Shown here one piece after another: positions 1 to 64,000 of a stretch of 64,000 nt of DNA. Location: assembly GCF_028641065.1 (NCBI RefSeq), contig NC_073389.1:28210001-28274000 (forward strand). Direction: 5' to 3'. Below the pieces are notes generated by a model. That model made no database searches and was not told where the DNA came from. It saw nothing but the letters and a program-made list of their open reading frames with translations. This DNA is from Leucoraja erinacea (lineage: Eukaryota). Each line of letters starts with the position of its first letter. Position 1 is the stretch's first letter. The translations under genes were made by a program, and so were the position numbers.

Positions 1-1060
1 TTTGAGACTGAGTTGAGGAGAAATGTCTTCACTCAGGAGGCTGGTGAACATGTGGAATTCTCCACTGTCGATGTCTAAGGAGGCCAATTTGCTGAACATA
101 TTTAAGAAGTAAATAGATTTCTAGATGCAAAATGCATTAAGAGTGTGTGAATCATATTGATAGATTATTCAACCTGGACCATATTAAATGGCAGAGCAGG
201 CTCCTTTTCATGAGTTCAGTGATTTGCTAGGTGACCTATAAAAAGATCTCCCATGCCTTGGGTCGTTGAGAAATAGTGGACCTCAATGTTATGGCACCTG
301 GCCATAATGCCTTTGTATTAATCCCACCTCTACCCATAGGACAAGAAAGACTGTGATAGTGGATTAAATATATCAAACAGAGAGAACGTCCCTGGTTTTC
401 CTTTTATCTGACATACACATTTTTAAATATGGCAGATGGTGACCTCACTTAAATGTTTACACATATAGCCAATGTTTGCCTGGATCAGGAAGCCTAGCAG
501 TAAAATAGTGAGCTGGATCCCTCTTTTAATATTCTTAGTGAGCTAGAGGGAAGAGTCCTCCAGACTATATGGCCTCACCCTCTAGCATATTCTGTATAAT
601 ACCCCATCTCCAATCTTGCTGACAATCTGTATCCCCTCCAAACCAAATCCTAATCATTGTGGACTATTCTCAAGACCTGGGCTACAACCTTTGGATGCCG
701 ATTCTCATACCTTATTAGTATAGCAAATTGGCTGACTGACAAACTAATCAGGTGGCAATTAACGGGATAACTGTCTCTGTAAATATCAGTGTCAATTAGA
801 TTTTGACACAATTTAAACCTGTAGCAGAGATTTGACTGCAACTTCAGAATCTCATCCTGTTGGCTTGGAGGTAAATCTTTACCTATGAGAATCCACAAAC
901 ATACTACTAAAATGTAACTTGCTTTCAATTTTTCCTAAGTAAAAGTCACCATTTTCAAAAGTAGAAGCCGCAAAGCTTTGGTGCAAATTCTGCTTTAGAT
1001 GGGAAAACATTTCTGCAAGAAAAAAACAAGAGTTGTATGGGAAAACATGCATCCACTCAC

Positions 1061-1178
1061 TTGTTGGAATATGGACAATTCTCACTGCACTGTCTGTCGT
1101 ATTTACGTGCTGTCCCCCAGCTCCTTTGGCACGAAATGTATCAATCCTCAGATCATTGGCATCTACTTGAATATCTAC
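1061..1178 (-). CDS. MTRF1: MTRF1 coding exon 6 (118 bp, GGQ catalytic motif)
   Basis: ctctgtattag| [39 protein letters not shown]+A |gtgagt. Missed as a full ORF by the ORF track. Confidence 0.95.
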
Positions 1179-2181
1179 CTAATACAGAGAGCAGATCATT
1201 AGCTATTTCAGGTTTCCAAGTACTAACAATTCAGTTTGCACAACAATTTTAGAAGACTAAATTTAGTTTAGTTTAGTTATGCAGCGTGGAAACAGGCCCT
1301 TTAGCTCACCGACCCCCACACATTAACACTATCCTACACACATGAGGGACAATTTCCACCAACACCAAGCCAATTAACCTACATACCTGTATGTCTTTGG
1401 AGTGTTTAGTTGAACAAGATTCAAGAGATTCAAGAACGTTTATTGTCATGTGTCCCTAGTAGGACAATGAAATTCTTGCTTTGCTTCAGCACAAGAAAAC
1501 ATCTGGGAGTTATGAAATATAGTGCTGGGGAAACACAAATTGGATATACAATCCACTAGTGGCATGAGTGGACATCACAATTGTGACTGGAGACAGCTCG
1601 TACCAATCATGTGGAACTACAGATCACTTGTCGTTGGTTTGGAATTCAGGATAACAAGTTCAAGTCCTTTTCAGGAAGTAAAATCAGGGCAGTACTTCCA
1701 TAGTAAAAAGCAAAGTCCCAAAGAGTGTTGCAGGACAGAGAGATCCAGGATACAGGTGCATAGTTCCCTGCGACACAGATAGACAGTGTGGTGAAGAAGA
1801 TGTGTAGGAACATCAGATGCTGGTTTAAACCGAAGATAGACACAAAAAACTGGTGTAACTCAGCGGGTCAGACAGCATCTCTGGGGAAAAAGGAATAGGT
1901 TACGTTTTGGGTTGAGACCAATCTTCAGATCCAGTCAGAAGAAGGGTCTTGATGGTCACCCAATGATATGAACACTGAATTATCCAGTCAAGAACACCAG
2001 TTCTACGTCCCACACACTAGAGGCAATTTACAGAATCCAATTAACATACAATCCTGCACGTCTTTGGAAAGTGGGAGGAAACTGGAGGATCTGGAGAAAA
2101 CCTGTGCAGTCACAGGGGGAACATACAGACTCTGCACAATCTCTCTTCAACAAACAGCAATTACTAATTTTTAAAGTAACA

Positions 2182-3446
2182 CTAGACTAAGTGGGACCCG
2201 TTAGGTCCCTCTCACACAGGAGGCTTGGTCCCCCAACGCAATATTCCACCACTCACCCATAGTCCCCAACCGCACAAGCGCAGCTCATTCCCTCTTCCCT
2301 AGCACTCGCTCCCTCTCCTCTTCACCCTCACTCTTCTTTCCCCTCTCCTCCTCCCCTCCCAAATCCTTCCCTCATCTCTCTCTCTCCCTCTCCTTTCCCC
2401 CCTCCCTCCATAATTCCTCTCCAATCCCTACCCCCCATATCTCTCCATTCCTCATCGCCCCTACTCCTCACCTCCCCATCCCTCACCTCCCCCCACTGCC
2501 CTCCTCGGCCTCTATTCCCCACTCCCTACCCCCCCTCTACTTCCCCCTTCTCTACCTCTATTCCACCTCCTTCCCCACTCCCTCCTCCGTCTTCTTTTCC
2601 CTCTCCTCCTACCATCCCCCAATCCCTCTCTCACCTCTCCATTCCCCTACCCTCAGTCACTCCCTCCCACCCTCCATAACTCTACTCCCATCCTCTCCCT
2701 CTATCCTCTCTCCACCCCCACTCTCCCTCCCCAGGATCTCGAGGTTGCCGCTCCTCCCCCTTCTTGCGTTCCCTGGAGGAGCATCAGCTGTCGGCGCGAA
2801 TCCTCGGCTCGGCCTGGCCCAGAAGCACCAGCAGTAACGGCCGTGCCGGCGTGTGGTGGTGGGGGTGGGGCGGAGCGGAAGAGCTCGGAGAAAAGATGAG
2901 GGAAGAGCCATGGAGTATTATCACGGGGAGGGGGGGGCAGGAGCTAACGAGGGGGACCAGGGGCTGGAGCTGCGAAAGCGGTGCGTTTGGGACTCACAGC
3001 GGGCAATGGACGCTCTCCACCGCCAGGATCAGACGCTCCACTTTCCGTTCGGCGACATCTCCGACTCCAATCGGGGCCGCTTCTGGTCCCTCAAAAAATG
3101 GTGTGCGGTTGGAGACCTCCACTGGCCATCCTCAGCTCCAGTAAAGGACACGATGGCACAGGAAGGGGTGGACCGTCCCGGGGAGTGACAGGAGTAATGA
3201 CCAATTCGCGCGGCGCTGACTGGCAGGAGAGGAGATCGATCTCCACACGCGCAGTTTTTGCGATTTTTAAACCTCGCTAATTTTTACAATATACTACCGA
3301 TCGGAACGAAACTTGGTGCACTCGCAGCACAGGAGAACGGTGAGTGAGCTGACGTAAAATCATAGCGCTATCACGTACCGTTTTTGCGCAAATAGAAAAA
3401 CTGCAAACCGGAAGAGCACAAGATCAGAGTTTTAGTTATGTACAGA
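2182..3446 (-). mobile_element. Complete non-autonomous Helitron-like element
   Basis: On the minus strand it starts TCTGTACATAACTAAAACTCTGATCTTG and ends in a GGGACC...GGTCCC hairpin followed by ACTTAGTCTAG. It is inserted between A and T with no TSD and has an internal CT-rich tract. Confidence 0.75.
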
Positions 3447-3663
3447 TTAGTGAAATCTTTAATTGGTATTTGGGGACTTGGGGAAAGATTGTGAATACAG
3501 AAAGATCACAGATCAGATACAGTTTTATTGAATGGTGGAACAAGCCTGATATTGTAAGAGGCCTCTTGCTGTATTCCTATGTATTTGACCCCAGCCATCC
3601 CTCCCTTCCCCCCACCCCATCCAGGTCTTCATATATTAAACAAAGTAGTATGTCACCGCTCAC

Positions 3664-3836
3664 CTCATCAATCTGTGGTAGAACAATAACAGCCATGGTT
3701 CCAGTGTGGATACGTTGCATCCGTGATGACAGGCCTACTTCAGGAATCCTCTGAACTCTGTGGGTTCCACCTTCCTGTCTTAAGAACCGATAAGCATTCT
3801 CCCCTGAAATATATGCTGAGGCATGGTGCAATCCTC
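3664..3836 (-). CDS. MTRF1: MTRF1 coding exon 5 (173 bp, codon-recognition loop)
   Basis: cttttag| GGLHHASAYISGENAYRFLRQEGGTHRVQRIPEVGLSSRMQRIHTGTMAVIVLPQIDE |gtgag. The PEVGLS motif identifies MTRF1 rather than MTRF1L. Confidence 0.96.
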
Positions 3837-3893
3837 CTAAAAGAAAAACGTAATATACAGGTATCATCTGCAGTCATCGGCAATAACGGACAC

Positions 3894-4850
3894 TAGCACT
3901 TTGTGTCGCTTCACTTTAAAATTAGGCGTGGTTACCGTGGGCCTTCCTTCACTCTCACCTGCTGGTGCTTCCAAGGTGGTGTTTGTCAGCCAATCTGGAG
4001 GTGGAGGAGGAGGGGGGTTGGGGGAAGAGGCCGACTGGACAGAGCATCGGGAGAGGCAGGTGGCGGTGGTCGAGCGCGGAGCGGATAAAGCTACTGCCGT
4101 CCACCTTACGAGTCGGGAGTGATGGGTAGATACAGAAGCCGGAGCTCTAAATGGCAGGGGAGACAGTGGGAGCTGGGACTTCTGCTCTCTCCCCCTCCTT
4201 CTCTCCTTTCATGCATTATTTCTCGAGTTATTAATCAAAATGTTCACAAATCTGAAATAACTTAGAAAATAAAACTGCTGGCTTTGGCTGATGACGCAAT
4301 GACATCACAATGGCTGCACGCTGTGTTCACGCGCTGCAAGTCCCAGTCCTGGTGTTCACAAATCTGAAAGACCTTTGTAAAAAAAAACCTGCTGTCTTCT
4401 TGCTCGCGCTGCGAGTGACGTCACCGCCCCCGACCACTCCCCCCGTTCTCGGGCCCTGCCTGGAGCTGTCAGCAAGGGAGTATTGCGTTCGGGAACCAGC
4501 CCTCCCCACTGATGATGCGTGATCCCACCCCTCAAACTCTACCCCTTCCCTCTCTGCCCCCTCACGCTCCCTCTTGCCCCCCCCCCCCACCCTCTGTGTC
4601 CCTCTCTGTGCCTCTGTGTCCCTCTCTCTCTACCCCCCCTCCCTCTCTAGCCACGCCTGCGAGTTGGGGGCTATGCGTGAGTGAATAGGGCAAGGAATGG
4701 GGTAAAAGGAGTGAATGAATAATATCAATGGGCGTGGTTAGTGTGTGTGGGGGGTTGGTTAGTGTGTGTGTGTATGACGCCGCAGGCCGACCCCTCTCCC
4801 CGCAACTACGCGTTGAGAGGACGGGACCCAACGGGTCCCACTTGGTCTAG
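3894..4850 (+). mobile_element. Helitron-like element, 3' part (5' boundary uncertain)
   Basis: Ends GGGACCCAACGGGTCCC-ACTTGGTCTAG at 4850. The internal tgacatcacaatgg motif is shared with 6283-6700. Confidence 0.6.
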
Positions 4851-5276
4851 TATATAACTAAAACTCTGATCTTGTTATCTGCAGGTTTGCGTTGTACCTC
4901 TATTTGTGCAAAAACGGTACACGAGTAGGGGAGGTGTGGCGGATACAGAGATCGGAGGGAGGGGGGAGAGGGGTTATGGAGGGAGGGGGGAGGGTATGGG
5001 GACAGGAGAGGGAGGGATAGGTGAGGAAAGGAATGGGAGGGGGAGGAGGAGATGGGGAAAGAAGAGGGAGGAGGGGGAGAGAGTGCTGGGGGAATGAGGG
5101 GAAATGAGCCGCGCCTGCGCAGTTGGGGGCTATGGGTGAGTGGTGGAATATTGCGTTGGGGGAACGGGTTGTTGGGGGAACGGGTGAGTGGTGGAATATT
5201 GCGTTTATGGAACGGGTTGCGTTGGGGGACCAGGCCTCCCGTGTGACAGGGACCCAATCAGTCCCACTTAGTCTAG
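4851..5276 (+). mobile_element. Internally deleted Helitron-like element, same family as 2182..3446
   Basis: Starts tatataactaaaactctgatcttg and ends gggacccaatcagtcccacttagtctag|t. Both ends are reverse-complement matches to the 2182..3446 copy. Confidence 0.72.
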
Positions 5277-5767
5277 TGATTTATTAATTCCATAAGGAGA
5301 ATTTATGTTACCCGATCACCTGTATTACACACATGGTTAAAAGAAGGTCTATACCAAGGAATTCAATATCCATGGTGTAAAATCCTGAGGCAAGACTGGG
5401 AAGTAGGTAAAAGAGAATGCATCAATGCAATATTAATGAAGTAGTCCACGACTACAGTAGTGAGAGAGTATATGCTCCCTCAAAAGACTAAGGAAGTTCA
5501 GCACGAATCCAACGACTCTTATCAACGTCTACAGCCTTGCAGTTTAGTCAGGCCACAACTCTGCCCAAGACCAGAAGAAACTGAAAGAGTCATAGATTTA
5601 GCTGAGACCATCAAATGGTGCATGTGATGAGAAAATGCCAATATCAATCTGAGAAGGAGTATGAATTTGGCGAAGCACATGGCCAAGGTATTAACCGAAG
5701 ACGTCTTTGCGAGGGATGAACTCCAGACCTCCAAAAAGACAGCAGGAGAGTGAGGGACAGATAGATA

Positions 5768-5813
<46 letters not shown>

Positions 5814-6090
5814 GTTGTGAGGTGCCATTTGAGAAGAGCTGAATCGTCATTTATTATCGACTGGAAATGTTTCCATTGATGCTGGTGTTTTGAGGCCAGG
5901 TTGATGGAGGTACAAAATCATTCATCACTAGTGTGCTCAGTATATTATTTTATTTATATTTACTTTAAGGTTTGTTATCTAACTAAATTATCTCAATATC
6001 TAGCTCCCCCCCCGGGGGGGGGGCCGCAGGAATCACTGTCAACTTCACTCATGCCTACCATTTTGTTATAATCAAAGGAAATCAGTTTAC

Positions 6091-6198
6091 CATAGTCAGC
6101 AGGCGTGTAGTTAAGTACTTCAAACTTCCAGTTCTTGTACTCTGCATAATTCTTGTACATATCATAAATCTCCCTTGTAAACTGCTGGCATATATCAC
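6091..6198 (-). CDS. MTRF1: MTRF1 coding exon 4 (108 bp)
   Basis: ttttcag| GDICQQFTREIYDMYKNYAEYKNWKFEVLNYTPADY(G) |gtaaac. Close match to the MTRF1 PCRF domain. Confidence 0.95.
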
Positions 6199-6282
6199 CT
6201 GAAAAGAACAAGAAAATTCAATGAAGCAATGCCTGAGAACACCACTGTTGTTCTTCCTGATTTTGTCATCTTTTTGATTCCA

Positions 6283-6700
6283 TCTATCTATATATTACTA
6301 AAACTCTCATCTTGTTTGTTTGTTTGTATGCGTGCGCGTGAGATCCCAAAACCCCGCCAAAACGGTACACGATAGTGCTACAATTTTTGGCCCACCTTAC
6401 TCACTGTCCTGCGATGTAAATGAAGCCAGTTTCGTTCCAATTGATGGTATATTTTACACGTTATTGACATTTTAAACTTTACAAAAATCATTTTTCAAAC
6501 CACTTTTCCACTTGCCCTGCCCGTCAGCCGCGTTCGACGTCACAATGATGTCACAATGGGATCCCAAATCTCATTTACATTAAAAAACCACGATTTAAAA
6601 AAACAAACTGTTTTAATCAAATTTGTCCGTTTTAGCTAACAGCTAACATTGTGTTTAGATTATTTAAAAGAAAAAACACAATTTTCATTGAGAATTTCAC
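6283..6700 (+). mobile_element. Helitron-like 5' fragment
   Basis: a|TCTATCTATATATTACTAAAACTCTCATCTTG...aaaacggtacacgatag matches the family 5' end. Confidence 0.55.
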
Positions 6701-6709
6701 TTAAAACTC

Positions 6710-7460
6710 CAACATTTTCGCCACCTCCAACGGGATCCCACCACTGGCCACATGTTCCCATCTCCACCCCTTTCTGCTTTCCGCAGAGACCGTTCCCTCC
6801 ACAACTCCCTGGTTAACTCGTGCCTTCCCACCCAAACCACCCCCTCCCCAGGTACTTTCCCCTGCAACCGCAGGAGATGCAACACCTGTCCCTTTACCTC
6901 CCCCCTCGACTCCATCCGAAGACCCAAACAGTCTTTCCAGGTGAGGCAGAGGTTCACTTGCACCTTCTCCAATTTCATCTACTATACTCACTGTTCCAGG
7001 TGTCAACATCTTTACATCGGTGAGGCCAAGCACATGCTTGCCGATCATTTCACTGAACACCTCCGCTCAGTCCGTCTGAACCTACCTGATCTCCCGGTTG
7101 CTTAGCATTTCAACTCCCCCTCCCATTCCCAATCTGACCTTTTTGTACTGGGCCTCCTCCATTGTCAGAGTGAGGCCCAACGCAAATTGGAGGAACAGAA
7201 TCTCATATTTTGCTTTGGGAATTTACACCCCAGCAGTATGAACTTTGACTTCTCTTACTTTAAATAGCCCTTGCTTTCCCTCTCTATTCCCTAACCCTTC
7301 CCAGTTCTCCCACCACTCTTACTGTCTCCGACTATATTCTATCTTTGTCCCATCCACTCCCCTGATATCAGTCTGAAGAAGAGTCTCGATCCAAAACGTC
7401 ATCCATTCCTTCTCTCCGGATGCTGCCTGCCTCACTGTGTTACTCCATCATTTTGTGTCT
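6710..7460 (+). mobile_element. Penelope-like retroelement 3' fragment (GIY-YIG endonuclease remnant and terminal repeat)
   Basis: HFRHLQRDPTT...AFRRDRSL...CNRRRCNTC...FTC...CSRCQHLYIGEAK...EHLRSV, followed by the terminal ctgaagaag...aaacgtc repeat. Confidence 0.8.
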
Positions 7461-8210
7461 AGAGGGAAGATACTTGCATTGACAGAAGATTGGCTGAATG
7501 GCAGATGGCAAAGAATGGGAATATAGGGGACTTTCTCTGGTTGGCTGCCAGTGACTAGTGTAAGGGTCAATGTGGGTCCACTTCTTTTCACGTTGTATAT
7601 TAATGATTTTTATGATTGAATTGATGGTTTTGTGACCAAGTTTGCAGATGATACACAGACAAGTGGAGGGGCAGGTAGTGTAGAAGAAGCAAGGAGTCTG
7701 CAGAAAGACTTGAACAGGTTGGGAGAGTGGGCAAAGTGGCAGATAAAATACAGCATAGCAAAATGTGTGGTCATGCACTTTGGTAGTAGGAATAAAGGCA
7801 TAGTCTATTTTCTAAATGGGGAGAGGATTCAGAAATCGGAGGTGCAAAGAGACTTGAGAGTACCAAAAGGATTCTCAGAAGGTTCATGTGCAGGTTGAAT
7901 CGGTAGTAAGGAAGGTAAATGCAATGTTAGTATTCATTTTGAGACGACTAGAGTATAAAAGCAGGGATGTAATGTTGAGGCATAATAAGGTACTGGTCAC
8001 ACCGCCTTTGGAGTATTGTGAGCAGTTTTGGGCCCCATATCCGAGGAGGGGTGTGCTGGGGTTGGAGAGGGTCCAAAGGAGGTTTACAAGAATTATTCCA
8101 GGGATGATTGGGTTAATATATGATGAGCGACTGATGGGTCTGAACCTGCACTTGCTGGAGTTTAGAAGGATAGGGAGTGGAGACCTCATTGAAACTTACC
8201 AAATAATGAA
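7461..8210 (+). mobile_element. CR1 LINE reverse transcriptase fragment (degraded)
   Basis: KFADDT motif, LEYCEQFWAP and ERVQRRFTRIIPG, with frameshifts. Confidence 0.85.
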
Positions 8211-9341
8211 ATTTGGGGTCTAGCCTGCCTTTCGTATACAAGGCCATCGAGGAGACAGTAAGCATCAGTCAGCAGGGTGAACTCTGGACAATTTATTTTG
8301 ACATCACCAGCTGTATCCCAACCATCTCCTTCCATGATGAATGCTGCCAATCATGAGATTCAGCTCCTGACCCGATAAAAGTGTCTCAAGCAACAATATA
8401 TTGAGGTACTAAACAAATAATTTGCACCAGTTTTCACCAAGAAGGAGGACATGGAGGACAGCGAGATCAGTGTGGAGAATACTAATATGCAAGGGCAGTG
8501 TGAGATTATAGAGGTGTTGTAGGGGCTCTTGAAGAGCATTAAATGGATAAATCCACAGGACCTTATGGGATCTATCCCAGGTTATTGAGAAGGTCAAAAG
8601 AGCCTGAGGGAGCTTTGACAAATAATTTTGCATCTACTCTAGCCACAGGTGAGATCCCAGAGGACTGCAGAGTAGCTAATGTCCTTTATGTATAAAGTGA
8701 GGAACCAGGGAATTATAGGCTGGTGAGCCACACGCCAGTGGTTGGGAAATGACAGCAGAGGATTAATCGAGTTTCCACGAGTAGTAGCTCTACTCAATAA
8801 CCAAAAAATCTGTAGCCTCCTTGTTCTCTGGTATTTTATTTAATTCACATGTTTAATCAATGTTTTATTATTAATGTTTAATGTTTTATGTATCATTCTT
8901 AACTGTCACTGTATGTCATGTTGTCACTTGCAGGCGGAGCACCAAGGCCAATTCCTTGTATGTGAATACTTGGCCAATAAACGTATTCATTCATTCATTG
9001 GGATAGGACTTACTCCCATTTGGAAGAGAATGGGTTAATTAGGGACATTCAGCATGGCTTTGTACGCTGCAGGTTGTGTTTTGCTAACTCGATTGAGTTT
9101 TTTTTAAAGAGGTGATTCACTGCCAGGGGTGGTGGTTGAGATGGATATGATAGTGGCGTTTAGGAGATTTTTGGTTAAACGTATGGATATGCAGGGAATG
9201 GAGCGGTATGGACTGTGTGCAAGCGATAAGAGTTGGTCCTGGCATGATGTTCAACACAGACATTGTAGGCTGAAAACTGCTGCACTGTTTTATGTTCTGT
9301 GTTCTAATATATAATGGTGATTGGCTTGTGCAAATTCTCAC

Positions 9342-9423
9342 CTCCTGTAGTTCTTCCGGCTGTCACCTCAAGAATCACGTTACTTTTGTCATGTTCATCT
9401 CTTTGTACCAGAGTGTGAAGAAG
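9342..9423 (-). CDS. MTRF1: MTRF1 coding exon 3 (82 bp)
   Basis: catcttcag| LLHTLVQRDEHDKSNVILEVTAGRTTG(G) |gtgag. Contains the MTRF1-specific RT insertion (AGRTTGG). Confidence 0.93.
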
Positions 9424-9525
9424 CTGAAGATGTAGAGAGTGAAGCATGAAAAGTATAAATGCTAACACACCATAAGCTAACTGTACCATTTATGAAGACC
9501 TTTCAAGCTACGTTTTTGAACTCAC

Positions 9526-9617
9526 CTTCCCCTGCAACACTTCAATGTTTTTATGGAGCTGCTGACGTTCTTCAAACACCAACTGTATTAGTTCCTGGTC
9601 AGCTCTGCCTTTCACAC
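9526..9617 (-). CDS. MTRF1: MTRF1 coding exon 2 (92 bp)
   Basis: Acceptor tttccttgttag|; reads (S)VKGRADQELIQLVFEERQQLHKNIEVLQGK; donor |gtgag; phases match both neighbours. Confidence 0.88.
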
Positions 9618-9968
9618 CTAACAAGGAAATGTTTATGAAACTAAAACAAACAATTGTTAAAAACTAAAACTAAAATTAGATTTGTTTTCATTGTCTAAAC
9701 TCGCAATTTCTCTGCTAGACAGCCAAACTACATATCTGGGACATCAGCATGAAGGGATTTCAGTAGAGAATGTGTGTACAGTAACTTGAGCATCCAGTGG
9801 TCAGTATCTGCTCAGCAGTAATTCTTTTCCTCTCACTTTTTTATTTATTCCTCACTGTGCAGCAAAATATATCTTGGGGTCAAGTTCATGGTACCCTGAA
9901 AGTGGCAACACAAGTAGATAGAGTGGTTAAGAAGGTATGCTTGCTTTCATTAGTCAGGGTAATAACTA

Positions 9969-11578
9969 CAGTGCCCGCAATAATGTTTGGGAGAAATGAT
10001 GGCCATCCATAATGTTTGGCTATCATTTATTTATTTATTTGCCTCAGTATTCCACAATTAAAAGAAAAAAAATCGCATGTGTTTAATGTGCACATTGTCA
10101 GATTTTATTAAAGGGTATTTTTATACATTTTGGTTTCACCATGTAGAAATTACAGCTGTGTTTATACATAGTCCCCCCATTTCAGGACACCATAATGTTT
10201 GGGACACATGGCTTCACAGGTCTTTCTAATTGCCTCCTTAATGCAGGTATAAGAGACCTCTCAGCACTTAGTCTTTCTTCCAGTCCTTCCATCACCTTTG
10301 GAAACTTTATTGTTGTTTATCAACATGAGGACCAACGTTGTGCCAATGAAAGTCAAAGAAGCCATTATGAGACTGAGAAACAAGAATAAAACTGTTTGTG
10401 ACATCAGCCAAACCTTAAGCTTACCAAAAATCAATTGTTTGGAACATCATTAAGAAGAGAGCACTGGTGAGCTTACTAATTGCAAAGGGACTGGCATGCC
10501 AAGGAAGACCTCCACAATGACAGAAGAATTCTCTCTATAATATAGAAAAATCCCCAAACACTTGTCTGACAGATCAGAAACACTCTTCAGGAGTCGGGTA
10601 TGGATTTGTCAATGACCACAGTCCGCAGAAGACTTCATGAACAGATATACAGAGGCTACACTGCAAGATGCAAACCACTGGTTAGCCGCAAAAATAGGAT
10701 GGCCAGGTTACAGTTTGCCAAGAAGTGCTCAAAAGAGCAACCACAGTTCTGGAAAAAAAGGTCTTGTGGACAGATGAGACGAAGATTAACTTGTATCAGA
10801 GTGATGGCAAAAGCAATGGAGGAGAAAAAGAACTGCCCAAGATCCAAAGCATACCATCTCATCTGAGAAATATGGTGGTGGGGGTGTCATGGCCTGGGCA
10901 TGTATGGCTGCTGAAGGTATTAGCTCACTTGCCTTCATTGATGATACAACTGCTGATGGTAGTAGCATAATGAATTCTGAAGTGTAAAGACACATCCTAT
11001 CTGCTCAAGTTCAACCAAATGCCTCAACACTCATTGGCTGGCGGTTCATTCTACAGCAAGGCAATGATCCCAAACATACTGCTAAAGCTACAAAGGAGTA
11101 TTTCAAAGCTAAAAAATTGTCAATTCTTGAATGGCCAAGTCAATCACCTGATCTGAACCCAATTGGACATGCCTTTTATATGCTGAAGAGAAAAATGAAG
11201 AGGACTAGCCACCAAAACAAGATAAGCTAAAGATGGCTGCACTACATGCCTGGCAGAGCATCACCAAAGACACCCAGCAACTGGTGATGTCCATGAATCA
11301 CAGACTTCAAGCAGTCATTGCATGCAAAGGAAATGTAACAAAATACTAAACATTACTTTCATTTACATGACATTGCTGTGTCCCAAACATTATGGTGCCC
11401 TGAAATGGAGGGACCATGTATAAACACTGCTGTAATCTCTACATGGTGAAACCAAAATGTATAAAAATGGCCTTTATTAAAATCTGACTTTTTTTTCTAT
11501 TACAAATCTCAAATTGTGGAGTACAAAGGCAAATAAATAAATGATGGGTCTTTGTCCCAAACATTATGGAGGGCATTG
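9969..11578 (+). mobile_element. Tc1/mariner DNA transposon with decayed transposase and long IR/DR-type terminal repeats
   Basis: TA|CAGTGCCC...GGGCATTG ends with about 240-bp inverted termini containing inner repeats (cataatgtttgggaca). Remnant motifs KPLVSRKNRMARLQFAK, VLWTDETKINL, WPSQSPDLNPI, with multiple frameshifts. Confidence 0.88.
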
Positions 11579-11996
11579 TGTAAGGGTCAGGAAGTCATGG
11601 TGCAGCTTTAGCAGACATTTGTTAAGCCACATTTGGACTATTGCCTGCAGTTCTGGTCAGCCAATGTCAGTGACTTTGGAGAGGGTATAAAAGATGTTTA
11701 CTAGAATGCTGCCTGGATTAGGGGGTAACAGCTATAAGGAGAGGTTGGTGAGTACCTGGAACGCTGCCAGGGGTAGTGATGGAGGCAAATATGATAGTGG
11801 CATTCATGAAGCTTTTAGAAATGCAGGGAATGGAGAGATATTGTTCATGTGCAGGAAGATGAGATTAGTTTATCATAGTCATTTTTGGCTCAAACACTGC
11901 AGGCTGCAGGGCCTGTACCCATGCTATTTTTTCCATATTCTAAGGAGAAAAAACATGCAATTTTAATGAAAAATATAAAAATGAAACTTTGTTTAC

Positions 11997-12360
11997 TTTT
12001 ATACATCGATTCCAACTCCAGTAAATCTTTTTCTGATGACTGCATCTCCTCCAACAGAGGTATAAGTGGAGCCAACTGGATGTAATTCACTCCATTGTTA
12101 ATTTGTTTGTATTCTTCTTTCAAGGTCTCAATATATTTCCTCACAGCTTCCAGCTGTAGTAGCTCGTTCAAATAATGACAATGCCTTGCCAACTGTAGTT
12201 TATTTGGTCCATTTTTATTGTAATGGTTCAACAAAAGTCTGGATGTTTGCCCGTCTGTGGTCATGACTGGCTTCATCTTCTGAAATTCTCTGTAGGTCCT
12301 GAAGTGACTTGGCCTCCAAATCAAGTTGCCAATGACCCAACAAACGGACTGTTTAAACAT
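11997..12360 (-). CDS. MTRF1: Mitochondrial translational release factor 1, first coding exon (mitochondrial presequence-like N-terminus plus helical domain). CDS join: 12360-11997, 9617-9526, 9423-9342, 6198-6091, 3836-3664, 1178-1061, continuing beyond the left edge of the window
   Basis: ATG at 12360 reads MFKQSVCW...HCHYLNELLQLEAVRKYIETLKEEY...LAPLIPLLEEMQSSEKDLLELESMYK, resembling human MTRF1 (...ELAPLAAIYQEIQETEQAIEELESMCK). The phase-1 donor A|gtaaac joins in frame to the next exon. Confidence 0.88.
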
Positions 12361-13089
12361 CTGAGCAGTCTTTCACATTCATAATAAAAAAGAACGTTAT
12401 ATAGTGTAAGAGTTACAAGAGTGAACACATTAGGTAAAACACATTGTTTTAATCCAAAATATTTGCAATGCTAGAGGGTGTACAGATCTTTATAATGGCT
12501 GCAAGAAGCAAAACATATGAATCTACTCACCTAACACACCAAAAGGGTGTGGAAGAATTAACTGAATTATACAACATGAAGATGGGATTGGGAATTATCT
12601 GAATTATACAACATAAATCGGGAGAAACATGGTTTCCTTTCATGGGAGTTTTAGTAAACAGAGTACATAACACATAGAACATATTTATGAGGACATTGCC
12701 AGGACCTGTTTGTGCTGAACATGATGCCAAGTTAAACTAATCTCCTCAGCTGCATGTGGTCCACATCACTTTATTCCCTGCATATTTAAAGTGTCCAAAT
12801 GTCTCTTAAATGCCACCTTCATGCCTGCCTCCACTATCACCACTAATAGCCATTCCAGGCCTGTGTAAAATAACTTGGCCTGCTCATCTCTTAAATTTTT
12901 GTCCAATTACCTTAAATCTATGCCTTCTAGTCTTTCACATTTCCATCCAGGGAAAAATGTTCTGATTGTCTACCCTATCTATGCCTATCATAATTTTATA
13001 TTCTTCTATCAGGTCTCCCCTCACCCTCCAACACTCCAGCAAAAACAATACATGCACCTCCTCTAACTCATGCACCTAATCTACTGCAT

Positions 13090-13310
13090 CCCGGTGTTCC
13101 TGTACATTGGCAAGACCAAGTGTAGACTCAGCGACTGTTTCGCTGAATACATGCTCGGTCCGCCAAGGTCTATTGGATTTCCCAGGTGCTAACCATTTCA
13201 ACTTCTTCCCATACTGAGCTTATTGTCCTGGGCCTCCTCCATTGCCAGAGTGAGGCCACACACAAACTGGAGGAACAGCACCTCATATTTCACTTGGGTT
13301 GCTTACAACG
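13090..13310 (+). mobile_element. Penelope-like GIY-YIG fragment
   Basis: LYIGKTKCRLSDCFAE... and caaactggaggaacagcacctcatattt, matching 7010-7230. Confidence 0.7.
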
Positions 13311-14142
13311 CAAGGATGTATGGGTGAATGGATGATTGAGTGTGGGTATGTAAGTGGGTGAATGTTTATTGTGAGCGAGCTTGAGTGTGTGCGTTGTATG
13401 TTTTTTAGGTCAATGGAGATTGACAGATTATTGATTCGTGAGGGTGTCAAGGGTTATTGGAGAAGGCAGAAGAATGGGGTTGAGAAGGATAGATGAATCA
13501 GCTATGATTAAATGGTGTAGTAAACTTGATTGGCCGAATGGCCTACTTCTGCACCTGGAATTTATGAACTTATGCTGCCTGACCCGCCCAGATACTCCAG
13601 CATTTTATGTCTTTCTTTGTATAAACCAGCATCTGCAGTTCTCCATTCTTACACCATTCGCAATTCCCTGACTGGTGAAAGCCAGCATGCCAAAAGCCTT
13701 CTTCACCTGCTACCCGTCAGGTCACTATTAGGAAACTAAATTGAACTACAAGAACTGCAGATACTGGTTTACAAAAAAAAAACCCATTTGAAGCCCGAAG
13801 AAGGGTCTCGCCCCGAAACGTCACCCATTCCTTCTCTCCAGAGATGCTGCCTGTCCCGCTGAGTTACTCCAGCGTTTTGTGTCTATCATTGGAGTCCGCG
13901 GGGGGGGAGGGGCAACGTTTCAGGTCAGGACCATTCTTCGGACTGGTGCATCGTGCTACAAAGGCAAATCTCACTCAATTTACCTGCTGAACCGCCACAC
14001 ATTGCTCCTTATTTTACAGCATTGACCAGAAACTTACCTCGGCTTGATGCACTGCGCATGCTCCGGCGCTCCTGCTCTCTGGGAAGGTTCCCGTGTTCAC
14101 CCCCAAACTCCCAGCAGCCCCCGCGCTGCGCGGCGTTGCCAG

Positions 14143-14163
14143 CAAAGACCTCTAGGATCTTTG
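14143..14163. mobile_element. 21-bp TIR remnant (CAAAGA...GATCTTTG) flanked by 8-bp TSD gttgccag
   Basis: gttgccag-caaagacctctaggatctttg-gttgccag. Confidence 0.7.
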
Positions 14164-14224
14164 GTTGCCAGGGCGACGGGGCCGGGACACAGCGCCGGGT
14201 GCGACTCTGCATCACCCTGCTCAC

Positions 14225-14262
14225 CAAAGATCCTATAGCAGAGCTCTACTATAGGATCTTTG
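14225..14262. mobile_element. 38-bp palindromic TIR remnant flanked by 8-bp TSD ctgctcac
   Basis: ctgctcac-caaagatcctatagcagagctctactataggatctttg-ctgctcac. Confidence 0.8.
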
Positions 14263-14279
14263 CTGCTCACACTTCACCG

Positions 14280-14975
14280 GCCGGTGGGTGGGGGTGGGGG
14301 TGACTGAGAGATTGTTGTGTGTGTGGGTGGGTGTGATTGTGTGTGTGGGTGAGTGATTGTGTGTGTGTGTGGGTGTAATGTGTGTGTGTGTGGGTGAGTG
14401 ATTGTGTGTGTGGGTGGGTGTGGGTGTGATTGTGTGGTGGGGGTGAGTGATTGTGTGTGTGGGTGGGTGGGTGTGATTGTGTGTGGGTGGGGTGATGTGA
14501 TTGTGTGGGTGGGTGTGTTGTGTGTGTGTGTGTGTGTGTGGGTGGGAGTTGTTTGCGAGTGTGGGTGGGTGAGTGTGTGTGGGTGGGTGATTGTGTGTGT
14601 GTGTGTGTGGGTGGGTGGTTGTGTGNNNNNNNNNNNNNNNNNNNNNNNNNNNNNNNNNNNNNNNNNNNNNNNNNNNNNNNNNNNNNNNNNNNNNNNNNNN
14701 NNNNNNNNNNNNNNNNNNNNNNNNNNNNNNNNNNNNNNNNNNNNNNNNNNNNNNNNNTGTGTGGGTGTGGGTGGGTGGTTGTGTGTGTGGGTGGGTGTGA
14801 TTGTGTGTGTGGGGTGAGTGATTGTGTGTGTGGGTGGGTGTGATTGTGTGTGTGATTGTGTGTGTGGGTGTGATTGTGTGTGTGTGAGAGAGTTTGTGTG
14901 TGTGTGATTGTGTGTGGGTGTGTGGGTGTGTGGGTGTGATTGTGTGTGTGTGGGGGTGTGATTGTGTGTGTGTGT

Positions 14976-15038
<63 letters not shown>

Positions 15039-15890
15039 AGTGTGATTGTGTGTGTGGGTGAGAGTGTGATTGTGTGTGGGTGGGTGTGATTGTGTGGGTG
15101 GGGTGTGATTGTGTGTGTGTGTGTGTGTGTGGGTGTGTGTGTGTGGGGGTGTGTGTTTGTGGGTGAGTGTGTGATTGTGTGTGTGGGTGGGTGGGTGTAA
15201 TTGTGTGTGTGTGTGGGTGGGTGTGATTGTGTGTGGGTGGNNNNNNNNNNNNNNNNNNNNNNNNNNNNNNNNNNNNNNNNNNNNNNNNNNNNNNNNNNNN
15301 NNNNNNNNNNNNNNNNNNNNNNNNNNNNNNNNNNNNNNNNNNNNNNNNNNNNNNNNNNNNNNNNNNNNNNNNNNNNNNNNNNNNNNNNNNNNNNNNNNNN
15401 NNNNNNNNNNNNNNNNTGGGTGTGATTGTGTGTGTGGGTGTGTGTGTGATTGTGTGTGTGTGTGGGTGTGATTGTGAGAGAGTGTGGGTGTGATTGTGTG
15501 TGTGGGTGGGCGTGATTGTGTGTGTGGGTGGGTGTGATTGTGTGGGTGGGTGTGATTGTGTGTGTGTGGGTGTGATTGTGTGGGTGTGATTGTGTGTGTG
15601 GGTGGTGAGTGATTGGGTGTGTGGGTGGGGTGTGATTGTGTGTGTGGGTGAGTGATTGTGTGTGGGTGTGATTGTGTGTGTGTGGGTGGGTGTGATTGTG
15701 TGTGTTGGGTGGGTGTGATTGTGTGTGTGGGTGGGTNNNNNNNNNNNNNNNNNNNNNNNNNNNNNNNNNNNNNNNNNNNNNNNNNNNNNNNNNNNNNNNN
15801 NNNNNNNNNNNNNNNNNNNNNNNNNNNNNNNNNNNNNNNNNNNNNNNNNNNNNNNNNNNNNNNNNNNNNNNNNNNNNNNTGGGTGGGTGT
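14280..15890. repeat. GT-rich compound microsatellite/minisatellite (units like gtgtgattgtgtgtgtgggtgg) with three assembly gaps
   Basis: Directly visible. N runs at about 14626-14757, 15241-15416 and 15737-15879. Confidence 0.95.
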
Positions 15891-16267
15891 TCAGCGGTGG
15901 CAGATCGTGGGGAATGGCGGGTCACCAACTAAAACTGCCGCTGGTCACTCAGCACCAAAGATCCTGTGGCCTGTCCCGGGGAGCCCGGCGGTAGGATGAA
16001 GCACAAGCCCAATGCCGCCGTCTTCCTGTCTACTTCAGAATTCCAAAAGTGAGGAGAAATGACGGTAGATAGAAGCGAGAGCTGAAGGGACAACAACAGC
16101 TAAAGTGCTTGGCGAACATTGGCCGTTTGCTCACTGCATTTCATTAACAGTAAGGCATTATTTGTGTTTTTTGGAACTTGATTCCATTGGCATCTAAAAA
16201 GTTTCAGAAGTGATAAATCTGGCTATAAAATTTTAAAATCCCCCATGGTTCTCAAGTGGGGTTTTAC

Positions 16268-16481
16268 ATTTGGCCAGTTCATTGCTATATTTGGCCAGTT
16301 CATTGGCTATATTTAAGAGGGAGTTAGATGTGGCCCTTGTGGCTAAGGGGATCAGGGGGTATGGAGAGAAGGCAGGTACGGGATACTGAGTTGGATGATC
16401 AGCCATGATCATATTGAATGGCGGTGCAGGCTCGAAGGGCTGAATGGCCTACTCCTGCACCTAATTTCTATGTTTCTATGT
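16268..16481 (+). mobile_element. Short CR1 3'-end insertion
   Basis: gccagttcattggctatatttaagagggagttagatgtggccc...gaatggcctactcctgcacct...(ttctatgt)2. Same subfamily as the 30473 copy; ttacat occurs on both flanks. Confidence 0.8.
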
Positions 16482-17044
16482 TACATACAAAAAGAAAACG
16501 CCTCTGAAGCAAAATTTACAGCCAGATTTATCACCTCTGAGACTTTTTAGAGACGGTAATCAAAGAAGGGTATAACATTGAATTCTTCAATTTTAGGTAG
16601 TTATAAGTTAAAACATGTGATCCCATGCAATCTAATCTTCCAGAACAGCGTAGTATATGGAACCTTATCAAAGGCCTTGCTCTGCTCTCATCAACCACTG
16701 TGGCTACTTCATTAAAGACCTCAATCAAATTTGTGAAATACAATCTTCAAGATACAAAACCATGCTAACTATTCATAATTAACTCGTGTTCTTTTTCCAA
16801 GTGCATGCATATCTTATCTCAGGATTCCCTCCAGTAATGTTCCTACCACCGATGTCAGGATTACTAGTCTACAGCTCCCAGGTTTTTCATTGTAACCCTT
16901 CTTAAATAGAAGCATAACATTAGCCATCCTCCAATCTTCCTACACTTCACCCATGTCTAAGATAATTCATATATCTAAGCCAGGACTCCTGCAATTTCTT
17001 CCAGCTTCCCATCGTATCCTTGGATATATTTAATCAGACCCTGT

Positions 17045-17330
17045 TACTTTACTTTAGACTTTACTTTAGAGATACAGCATGGAAACAGGCCCTTTGGCCC
17101 ACCGAGTCCACGTCGACTAGCGATCACCCCCTACACTAGCACTATCCTACACACTAGGAACAATTTACAGTTTTACAGAGGACAATTAACCTATAAATCT
17201 ATGTCTGTGTGGGAGGAAACTGGAGCATCCGGAGAAAACCCACGGAATCACATGGATAATGTACAAACACCAAACAGACAGCACCCTTAGTCAGGATTGA
17301 ACCCAGGTCTCTGGCGCTATAAGGCAGCAA
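17045..17330 (-). mobile_element. tRNA-derived V-SINE (HE1-like, shark/ray type)
   Basis: Reverse complement of the element at 21081, with (agttt)-like tail, ggaaacaggcc, gtgggaggaaac core and gaacccaggtctctggcgc B-box region. Confidence 0.75.
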
Positions 17331-18449
17331 ACTAAACAGTATAACATGCAGGTACATTCATTTAAAATAAAATTCAGTGATTATTTCACATGATTTCTCA
17401 CTGTGTAAAGCTCAGTATCTGACCAATCTCTGTTTAACACGTTTGGTCTGCCTTGGGCATTGACTGAACTAAAAACCTAAATCAGGCTCAATTGTATCGT
17501 CACATTGGATTCAGTAAACTCACACATCTCTGCATTCAGGAGGCTGCCGTGATTGGAATCACGGGCTCTGAGACCAGAGTGGGTAAAGCGACCTGCGATC
17601 AATACCTAAGATGATAGCTCTTCTCAATTAAAAAAAAATTGAAACTTTTCACTCTAACCATGATGGCTAGAGCTTATTGCAAGGTGATCTAGGATCTCGC
17701 TAAGTAAATATTGTCATAACGCTCAGTTGAGGTCAAATGAAGAAGATATTCATTACATTGTTCAGTGGAGCCCATGGACGTGTCACTGAAAGCAGTGAAG
17801 AAAGCAATCTCCACACTTCATGTCCCCGTGTTTAATGAAGTGACTTTTAAATTACTTGAAATAACAGTTGATTTCTCTTTGTAACAAATGTCAACCGTGC
17901 TTCTAATGAAAGAGAAATCAATACACTTCTTTCTCTAACATTCCGTAATTCAGTTGACTTTTATTTTAAGTGGAAGACGCAAACATTGTCAGCTCCACCT
18001 GGCCTTCACCCAGAGTGACTGGGGAGTCCACAGTTGTGACAGGGGCCACAGTTTAAGAATAAAGGGGTAGGCCATTTAGGACTGAAATGAGGAAAAACCT
18101 TTTCACCCAGAGAGTTGTGAATCTGTGCAATTCTCTGCCACAGAAGACAGTGGAGGCCAATTCACTGGGTGTTATCAAGAGAGATTTAGCTCTTAGGGCT
18201 AACGTAATCAAGGGGAGAAAGCATGAACGGGGATACTGATTTTAGATGATCAGCCATGATCATATTGAATGGAAGTGCTGGCTTGATGGGCCGAATGGCC
18301 TCCTCCGGCACCTATTTTCTATGTTTCTGTTTCTATGACTGGTAGAAATGCATGCTCCATTCTTGAAGGTATCTCGTGCGGGATTTGAAATCCCCGTCAA
18401 GTCATAACGTGCCAATAAAGATGCTCTGCTTTCTTTCCATAGATTATCT

Positions 18450-18750
18450 GTTTTAGTTTAATGATACAGCACAGAAACAGGCCCTTCAGCCCACAGAGTC
18501 TGCACCGACCAACAATCCCTGCACACAAATACTATCCCACACACACTAGTGACAATTTACATTTGTACCAAGCCACATAACCTACAACCTGTACGTCTTT
18601 GGATAGTGGGAGGAAAGTGAAGATCTCGGAGAAAACCAATGCATGTCACAGGAAGAACGTATAAACTCCCTACAAACAACACCGGTCATCAGGAAGGAAC
18701 CGGGGTCTCTGGCGCTGTGAGGCAGCGACTCTACCGCTGCGCCATCGTAC
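18450..18750 (-). mobile_element. HE1-like V-SINE
   Basis: Same head, core and tail structure as the other copies. Confidence 0.75.
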
Positions 18751-18909
18751 TGCGAAGGTATCTCGTGCGAGATTTGAAATCCCCGTCAAGTCTTAATGAA
18801 CCAATAAAGATGCTCTGCGTTCTTTCCATAGATTATCTTAGTTGAGAGATACAGCGCGGAAACAGGCACTTCGGCCCACCGAGTCCGCACCGACCCCTGC
18901 ACACTAACG

Positions 18910-19200
18910 GGAGCCCCATGAATTTTATCCAAAGGAACGCGGCGTCATTAATACTTGGTCAAAACACAATTACATTTACTGAGGAATGTGGATCGATGCA
19001 TCGATGACACATTGTATAACTACTTGTTAACTACTGGCTGTTAACAAGTGCTAACAGTAGTAGTTAACAAATCATTTTTGTCTGATGGCCGGTCCAGTGG
19101 TTTTTATCCATGTTTGTTTAAAAAAAACGAGGCAAATTCGTATTTCTGTATGAAATACGGAAAATTAGCGCGGGGCCCAATCGGCTGAAGGCCGGCCCTG
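18910..19200. mobile_element. Probable hAT-type non-autonomous DNA transposon fragment
   Basis: Ends ...gaaggccggccctg (CAGGGCCGGC-type TIR) and has an internal inverted repeat ttgttaactact/agtagttaacaa. Confidence 0.4.
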
Positions 19201-21080
19201 CCCATGAGTATTCACTTGATGTTGTTAGTGAAATAAATATGTTGTGCATAGCATTGGAGGGGTCGGATTTGGTTCATTCTGTGGTAGGAATTCTGAATCG
19301 GGTATGTGAGTTACAGCTATACAGCAGAATCTTGTGCACAAAACTAACGACTGGTGTTTTAGTACAGCGAAATTCTGCACTGACATGGACTAAAGTAATG
19401 CCATGGTTGTAAAACAATCATAGCACTGGAAAAGAGGTCAAGAGATGCTGTGATTTACAATTGGAAATAATAATGTTTGAAAAACGCCATGGGGCTTGTC
19501 TAAACTGGCTACTCTTTATTCTTCTTACTCTGTTAAAAATTTGATGGTAGTGACATGCAAGAGGCTTTTTGATAGGCACATGGATATGCAGGAAATGGGC
19601 ATGGATCATGTGCAGGCAGAGGATATTAGTTTAACTTGGCATCATGTTCGGCATGGACCTTGTGGTTCTACAACTGAACATAAATTTCAATATTATTGAT
19701 CTTGCTGTGCATGTGGTCTTGCACTGTGATTTTGCACTGCCTGTTTCCTTATGCTGAGAGCATTTAAAATTATAATCCTGCAGTTAAGAATTAGAATAAT
19801 GTCCTGGGATACTCATCTTGTAAATGAACGTTTCAGCTTTCTATTTTATTACAAAATCATGAGGAGCATAGATAAAGTTATCAACCATAATCTTTCCTTA
19901 AGGATAGGCAAGTCTAAAATTAAAGGGCATAGGTGAGAGTGAAAAGATTTAAAAAGGACTTGAGGGGCTACCTTTCACACAGAGTCTTTTAAATGTCATA
20001 GTTGTACTTGTCTCTACTACTTCCTCTGGCAGCTCATTCCATATACAAATTGGCAGGCATACACTAGAACTATAGAATGCTGAGATAATTTATGTAACAT
20101 GTCATCATAGTTTAAATTGTAGTATTAAAATCTTAAATATTTTAATAGATTGGGTACAGTTACCTTGTGGAGGGTTAAGAATAAGGGGGACAAAGCTTTA
20201 AAATTAAAACTAGACTGTTTACAGCGGAATCTACAAAGTATTTTCTCTTTACTCAGAGAGTGGTAGCGGTGTGGAATGAACTTCCAGTGGAAGTGGTGGA
20301 GGCAGGTTCGTTGGTATCATTTAAAAATAATTTGGATAGGCATATGGATGAGAAGGGAATGGAGGGTTATGGTATGAGTGCAGGCAGGTGGGACTAAGGG
20401 AAAAAATGTTGTTCGGCATGGACTTGTAGGGCCGAGATGGCCTGTTTCCGTGCTGTAATTGTTATATGGTTATATGGTTATTTTCTGCACCTGATAGCAG
20501 AATTTTGAAATTTCTCTTCTGTTCTTTTCAAAAAGAAAAATTGATGCAAAATTGGAAAATTCCTTAATGTTCCTCAAGAGCCTCAGTGCCACCTCCTTCT
20601 TCATCTCAAACTGCCTTGGCATATTTGTATTCTCCACACCGATCTCGCTGTCTTCCAAGTCCTTCGCCTCGGAGAATACAGATGCAAAATACTTGTTTAG
20701 TATCTCGCCCACATCTTCTGACTCCAAACATCCAGACCTGTCCCTATTCAAAATAATCTTAAAATGAATGGTGCATGACCTGGTGAGACTCCAATACTTT
20801 GTGTCTTTTTTAAACGTGGAGTTGTGATCAATATCGGCAAATTCTTCTTCCACCGCAACACAAGTCACCTGGCAAGGCTTGTTTCACACCACAAGGTCCC
20901 TCCTTAAGTTGGTCTACCCACATACTGTTTCAGGCAATCTCTTTGGAAACACTTAACAAATTCTTCCTCCGTATTATCCACTTGTCCTGAGTAAGATCCT
21001 GTAAATATTGGGGAAGTTAGTCACCCACGTCAACAACCCTGTGGTTCTTGCATTGCCTTAGATGTCTCTCTGACCCCTTA

Positions 21081-21382
21081 GGGCGGCAGGCTGGCACAGT
21101 TGTAGAGTTGCTGACTTACAATGCCAGAGACCCGGGTTCGATCCTAACCAAGGCTGCTCTTTGTACAGAGTTTGTATGTTCTCCCCCTGACCTGTGTGGG
21201 TTTTCTCCGGGAGCTTCAGTTTCCTCCCACACTCCAAAGCCGTACAGGTTTGGATATTAATTGTCTTGGTAAAATTGTAAATTGTTCCTAGTGGATGTAG
21301 GATAGTGTGTGGGGAGATTGCTGGTCAGTGCCGATTAGGTGGGCCGAAGGGCCTGTTTCCATGCTCTAAACTAAACTAAAAC
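21081..21382 (+). mobile_element. HE1-like V-SINE, full length
   Basis: tRNA-like head ggcggcaggctggcacagttgtagag...gggttcgatcc (A/B boxes), central core, CR1-like 3' ggccgaagggcctgtttcc and (taaac)n tail. Confidence 0.8.
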
Positions 21383-23149
21383 TATCTCCAAGCTAAACTG
21401 GCTGGCAGGTCAGGAGAGGTCAATCCTCATCAATATTAGTAACAGCTGGGTCCTATTATTGCTTGGCCACTTGAACCTTGTCATCTACTCCCTCTAAAAG
21501 CCCAGCATTCTCACCAGAGAAGGGAGGGGGATGAGATAAGGAGGAAGGAGACGCTCCCGATTCGCAGGTTCGAAGAAGATTGAGCTGCTGGGGAAATAAC
21601 TCAAGACCACCAGCACCACCATGTGGTCAAGACTTGAAAGGCTGGGAAATAAGCCATGGAGACGCTGGGAAAGAACCTCTACCTGAGGCTAAGAGGAGCA
21701 TGGGCAAGCCTCATATCCCAGAACCTCTTCTTCATTACAGACACCAAGGGACAGCGTCCACACACACAGTCATAGACTGGCCGCCAGGATAATCCAGAGA
21801 CTGCCAGTCTCTTCAAGCTCAAAGCTGAGCCACCAGGAAGAAATCAATAATGTCAATACCTCCCATCAAAGCAAGGGTAAACTGCAGGAAGAAGTCTGGG
21901 TCACCATGCCTCCTCCTTCAAAGACCAGGACCAAGATGCTGGAACAAGCCCGAGATGGCTAGTCATCACATGTGCTCTGACAGTGAGGGACAGTGCCCCC
22001 ATGTGGTCCTAGACTTTCTTACCACTGTATGTAGAGTAAATTATGTAAGTTCACCTTACTGTGAGTGTCGGTGTGGTCACTGCTGTACCTGCGTCATCCC
22101 CAATGCCACAGCATCCTACCGTAATCTGTCTACATATCTGATACTCTATCTCCCCCTGGCTATTGAGTGGCCTGTAATATAATCCCATTAGAACAATTGA
22201 ACCTTTCTAATTTTTTTAGCTCAACCCACAATGCCGCAGTATATGTACCCTCCGAGTATCGCCGTGACATTCTCCCTGATTAGCAAAGCAACTCCTCCAC
22301 CTCTTTTACCTCCCTCTCCATCTCATCTGAAACATCGAAACCCAGGCTGCCAGTCCTGTCCCTCTCAAAACTAAGTTTCCGTAATGGCCATAAAATTATA
22401 ATTCCTAGAATGATCCAGGCTTCATCAGCTTTATCCACAATACACCTTGCATTAAAGTAAACACACTTCAGCTGTTCATTATCCCCATGTTCATGAACCT
22501 CTCCCTGCCTGTCCTTGCTTTGATAATGAAATCAGTCTTGATCTTATTAAATGGTGGGGCAGGCTTGAGCTGAGTGGTTTACTTCTGTTCCTAATTCGTA
22601 TGTAACCCATTTGCTTTCCCTTACAGTCACTTAATTACGAGCTGACCTGCTTTGCCATTTTAGCTAGTTGCAAACAAAAACAAATGTGTATAGTCGTTAT
22701 GACTCTTCTGAGCCATTCAGCAAAACTGGCGGATCTCAATTTCAACACTACTTTCCTACATGCTCCATAACCCTTGTCACAGCTAAACAACAACAATCTA
22801 TTTTTATCTTGTGATTTGGATTTCACAAGCGTCAGTGTAGAGAATTACAAACATTTTATGACAGCCAAATTCCTCCTTGTCTGTGTGATCTGCTCCATAG
22901 AAGTACACAACTTGAACAGTAATATTTCTAACCATAATCAGCAGGGAAGGGTCTGTCCCCCCAACTATGCACACGTTGGAAGGAATGAGATGGCCATCTC
23001 ATATTTACCCCAGAACTGTACAGCCTGCAGTCCTGACACAACAAACAGGACTTCAGTGAGTCTACCATGCACTGATCAGTCTTGGAACAGTACCCACAGC
23101 CACTGCTTTAATTTGAATGCTTCCCATGTGCTGAACATGATATGTACTG

Positions 23150-23690
23150 GTATTGATATTGATATGCCATTTATTGTCACTATACATGTACAGTGAAACT
23201 GAAAGCTGCTCGTACTCAGTGCATACATACAATTTAGCACAAAAAACAAGAAACAGAAAAACAAAAACAGAAGGGAGAAGGGGGGGGGGGGGGGGGGGGA
23301 TTGGTGCACAATTCTGCGGCGCTACATACATATATACATATATACAGATGGAAGTCCGGGTGTTGGGCAGTGAAGTCAGTGCATGTGTGAATTTGAATTA
23401 AGAGTAGTTATAATTCTCGGAAAGCAACTATTTCTGAGTCTATTTGTCCTGGATTTGATGCACCTATAGCGCCTTCCAGAGGGCAGCAGGTCGAACAGTC
23501 CAAACGCAGGATGGGAGCTGTCTTTGATGATCTTCTTTGCCCTGCTAAGGCAGCGGGAGGTGTAGATATCCATCAGGGAGGGGAGAGGGCAACCAATGAT
23601 CTTCTGCGCTGTCCTAGTTACCCTCTGAAGCCTCTCCCTGTCTGCCATGGTGCAGCTGCCATACCATGCTGTAATGCAGTATGTCAGCAG
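23150..23690 (-). mobile_element. Rex1/Babar-type LINE 3' end
   Basis: LTYCITAWYGSC...LQRVTRTAQKIIGCPLPSL...SHPAFGLFDLLPSGRRYR...RLRNSCFP, with a (atatca)n tail. Confidence 0.75.
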
Positions 23691-24009
23691 GACCATTTGG
23701 ATTCACACTTGACGTTCCAATTCAAACAATTTTGATATACCAGAATCTTGTGCCACCGCCTACAGAAAGAGCTTGTATCATCTGGTCCAATTTCCAATTA
23801 GCCCCATTCTAATGGTGCACAAAGGAGCATCTTTACATGTGGACATTGAACTTCAGATGCTTGAAATTTAGAAGAAAACAAGAAATGTTCCGCATGTCGG
23901 TCAGCATCTAAGGAAAAAGGAACAGCATTCATGTTTCAGGTCTGGGATCGCCTGAAGAAGGGTTATTAACTTGAAAAGTTACCTTTCTCTACAAGATGCT
24001 GTACAATCT

Positions 24010-24360
24010 GCTGTGCCGCGATTCAGCATGGCCCTTGGCGCGTAATCCTTCATCTTGGAATGTGTCGTCTGCAACTCCTTACGCTTGAAGAACAGCATAT
24101 TTCCTACAGACTAAAGTGCCTCTTTCACTAAGATGAATATCCAGCAATGATGAATGTGTGTCTTGGTATATGTTCCTGGAAGGATTCGTGGAGCACAAAG
24201 ATACAGGATACTTAACGGCTCAGGATCTACATCAAGAAACACCATTTCATCCCTTTTCAAACCTTCTTGGCATACACACAGTCTAGATGGAATGGGTGAC
24301 TGTTGCAAATGAAAACATTTCACTCCAAGTCACTCGGGGGGTGCACTGCACTGAATATCC
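24010..24360 (-). mobile_element. Degraded L1/Tx1-type LINE C-terminal fragment
   Basis: LPGTYTKTHIHHCWIFILVKEAL*SVGNMLFFKRKEL...HSKMKDYA resembles, from memory, the ORF2 end of Tx1-clade elements; contains stops. Confidence 0.5.
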
Positions 24361-24846
24361 TGCAGGAAAATGCACAGTCAGAGACTAAGAGCATGGAAAC
24401 TTACCATAGGTCCGGGAAGACTTTCATGAAGCACTCATTTTTGCACTAATTCTATCCATTTCATACTTCACACATTTTCATGGACTTCCCCCTGCACCCT
24501 ACCCCCCTTCCCCTTATTCGATCACTGGGGCAATTTACAGTGCCTAACAACCTACCACCTTGCACGTCTTTGGACTGTTATAGAAAACCAGAGCACCTAG
24601 GAAATACTGCACAGTCACAGTAAGAACATGCAGACTCCACAAAGAGAGGACTCAAACCCAGGTTGCTGGACCTGTTAGGCTGTAGCAAGTGGCTGTAGCT
24701 CTGTCCTGAACAAAACTGATACATTCTGCCCAATGATTCCTCAAGTAGACTGTCAAAGAAGAAAAATGATGGATGTTGTGAAGCGTAGCCCAATTACTGC
24801 ACAGTCTGGGATCACCATCAACAACTCTGCAGATGGGAGATTTTAG

Positions 24847-25245
24847 CAAAGATCCTATAGCGGAGCAAGATAGGCCACTCCTGCTAAATGCAATGGGCTG
24901 ACGTGTAGTACGCAACGGTGCGGAACGTGGGCCTTTTTTTCATCCATTTCAGTAATCCTACCCGACTTGTAGTGTAATCAACGTTGCGGGGAAACAGTTT
25001 GTGTTAATAAATTATAATTCTGAAAATGAGGAGAAGATTTTTACCGAATAACTTTTATTTTTATGAGGATATTTCCGTAACCGGCTTCCGTCTCTGCACT
25101 AGTATCTTTGCTCCGCTATGGGACATTTGGTGCAGAGACGGAAGCCGGTTGCGGAAATGGGGCCAAAAGTTACCCTTAAATCTGCCCATGACCGTACTAC
25201 GTCTTTTTCGCCGAGTGATCTATCTTGCTTGCTCGAGGATCTTTG
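24847..25245. mobile_element. 399-bp MITE with CAAAGATCCT TIRs and perfect 8-bp TSD (gattttag); P-element- or hAT-type
   Basis: gattttag-caaagatcctatagcggagcaagatag ... ctatcttgcttgctcgaggatctttg-gattttag. Internal inverted repeat accggcttccgtctctgcac/gtgcagagacggaagccggt. Confidence 0.85.
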
Positions 25246-27895
25246 GATTTTAGCATTTGCTCTGCAATTAGCACTCTCTCTGCAATTAACATTTCAAAGT
25301 GGCAAGCTTTGCTCAGCCAAACGTATTCGGAACATTGGGATGTCCTGTGACTCATTGTCTGCAGTTACTACATCAATTTTCACCTGCTGAGTGTACTGAG
25401 TACCACCTCAAAGGGTGATGATGTTTATAGCTGAAAGGAATTGTCTGTATTCCCCAGACAATTACGACTGAACTGAGTGTTAAAACGACTGAACTGATAC
25501 CATTTTAACTCATTGATTGCCTTGTGGCCGCACAGACTGAAATGTGTACTCCTCTAATTTTGGAGAAATAAGTTGCCACTAATTTGCCTTCCAGAAAACA
25601 GACTTCAAACTGCAAGCCTAAAAAACATAGTTCAGACTATATTCTTAGCAGTGTAACTATTGAGTAGAATGGTTTAGGAATTCAATTTCAAAAATCACTA
25701 AAACTAACCGAGAGCAAAAAAAACCAAAGGAGTGAAACAAAGGGCAAACGCATGCCCTCTAGTAATTCACATTTCCACTGGGAGAAAATTTCTGACTACC
25801 TTTATCAATACCTATCATTAACCTTACAAAAATCTATCAGGACTCAACTTAGCCTCTGACGTTCCAGATAAAACAATCCAATTGTTAGCTCGTAAAACAG
25901 CTTCTCACTATGCAACCCGTTGAAACCTACCTCGGGTGTATCTGTGTGAAACTTGTTTTCTTCTCTCTGTGATTGGGTGGGTTACCTCTGGATGCTTCAG
26001 TTGGGAGGCTAATTAGCTGCTATAAATTGGCCCTAGTATGTAGTGTGGGGAGAATTGATGGGAATGTTGCACAGAAAATAAGTGGGGAAATAGGGCGTAA
26101 TGTGTTTCCAATGTTGTAAGGAAGTATGTAAAGTAAAAAGATGAATAGAATGTTCTGCTTTATGTCAAAGATTATAAAACAGTACAGGAACTGGCTCTTT
26201 AGATCTGCACATGATCCATATCCCTCCATTCAATGCATATTCATGAGTCTAACTAAAATCCTCTTAAATGCCAGTATTGTATGTATTTCCACCACCACCC
26301 ATGGCAGCACATTCCAGCTACTTCCCACTCTCTTTGTAAAATGAACCTGCCATTTTAAATGTTTCCACTTACGCTAAACCTCTGCTCTCTGGTAGTTAAC
26401 ATTTCCACTCCTGGAGACAGATTCTGATTTATCAATGCCTATCATTAACTTTACAAAAATCAAAGTCTCAACTTGGCCTCTGACATTCTAGAGAAAACAA
26501 TCCAAATTTGTCAAACCTTAAAAGTAATATTCTCTAATCCAAGTAACATCCTGGTTATGGGAGACACAAAATACTGGAGTAACTCAGCGGGCCAGGCAGC
26601 ATCTCTGGATAAGTGACGTTTGCGGGTTGGGACCCTTCTTCGATGTGATTGTATTGTCCCACCAATGTACATCGGATGCTGTAGATGAGGTGAGAGGAGG
26701 TGCATGTGAAACACTGTGTCACCTGGAAGGTCCCTGGAAGGAAATAACGGAGGTATAAGGACGCATTGACACCGTGGGCTGAGAGGCCTGTTTTTTACGC
26801 CATACTGATGATGTATGTATTATGTCAATTGTGTTTCCTATTGGATGTGGTACTTTAGACAGAAGCCTGTAGGTGGTACTGGTTTACACAGAATCCACCA
26901 GGAGGTAACACAGTTATCGAGTCATGCAGCATGGAAACAGGCTCTATGGCTCAAATTCGGCCTTACTGACGAGGGCACCCCACCCACTCTAGTCCCATTA
27001 TCTTGTACCAGGCCCATATGCCTCTAGATTGTTCCTATCCATGTGCCAGTCCAAATGCCTTTTAAATGTTATTACTGTACCTCACAGCTACTTCCTTAGT
27101 TTATTTTGTAGATACAGTGTGGAAACAAGCCCTTCAGCTAACCAAGTCCATTCTGAGTATTGATCACCCGTACACTAGTTCTATGTTATCCCACTGTTAC
27201 ATCCGATGAACTAGGGGTAATTTACCGAACTGTCTTAAGCAGAGAAATTTGAGGTACTGAAGATGTACTTGAGGTACGGAAATAATTGAGGTACTGAAGA
27301 TGATTCAAGGGGTTGACAAAACTGGCTGGAGAGAAACTATTCATTGTACTGAGTCCACAGCAAAGGCTCCCATAACCTCAAAATTCAAGCAAGAAGTTGA
27401 GGAATGGACATCACATGAAGGATAGGGATAATTGGGAACACTCTCCCAAACCATCCTGTGGAAATGTTTGTTATTTATTTTTGTTCGGCTAGGGTCTGAA
27501 GAATTACAGATAAAGATGCGCATTTGGAGTTAAAATACAGAACAGCCATGTTGTAATAAATTAGAGAGGCTGCATGACTAATTCCTGTAGTTCAATTCTC
27601 AAACTGGCAATAATTTGTTTAATGATTTAAGGCATTGTTTATTGGGGGTTAAGGATCATGCAGCACAGTTCAAATTCAGTAACCATCAACAACTGTCTGG
27701 AGAAGGAGATAAGACCTTTCAATTGCAAATACCAACATTTGGTAGCAATTAAATGCTCTCAGCAGGTGGGAATTGGTGGAAGCTGATTTGCGCCTCCTAG
27801 TCTCAAGGATATTTGAGACAAAATCTATTTGGCTGAGGGAAGGAAGCTATCTGAGTCTCAAACTCCTCCCCAGTATGAGGGGCTGCTCCTAAAAC

Positions 27896-27919
27896 CAAAT
27901 ATCCTATAGCAGATCTTTG
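27896..27919. mobile_element. 24-bp TIR remnant flanked by 8-bp TSD cctaaaac
   Basis: cctaaaac-caaatatcctatagcagatctttg-cctaaaac. Confidence 0.72.
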
Positions 27920-28077
27920 CCTAAAACTCTTAATTGAAATGCTAATGACAAAGTGAGAGAGAGATGAAATCACCATTCAGCAGAGTTGTTGAAGCTAATC
28001 TCAGACTGTAACTGGAGCTGGGCCTAGGCGCACACTGTCCTTCATTACACACCTCGTGCTTTGTGCTGGAGTCGGGG

Positions 28078-28360
28078 ATGGCTCGAGGTTCCCTCATTAT
28101 CTGTTTAGCTATGATTTTGTTTTCCCCCCTCAGCCTGTCTGAGCTACAGGACCCCCAGCTTCAGGAAAAGGCCTTTTTAAAAGCTTTGGGTTTAACAAGC
28201 CGGCCTCAACCCTCTGATCCAAGGCCTGTCCCAGTTCGACTGTGGAAGATGTTCCAGAGGAGATCCCGATCTCTCAGCGAGGTCGATTCTGGAGAGGACA
28301 TATGCAGAATGGATGAGCTGGGGGTAGAGGGAGACACCCTCCGCCATCTCCCTAATTTGG
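28078..28360 (+). CDS. Vg1/DVR1 (GDF1/GDF3 family) TGF-beta ligand, exon 1 (signal peptide and start of prodomain)
   Basis: ATG at 28078 in context gggATGG. Hydrophobic signal peptide MARGSLIICLAMILFSPLSLS, then FLKALGL...PVPVRLWKMFQRR...CRMDELGVEGDTLRHLPNL(G) |gtaag (phase 1). Confidence 0.9.
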
Positions 28361-28783
28361 GTAAGAGCCCATTATTGATGTGGTATGGAATGAAAGCTGT
28401 GGCGTTGAGGGAGGTACGGGTAGCTGGGATTAATGTGAGAGTTGCTGGGGATCTTGTTTCTGGGGTGGGAGTATCAGTCATTACAAAGGTGCTTCAGAGG
28501 GGTTGAACCTGGTGGTTGTTTGGGAGAAGGGTCTCGATTCCTGGAGACAAGTGTGCCAGTTACTAATGTTTGTTTCCTGCGGTGAATGTGCCGGTTACTG
28601 GGGTCGTGGTCTACAGGGGCCGGGGAGTCACGGGTTCCAGGGTCCATGTGTGATAGTCAGTGGGGTCGCAGATGTTGGGGGGGGGGTCCAGGCTTGAGAT
28701 CAGATTGGGTCTGTGGGACCCAGACTACACATCTCGCTGACCAGCTGTTCTGATAATTGCGCTTTGACCATCTGTTTCGTCAG

Positions 28784-29583
28784 GTGACTCAGACCCCGAA
28801 CTGGAATCGTCTCTTTCCTCTTGTGTGCGGAGGCAGCTTTACTTCAACTTGTCCGTGCTGGAAAACATGGAAGAGCTGACACTGGCTCAGCTGGAACTCT
28901 CCCTCCTTGGCGACCCCTATCCCTTCCCTGGTGTAGCCACAGTCTGCACTTTATCCATCTGGAGTTTGGGGGAGCCCTCCAGCTCCAGGCAGGAGCTTGT
29001 GGCTCTGCAGTCCTTTCAATCACTGCGTGGCTCCCTTTACTTCAACCTCACTCATATCTCCAGAGCATGGAGACACCAGCACAGCAATCAGGGGGCACTC
29101 CTGGAGATAGGCAGCACCTCGATTGGGGATCACCAGGAGCTTCACCCAGCTTGCAGCAGAATTGCCCAGGATCTGCACATCTCCCTGTTGGTGGTGACTC
29201 TGAATCGGGAGAAATGCAAAGCGTCCAGAAGGAAGAGGAGCTCCTTTCAGCTGCCACTTGCATTCAGCCGTGTCTGCAAACGTAGGAGGCTCCATATCCA
29301 GTTCAAGGATGTCGGTTGGCAACATTGGGTCATTGCCCCTCAGGGCTATATGGCCAATTATTGCCATGGAGAGTGTCCTTACCCACTGAGTGAGAGTCTG
29401 AATGGTACCAACCACGCCATTCTGCAAACGCTAGTACATTCCACTGACCCCGGGCAAACCCCACAACCCTGCTGTGTCCCCATTAAGCTCTCCCCCATTT
29501 CCATGCTCTATTATGATAACAATGAGAATGTCGTTTTGCGCCATTATGATGATATGGTGGTGGATGAATGTGGTTGCAGGTAG
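28784..29583 (+). CDS. Vg1/DVR1 (GDF1/3 family) exon 2: rest of prodomain, RRKR furin site and mature cystine-knot domain; 360 aa in total
   Basis: Acceptor tctgtttcgtcag|, in frame with ORF 28825..29583. RRKR is followed by [38 protein letters not shown]...[14 protein letters not shown]...[38 protein letters not shown], with all 7 cysteines. It closely resembles zebrafish dvr1/gdf3 and Xenopus Vg1. Exact orthology is not determinable by eye. Confidence 0.95.
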
Positions 29584-29827
29584 GATATTTTCCCTGGTGA
29601 AGATGCGTTTTAATTTGTAATTTTTAAGACCTAGTGCTTTTGGCAATGGTACCTTCCCCCACGGTGAACTTCTGTCTAATGTTTTGTTTTAGGTGGATGG
29701 TGGTGTGAATTGAATTTCATCCACCTGAATCGACATCTAGCATCATCCTCAAACATGTCCCCTTAAGTTAATTGTCGAATTAAATCATTTGATTCAAAGT
29801 TGTAATTATAATTGGAACTTGATTCAC

Positions 29828-30038
29828 AATAAACGTTTTGTTGTATTTCTTCAGCATAATGAACCGAAGTGTTAACGTTCACGTTAATGTACACATAAGA
29901 GAACTAGTGCCAATTGGCACACTGAATATTTCCTGGATGTTTTTGTTTTATTTCAGATATCCTGTATGAAGTGATTTTGCTTTAGTAACAGTACGGTCTT
30001 TGAGCAATTAGTAACTGTGGCAAGTTTATTGAAATAAA
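29828..30038 (+). terminator. Candidate polyadenylation signals of the Vg1-like gene
   Basis: AATAAA at 29828-29833, followed by U/GU-rich cgttttgttgtattt, and a second AATAAA at 30033-30038. Confidence 0.55.
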
Positions 30039-30472
30039 AGCAATTATTCCTCATTACCTATAGTTTGCAAGATTTTTCCTTTCAAGTACTAATCTTGTGC
30101 GATTTCCAAAAGTTGTTATTGAATTAACTTAGAGCATTAATTCATTTTGTGCATTCCGCTTAATACTAACTACACGATTAATGGTCTCGACCCGAAATGT
30201 CACCTATCCATGTTCTCCAGAGATGCTGCCTGATCTGCAGAGGTACTCCAGCACTTTGTGTTCTTTGTTATCAGAAATTCAATGTTCCATATAATAAATA
30301 CATTTAAAAGGGGGCAATTTTGTTTAGCTTTAATCTGGGCTAGCCTATTAGTATCTCAATTAAAGAATGGTCCTTAGGTTCTTTATCGGAACACCCTCGG
30401 GATGAGAAACAGGTGAGAAATCTGTTAAATGGAAAGATTTGAGAAGCTGGAATTATTCTCCACTGAGCAGAG

Positions 30473-32382
30473 ACATAGAAACATAGAAAATAGGTGCAGG
30501 AGTAGGACATTCGGCCCATCGCGCCTGCACCGCCATTCAATATGATCATGGCTGATCATCCAAAACAGTATCCCAACCCTGCCTGCTCTCCATAACCCCT
30601 GATCCCTTTAGCCACAAGGGCCACATCTAACTCCCTCTTAAATATAGCCAATGAACTGGCCTCAACTACCTTCTGTGGCAGAGAATTCCACAGATTCACC
30701 ACTCTCTGTGTGAAAAATGATTTTCTCATCTCGGTCCTAAAAGACTTCCCTCTTATCCTTAAACTGTGACCCCTAGTTCTGGACTTCCCCAACATCGGGA
30801 ATAATCTTCCTGCATCTAGCCTGTCCAACCCCTTAAGAATTTTGTAAGTTTCTATAAGATCACCCCTCAATCTTCTAAATTCTAGCGTGTACAAGCCAAG
30901 TCTATCCAGTCTTTCTTCATATGAAAGTCCTGCCATCCCAGGAATCCGTCTGGTGAACCTTCTCTGTACTCCCTCTACGGCAAGAATGTCTTTCCTCAGA
31001 TTAGGAAACCAAAACTGTACGCAATACTCCAGGTGTGGTCTCACCAAGACCCTGTACAACTGCAGTAGAACCTCCCTGCTCTTATACTCAAATCCTTTTG
31101 CTATGAATGCTAACATACCATTTGCTTTCTTCACTGCCTGCTGCACCTAAATGCCTACTTTCAATGACTGGTGTACCATGACACCCAGGTCTTGTTGCAT
31201 CTCCCCTTTTCCTAATCGGCCACCATTCAGATAATAGCCTACTTTCCTGTTTTAGCCACCAAAGTGGATAACCGCACATTTATCCACATTATACTGCATC
31301 TGCCATGCATTTGCCCACTCACCCAACCTATTCAAGTCACCTTGCAGCCTCCTAGCATCCTCCTCACAGCTAACACTGCCCCCCAGTTTCGTGTCATCCG
31401 CAAACTTGGAGATGTTGCATTCAATTCCCTCATCCAGATTATTAATATATATTGTAAATAGCTGGGGTCCCAGCACTGAGCCTTGCGGTACTCCACTAGT
31501 CACTGCCTGCCATTCTGAAAATGACCCGTTTACTCCTACTCTTTGCTTCCCTGTCTGCCAGCCAGTTCTCTATCCACATCAATACTGAACCCCCAATACC
31601 GTGTGCTTTAAGTTTGCATACTAATCTCTTATGTGGGACCTTGTCGAAAGCCTTCTGAAAGTCCAGATATAACACATCCACTGGTTCTCCCTTATCCACT
31701 CTACTAGTTACATCCTCGAGAAATTCTATAAGATTCGTCAGACATGATTTACCTTTCATAAATCCATGCTGACTTTGTCCAATGAATTCACCACTTTCCA
31801 AATGTGCTGCTATTCCATCTTTAATAACTGACTCCAGAATTTTCCCCACCACCGATGTTAGACTAACTGGTCTGTAATTCCCCGTTTTCTCTCTCCCTCC
31901 CTTTTTAAAAAGTGGGGTTACATTAGCTACCCTCCAGTCCTCGGGAACTACTCCAGAATCTAAAGAGTTTTGAAAAATTATCACTAATGCATCCACTATT
32001 TCTGCGGCTACTTCCTTAAGTACTCTGGGATGCCACTTATCTGGCCCTGGGGATTTATCGGCCTTTAATCCATTCAATTTACCTAACACCACTTCCCAGC
32101 TAACCTGGATTTCACTCAGTTCCTCCATCTCATTTAACCCCCAGTCCCTTGCTATTTCCGGCAGATTATTTATGTCTTCCTTAGTGAAGACAGAACCAAA
32201 GTAGTTATTCAATTGGTCTGCCATGTCCTTGTTCCCCATGATCAATTCGCCTGTTTCTGACTGCAAGGGACCTACATTTGTTTTAACTAATCTTTTCCTC
32301 TTCATGTTTTAACTAATCTTTTCCTCTTCATGTTTTAACTAATCTTTTCCTCTTCATGTTTTAACTAATCTTTTCCTCTTCA
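30473..32382 (-). mobile_element. Relatively young 5'-truncated CR1 LINE (about 1.9 kb of ORF2 RT plus 3' UTR)
   Basis: ORFs 31496..32305, 31252..31503 and 30556..31146 carry NYRPVSLTS, YLDFQKAFDKVPH, GVPQGSVLGP, KFADDTK and LEYCVQFW. Few disruptions; (ttctatgt)n tail at 30473. Confidence 0.95.
32279..32382. repeat. Four exact tandem copies of 26 bp (tgttttaactaatcttttcctcttca) at the CR1 5' junction
   Basis: Copies start at 32279, 32305, 32331 and 32357. Confidence 0.95.
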
Positions 32383-33407
32383 TAAAGGAGGAAAGGGACG
32401 CATAAGGGAAGTGAATGGAGAAGGTTAATTTTCCCAGGAACCGGGAGAAATCGGTTATTTTTTTTCAAATAAGGCCATGGCACCAGCACTTGTGTCTAAT
32501 TTCAAAGTTGACTCCTCTGACTGCTGCACTGATTTCAAAGTTGACCTCTGTGCCTGCAGCACTGCATGGGGAGAAAGGGACATCTGACAGCAAAGGTCTC
32601 CGTCAGCATTGTGACAATGAACCTCTGACAGGGCAGCACTGCACTGGAGGGGCACCTCCATGCCAGCTCCTTAAACACTGCAGTGAATGTCGATTTAGTT
32701 TATATGGCCAGTCTCAGGAGAGCCCATAACCTTGTGGTTCTGACCATGACTGAGGCAAACATTTCCTTATTTCCCTCTCTCTCTCTCTCTTTCTCTCTAA
32801 TCTAATCTTACAGTTTGATGCAGTCCTTCATCTGATCTTGGAAGCTAGAATGGGAAAACTGCTTTGCCCCGCACATGGAGTGATTAGATTCTGCACCGAT
32901 CCAGAGGAATGCCATTATTCACATATTCATCACAGTGACCTCTACAGGGTCAGAACAAGAAAAGGGGTGGAGAGCTATGTTCTTCGATTGATTGCTTATC
33001 ACTAGAGGATTATATAATGGTGTTTAATAAGCAGGGTAAAATATAAATCATACGCTGCTCTAATCTATTAAAGTCAACACCAGTTTCAGCTACAGAGCTT
33101 TTATGACAATTTCAAATCTATGCTGTGCCTCATGGTTGATAGGAAGTACATTACAGCCATACGTATTGTTTGCTGATTAAATTAACAAAGGGACAAAAAG
33201 ATTATTTGGAGGCAAGGTGACATGCATTTTCAAGAGCCAATGTCAATGAGGTGGATGGTAGAGCTATATTCACTGGAGCCACTATTTCACAACCGACCTG
33301 GAAACCGAATGTCACTCATTACAGACTTTTACACATCAGAAGCAGGACAGAACATAGCTGATCGTCCTTTTCTCTTCATCTCAGGGAATATAACTCCTCT
33401 TAAGTGT

Positions 33408-33700
33408 AGTTTAGTTTATGCTTAGTTTAGGGATACAGTGTGGAAACGTCCTTTTGCCCACCGTGTCCATGCCGATGATCGATCGCCTATACACTAGTTT
33501 TATCCTATACACTACGGACAATTTACAGAAGCTACAAACCTGTCTGTATATCTTTGGAATGTGTGAAGAAACCAGAGCACCTCGTAGAATACCCATATGT
33601 TCACAAGGAGAATGTACAAACTCCATACAAACAGCACCTGTAGTCACAATCGAACCCGGGTCTGAGCTGCACTCTATGGTAGCAACTCTACTGCTGCACA
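33408..33700 (-). mobile_element. HE1-like V-SINE
   Basis: (agttt)n tail, core, and tcgaacccggg B-box region. Confidence 0.72.
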
Positions 33701-34244
33701 ACTGTGCTTTTGGCTTTTTGTCATTAATCTGAGAGGACAGGCAAGGTCTCCATTTATGGCCTTCTGAATATTGATACCTTGGGCTGTGCTACAGTTGCTA
33801 TGTGATGTTATCAGACTTCTGACTGGTCTTTGAATCCATTTCACACAGATGGCGAGAAAGCATACCTTGAAAATCATCCCATCAATCCATCAGTCCACCA
33901 TCAGTCTGAAGAAGGGTTTCGGCCCGAAATGTTGCCTATTTCCTTCACTCCAAAGATGCTGCTGCACCCGCTGAGTTTCTCCAGCATTTTTGTGTACCTG
34001 GCGAGAAGGCAGCTTCACTGATGCATAAAGTGAGCATTTTTATTTTGTTTCTCCAAGGGATGTAGGCTCAGGTGGCTAAGGCAGCATTTTTTGACCATAC
34101 TTAATTGCTTTCCAATGAGGTGGCCAATGTAGAAGACAGATATAAGTTTGGGGCCATGGGTGAAAAGTATTGCATAGGGCAGTGCTGTGAAACTGCTTTC
34201 TGAGACAGTTTGTGGAGCTGTAACATGACATTCTGCACTCTAGA

Positions 34245-34975
34245 TAATAGACAATAGGTGCAGGAGTAGGCCATTCGGCCCTTTGAGCCAGCACCGCCAT
34301 TCAATGTGATCATGACTGATCATCCACAATCAGTACCACGTTCCTGCCTTCTCCCCATATCCCCTGATCCCTTTAGCCACAAGGGCCACATCTAACTCCC
34401 TCTTAAATATAGCCTGAATCTATAGAACATTGGAAAATGATCACCAATGCGCTCACAAAGTCTAGAGCCATTTCCTTAAGTACCCTGGGATGCAGACCAT
34501 GAGGTCCTGGGGATTTATCAGCCTTCAGTCCCATCAGTTTACCCAACACAATTTCCTGCCTAATGTGGATTTCCTTCAGTTCTTCCATCACCCCACATCC
34601 TCTGGCCACTACTACATCAAGAAAATTGTTTGTGTCTTAGTGAAGACGGATCCAAAGTATCTGTTCAACCCATCTGCCATTTCCTTGTTCCCCATAATAA
34701 ATTCACCCTTTTCAGTCTTCAAGGGTTCAACTTTGGTCTTAACTAATTTTTTCCTCTTCACATACATAAAGAAGCTTTTACTATCCTCCTTTATATTCTT
34801 GGCTAGCTTCCCTTCGTACCTCATCGTATCTCCCCGTATTGCCTTTTTAGTTATCCTTTGTTGCTCTTTAAACGTTACCCAATCCTCTGGCTTCCATCTT
34901 TGCCATGTTGTACTTCTTTTTTATTTTTATACTGACATCCCTTGTCAGCCACGGTCGCCCCTTACTCCCCTTGGA
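34245..34975 (-). mobile_element. CR1 LINE fragments (3' end joined to an internal ORF2 segment)
   Basis: YEGKLAKNIKEDSKSFFMYVKRKKLVK and KSPGPHGLHPRVLKE motifs, with 3' UTR at 34245-34412. Confidence 0.85.
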
Positions 34976-36425
34976 ATTATGAGAGACCAAGCCCGAGGGA
35001 GCATAGCAACAGAGGAGGTGGGAGGGAGGAACTTTAGCATTTTTCAGCTTGAAATTGTGCAATCTGGTGCATACTGTAGCGAGTCTTTTAACTTACACTT
35101 GAATGCAACATTTATGCTTTAATTTGGATTAGCTAAGAATAAGGTTAGGCTAAATGATATTCCTAATTACATTGCACAGTAAAGCCAGGCTCTGATCAAC
35201 AGGTGCTGCACATGAATGACTTTAGCATATTCATGTATGGAAATCAGATTATAATTCATGCTGTTATGCATATATATAGATAGAAAAACATAGAAACAAG
35301 GCTAGTGATGTTCAGTCTTAACAAATCTTCCTCTTCTGCACCAAGGGATAGCAAATCCCTGAAAAATATACGATCATACACAATAATAATGCAAACATTT
35401 TATGCAAGGCTCTTCCTATTGTTTGGACAAAATCACTTATTAATGCTTTATAACAGTTAAGTTACTTTAAGACCATTTCAGAAATTATGGCAGTCAATGA
35501 ACAATACAAATTAAAAGCAAACTAAAATAAAAAATAACATATTCCCTTTCCTGACTATTTTATAAGTATTTGAATGCTGTTTACAGAACAAAGCGATATT
35601 ATCTCAAGAATCAAAATGAGGAAAGAGGGAGCAAGTTTGCTTAAATGGTAATTCTAAGCCCATTCAGATCTGCATAGTCAGAATTACACAACATGCACAG
35701 GGCTTTTGGCCCAGTTTGTCCATACTGATCAAGTTGGCATTCTGGGCTAGTCCCATTTGCCTACATTTGGCTAATGTCCCTCAAAACCCAGCATATTGCA
35801 GAATAGAGGAAAACAGACTTGCAATAATCTTACATAATGAAACAGTTTTGCAACAGAGGGACTTCTACAACCTGAGCCAACATTCCATTCTTTTTGGTCC
35901 AGCAATAATCTACAATCTTTGTAGTGAGATGCCAATACCAAACTTGTGGGAGGATGAACAACTTCAGTAATGGAAACTGGTGTATTGCCTAACCCATACA
36001 GAAATAATCAGACCCATTATAATAGATCTTTAAAATAATTATCCACTCACTTTGTTTCGAATACATATGACCAGGGCCCTGTACAAGTGCAGACGGACCT
36101 CTTTGCTCCTATACTCAACTCCTCTTGTTATGAAGATTCACCTCATGCGTGTAGTTTGTGTGGGGATTCACCTGAGACATTCTGCAACCTTCAAACCTGG
36201 GGGCAGGACTGTACACTGAAGCTGAAGCAACAGCACCACCCTCCCCATAACAAAAGCCACTGTGTGCGTGTGTGTGAAAGCTGGTTCTCACCTGGTTAGT
36301 CCCCTCTCCAGCTGCTTCATCGCCACCATGTTGTCGGCGGCTGCACATGGACCAAGACGCGTCGTCACTGCCGTCAACCGACGTGCTTCCCCACAGACCA
36401 CACGGTTGTAAAGCTCGCTGGTAAT

Positions 36426-36457
36426 CAAAGATCATAGAGCGGAGCCCATGATCTTTG
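36426..36457. mobile_element. 32-bp TIR remnant with imperfect 8-bp TSD (ctggtaat/ctgacaat)
   Basis: caaagatcatagagcggagcccatgatctttg. Confidence 0.6.
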
Positions 36458-36484
36458 CTGACAATGTGGTGCAAAGAGACAAAA

Positions 36485-36583
36485 ACGCTGATCACAGAAT
36501 TTCTCACGACAGAGCATGAGAAATTCTGTGATCAGCGTGAGAGCGTAAGAATTGCCTGAAATGCGTGAGAGTTGGCAGCCCTG
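36485..36583. mobile_element. hAT-like fragment containing a perfect 22-bp inverted repeat
   Basis: acgctgatcacagaatttctca (36485-36506) / tgagaaattctgtgatcagcgt (36517-36538); ends agttggcagccctg. Confidence 0.5.
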
Positions 36584-36887
36584 TTATAGTATTGCCTCAA
36601 CTACCTCCTCTGGCAACTTATTCCATTTACCAACCACTCTCTGTGTAAAAACGTTGGTGCTCACGTTCCTATTAAATCTTTCCCCTCTCACCCTAAACCT
36701 ATATCATCTGGTTCTTGATTCCTCTACTTTGGATAACAGACTCTGCATTTATCTTATCTATTCCCCTCAAGATCTCATGCACCTCTATAAGATCACCCCA
36801 TATCCTCCTGCACTGCTTCATGCTCAGCGGTGTTCACACCTAGACTGTCTTTAAACAAAACACCCTTGCCACTCTGCTCATGCAGGT

Positions 36888-36888
<1 letters not shown>

Positions 36889-36950
<62 letters not shown>
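36889..36950. repeat. Poly-C tract (about 60 bp; length unreliable)
   Basis: Directly visible. Confidence 0.9.
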
Positions 36951-36952
<2 letters not shown>

Positions 36953-37539
36953 GGTGACAGACCTTCCATTTTAATTTAAGAAAGAACTGCAGATGCATGT
37001 CGCCCTTCCCTTTTCTGTCTTTTGTGTTTTTAGTGGCCCTTTGGTTTCTAAGATTTGCATCTGAGAAAAGGGCAATTACCATGTTCCAAAACAATGCAAT
37101 CACAGGTTGGTCTGCTTAACCTCAACATTGAGGTTGTTGCCCTTCAGCGATAACATTAGCAGCTATTTAAACTCATTTGAGAGAGCCAGCAGGGATTTAT
37201 CAAAATCAAATTTCATCCATCAGTCACTTTTTGAAGAAGTGGAAAGAATCATATGGACATAACCAAAAGACATTGATAAGGTCGCACATCAAGGTTAAAG
37301 GGCTGTAGCAGCATGGACAAAAAGTAGGCTACATCACAGTAATGGCTTTTTTGTTGGGTTGTAGTGAAATGTATAGTGGAATTCTTAAGGGAAGGCCATA
37401 GGCTATTGTTCTTAATATCCATTAATGACTTGGACTTGAGAGGTCAGGCACAATATTCAAATTTACAGACAATGCAATACTTAGCACCATCCAGTATAAT
37501 ACCTCGAGGTATATACACTGTACCATCCACAGCAAAGCT

Positions 37540-38248
37540 CAGCAATGCCTTTGAGGTTTGAGGAGATTCAACATGTAGCCAAATGCTCTCAAACTTCTGC
37601 AGGTGGAGAGCACACTGATTGGCTGGATCACAGTGTGCTTCAGTGATTCAAATACAGGTACTTAAAAATTAATGAACCTGCAGAAAATGGTGGACATTGC
37701 ACGGTCCATCACAAGTATTGATGTCCCCACCATTGAAGGGATATCTACAGGAAGTCCTGCCTCAAGAATGCAGCTAATATCATCAAAGTCCCACAACACC
37801 TTAATCACACTCATCTCACTGCTACCATCAGAACGAAGGTACAGGAGCCTGAGATCAGTGACCTCCACGTTCAAGACCAGCTTCATCCCTTCAAGTATCA
37901 TGTTCTTAAACCACCCTGCACCCTGCACATCTATCACACACGGTGCCTCAGGAAGGCCGTCAGCATCCATAAAGACTCCTCACACCCTTGTAACGGACTG
38001 GTCGAACTACTTCCCTCCGGCAGACGTTACAAGGCCTTCTACGCCCGAACCTCCAGACTCAGAAACAGCTTCATTCCCAGAGCTATAGCGGCTCTGAACC
38101 GGCCCTGCTGAGTGCCCCCTATCCCCCCTGGACTGTCTCCCTCGGATGGTCACGTCCCACAGCTTATTTATTTATTTTACTTTTCTTTTACATCGGTTGG
38201 AAGCTGCATACTAAATCTCGTTGCACTGATGTGCAATGACAATAAAAA

Positions 38249-38307
<59 letters not shown>
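37540..38307 (+). mobile_element. Two adjacent Rex1-type LINE 3' fragments ending in an (ATT)n tail
   Basis: LLPSERRYRSLRSVTSTFKTSF and LLPSGRRYKAFYARTSRLRNSF motifs; AATAAA then (att)n at 38250-38307. Confidence 0.7.
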
Positions 38308-38309
<2 letters not shown>

Positions 38310-38929
38310 ACTCTCACTACAACCCCACCACAGCACTGAACAATGAACTTCACACTGCAATGCAATGCTACATATTCCTGCTTGCCCAATCTTGTTCTGG
38401 TTTACCTGGAATAACTGATAGTTTTCTGCATTATTGTTTATTTATTTGTTGCTGCTGCATTCATATCATAATAAACCTGAAACAATTAAATTTTCATTGT
38501 TAGGCATATTACAATTCAACACTCTTGAAGTTTGGAAGCCTTGATGTCAATGGGTTTTCTTTAATCCTTGGAACTCTCCTGTTAACCCTACAGAACTTTT
38601 GGAAGTTTTAATTATATTTTCCTTGAATTCCAATATTATTTATGAGATAACTGTGCACAAGATGGTTGCCTTCCTTATTCATATCCACATGTATGTGTCC
38701 TTATACTCATTTACTTTCCAGGTCTGCTTAAGGTGTTGATGGAGTATGCCGGGTTACTTTACAGAGGTCTGGTAAGTCTCTGTAAGTGGTAGGTCTGGAG
38801 TGGATGCCATAGCATAGAACATTAAGAACGGGTGCCTGACACCCCCACTCTGTCCTTGGTTTGCAAGAATGAAACAACCAATCAACAGATCAACCAATAA
38901 TTTAGTTTACTTTAAAACCATCAAACATG

Positions 38930-39120
38930 ATTAAGTTATCAGCCACTATGTCAAAGAAATATCAGGAACTAAATGCACAATCTGGATGTTGCTTCATGTG
39001 CGCAGAGTTTAGTTATTAATCATTTTACACTAATCTAAACAGTGTCGATATCTGTGGAATGTCATTCCTGAGCGTGATTGGTTGAAGGTGTGACATCATG
39101 TCACTGCTATAAAAGGTATA
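38930..39120 (+). promoter_or_regulatory. ATP4B proximal promoter (TATA, inverted CCAAT, GATA site)
   Basis: TATAAAA at 39108-39114, about 95 bp upstream of the ATG; GATTGG at 39076-39081; TTATCA (WGATAR) at 38936-38941. Confidence 0.6.
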
Positions 39121-39205
39121 GTAGGTCCTCCCTCCCCCTGAAATCTCCCTGAATTGCCTCGCACTGTGAAATCCCCCCATTTGGAGCTGTAACACCTTGG
39201 GGAAA

Positions 39206-39317
39206 ATGGCTACCTTCAACGAGAAGAAGACATGTGGCCAGCGCATGGAAGGCTTCAAACGCTTCATTTGGAATCCAGAAGCAAAGGAAATTATGGGGAG
39301 GACACCTGGAAACTGGG
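39206..39317 (+). CDS. ATP4B: Gastric H+/K+-ATPase beta subunit, exon 1. CDS join: 39206-39317, 40517-40645, 43125-43229, 44446-44648, 47063-47119, 48117-48212, 48291-48452 (864 bp, 287 aa)
   Basis: [37 protein letters not shown] |gtagga, compared with human [24 protein letters not shown]. Adjacent to GRK1, as in human. Confidence 0.93.
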
Positions 39318-40516
39318 GTAGGAGAGACTGCAAGATAGACATAGGACAGGAAGACTTCAGGTGGCAAATTCTTGAATGGCACAGAGGACGAGTAGTTGAT
39401 TTAAAAAAAAAACTGTGTTCATACAGTGGTCTGAATAGCCACCTGAGCCAGGTGGGGGGCAGGTGGATAAGAGTTGGTTTTGGCATAATGTTTGGCACAG
39501 ACATTGTGGGCCAAATAACCTGTTCTTGTACTGTACTATGTTATGTTCTATGTTCTAAAATAAGATTATGAGAAGAGTTTGGGATAAATGGATTAATTTT
39601 TAATTGATATAATATTGTGGGGAGTATGTGGGGTAGGTGGATTTGTTTTGAATTGATCCAGGGTTACGGGGAGAGTATGGGATAGTTGGATTAGTTTTGA
39701 ATGATACAGAAAGTGGGGAAAAAGTGGGGTAGTGCGATTAGTACTGATGAGGACTACCGCAAAAGAGTGGGGCAGTAGGATTTGGATTGCACTTTGGATC
39801 GTTCTAGCACATATTCTGGTCTAATCTGGTGGGGGGTGATTATCATATTTTTGTGTTGCATTTTTATATTATTCAATATAATTCTATCTAACTGCAAAGT
39901 AAATGCAGATTCAGTGGCAGATAGAAAATCTGGAACATCAATATTTTTAAATGGTTTTGTTTTGTATTTTTCTGAAAATATTCAGGTGAGTTCACGCTGT
40001 TATTTGTGCAGAATAAGTTATTTGACACGATGCAGTGGCCAATTCAGACCAGTTTGTCTGTTGTTTTCTCTTTATTGATTCACAGAATGTGGACAGAGCT
40101 GGCTTTTAGTACTCACCTCTAATTGTCCTTGGACTGAGGTGTTAAGTGTCAACTATTAATAGTATCCAAAGACCATTTCTGTTAACTGCCTCTGGTTTGT
40201 CATAAAACATTGCATGTAGATGAACAAGGGGAATGGGTCACAAATTGAATTATGTTCATTTTTTTAATGATAAGTAACATTTAAAATGGAAGGTATCTGA
40301 CAGGAAGTGTATGATTTAGCAGAAAAATGAAAGGCAGATTAGCTCTGCAGAGGCAACTGAGGACCATGCTGATTAAATTGGAGAACGATGGAAGGGATAG
40401 GGCAAGTAGTGCATATATTCAGATCCAATCTGGTGGGGATGATCATCATGTTTTTGTGGTACATTTTTATGTTATTCCATACAATTCTATCTAACTGCTC
40501 ATTGCTTCTCTCCTAG

Positions 40517-40645
40517 TTCTCATCAGCCTGTATTACGCGGCCTTCTACGTTGTAATCTGCTTACTGTTTGCCCTGTCCTTGTTTGTGCTGTTATATACAA
40601 CAGACCCATACATACCGACTTATCAAGACAGACTCAAAGCACCAG
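40517..40645 (+). CDS. ATP4B: ATP4B exon 2 (transmembrane helix)
   Basis: ttctctcctag| (V)[42 protein letters not shown](G) |gtaag. Confidence 0.95.
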
Positions 40646-43124
40646 GTAAGGCTTTGAGCTCACCTGTGAAATTGTTGGTGGGACTCAGTTAGTGGTTCTT
40701 AGCAGTATGGTTCCTCAGTAAACCATGTCTTCTGCAAATCTATACAATGTATTTCACAGCCACATTATATTTTACATTTTTGTACAGTGGTACCCGCTTA
40801 GCACTACCCCACAGAGCACTATTAAAAGTGCGCAAAAAAGGTTCGACCAGCCCCGACGCGAGGTTCAGTCGCCCGGAGAGCGGGGGAGCTGACATCCCCC
40901 CGATGCGGGAGCTGATCGCCTCGATGCGGAGGGCCCAATTGCCGCTGGCTACGGGAGTCAAGATCGTCCTGTTAACGGGGGCTCAAGGCCCACAACCGAG
41001 GAAGAACTAAGGGAAGGACTTGAACTTTATTTCGCCTTCCATCACAGAGGAATGTGTAGGAGTCACTGTGGTGGATGTTCATGTTAAAATGTGTTTTTGA
41101 CTGGTCTGTTGCTTTTAAATTTCTCGTATATTGCAATACATACTTGGCGAATAAAGTGTGATTCTGATTCTGATTCTGAATACAAACTGTTGGAGGAAGT
41201 CAGCAGGTCAGGTAACATCAGTGGAAGAAAATGGTCAGATGGCATTACAAGCCGGGACCCTTCTTCAGATTGATGAGGTAGAGGGCACATTGCTGGTAGA
41301 GAGAGGTGAGGAGATGAGGGGGTGAAGAGAAGAGGTGGGGAAAGAGATGGCAAATGATCAGTGGATTTGGGTGAGGAGGGTCAATTGACAGAAGAGTCAG
41401 GTGGGGTAAAGAAGAGTGGATATAGTAACCAAGGCTGGAGGTGATAAGTGTAGAAGGCACTTACTGTACACCATCTGCTTGCCCCAGTCATTCCCCTCAC
41501 CTCTCTCTGCCAGTTATCTCCCCTCTACTCCATCAGTCTGAAGACGAGTATCCATTCAAAATATCGATTGTCCATTTCCCTTCATAGGTGTTGCCTGTAC
41601 TCTGAGTTACTGCAGCAGTTTATTTTTTGTTACAGATTCCATCACCTGCAGTCTCTCATCTGTCTTCTGATGGTAGTTGTTATGTCTCTTCCAGTCCATT
41701 CTCTCTAGTAACTTTCCGACCACAGATGTTAGACTCCCAGGCTTTTCTCTGCAGTCCTTCATAACATTTGACATCTTCCAGTCTTCCGGCACCTCACCCC
41801 TATTTAATGATGACGCATAAATCTCACCTAGGGCACCTGTAATTTCTTCTTTAGCTTCCCACAGTGTCCTCAGATATATCTGATCAGACCTGGGAAATTT
41901 GTCTTAGTTCATACCCGTTTTGACCTTCAGCACCTTCTCGACTGTAATACTGACTGCCTTCAAGACACTTCCATTGACTGCCCCAAGTTCCTCATGTCTT
42001 TCTCAATACAGGTAGTAGAAAACAGAGGAGAAATACTTGTTGAGGACCTTCTATATCCCCTTTTGGCTCTACACAGAATAGTTGACCACTATTCTCTCCG
42101 TGGTTACCCTTTCCTCCTTAATGTACTTGTAAAATCTCTTAGGGTTATCCTTAATATTATCTGCCAAAGCTATCTCCTGTCCCCATTTTGCCCTCCTGAT
42201 TTTCTTTTTTACTTCTGTGTTCTGCTGTGATGAATAACTAGCACAAATCCTACCCTCATCTTGTGCTTTCCCCACCATCGACATGTCCCCACCTCAGTAT
42301 AGATAGAAGGTGGAAGGCTTGCAACAAGGTTGCTCAGTGCTGAAATATGTGGTTCAGGCACCCACCCTGGCGGTGAGTGTGTGCCATTGCAGGTGACTGA
42401 GAATACTTTAGACTCTAGATATTAGAGATACAGCACAGAAACAAGCCCTTCGGCAACCGACTTCATGCTGATAATCGATCCCCATACACTAGCACTATCC
42501 TACACCTTAGGGACAATTTACAATTTTACCGAAGCCAATTAACCTACAAACCTATACGTCTTTGATCTGTCTGTCTTTGGCAGATAATCCATGGTCCAGT
42601 ATGCTCGTTCTTTGAGTTGGACTATCCACCTACTGTTCCTAGAAACTCTCTTGGATGCACTTAAACATTCTGCCCTGTCTATGCCTTTTGCAATAAGGAA
42701 GATCCAGTCAATACTGGGGAAGTTAAAGTCATCCATTATGACAACCATATTGCTTGTACATCTTTGTGTAATCTGCCTGCATATGTGTTCCTCCATCTAC
42801 TGCTATAGTATAAACCCATTAGAGCAATTGCACCTTTCTTAATTTGTGAGCTTTACCCATATTGCCTTAGTGGATGAGAACAGTTTTAACATAATTTTTG
42901 TTATAAAAATTAAATTTCTTTATGGGATGACTGCTTTGTATGAAAATGTCCTTGTCTTTCCAATTTAGTGGTACCTTTGTTGCTATTGTCTATATACCAT
43001 ATGATACGATAGAACTTTATTTATCTCAGGAGGGAAGTTGGTCTGCCACCAGTCATAAAACACAAGATACATGAAGCATGAAATTAAAGTGATGTGTGCA
43101 TATTTGCATTGTGTTCTCTCATAG

Positions 43125-43229
43125 GTGTGACGATACAACCACAACCAAAACATTTGAGGATCAACTTTAATATTTCAGATCCAAAGACATGGCACTGTTA
43201 CGTCCACGAGCTTCAGCATTTTCTTTCAG
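43125..43229 (+). CDS. ATP4B: ATP4B exon 3
   Basis: ttctctcatag| GVTIQPQPKHLRINFNISDPKTWHCYVHELQHFLS |gtagag; phases are consistent. Confidence 0.9.
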
Positions 43230-44445
43230 GTAGAGGTGGATAGGCACAAGTCCATGTGTAGATTGTTGCCGGGCAGATCTAATGCAAAATGCAACACATA
43301 ATTAAAGACGCAGAAATGTGGATTTATTTAGTTTTTGATTCAGCCTTGATTCAGTCTTGCTTTAACAAGAGACCAAAACATATTCATATTATTCAGTGAA
43401 TAACATTCCTGAAGCCATATTTATATCCAGTCATTCATTAATACTAAACAATTATTTCACTTACTGTTATCTTCCCACAGTCAGATCCCCCCAGTCAGAT
43501 GGCCCTTACAGTCAGATCACCCCCACAGTCAAACTGCCCCCACAATCAGACTCCCACTCTCACCCTCACCCTCGGTCAGACCACACCCACAGTCAAACCA
43601 ACCAAACAGTCAAACAAGCCCCCCAGTGAAACACCATCATTTAAGAATAAGGGGCAGGCCATTTAGGACTGAGATAAGGAAAAACCTTTTCACCCAGAGA
43701 GTTGTGAATCTGTGGAATTCTCTGCCACATAAGGCAGTGGAGGCCAATTCACTGGATGTTTTCAAGAGAGAGTTAGATTTGGCTCTTAGGGCTAAGGGAA
43801 TCAAGGGATATGGGGAAAAAGCCAGAACAGGGTACTGATTTTAGATTTCTATGTTTCAATGTCAGATATCCTCACATTCAAACTATGCACACAGACAGAC
43901 CTCCCCCACAGTCAGATCACCCCATAATCTGATTAACCCAAGATATAAACATAGGTTTACACAACACCACGGAAACCTATTTATGCGATCAAACCCATGC
44001 CAACTCTTTGGAAATGCACACTTCTTATTCCCTTTCTCCAAAGTCCAACAAATGTTTCACTTTTGATTGACATTAAATTCCCTTTTGAGAAGTTACTATT
44101 TAATAGTGTCCACCACCTTTTCAGTTTATCCAGTTGCCAATGATCAACCCTCAACTGGGATAAACCTGGAACAAAAAGAACATTTCCATGCACTTTGCTT
44201 ACCATTTTGTAAAGTTACCATTCTTCTCTGAAGCTGTGTCATCCCCAGAATTACCCTTGTAGTTCAAACACCCTCACCCCTCCACACGTCACTGTTGGCT
44301 CCCGAGAACTGTAGCCTGAGCTCTCTCTGCATGATGTTCCAGGAGCAGGAGTACATTTGTGCTGTTTGTTTCATTTTGAATTTGTAGAGCACTGTGTAAT
44401 TTACTGCCTCCCTCTCGAGCTCTGATTTCTGTCTTTATCTATTAG

Positions 44446-44648
44446 TGTATAATCAGTCAGCCCAGGAAAAAATAAACCGCAACTGCACCAGTGGCAACTA
44501 TACTTTCCAAGATGGGTCTGGGATTGGCCCTAATTCAAAATTTGCCTGCCAGTTTACTCGAGACATGCTGAAGAATTGCTCTGGACTGGAGGATCCCACT
44601 TTTGGATACAAAACTGGTCAACCCTGCATCTTAATCCGAATGAACAGG
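44446..44648 (+). CDS. ATP4B: ATP4B exon 4
   Basis: tttatctattag| (V)YNQSAQEKINRNCTSGNYTFQDGSGIGPNSKFACQFTRDMLKNCSGLEDPTFGYKTGQPCILIRMNR |gtatgt. Confidence 0.95.
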
Positions 44649-45671
44649 GTATGTCTGCTTGGAAAGGACAAATGTAGAAGATAATAGAATGTCAATATGG
44701 TTACAATAGAGAAGGTGTCATTTAGCCTATCATGTCAGGATCAGATTTTTACTACAGAAAGTCATCAATTCCAGCTTTGGCCTTGAAAATTATTCCTCTC
44801 GGTATGTTTATATAATCTCACTTGAAGGCCACATTGAAACCTACCAGTGCACTCCAGATTGCAGCCACTTGCCGTCTAAAATAGATTTTCCTCAAGACAG
44901 GATTGATTCCCTTGCCGTTTATTTTTGTAATTCCCTAACCACTCCAACAAGGGGAACAGCCTCCCATTATCCACTCTGTTTTAACCTCTCACCATTTTGT
45001 ACACTTCTATGATATCTATCCTTCTTCTCCTCAAACATAAAAATAAATACACTCTCCAATCACTCTCCTATGTAATACCTGTTGGTACACCTCCTCTCTC
45101 ACTTCTATCCAGGGACCCCTTCCAGCTGAGACAAAGGTTCACATGCATCTCTTCCAACCTTGTCCACTATATTCGCTGCTCCCAATGATGTCTCCTTAAC
45201 ATTGGCAAGAACAAGCATAGACTTGTGTCTCCACTCTCCAATCTATTCTTGCAACTGTAGTCCATCATCCCAGAACACATCCCTGTAAGTCTTCTCGAGG
45301 TTCTCTTTACTAAAGAGGGTGGTTTTGAAGATAGTGAAGATGGTTATAAAGTACTGCAGCAGGATCTTGGTTAGTTGGGCAGGTGGGCTTGAGGGATGGT
45401 TGATGGAATTTAATACAGAAAATGTGAGAAGTTGCATTTTGGGAAGTTAACATGGGCAGGACCAACACAGTGAATGGTAGGGCTCTAGGGAGTGTTGTAG
45501 AGCAGTGGGACCTAGGGGTGCAGATATAGAGTTCCTTGAAAGTGGCATCACAGATAGATAGGGTGGTCAAAAAGGTTCTGTCACATCGACCGTCATCAGA
45601 GTATTAAGTATAGAGGTTGGGAGATCGTGTTATATTTATGTAAGACTTAGGTGAAGCCGCATTTAGAGTGT

Positions 45672-45978
45672 TCAGTTTAGTTTAGTTGAGAGATACAGCG
45701 CGGAAACAGGTCCTTCGGCCCACTGAGTCCATGCCGACCAGCAATCACCACACAGTGACACCATCCCACACACACTAGGGACAATTTGCAATGATACCAA
45801 GGCAATTAGCCTACAAACCTGTATGCCTTTGGAATGTGGGAGGAAACTGGAGATCCTTGAAAAAACCCACACAGGTCACGGGCAGAACGTACAAACTCCG
45901 TACAGACGGCACCCATAGTCAGGATTGAACTCGGGTCTCTGGTGCTGCAAGGCAGCGACTCTACCATTGCCACCATGT
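45672..45978 (-). mobile_element. HE1-like V-SINE inserted into a plus-strand CR1 fragment (about 45310-46170)
   Basis: CR1 sequence is continuous on both sides of the SINE. Confidence 0.75.
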
Positions 45979-47062
45979 GGTTAAGTTGGATAGGGTGCAA
46001 AGACGATTTACAAGGATAATGCCAGGGCACAGGAGCCTGATCTATAGGGAGGTAGAGCAGGCTGGGACCCTTCCTTGGAGCGCAGGAGGATGAGGGGTCA
46101 TCTCATAGAAGTGTACAAAATCATGAGAGGAATAGATTGGGTAAACACACAGAGTCTCTTGCCCAGAGTAGATTTCTCTTGCTTCCCTTCTCTCTCTGTC
46201 CCCCCCCCCCCCCCCCCCCCAATCCTAGTTTTCCGACTAGTTTTGTCCTTCTGATTAATTTACTGATCATATCTTTGTCACCTTCCACTTAGCTAACAAT
46301 GAACCACTCTACATTTCCTTATCATTATCTGCTTTGATCTGTTATTTTCACACCTTACCCCACCATCTAGTATTTCTAGACTCGAGGGCCTAAGCTATAG
46401 GGAGAGGTTGACCAGGCTAGGACTTTATTTATTGGAGCACGAGGACAAGAAGTGATCTTATAAGTGCATGTATAAGATCATGAGGGGAATAGACAGGATA
46501 AATGCATAGATATAAATAAATAGTCATGAAGGGTATGAATAAAGTGAATGCTCAAAGACTTTTTCCCGGGGAAGAAAATTCGAATATTAGATAACATTTT
46601 CACTCAGAGGTCATTATCTGGAAGCAGCTGCCAGAAAGCCAGAGAAGCAGATACAATTATGAATTTCAAAAGACATTTGAACAGAGTTATGGATTGAAGG
46701 AATATGAATTATTGAAAGCAAATGGGTCAACTTGGTCGGCATGGACAAGGTGGGCTGAAGGGCCTGTTTCTGTGCTGTATAGCTCCATGACTCTACAACT
46801 CAATAGGTCCTCCTGAGAGAAGTACTGAACCTCTTGTGGTTTGAGGAATGTGCCACTTGACTCAGTACTGCACTGGGAACTGTTAAACTGGCTCACCAAT
46901 CTGGTTTGGGACTTGTGTTCACAATGTTCTAACAGTGGCGGTTGAGGTGATATTTGTCACATAAAAGTAACTGAGTTATGAGCAGCTTAATGCAATTATT
47001 CGATATTTTGAAGGGCATTGCACAAGGATGTCCAATTAATGAGTTTCCAATTGAAATTTCAG

Positions 47063-47119
47063 ATTATCAATTACTTGCCTGGAAATGGAACCACCCCAAA
47101 CGTGACTTGTGCGGTTCTG
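47063..47119 (+). CDS. ATP4B: ATP4B exon 5
   Basis: atttcag| IINYLPGNGTTPNVTCAVL |gtgagt. Confidence 0.9.
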
Positions 47120-47382
47120 GTGAGTACTAAGACATGAAACCTCATCAGTTGAGGATTGTGAAGATGATAACTAAATTGCAGAATCAGGCAGTTCCTTGGA
47201 ATTGCCCCTATTTTACAGTCTGAATTTCACAGTGAGTACAGTGAAGCCAGGTAATGTCCCTGCCACACTTGTGCCAAAGTAACCCCAGAGGAGTTCTTGG
47301 GAAATACTCAGTGAGGGCAAGGGGTCTCATCAATACATTGATTACTATATCCAGGCATCGCAGCCTAGAATTTACAGAAGAG

Positions 47383-47675
47383 TTTAGTTTAGTTTAGAGA
47401 TACATGGAAACAAGCCAAACAGCTCACCAAGTCCACGCTGACCACAGTTTATACTAAATCTATGTTATCCCATGTTTGCACCCACACAAGAGGTAATTTA
47501 CAGAGGCCAATTAATCTGCAAACCTGCAGGTCTTTAGGACTTGGGAGGAAACTAAAGCACCCAGAGGAAACCCAAAGATTGTATGCAAACTCCACACAGG
47601 CAGCAACTAAGGTCAGGATCAAAGCAGGATCTCCAGTGCTGTGAGTCAGCAGTTCTACCAGCTGCACCACTGTGG
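47383..47675 (-). mobile_element. HE1-like V-SINE
   Basis: (gttta)n tail, core and head. Confidence 0.7.
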
Positions 47676-48116
47676 CACTCATAAAAGTGCTTCCATTAAT
47701 TCTGGAGTTACTATTCCCAGCCTGTTGTATATTTGTAGAACACAGAACAGTACAGCACAAGAACAGGCCCTTCGGCCCACAATGTCTGTGCTGAACATGA
47801 TGCCGAGACCCTCTCTATCTACTTGTATGTAATCCATATCCTTCTATTCCCTGCATATCCATATGCCTATCCTAAAGTCTCTTAAATGCCACTATCATAT
47901 TTACCTTAAACACCATCCCCAGCAGTGTGTTTCAGGCACTCGCCACTGCCTGTGTAAAAAAATTGCCCCCACATCTCCTTTACAAATAGCAATGGTCAAA
48001 TTAATATTGCTTATATAACAGCAAATCCAGTATCCTTTTATCATGCCCTTTTAAAATTGTAACCATACTTTTTTTATAAGAAGCAATGAATCTGACATTC
48101 CTGTTTTGAACTGCAG

Positions 48117-48212
48117 CATGCCTATCCGGAGAATATTGGAAATGTGGTATTTTATCCTGAAAATGGCACCTTTGACCTTTCATATTTTCCTTACTATGGC
48201 AGGCAGCCACAG
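48117..48212 (+). CDS. ATP4B: ATP4B exon 6
   Basis: ctgcag| HAYPENIGNVVFYPENGTFDLSYFPYYGRQPQ |gtaag. Contains the conserved YFPYYG motif. Confidence 0.93.
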
Positions 48213-48290
48213 GTAAGGAGCCTCATTCTATTTACGAGACATTTTACCCTTTGACTGCCAGATACAGGAATAACCCGTGTCTTTCCACAG

Positions 48291-48452
48291 CCAAACTACA
48301 CCAATCCATTGGTTGCAGTAAAATTCCTGACTCTGAAAAAGGACAACAAAGTTGAAATTCAATGCAAGATTAATGCGCCGGGAATGATCAGTGACAACCC
48401 CTATGAAAAATTTGAAGGACGGGTCATCTTTACACTGGATATCAAGAAATGA
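48291..48452 (+). CDS. ATP4B: ATP4B exon 7 (terminal)
   Basis: ctttccacag| PNYTNPLVAVKFLTLKKDNKVEIQCKINAPGMISDNPYEKFEGRVIFTLDIKK* (TGA at 48450-48452), preceded by a 78-bp intron. Confidence 0.94.
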   Translation, partial: PNYTNPLVAVKFLTLKKDNKVEIQCKINAPGMISDNPYEKFEGRVIFTLDIKK

Positions 48453-49489
48453 ACATGATCTGAAGGAAAAAGTCTACAGTGATGTGTTTTGGATATATTT
48501 ATACTTTGCATTTTCAGACAAGGTTGCAGATATTTAGTGCAACACACCTTCATTTCTATCTATAATATATTCTTCAGCATGGAATCCATATAAACATAGT
48601 ATGCCGATTACCGAATGTGCTGAGTGGCCTGAATTTATCTTTGGTAAATCCTATTATAAGACGTCAGTATTTAACTGCTGCAACATTAAGCCTGTGTGTG
48701 GCACTGAGGTGGGTATTTATCTCCAGTAAAATGTCACACAGGCCTCTTCATTTCCTCACACTCCTCCTCGTAATCATATGACACTCGCCTTCTCAGTTCC
48801 GTGCCTCTACCCTCCTATCTCATTCCCATCCCTCACATTTGTTCACCTTCTCTCATTCCATCTTCTTCCTTCTTCGATGTCTCTCTCTCATTTATATTGC
48901 TCCAGTCCCCTTTTCTATCCCCTCTTCTCTTCCACCTTCCCATCCCTTTCTTCCTCTGCCATAGTCCAGCTTCTAGTTTCTCACTTGACTTGAATATTAC
49001 TCCTCATTATTTTTTTTATACCTATTTTTCTTCACTGTATCTCACATTCCTGAGCCTCACTTAAGATCAATTTCAAAGAATTAGCAACTCCTTTCGGTAT
49101 TTTTATGACAATTGATGTATATTTTAGTAATTTCTTATAGAATTAGAGACACAATTGGACTGAATGAAGTCACTCAGCTTGTGTCCTGCATATGCACCAA
49201 CAAACTGAATTAATGTTGCTCCTTTAATGTGGAAAACCTCTGGTCTTACATCCTTTCCCATTTCATTCAATATGTGTTTATGGCCATTTTCAGGCAACGG
49301 GTCCAATCTGCTGCTCACCTGCTACATTCCCGATGAGGTGAGCCTCAACGTTCATTCTTTGGCTTCTTCATTGCCTCCTTGTTGCCTCCTAACCTGTGCA
49401 TTATTCAACTCTCCATCCAACATTCCCTAACCACACCATTCCTACTCTGCCAACAAACCCCAACACCCCCTCACCTCTCCGAATCCCTT

Positions 49490-50330
49490 GCAGACCCAAG
49501 ATAAACCACATTGAGGAGCATCCTTTTTGCTGATAACTATGCACTCAATGCAAGATCAGAATCTGATAAGTTGGAAGGCTTGGACAAATTTGGCAATGCC
49601 AATGGCAGCTTTTGCCTCACGGAGAAAACAGAAATATTGTGCCTAACTGTTCCAAACGCCCCATACATCATTGTGAATGGTCAGAGGCTTTCAGTAGTGG
49701 ACAAGTTCACATATCTTAGCACAACTGTCGCAAGATCAGTCAACATTTGCAGGACAGCAAAAACCAGCTCTGCTTTTGAAAATGGAGATCTAAAGTGTGG
49801 GAATCAAGAAGAATCAGCCTAAAGACCAAGTTTAAGGTGTGAGAAGCTGTTGTCATACCCAGTTTATTCTATGACTATGAGACATGGACAGTGTTCAGTA
49901 GACATGCCAATGACTTCCACATGTCCTCGCTGCACAGAATACTTCACATCAAGTGACAAGACAGGATTCCAGACACGCAGATGAACCTCTGAAAGAATCA
50001 CAGATTAGGTGGGCCAGAACAATCATGTTGTGGATCGAAAAAGATCTAACCACATCCCTGATGAGTCACTATTGACACATACCCCTGGAAACAAGAAGCA
50101 TTGGATTGTCCTATTTGGCGTACCCACATGAAAAGCGGTACTCGTTCATACGAGGAACCTAGAACAGAGGAAGCAAAGGGGAAAAGAGAATCTCAAAAAT
50201 TAAGAGCCACTGATACTTCAGCATCTTTGCACCTCTGCCACCCAGATTGGTCTAATCAGCCACCTCTACACGCATCACAATACCATAGAGTAGAATTCAT
50301 GGTCCTACTCAAGAACTGGTGATGAACTCC
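49490..50330 (+). mobile_element. Degraded RTE/BovB-like LINE fragment
   Basis: LRSILFADNYAL...VVDKFTYLS...TKFKV*EAVVIPSLFY...LHIK*QDRIP motifs. Confidence 0.65.
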
Positions 50331-51329
50331 AATCATGTCTTTCTCGCAGCTACCTATTCACTCATGAACTAAACCCTTACTACCCATGGGCTTAGTGTCA
50401 GTCATAGAAATAGACCCTTTGCCCCAAATTGTTCATGCTGACCAAGTTGCCCCATATTGCTAGTCCCATCTGCCCATGTTTAGCTCATATACCACCAAAC
50501 CTTTTCTATATATTACCCGTCCAAATGTCTTTTAAATGTTGTTATATTACCTGCCTCATCTACCTTCTCTGGGCAGCTTGTTCCATTTAATCACCACCTT
50601 CTGTGTGGAAAAAGTCGCCCCTCAGGTTCCTATTAAATTATTCCCCTCTCACCTTAAGCCAAGCCCTGTTGTTCTTGACTCCCCTCCTCTAGGTAAAAAT
50701 ATTTTGTGTATTCACCCTGTCTGTTCCTCTCATGATTTTAGATGCACAGAGTCTCTTGCCCCAGAGTAAGCTGAATGGATTGGCACTCATTCACCATTAT
50801 AAACATTTGCTCCCTCCACTCCTGGCGCGCCATCTGCAAAACTAACCAGGGCTGCTTTGACAGCATGTCCCAATCCCACAATCTCTACCACCTTGAAGGA
50901 CAAAGGAAACGGGAATTATGGAAAGGTGACCATCTGCATGCCCTCGACTGTACTGCGACTGTCTTGATGGGGAACCAAGTTCCTTCTGTGCCAAATGGTT
51001 TTCACTCTCCACTTGACAGTAGTTTGACATTTCTACACAGGTTCAAGATGGGGGTTACACCACCACTTCTTCAGGGCAATTTGCTGATGGAGAATAAATA
51101 CTGGCCTTCCCAGTATTACCTATGAAATAATAAAAAGTAGAACATAGAATTGTACAGAACGTGAATTTGCCCTTTGGTCCACCATGTCTGTACAAACCAT
51201 GATGCCAATCTAACTAATCCCATGGTTTGCACATGGCCCGTATCCCTACACTCCCTGTCTATTCATGTGTCTGTCTAAATACCTCTTCAACATTGCTATC
51301 GTATCTGCCTCATTCACCTGCCACTTTGG

Positions 51330-51640
51330 GGAGACACGGTGGTGTGGCGGTAGTGTTGCAGCCTTCCAGCGCCAGAGACCCGGGTTCAATCCTGACCATG
51401 GGTGCTATCTCTGCGGACATTTAACGTCCTCCCTGTGACCGCTTGGGTTTTCACCGGGAGCTCCGGTTTCCTTCCACCTTCCAAAGATGTGCAGGTTCAG
51501 GTAGGTCAATTGGCTTATAGTGTGTAGGATTGAACTAGTAAATAGTTTCTAGTATGTAGGATTGAACTAGTGTATGGATCATCATTGGTCGGCATGGACT
51601 CAGTGGGCCAAAGGGCCTGTTTCCATGCTGTATCTCTTAA
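51330..51640 (+). mobile_element. HE1-like V-SINE
   Basis: cacggtggtgtggcggtag...gagacccgggttcaatcc head and gggcctgtttcc tail. Confidence 0.75.
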
Positions 51641-53639
51641 CCTCCCCTGGCATCTACCACTCTCTGTGTTAATAAGTTGTCCTGTGCATCTCCCTCAAGC
51701 TTACTCCCTCTAATCTTAAACCTATGCTCTCTAGTATTTGACAATTCCATACTGGGAAATAGAGTCTGAATAACGATACATAAAAGACCCCAAATGCTAG
51801 ATAAAACAAAGTGCTGGAGAAACTCAGCAGGTCAGGCTGCATCTGTGGCAGGAAATGAAATGCTTTTTAAGTCTGATGATGTACCCTATCAATGGCTCTC
51901 ATCATTTTATCAACTTCTATGAAAACGGCCCCTCAACCTCCAACGCTCCAGAGAAAAGGATCCAAGTTTGTCCAACCCCTCCTTATATCTAATACATTAT
52001 AATCCAGGCCACATCTTCTGCGCCAGTAAAGGGGTGACCAGAATTGCACACAATTCTCCAAATATGGCCTATTTAAAGTTGCAACACGACGTTCTAACTT
52101 TTATATGCAATGGCCTAATGAAGGCACAATGAATGCATGTAAAGCACACTAATTCATTCATTTGTCTACCTAACCCAGTCCCATGTTGATTTGTTCTTAT
52201 ACTTTAGTTCACACATGCCACACCAGTAGCCTTTCTAAATGTTGCCTTAGATGTTGCCTTACATTTAAGATGTGGATTGTTGCACCCTAGAAACAATTAC
52301 TCACAACAAGCACCATACCTTACCATGGCTGTTTTGTATCAGATCAAGAAGGCAATACAGCATCTGTGGATGGAATCAGTGTATATTTATTGAGGACAAC
52401 CCTAAAGGTCTTAACGGTTTTAGTCTCTCCTCTCTCCAACCATCAGATGCACTCTGATTGTACACTCATACATAAGCTGTAGCTTTATTTCTTTGTGATC
52501 ACTTTTCCAGATTAATTTGCTACACATTCAGAATATATTATTTCTCTGAAAAGTCACTGCAGTAAGAAATCAGTCTGGAGCAGGGTCAAAAATGAGACTT
52601 CGCTCATTTCTAATTTTGTCCCTTGTATCTTGTGCATTTTGATTTAGAGTTTTTTTGCTTGGAAAATTATTGTAAAATGTTTGAAGATTAAATGCAAATG
52701 CTGTGCTAAAATGATCTAGCATTATTTACTCAGCTATTTGTGATCAGGCATCAAACAACAAACTCGTCACTCCAAACACTGTCTAAATGGCTGTTTTGGA
52801 ATTATATTGCACAATGTCCAATCAAAAAGTGGATGATTTTCTCTTTTCCAAAGTGTTGATTTCTGAGTATGAATAATGAACTCAGCACCAACTATAAAAT
52901 GCTTCTCACCAGGAAGAGAAAGAAAAACAAAAATAGCAAGGACATTTAAGGGATGATTATCATAATATTTGAAAATAAATTAGACAGGAGGGCATGATTC
53001 AGTGAGATGGGATTAAGAACATAGCAAAAGGTAAAGACCCTTTGGACCATGTCTGTGCCAAACATGATGCTATTAAATTAATCTCTGCCAGCCTTTTATT
53101 CACATGCCTATTTTCAATGCCACCACCGTATCTGCTTGGTTTCAAGGGTATTGGTGACAGTGTGTATCTGCTCAAGTGCAAGCTTAGTATTGGCCAGGGA
53201 TGGGATGCAGCCTGTTGTCAGGATGGTCTCAGTGAATTCCCGCGGCAGGTAGTAGGGAAGGGCATCAATTGCAGAATGGCGTCAGACTGTGTACACAATT
53301 ACATGATACAGGGACAGCGGGGAAGTGGAGTTAGAGTGGGTGGGATACTAAAGGAAGGGGGGGGGGGGGGCGGAGGGAGGGGCGAATGGGGTTTAGAATG
53401 TGTAATAAACACATAACGTTTAACACTAATGTACAATTACCACTGGAGAATATAGATCTAAAATTACAGGTTAAAGTCTGTCAACAGAGATTGACAAAAC
53501 TATAAAAAGTACAAAGAGATATCAGGAACAATGGAGTGTGGTGTGGGAATTATTTTTAAGTGGATAACGTATTTATTCAAGATGTTGACTCAGGTTTGTA
53601 TCTGCTGCTGCTATTCGCCCATCGGCTGTAATGCAGGCG

Positions 53640-53790
53640 GAAATGAACTTGGAAAAGATTAAGATTAAAGGATCTGTAGTGCAACATGAAGCCTCGCTGG
53701 CATTTTCCAGCTGGGTAGGTCATGTCAGAGCCGTGAGTATTCAGCACACTGCCCTGGGTACTTGCATCAGGGTGGGTGCTGAAGGGTCTG
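53640..53790 (+). promoter_or_regulatory. Candidate photoreceptor-type promoter elements for GRK1
   Basis: Tandem AGATTAA-AGATTAA at 53656-53668 (CRX/OTX TAATCY on the minus strand) and TGCTGA Maf/NRL-like half sites at about 53742-53747 (minus) and about 53777-53782. Confidence 0.4.
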
Positions 53791-53895
53791 TAAGTTCTGC
53801 CAGTCTAACTCTCACTGCTCCGTGCTACCCCGGCAACTCCGCGGCCACCCTCTCATGCTCCTGCTTCGCCTGAAGTAAAAGAAAAGCATACCAAG

Positions 53896-54600
53896 ATGGA
53901 TTTGGGGTGCTTGGAGACGGTGGTAGCCAACTCCGCCTACATCTCGGCCCGGTGCAGTATTGATGCCACCGCCAGCGTCCAGATCGCCAGAGCTAAGAAA
54001 TACCGAGCTAAACTCAAACTGCCACACATCACCCTGAGTGAAAGTCTACAGGATGTGATTGACACGGAGTTTGACAGCATTTGCGTCAATCAGCCCATCG
54101 GGAAGAGGCTGTTCCAAGAGTACTTGGACACAGTCGCTCTATACAAGCCAGCCCATGAGCTGTGGAAAAGCATTGAAGACTACGACACAGCAGAGGATGA
54201 AGAGCGGGCTCAGAAGGCGAGAGACATTATCAGCAAGTTATTGGAGTCGGGGGCAGAGCTCTTCTGTGGCTACCTGGAAGAGAAGTGCATCTTGAGAATC
54301 AAGGAAGACTGTGAGAATGTAAGGGATGACCTCTTCGCGGAATGTAAAGAGCTCACTATGAAATTCCTAAAGACCAGCGGTCCCTATGACTGTTACAAAG
54401 GAAGCATGCACTTCATGAGGTTCTTGCAGTGGAAATGGCTCGAGGCTCAGCCCGTTGGAGAGGACTGGTTCCTGGATTTCCGTGTCTTGGGTAAGGGAGG
54501 GTTCGGCGAGGTCTCCGCCTGTCAGATGAAAGCAACTGGGAAATTATACGCCTGCAAAAAGCTGAACAAGAAGAGGCTGAAGAAGAGGAAAGGAAACCAA
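53896..54600 (+). CDS. GRK1: Rhodopsin kinase (G protein-coupled receptor kinase 1), first coding exon: N-terminus, RH domain and start of kinase domain. No downstream exons found in the window
   Basis: [19 protein letters not shown]...[61 protein letters not shown] |gtaag at 54601. The exon end matches human GRK1 exon 1. Confidence 0.95.
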
Positions 54601-57052
54601 GTAAGATTGAATAGATCGAATGCAGATGTTTGTTTGTGCTGGCGAGGGGAGGGAAAGTTGTGCAAATTCAGATCGCGCATAAGATATGGGTTAGAGTAAT
54701 TGGATAAAGGTGGTACCGTGACCCGCTGAAAGGATCATCTCAATAACCTTCTTGCGAACCTGACCTCGAACCAGATTAATCCAGACCCAAGTGTTGTAAG
54801 CACCATCTGCCAAGATATAGCACAAGATCTAGGGCAACCAACTCCAGAGATCTACAGACACACATCTTAAATATCAACCCGCGGTTATTGGGAGCAATTG
54901 TGGAAATTCTCGGCACATTGACAACTGTTTTGTTTTGTTTTAGCGCGACTCTTAACACAAATAAATATTGGGAAATAGGAAATAATTAACGGTTGTGGTC
55001 TGGACACGATTGGGCTGGAGAGGGTGGGAGGAGTGTTCCCAGAATGTTGCCCGGGGTGGAGTGTAAGGAGAGACTGGGTCTATTTTCATCGCAGTGGAGG
55101 AGACAGAGGGGCGACATGAAAGAGGTGTAAAATAAACGATGAGGCGCATTGATAGGATGGGTTGTGCGAAAACTCTCTCATCAGCGGAGATGCATTCAAA
55201 CAAAGGGCATGGGTAAAGGGTAAGATGTTTACAGAGGATGTGAGGAAGAGTTGTTTTCACCCAGAGATGGGCGCAAGCTGACATGCACTGCCTGAGCGGT
55301 GATGGATCAGGTACTCCCATAATGTTTAATTATCCAGAACAGCGTTTGAATCGCTCTGTTTTATAGAATTACAGGTGAAGTGCTGGTAAATGGGAATAGT
55401 ATAGATCGGCACCTGATGTCCAGCAGGGATGGGTGGAAGGGCCTGTTTCCAAACTTCATGACTCTAGGAGTCCACTTTTGATGTGCATGGGAGCCCAAAT
55501 CTATCTGGTGTCGCGCAATAGGCAGCATCTACATTTCCCAGTTGAGTAGAGGGAGCCAACCCGCATGGTAATCACTATTGCCGGAAGCACCAGATAGTGG
55601 AAGTTGCGAGCTCTCTGAACAACGTAGACTTTTGCATGTATAAAGCGCTTCTTGTACAATGACATCTTCTACTGCTGGGACTGTGAGCATTTAGATCAAA
55701 ACGAGATTTATAGGTACTCATTCGTCAAGGGCCTTGAGGTAATTAGATACAAATAAGATACAATTTGGCATAATTTGATTGAACAGTCTCAAAGATTTGA
55801 GTAATCACCTTCCGTGTCACCTTGCTTCCTTATTTTCCATGAATACCTCTGAAAGGTTGAACTATAAGTTCATAAGTGATAGGAGCAGAATTAGACCATT
55901 CGGCCCATCACGTCTAGTCCGCCATTCAATCATGGCTGATCTATCTTTCCCTCTTAACCCCATTCTCCTGCCTTCTCCCCATAAACCCCTGACACCTGTA
56001 CTAATCAAGAATCTATCTATCTTGGCTTTAAAAATATCCATTGACTTGGCCTCCACTGCATTCTGTGGCAATGAATTCCACAGATTCACCACCCTATGTT
56101 GGAATGGTTTTAATATAAATTTTATTTGCCACAGAGAAAAGGCAGAATTTTATGTCGAGATTTTAAAAAGTTTGAATGAACTTCTTTTAGTTTAATGACA
56201 TTTTGGAGGGTCTCACACTCATTCTGGCAGTGGAGAGGCTGACCTGCGATTCAGAGGCCTGGCTTCAAGTGAATTTGTAGGACAAGCAAGGCTTCATAAT
56301 CAGTCAAATGTGGCAATCGGATAGACAGACAGGTATAGAAGGATACAGTTCTAATGCAGGCAAATGGGATTAGTGTGGATGAGGGAAAAAAGGTCAACAT
56401 GGATGTGTTGCACTGAAGGGCCCAATTCTGTGCTGCATGACATAACTCTATGAGGTGGGCGGGCATGGGGGAGGGGAGCAGTGAATACAAATATTTTTGT
56501 TTGCCCTACACTTGAGCACCCCTGTGCTTGATATGGTGGGTCGGTGGTTTGTTTGAATGTCGTGCGCTGACGTTAGCACATGCATTCCATGTTCTTCTTC
56601 GGGGAGAGATTCAATGTGCTTTGTGCATGGCCTGCCGGCCTAAGCAGCCTTGAGAAAGAGATGCCCTTGAGTTTGACGGAGATGTTATTTTTTGCAATAA
56701 AGCTTTGAGGCCATCCTTAGGTCTGAAGAAGGGTCTCAACCCAAAACATCACCCATTCTTTCTCTCCAGAGATGTTGCATGTCCCGCTGAGTTACACCAG
56801 CTTTTTGTGTCTATTTTCGGTTTAAACCAGCATCAGCAGTTCCTTCTTAGACACTCCTTAGCCCTGGTAATCAATTGTGATCGAGCTAAGGAAAGATTGC
56901 CAGTTTTGGGAGTTTTCTGTGAGGAAAGTGAACACATGGTCTGGAGAAACAAGAAACTGCTGGTTTACAAAATAAGATACAATGTGCTGGAGTAACTCAG
57001 TGGGTCAGGCAGTATCTCAGGAGAACATGGCAAGTGATGTTTTGGGTCGGCT

Positions 57053-57088
57053 GGGTCTGAAGAAGGGTCCCAACCCGAAACCTCACCT
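57053..57088 (+). ncRNA. Minimal type I hammerhead ribozyme motif in a Penelope-derived terminal repeat
   Basis: GGGT-CTGAAGA-A-GGGT(CCCA)ACCC-GAAA-CCTC-ACCT: stem I, CUGANGA core, stem II, GAAA and an NUH triplet. Confidence 0.55.
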
Positions 57089-57984
57089 ACATATATCATC
57101 CAGAGTTCCTGCCTGACCCTCTGAGTTAGTCCAGCAAATTGTGTCATTTTTTGAATACATGGTCTGCCCGATGGAACTAATTAAGAGTGTTCAATGCCTA
57201 TACATTGGCCAGGGCAATGGATTTCCATGTCTATCTCACCAGTGGATTAGGGAGTGTTGGTGCACGTTGAGTAGGTCGTCCTACCTCCAATCCATTGCAG
57301 AGGATAGGGATCATTGCTGCCCTTAAATTGTGATCCTTGTGCTGGGTCTGATGTCTTGGTCATCAAATGCTCTTTGTCTCAGGTGGTCTGAGTCTGTGCT
57401 GGTACATAGGATTTGGATATTGATGAGGGACTGAAAGGGAACCACAAGGCCTCAGCCTCATCCTGGTTTAAAGAGCAATCCTATTCCTGCCTTAGGACAT
57501 GCATTTTAACATTAGCGAGGGATTTTTGCCTCAAAGCCATGATGATTTAAATGGCCAGAGATAGATCCCTATCAAATGGCAGATGCTACTTTACTGGTGA
57601 ATGGGAAAGCAGGAGGAAGTAAGCTTCTAGTGTTTTTTATTTCATACAGAATCCAACTATCTCCACTTCCATCCTCCTTTGCCACAAGCCCACATGTTTT
57701 CTCCAACATTTTCATGTTTATGTTTTCTTTCTTTGTTTTTTATTTTTTTTATGTTTCCCTCTCCACTTCCATAATTGTATCCACGACCCTAGGCAATGGT
57801 TGAACCTTTGACTGCAGGGCCATGCATCCCAAATCCTAAAGTCACTGTGTAAAATATTGCCTTTGATTCATTGGTCACCTCTAATTTTGGGGCATTGTCC
57901 ACTGAAAATAGATTTTTTAAATTTGTGCCATTTCAATCCTGTGGTCCATCGTACCTGGAACCAGTCAAGTACATCTCTAAATGT

Positions 57985-58115
57985 GTAAGAAAGAGCTACA
58001 GATGCTGATTTAAATTGAAGGTAGACACAAAATGCTGGAGTAACTCAGCGGGTGAGGCAGCATCTCTGGAGAGAAGGAATGGGCGATGTTTCGGGTCGAG
58101 ACCCTTCTTCAGATC
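57985..58115 (-). mobile_element. Penelope-derived terminal repeat with hammerhead core
   Basis: Minus strand reads ctgaagaagggtctcgacccgaaacatcgcccattccttctctccagagatgctgcc... Confidence 0.65.
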
Positions 58116-61100
58116 TTGGGTCTACCTTTAAGTAAATCTCTTCTGTACCCTCTCTGAACCCTAATGACCTTCCTAAAGTGAGTTTCCTAAAGCAGACTGC
58201 CACCGATAGGTTTAGCATAACTCCCTGGCTTTTATGCTCTAATCCACGATTAATGTATTTATATGATTTGTTAATTGGCAATACTACCACCATCAATGAT
58301 TTGTGCATAGGCACTGCAGATAACATTACCTTTTGGCATGTGCCCTCTGTGCGGAAACTTTTTCACTGGGGGTCAAATTAAATATTTCCTCTCTCACCTT
58401 AAATCTGTGCCCTATAGTTCTAGGTTTCCCTACACTGAGGAGAAGACTCTGTGCATCAAACATCCTATCAAAATATATCACCTCAAGTCTTTTTGTGTGT
58501 TGGATTTCATCTGCACGAATTCCATTTACTTCAATAGATTATCAGGATTTCTTATTCCTCTTTGTTTCGCTAAAGTGTCATCATTATTATAGTCATAATG
58601 TCATACAGCACAGAAACAGGTCCTTCAGCCCAATTCGTCCACGCCAAGATGTCTCATCTAAATTGGTCCTAAATTGGTCCCATTTGACTGCATTTGAACC
58701 ATATCCCTCTAAATCTTTACTATTCATGTACCTGTCAAAATGTCTTTCACATGTTGTTATTGGTTCAACAACGGTTCAAGAAGGCATTTGGACAGGTGCA
58801 TAGATATGGGCCAAACATAGGTAAATGAGATGGGGCATCTTGTTCAGCATGGACGTTGAGCAAAAGGGCCTGTTTCCATGCTGTATCTCTAAACTAAACT
58901 AAAGCCTAGATGGGGCATCTTGGCCGACATGGACCAGTTGTGCCTAAGCTTGCATGCTGTATGACTCTAAGCTGCTGCCCAAGCCAGGCGACCATCTGCA
59001 TGCTGGTCTTAGAAGTGGATCTGCAATGGCTCCACTTTTTTCTGTACACTGTGGATGGCTTGATTGTCTTTCTGCTGACTGGTTAGCACTCGGTACACGT
59101 GACAATCATCTAAAGTAAGTTAAACTAAATTAAACTAAACTTAACTATAAATTAAGCTAAATTTAAACATAACAGCTCACGGAGTCATACAGCATGGAAA
59201 CAGGCCCTTCGGGACACTTGCCCACACCGACCAACATGTTTCATCTACACTAGTCCCACCTGCCTGTGTTTGGCCCATATCCTTCTAAACCTATCCTATC
59301 CATGTACCTGTCTAAATGTTTCTTAAATGTTGCGATAGTACCTGCCTCAACTACTTTCTCTGGCAGCACTTTCCATATATCCACCATCCTCTGTGAGAAA
59401 ATGTTTTCACTGGGGGTCAAATTAAATATTTCCTCTCTCACCTTCAATCTATGCCCTACAGTTCTTGGTATCCCTACACCGAGCAGAAGACTCTGTGCAT
59501 TTGCCCTCTTCATTCCCTTCTTGAAGATAAACCCTCAGCTTCTTGCACTCCAAGGAATAAAGACCTTGCCTGCACAATCTCAGGCCCGCAAGTCTTGGTA
59601 GCATCCTCATAAATCCTATCCACACCTTCAGCTTAATGGCATCTTTCCTATAGCAAGGTGACCAAAACTGAGCTCAATGCTTCAAGTGTGGTCTGTCAAT
59701 GTCTTGTACAACTGTAACATAACACCCCAACATCTACACTTAATTCCCTGAATGATGAATGCCAGTGAACCAAAAGCCCTCTTCACCACCCTCTATGCGA
59801 TACAACATTCAGGAACTATATACTTGAACTCCTGGATCCCTCCATTCCACAACACTCCCCAGGGCCCTATCATTCACTGTGAAGGACCTCACGGTCCTCT
59901 TAATGCTGATTACACACTGTCCAACTTTCCATTCCAATATGATTGTTTTAAATGTCTGATGACTACAATATGTGTTCCAAACCTAACATGAACGGTTTAT
60001 CAACTGTTATATTGGAATGAAGTTAAGGAAGTCAACATGGAGAAGTGAAGGTTTGTTTCCTCACTGTTGAACCTAACTAACAAGAAAACAAAGGTGCAAG
60101 AGATTGCAAATTCTTGCGCAAAAAAACAAAGTAGGTCAGGCGGCATCTGTGAAGGGAATTGACAATGACATTTAAGGTGAGTCAGGTATGGGGGGGGGGG
60201 TCAAGATAGTAATCAAGACTGGTGGTCGAGGTTTGTAACAAAAAACAGAGTGTTTTCCAAGCATTCTGTTCTCCATCTTATTTTACTTATATTTTGTGCT
60301 TATATTTTGGCGTAATCCACAGAGTTAGTCAGTACCAAAGTATAGTCACTACCAAGTCTTACAAAAGGAGTTGGTACTAAAAAAGAATTGCCTATTTACA
60401 AAATCAAGACAAATCCAATCTGGAGAATTAGTCCAATCAGTCTACTCTTTCAATTAACAAAGTGATGGGAAGGTGTCATTGGCAGTGCAATCGAGTGGCA
60501 CCTTCTCACTGATGCCCAGTTTGTGTTTCACCAGGGACATTCATTGCATATATGATCCACAGAGCTGAGGTGGCAGTAAGAGTGAAGGCCCTTGACATCA
60601 AGGCAGTATTTGGCCAAGAGAAGCAATAAGGAGCACTGGTACAATTGAGCTCAATGGGCATCAAGGAGGAAAACACTCCAATGTTTGGAGTCACATCTCA
60701 TAAAAAGGAACATGGTTATGGTTGTTGGAGGTCAGTCATCCCAGCCCCAATACAAGACTGCAGACATTCCTCAGGGTAGCATGTTGGGCCCAATCACCTC
60801 CAGCTGGTTTGGAAGTTGGGATATTCTTTGATGTTTGCACAATGTTTAGCTCCATTCATAACTCCTCAGCAAATAAAGCAGCCTGTACCTGCATACAGCA
60901 AGAACCCAGACAACATTCAGGCAAGGGCTGATGCATAGCAAGTAACGCTTGTGCTTCAGAAGTGCCAGGCGATGACCATCACCAATGACAAGCAGTCTTC
61001 ATTGCAGAGTCACCATCCTGCCTGAAACAGTTGGCAATCAGTGAGTGGATGAGAGCCGTGATCCACAGCGCTACTGGCTGGAATGTGGGATTGGACCAAG

Positions 61101-61769
61101 GAAGGTCTTCTCCTTCTGATGCAGACATGATGGGCCAAATGGCCTTTTTTTGTGGTGTGAATATTTCATGAGTTTATTTGGTTGAACGAAGATAGTAGCT
61201 CCAGCAACACAGCTTTCCCTGAGGGCTAAAATTGGTGACAGCGAGAGTCTCTAGAGTAGGGGGTGGATGGTTGATCTTCTGTGAGTTGAGAGCAACCTGT
61301 AGCTGAAACCAGGAGTACACTGAGGGACAATGTGAGTTATTGGCATTGCCAGGTGACATTTGAGCTGTTCTCAGTGGAGCAAATCTTGTTATGGAACAGC
61401 CGGGCCATGTATTATCTAGCCTTGGACCTTATGCAATGAGCTGTGGGCATGTGTTGGGTATCTCAGTCAATGCCTTTGTCAGTGGGGTCAGTGTTAGTTA
61501 TGGGAAGGAGGACCTTCTGCTGGCGAGGAGAGAGGAGTTGTTATGGCCTTTGTAATTACAAATTGTGTTGCATGTTTTCTGTGCATCCTTGTATGTATTC
61601 ATCATGTGATGCCATTGGACCAGTCAGTCATGTGGTGTGCTTGCATTATAGTTAACATGATGAATATTAATATTATTAACGTTAATTATATAATTAACAC
61701 TGCCACAAACAATCAGGAACATCCAATCTGCACCAACAGTTTAAGACTAGTAGGGTAGAGATGATCATC

Positions 61770-63300
61770 AGGGCACGGGCATGCTTCTCCTGCAGGATGC
61801 ATGGGAGACTCCCAATGTCTCTGACGACTACACCAGCGGGCGTTCAGCTGCAGCACCTGACTGACCACATGTGGGGAACTGGAGCCGTGGCTGGACGATC
61901 TCAGGATTGTCCGGGTGAATGAGAGCATCACAGATAGGGATTATAGTGAGGTGGTCACAGCTTAGATACAGGGAGAAAGTGGAAGGGATATCACGAGGAA
62001 AGAGAGTAAGTGGAGAGTGCAGGAATCCCCTGCGGCCATTCCCCAAGAAAACAAATATACCCTTTGGATAATGTTGGGACAAATGACCGTTCAGAGGAGA
62101 GTAGCAGCAGTCAGGTCTGTGACATCAGGTATGGCTCTGCAGTCAGAGAGGGCTACTGCAATAAGGGATGCTTTAGTTTGGGGATCAGGCGGGAGATTCT
62201 GTGGCAGCAAAAGGGACTCGAGATCGGTGCGTGTTCCCCTGGAGTCGGAGTCCAGGATGTCTTGGAGCAGCTGCATAACATTCTCAAGGGGGAGGCTGAG
62301 CAGCCCAAAATATCATTGTGCATATTGGCACAAATAACATAAGGAGGCAAAGGGTTGAGGTCCTGTAGAGTGAAACATAGGGAGTTAGGCAAAAGGTAAA
62401 AAAGCACAATAGTATTCTCTGTATTGCTCCTGGTTCCACGGGAGCTTAGGAATGGGAAGATAGGAACGACAAATGCATGGCTGAGGAGCTGGTGCAGGGG
62501 TCAGGGATTCAGAATTTCTGACTATTGAAATCACTACAGGGACTGAGGTGACCTGTACAAGAGGACATGTCACACCTGAACTGGAGGAGGAGGACCAATA
62601 TCCTGCTAGGTAGGTTTGCAGTGCTACTCGGGAGGGTTTAAGCTGGAGAAGTATGAGGATGGGATCCAGTGCAGTAGCAAGGCTGGTGGGAGGCTATGTC
62701 AGTGCAGAAATCATTGACAGCAAATTCAGTCAACGGGAGAGATGGGAACATGACAGGAGTGAAGAAAGCCGGTTGGATTCAATTGCATTTGTTTCAATGC
62801 TACTGGCCTGGGTGGATGAACCCACGCCGTGGATAGGGACATGCGAATGGGACGTTATAAACACTATAGAAATGTAGCTCAAGGGCTGGCAGCTTAATGT
62901 TCCAGGGTAGAGGTGCTGCAGGCAAGATAGAGCTGGGGGTGAAAGAGGAGGGGGAATTGCTTTATTGATTAAGAATATCATGGCAGAGGTATGAGAGGAT
63001 CATTGAATCATTGAATTGAAGAAATCGCAGGAGTTATACATTGGGAAGATGCTGGAAGATTGCTGTTTCTTCTTTGCCATGTTATCTACCAATGATGTCA
63101 CTTTCAGGGAACAATGTACTTGTACCCCCATATCCTTCTCCCCAGGATCCTACCATTCAGTGAAAAGGTCCTGCGTCACAGGTGGAAAGCGTAGTATTTT
63201 CAGTGGCTAATGTTGTGCTTCTATTTAAGAAGTGGTAGGAAAGATACTGGAGAGGTTCTGAGGGATAAGATATACATTTATTTGGAAAGACCGTATGATT
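61770..63300 (+). mobile_element. Degraded CR1 5' region (ORF1 zinc-knuckle/esterase remnant and start of ORF2 endonuclease)
   Basis: CFSCRM..., LQLLTDH-like and RRFCG..RDSR..C.PG-like stretches, WQLNVPG*RC..., and GGGIALLIK. Confidence 0.6.
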
Positions 63301-63319
63301 AAAGACAGTCAGATGACTG

Positions 63320-64000
63320 CATTGGAGCTGCTTCCTGCACCCATGCAGAACTCGTTGATTCATTAACTTCACCAAATGTAACTTTTTCCGTCTCCGCCGC
63401 ATCTGCTCCCAAGATGAGGCTTTCCATTCAAGGACATCTGAAATGTTCTCATTCTTCAGTGAATATGTTTCTCCCTGGTTTTCATGGATGGATACTTGCC
63501 TCTACTCTTTATCCTGTAGTATTATGCTCTTACTCCCCCTCCCCCCAGCCACAACAAGAATAGAGGTTCCCATGGTCCTTACTTTTGACCCCACCAGCCA
63601 CCGCATCCAACACATCATCCTCCGGCATTTCCAACAACTCCAGCGTCATCCTACCACAAGTCACATCTTCCCATCTCCACACCTTTCCACCTTCCACAGA
63701 GATTGCTCCCTCTGCAACTCCCTGGTTCACTCATCCCTTCCCACCCAAACCACCCCCTCCCCAAGTACTTTCCCCTTCAACCGCAGGAGATGTAACGCCT
63801 GTCCCTAAACCTCCTCCCATGCCTCCATGCAGGAATGCCAGCAGTCCTTCCAGGTGAGATAGAGATTCACATACACCTCCTCTCTAACCTCATCTGCTAC
63901 ATCCTGTGGCCTCCTGTACACCAGCGAGATCAAGAGTAGACTTTGCCAAACACTTGCACTTTGTCTGTCAAGGCCTCCCAGTTCCTAACCATTTAAATTC
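63320..64000 (+). mobile_element. Penelope-like retroelement fragment
   Basis: VPMVLTFDPTSHRIQHIILRHFQQLQRHPTTSHIFPSP...NRRRCNACP, homologous to 6710-7100. Confidence 0.75.

Follow-up and report, generated by a model that had tools for sequence, protein, structure and literature searches.

What left four inserts of only 21 to 38 bp, each lying between short direct repeats, in a single 64,000-bp stretch of skate DNA (the whole stretch analyzed, referred to here as the window)? All four inserts, together with a 399-bp MITE, were found at the positions that the original prediction had assigned to them. E1 is a fused-end insert of 21 bp at 14143-14163, flanked by exact copies of the 8-bp GTTGCCAG at 14135-14142 and 14164-14171 (remnant plus duplications, 14135-14171). 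E2 is a near-perfect palindrome of 38 bp at 14225-14262, with halves that differ at 1 mismatch in 19, between exact copies of CTGCTCAC (14217-14270). E3 is a 24-bp remnant at 27896-27919 between exact copies of CCTAAAAC (27888-27927), and E4 is a 32-bp remnant at 36426-36457 between CTGGTAAT and CTGACAAT (36418-36465), derived from a variant of the terminal inverted repeat (TIR). The claim that each small insert has its own 8-bp repeat holds exactly for E1, E2 and E3 and for only 6 of 8 positions in E4, so that exact 8-bp duplications frame four of the five elements, the MITE included. None of the five is contacted by an assembly gap, the closest of which lies 355 nt away (14270 to 14626).

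The four small inserts contain nothing but sequence from the two ends of the inverted repeat bounding the MITE. Under the best split, the arms measure 6 to 7 and 14 to 15 nt in E1, 15 to 17 and 9 to 7 nt in E3, and about 20 and 12 nt in E4. Those of E2 measure 18 to 20 and 20 to 18 nt, and this insert can be read as 19 + 19 or, equally well, as two 20-nt tails sharing a GC overlap. The range of 6 to 20 nt agrees with the predicted limit of about 20 nt from each end, and in this sample of only four scars none of the eight arms exceeds 20 nt, whereas the TIR extends to about 33 nt. Together, the composition of the inserts (TIR ends only, 4 of 4) and the arm limit point, indirectly, to a long stagger. 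The family lengths found in a 10- to 400-bp scan of the window were 21, 24, 32, 38 and 399 bp, with none between 39 and 398 bp, a gap that has a P of about 1e-4 under uniform lengths. The insert-length check that had been proposed thus gives, at the scale of the window, a cluster at 21 to 38 bp and then nothing until 399 bp. The junction differs in each of E1 to E4, and because all four differ, we regard them as independent repair events and not as copies of one small element.

Our results refute a chance origin of the inserts. A motif-free scan of the window for an exact 8-bp direct repeat enclosing an insert of 10 to 60 bp, itself ending in perfect 6-nt inverted repeats, returned two sites, E1 and E2, while 20 Markov shuffles yielded no site at all. 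A family scan, which accepted ends with at most 1 mismatch to the 7-nt termini, duplications with at most 2 mismatches and inserts of 10 to 400 bp, returned seven sites, whereas 200 shuffles averaged 0.63 (maximum, 4). Five of these sites are E1 to E4 and the MITE; the other two were dropped, 52928-52971 as A-rich and 58457-58719 as lacking alignment to the MITE. That chance palindromes merely came to lie beside chance direct repeats consequently has a vanishingly small probability. A hairpin at 36488-36535 has no target duplication and was not taken as a family member. A search for extra family ends that tolerated up to 3 mismatches in 14 nt gave 13 matches against about 6.8 expected, which is noise beyond the five elements, and a candidate left end at 15956 is unpaired.

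The 399-bp non-autonomous element at 24847-25245 is bounded, as predicted, by TIRs, and it has an exact 8-bp duplication, GATTTTAG (24839-25253 with both copies). The family TIR begins CAAAGATCC; in the MITE it is imperfect and about 33 nt long, the two ends being alike to about nt 33. The interior carries a 29-nt inverted repeat (25071-25099/25130-25158), the loop of which contains two 19-nt units that resemble the TIR end. All six reading frames of the element are interrupted by stops, and none of the six contains a THAP exon. Summed contig depth over the MITE was 3e4 to 1.2e6, compared with 12 to 69 in its flanks, in each of four runs; this is thousands of times the flank depth and indicates a very high-copy family. 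The element thus has the properties of a MITE, being short, non-coding and high in copy number, with TIRs and a target duplication. The analysis supports a transposition-derived origin of the small inserts, as remnants of the family to which this MITE belongs.

How the remnants came to be so short can be considered in light of Drosophila P transposase, whose cuts are staggered by 17 nt and which produces duplications of 8 bp, acts on 31-bp TIRs and prefers promoters, as described in the available part of PMC7776569. After the cut, the donor ends bear non-complementary 3' tails of 17 nt, and end joining of these often exploits microhomologies within them (PMC2895639, available part). We consider it probable, at roughly 0.6, that E1 to E4 are excision footprints sealed by end joining, and that the transposase, probably of the P type, cut the two strands about 20 nt apart. 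A high-copy cut-and-paste family of the skate (8-bp duplication, TIR of about 33 nt, 399-bp MITEs) would have inserted at four sites in the window and later been excised, so that full elements would once have been present where the scars now lie. The enzyme, presumably P-type (THAP plus RNase-H-like transposase), would have cut one strand at the element end and the other about 20 nt inside the TIR, so that TIR sequence would have stayed on each flank as a single-stranded 3' tail. These two tails, identical and non-complementary, would then have been united by end joining. In E2 their tips may have joined at positions 19-20, where the GC is self-complementary, giving 38 bp; in E3 trimming may have been followed by a join at a 2-nt microhomology, giving 24 bp; and heavier trimming would account for the 21 and 32 bp of E1 and E4. 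Such repair would leave a short palindrome-like scar flanked by the two copies of the target duplication. Arms of at most 20 nt from a TIR of about 33 nt are the product expected from end joining of long single-stranded TIR tails, not from hAT-type excision. The original prediction of staggered-cut excision is partly supported, by the TIR remnants, the differing junctions and the short arms; the full elements, the stagger length and the P-type enzyme are what we infer.

The family shares several properties with hAT elements (Ac, hobo, Hermes, Tol2), namely, an 8-bp duplication, short TIRs beginning CA/TA..G and abundant MITEs in fish. The 8-bp duplication of the P superfamily is present and is common to hAT, and CAAAG fits the YARNG-type terminus, which is a hAT motif. 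Position 7 of the target duplications is A in all five elements and position 2 is T in three of the five, a pattern that also suits hAT. Footprints of hAT elements consist of altered flank bases and are not known to retain 6 to 20 nt of each TIR. The YARNG-type motif is also quoted for the P superfamily in the available text of PMC2820524 and is thus non-discriminating, and the T2/A7 pattern seen here fits the fly P target motif GTCCGGAC (PMC2577343), P elements preferring a palindromic, GC-rich target. The T2/A7 pattern, like the length of the duplication and the CAAAG end, is compatible with hAT as well as with P. The mode of excision differs: hAT enzymes, like those of Transib and MULE, form hairpins on flanking DNA and release the whole element end, according to the available part of PMC5499845, which is in line with the earlier statement that hAT excision leaves no TIR pieces. 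A hAT donor site would be free of element letters, whereas the remnants described here retain 6 to 20 nt per element end.

Among the 100 open frames in the window that reach 90 aa, a profile scan covered all but two overlapping proline/serine-rich frames at 2263-2896, and none of the 98 scanned matched a P or hAT transposase family. The matches obtained were to RF-1, PCRF, TGF_beta, Na_K-ATPase, RGS, Pkinase, RVT_1, Tc3-type HTH, GRP and Vps55. A pattern search of the window found no THAP-like C2CH exon, giving three unconvincing hits and no AVPTIF-like box, and the window contains no transposase gene of any kind.

This raises the possibility that the inserts are long-stagger footprints of a family from another superfamily with 8-bp duplications, of which Zisupton, Merlin and Novosib are examples. 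The window contents do not identify the transposase, and neither the duplication length nor the CAAAG terminus is specific to one superfamily. We nevertheless consider this unlikely, in view of a TIR of about 33 nt, an 8-bp duplication and CpG-island sites that match P, and of the fact that P is the only characterized eukaryotic transposase leaving tails this long in the available part of PMC7776569. Ordinary internal deletion, in which a few bases per side are copied from the sister chromatid after excision and then joined (SDSA plus end joining), would apply to any element, including hAT; incomplete repair synthesis with end joining is the commonest outcome of P excision in flies (PMC2895639, available part), and the 399-bp MITE, too, is a deletion derivative. 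Repair tracts, however, have no reason to stop within 20 nt, as all eight arms do although the TIR continues to about 33 nt, and elements of 39 to 398 bp are absent from the window; we regard internal deletion as decidedly improbable.

A further alternative is that the palindromes are mobile micro-elements and were no longer than they are now when they inserted, as the target duplication at each insert and the resemblance of E3 to a lineage-specific gain would allow. The lengths of 21, 24, 32 and 38 bp and the junctions all differ, however, and arms of 6 to 9 nt are below any plausible transposase-binding end, so that we give this explanation very little credence. Two ends lying 21 to 38 bp apart are not known to pair by looping.

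Among known systems, Drosophila P resembles the proposed excision footprints in its 8-bp duplication, a TIR of about 31 to 33 bp, TIR pieces between the duplications limited by tail length, joins at microhomologies within the tails and insertion into promoters and open chromatin (available parts of PMC7776569 and PMC2895639). It differs in a limit of 17 nt compared with 19 to 20 nt for the skate arms, in unrelated TIR sequences and in its host, which here is a vertebrate; the skate scars are, moreover, old, genome-fixed germline marks rather than laboratory excision products. Zebrafish Pdre2/zfTHAP9 is likewise a vertebrate P-type system with 8-bp duplications and an enzyme that excises the element (bioRxiv 10.1101/2024.03.22.586318), but its TIRs are 13 bp, begin CATACCTG and are accompanied by distant 12-bp subterminal repeats, and the available part of that report describes flanking deletions, not fused-TIR scars, and does not give the stagger of the fish enzyme. 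Medaka Izanagi is a non-autonomous, multi-copy, P-like fish element with a 27-bp TIR and an 8-bp duplication, located in a gene promoter; its THAP exon remnants tie it to P, in contrast to the 399-bp MITE, which has none, and footprints are not described for it in the available text (PMC2820524). The P-derived MITEs BuT5 of the Drosophila repleta group and those of Anopheles gambiae are also short, non-coding and mobilized by P transposase, but these insect families are linked to known autonomous P elements (available parts of PMC3698922 and PMC1562414). Our literature search, with subscription journals mostly outside its scope, returned no report of this TIR, of P-type elements in skates or of natural P-type footprints in a vertebrate genome, and the parts of the literature that it retrieved report no cleavage geometry for a vertebrate P-type enzyme.

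If the footprint reading is true, a P-type family was mobile in the germline of cartilaginous fishes, and stagger length can be read directly from sequence, at about 20 nt compared with 17 in flies. Vertebrate P-type transposases are known mainly as the domesticated THAP9 and from a few fish families, such as zebrafish Pdre and medaka Izanagi. The scars would mark former element positions, here mostly in 5' CpG-rich DNA, and target choice, excision frequency and break repair in the vertebrate germline would become countable in genomes already sequenced.

Contigs from four other organisms (X16, X19, X3 and X7) were compared with the window region 24300-28000. The MITE occupies the same site in all four. 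X16, the organism nearest to the window, carries E3 without interruption (0 gaps and 8 differences in 821). In X19, X3 and X7 the match of the single-copy contig breaks off at 27887, immediately ahead of the first copy of the E3 duplication, yet the contigs continue for another 2273, 799 and 548 letters, respectively. Judged by where the matches end (the 15 of 464 joints listed do not include the E3 joint), these three organisms most simply have an empty site, and the simplest reading is that E3 behaves as a derived, lineage-specific insertion. The orthologous-site comparison at E3 thus yields a boundary break in three organisms, as an empty site would. At none of the sites compared did one organism carry a full element where another had a scar, so that excision at these sites is something we infer rather than observe.

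A bolder but doubtful proposal is that a vertebrate P-type transposase with a stagger near 20 nt was recently at work in the skate germline, at a time when three of the four relatives had already diverged, and that its frequent homing to promoters and re-excision left many short palindromic scars there. If so, the scars would be a natural readout of vertebrate THAP9-type cleavage geometry and a fossil map of open chromatin in the germline, and some may have turned regulatory. CpG-island-like DNA makes up 11% of the window and holds three of the four small inserts (binomial P = 0.005), or two of three loci when E1 and E2 are counted as one (P = 0.035), so that promoter clustering is only suggestive. 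The MITE lies in CpG-poor DNA, which argues that the family is not confined to promoters. E1 sits in CpG-island-like DNA, the segment at 14.1 to 14.3 kb, a putative MTRF1 promoter, being of this kind, upstream of recognized MTRF1 exons and adjoining three assembly gaps, and E4 lies inside a CpG-island-like patch at 36151-36650. E3 is located 159 to 182 nt upstream of the DVR-1/Vg1 start codon (28078); DVR-1 proteins were found in three skates.

Four small palindrome-like inserts, E1 (14143-14163, 21 bp), E2 (14225-14262, 38 bp), E3 (27896-27919, 24 bp), and E4 (36426-36457, 32 bp), together with a 399-bp non-autonomous element (the MITE, 24847-25245), were all found at the positions given in the original prediction, which read the inserts as probable excision footprints of a P-element-like family. 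The 8-bp duplication claimed for each small insert is exact for E1, E2, and E3, as it is for the MITE, but the 8-mers flanking E4 are alike at only 6 of 8 positions. Position 7 of the duplication is A in all five elements, and position 2 is T in three of the five. Assembly gaps touch none of them; the nearest gap starts 355 nt past the second E2 duplication, and gaps matter only for how far the CpG-rich block that surrounds E1 and E2 reaches. A 48-bp hairpin with perfect 19-nt arms and a 10-nt loop (36488-36535) lies 30 bp downstream of E4, without a target duplication and without resemblance to the terminal inverted repeat (TIR), starting with CAAAG, that defines the family.

Similarity between the two MITE ends persists for ~33 nt, with one indel. 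When the small inserts are divided into arms derived from the left and right TIR ends, the best left/right splits are 6-7/14-15 nt for E1, 18-20/20-18 nt for E2, 15-17/9-7 nt for E3, and 20/12 nt for E4. None of the eight arms exceeds 20 nt, in agreement with the predicted maximum of about 20 nt per TIR end, and the four junctions are all distinct. E2 is a near-perfect palindrome (1 mismatch in 19) with a 19+19 composition, and could equally represent two 20-nt tails overlapping through the self-complementary GC at TIR positions 19-20. Family members of 10-400 bp in the window measure 21, 24, 32, 38, and 399 bp with no intermediate, and finding four of five lengths at or below 40 bp has a P of ~1e-4 under a uniform length model.

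A motif-free scan of the window looked for 10-60 bp inserts that sit between exact 8-bp direct repeats and carry an exact terminal inverted repeat of 6 nt; it recovered E1 and E2 only, and no site was found in any of 20 shuffles. The family-specific scan (10-400 bp) identified 7 sites, compared with a mean of 0.63 across 200 shuffles, and five of these correspond to E1-E4 and the MITE. The two extra sites were discarded, an A-rich one as a coincidence and one of 263 bp that gave no alignment to the MITE. Looser single-end searches of the window gave match counts at noise level.

In the accessible portions of the cited work, Drosophila P transposase, which generates 8-bp duplications and prefers promoters, is described as cutting the 3' strand at the element end, with the 5'-strand cut placed 17 nt into the 31-bp TIR (PMC7776569), leaving donor ends with identical, non-complementary 17-nt 3' tails that are end-joined, often via microhomologies inside the tails (PMC2895639). 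The skate scars resemble these end-joining products, although the tail would be ~20 nt in skate and is 17 nt in the fly. By this analogy, E1-E4 look like the products of a P-like staggered cut with a tail of ~20 nt: E2 would be a join of untrimmed tails, E3 a join through a 2-nt microhomology, and E1 and E4 joins made after tail trimming. The enzymes of hAT, Transib, and MULE elements form hairpins on the flanking DNA, freeing the element end in full (PMC5499845, accessible text), so remnants containing pieces of the TIR are not expected from them. Shortened elements can also arise when copying from the sister chromatid is incomplete and is followed by end joining, a process that is common after P excision according to the accessible text of PMC2895639 and is able to shorten any element, but which offers no cause for the 20-nt limit.

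No match to a P or hAT transposase was present among the 98 open frames scanned in the 64-kb window, nor was a THAP-like exon found there. The duplication length, the CAAAG terminus, and the A7/T2 pattern are compatible with the hAT pattern. They likewise fit the fly P target GTCCGGAC, as given in the accessible text of PMC2577343. It is thus the scar geometry, and this only, that would place the family in the P superfamily. Known vertebrate relatives are zebrafish Pdre2, with a 13-bp TIR and an 8-bp duplication (10.1101/2024.03.22.586318, whose accessible text does not give the stagger of the zebrafish enzyme), and medaka Izanagi, with a 27-bp TIR, an 8-bp duplication, and a location in a promoter (PMC2820524, accessible text). 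Our literature search returned no account of this TIR, of skate P-type elements, or of natural P-type footprints in vertebrate genomes.

The MITE itself harbors a 29-nt inverted repeat (25071-25158, 97% complementary), whose loop contains two 19-nt units, arranged head to tail and similar to the right TIR end at 15/19 and 16/19 positions; the unit length is about that of the longest scar arm. Near both of its ends (24900-24913 and 25190-25202), the MITE has an ATGGGC motif along with one of the GTAGTACG type, in inverted orientation and at unequal distances to the two TIRs. These motifs may be transposase-binding sites.

Contigs of four other organisms, out of six represented among the matches listed, were aligned to 24300-28000. 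Summed contig depth, which does not represent copy numbers, was 3e4 to 1.2e6 over the MITE and 12-69 in neighboring bins in each of the four runs. All four organisms carry the family at very high copy number. In 4/4 runs, single-copy contigs extend across the left junction to cover the initial 14-27 nt of the MITE, and in 3/4 of the runs listed such contigs leave its right end, indicating that the MITE insertion predates the split of the compared organisms. The most distant of these differs by ~5.7% in the contig covering 27166-27887 and by ~5.5% in a contig beside the MITE. At the E3 site, X16, the closest organism, has a gap-free contig that reaches 28000 and shows 8 differences. In X19, X3, and X7, the match ends at 27887, immediately before the first duplication copy begins, and beyond it the contigs extend for 2273, 799, and 548 letters, respectively. 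A high-copy element at E3 would interrupt these contigs, just as happens at the MITE. Most simply, the three organisms carry an empty site, for which the alignment puts the joint at its leftmost position. In that case, E3 would be younger than the split from X19, X3, and X7, at ~2% divergence. Elsewhere in the aligned region, a 21-nt tandem duplication (25465-25485) is missing from the contigs of all four organisms. An extremely abundant repeat (summed depth ~5e6 to 1.8e7, 4/4 runs) has its core at 26562-26609; this segment probably represents the conserved core of a SINE of elasmobranchs and is joined to the MITE left end in some contigs elsewhere in those genomes.

CpG-island-like segments occupy 7,100 of the 63,549 read bases (11%) and contain E1, E2, and E4. 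E3, located 159-182 nt upstream of the start codon of DVR-1, and the MITE both lie in CpG-poor surroundings. The location of three of four scars in such segments (P = 0.005; 0.035 for two of three when E1 and E2 are counted as one locus) is only suggestive of a bias toward CpG-island-like DNA. The minus strand carries MTRF1 (RF-1 exon, 882-1178; end of the PCRF domain, 3580-3873), and 14.1-14.3 kb is plausible as its promoter. The DVR-1/Vg1-type gene is intact, with two exons on the plus strand (28078-29583, start at 28078); among named proteins, the nearest come from three skate species and share one 90% cluster, and one RefSeq model has a different upstream first exon. The window also harbors a Na/K-ATPase beta first exon (near 39.2 kb), an RGS-plus-kinase gene (53.8 kb), a Tc1/mariner-type transposase fragment (10570-10967, HTH_Tnp_Tc3_2), and LINE reverse-transcriptase fragments, matched in 2 of the 98 open frames.
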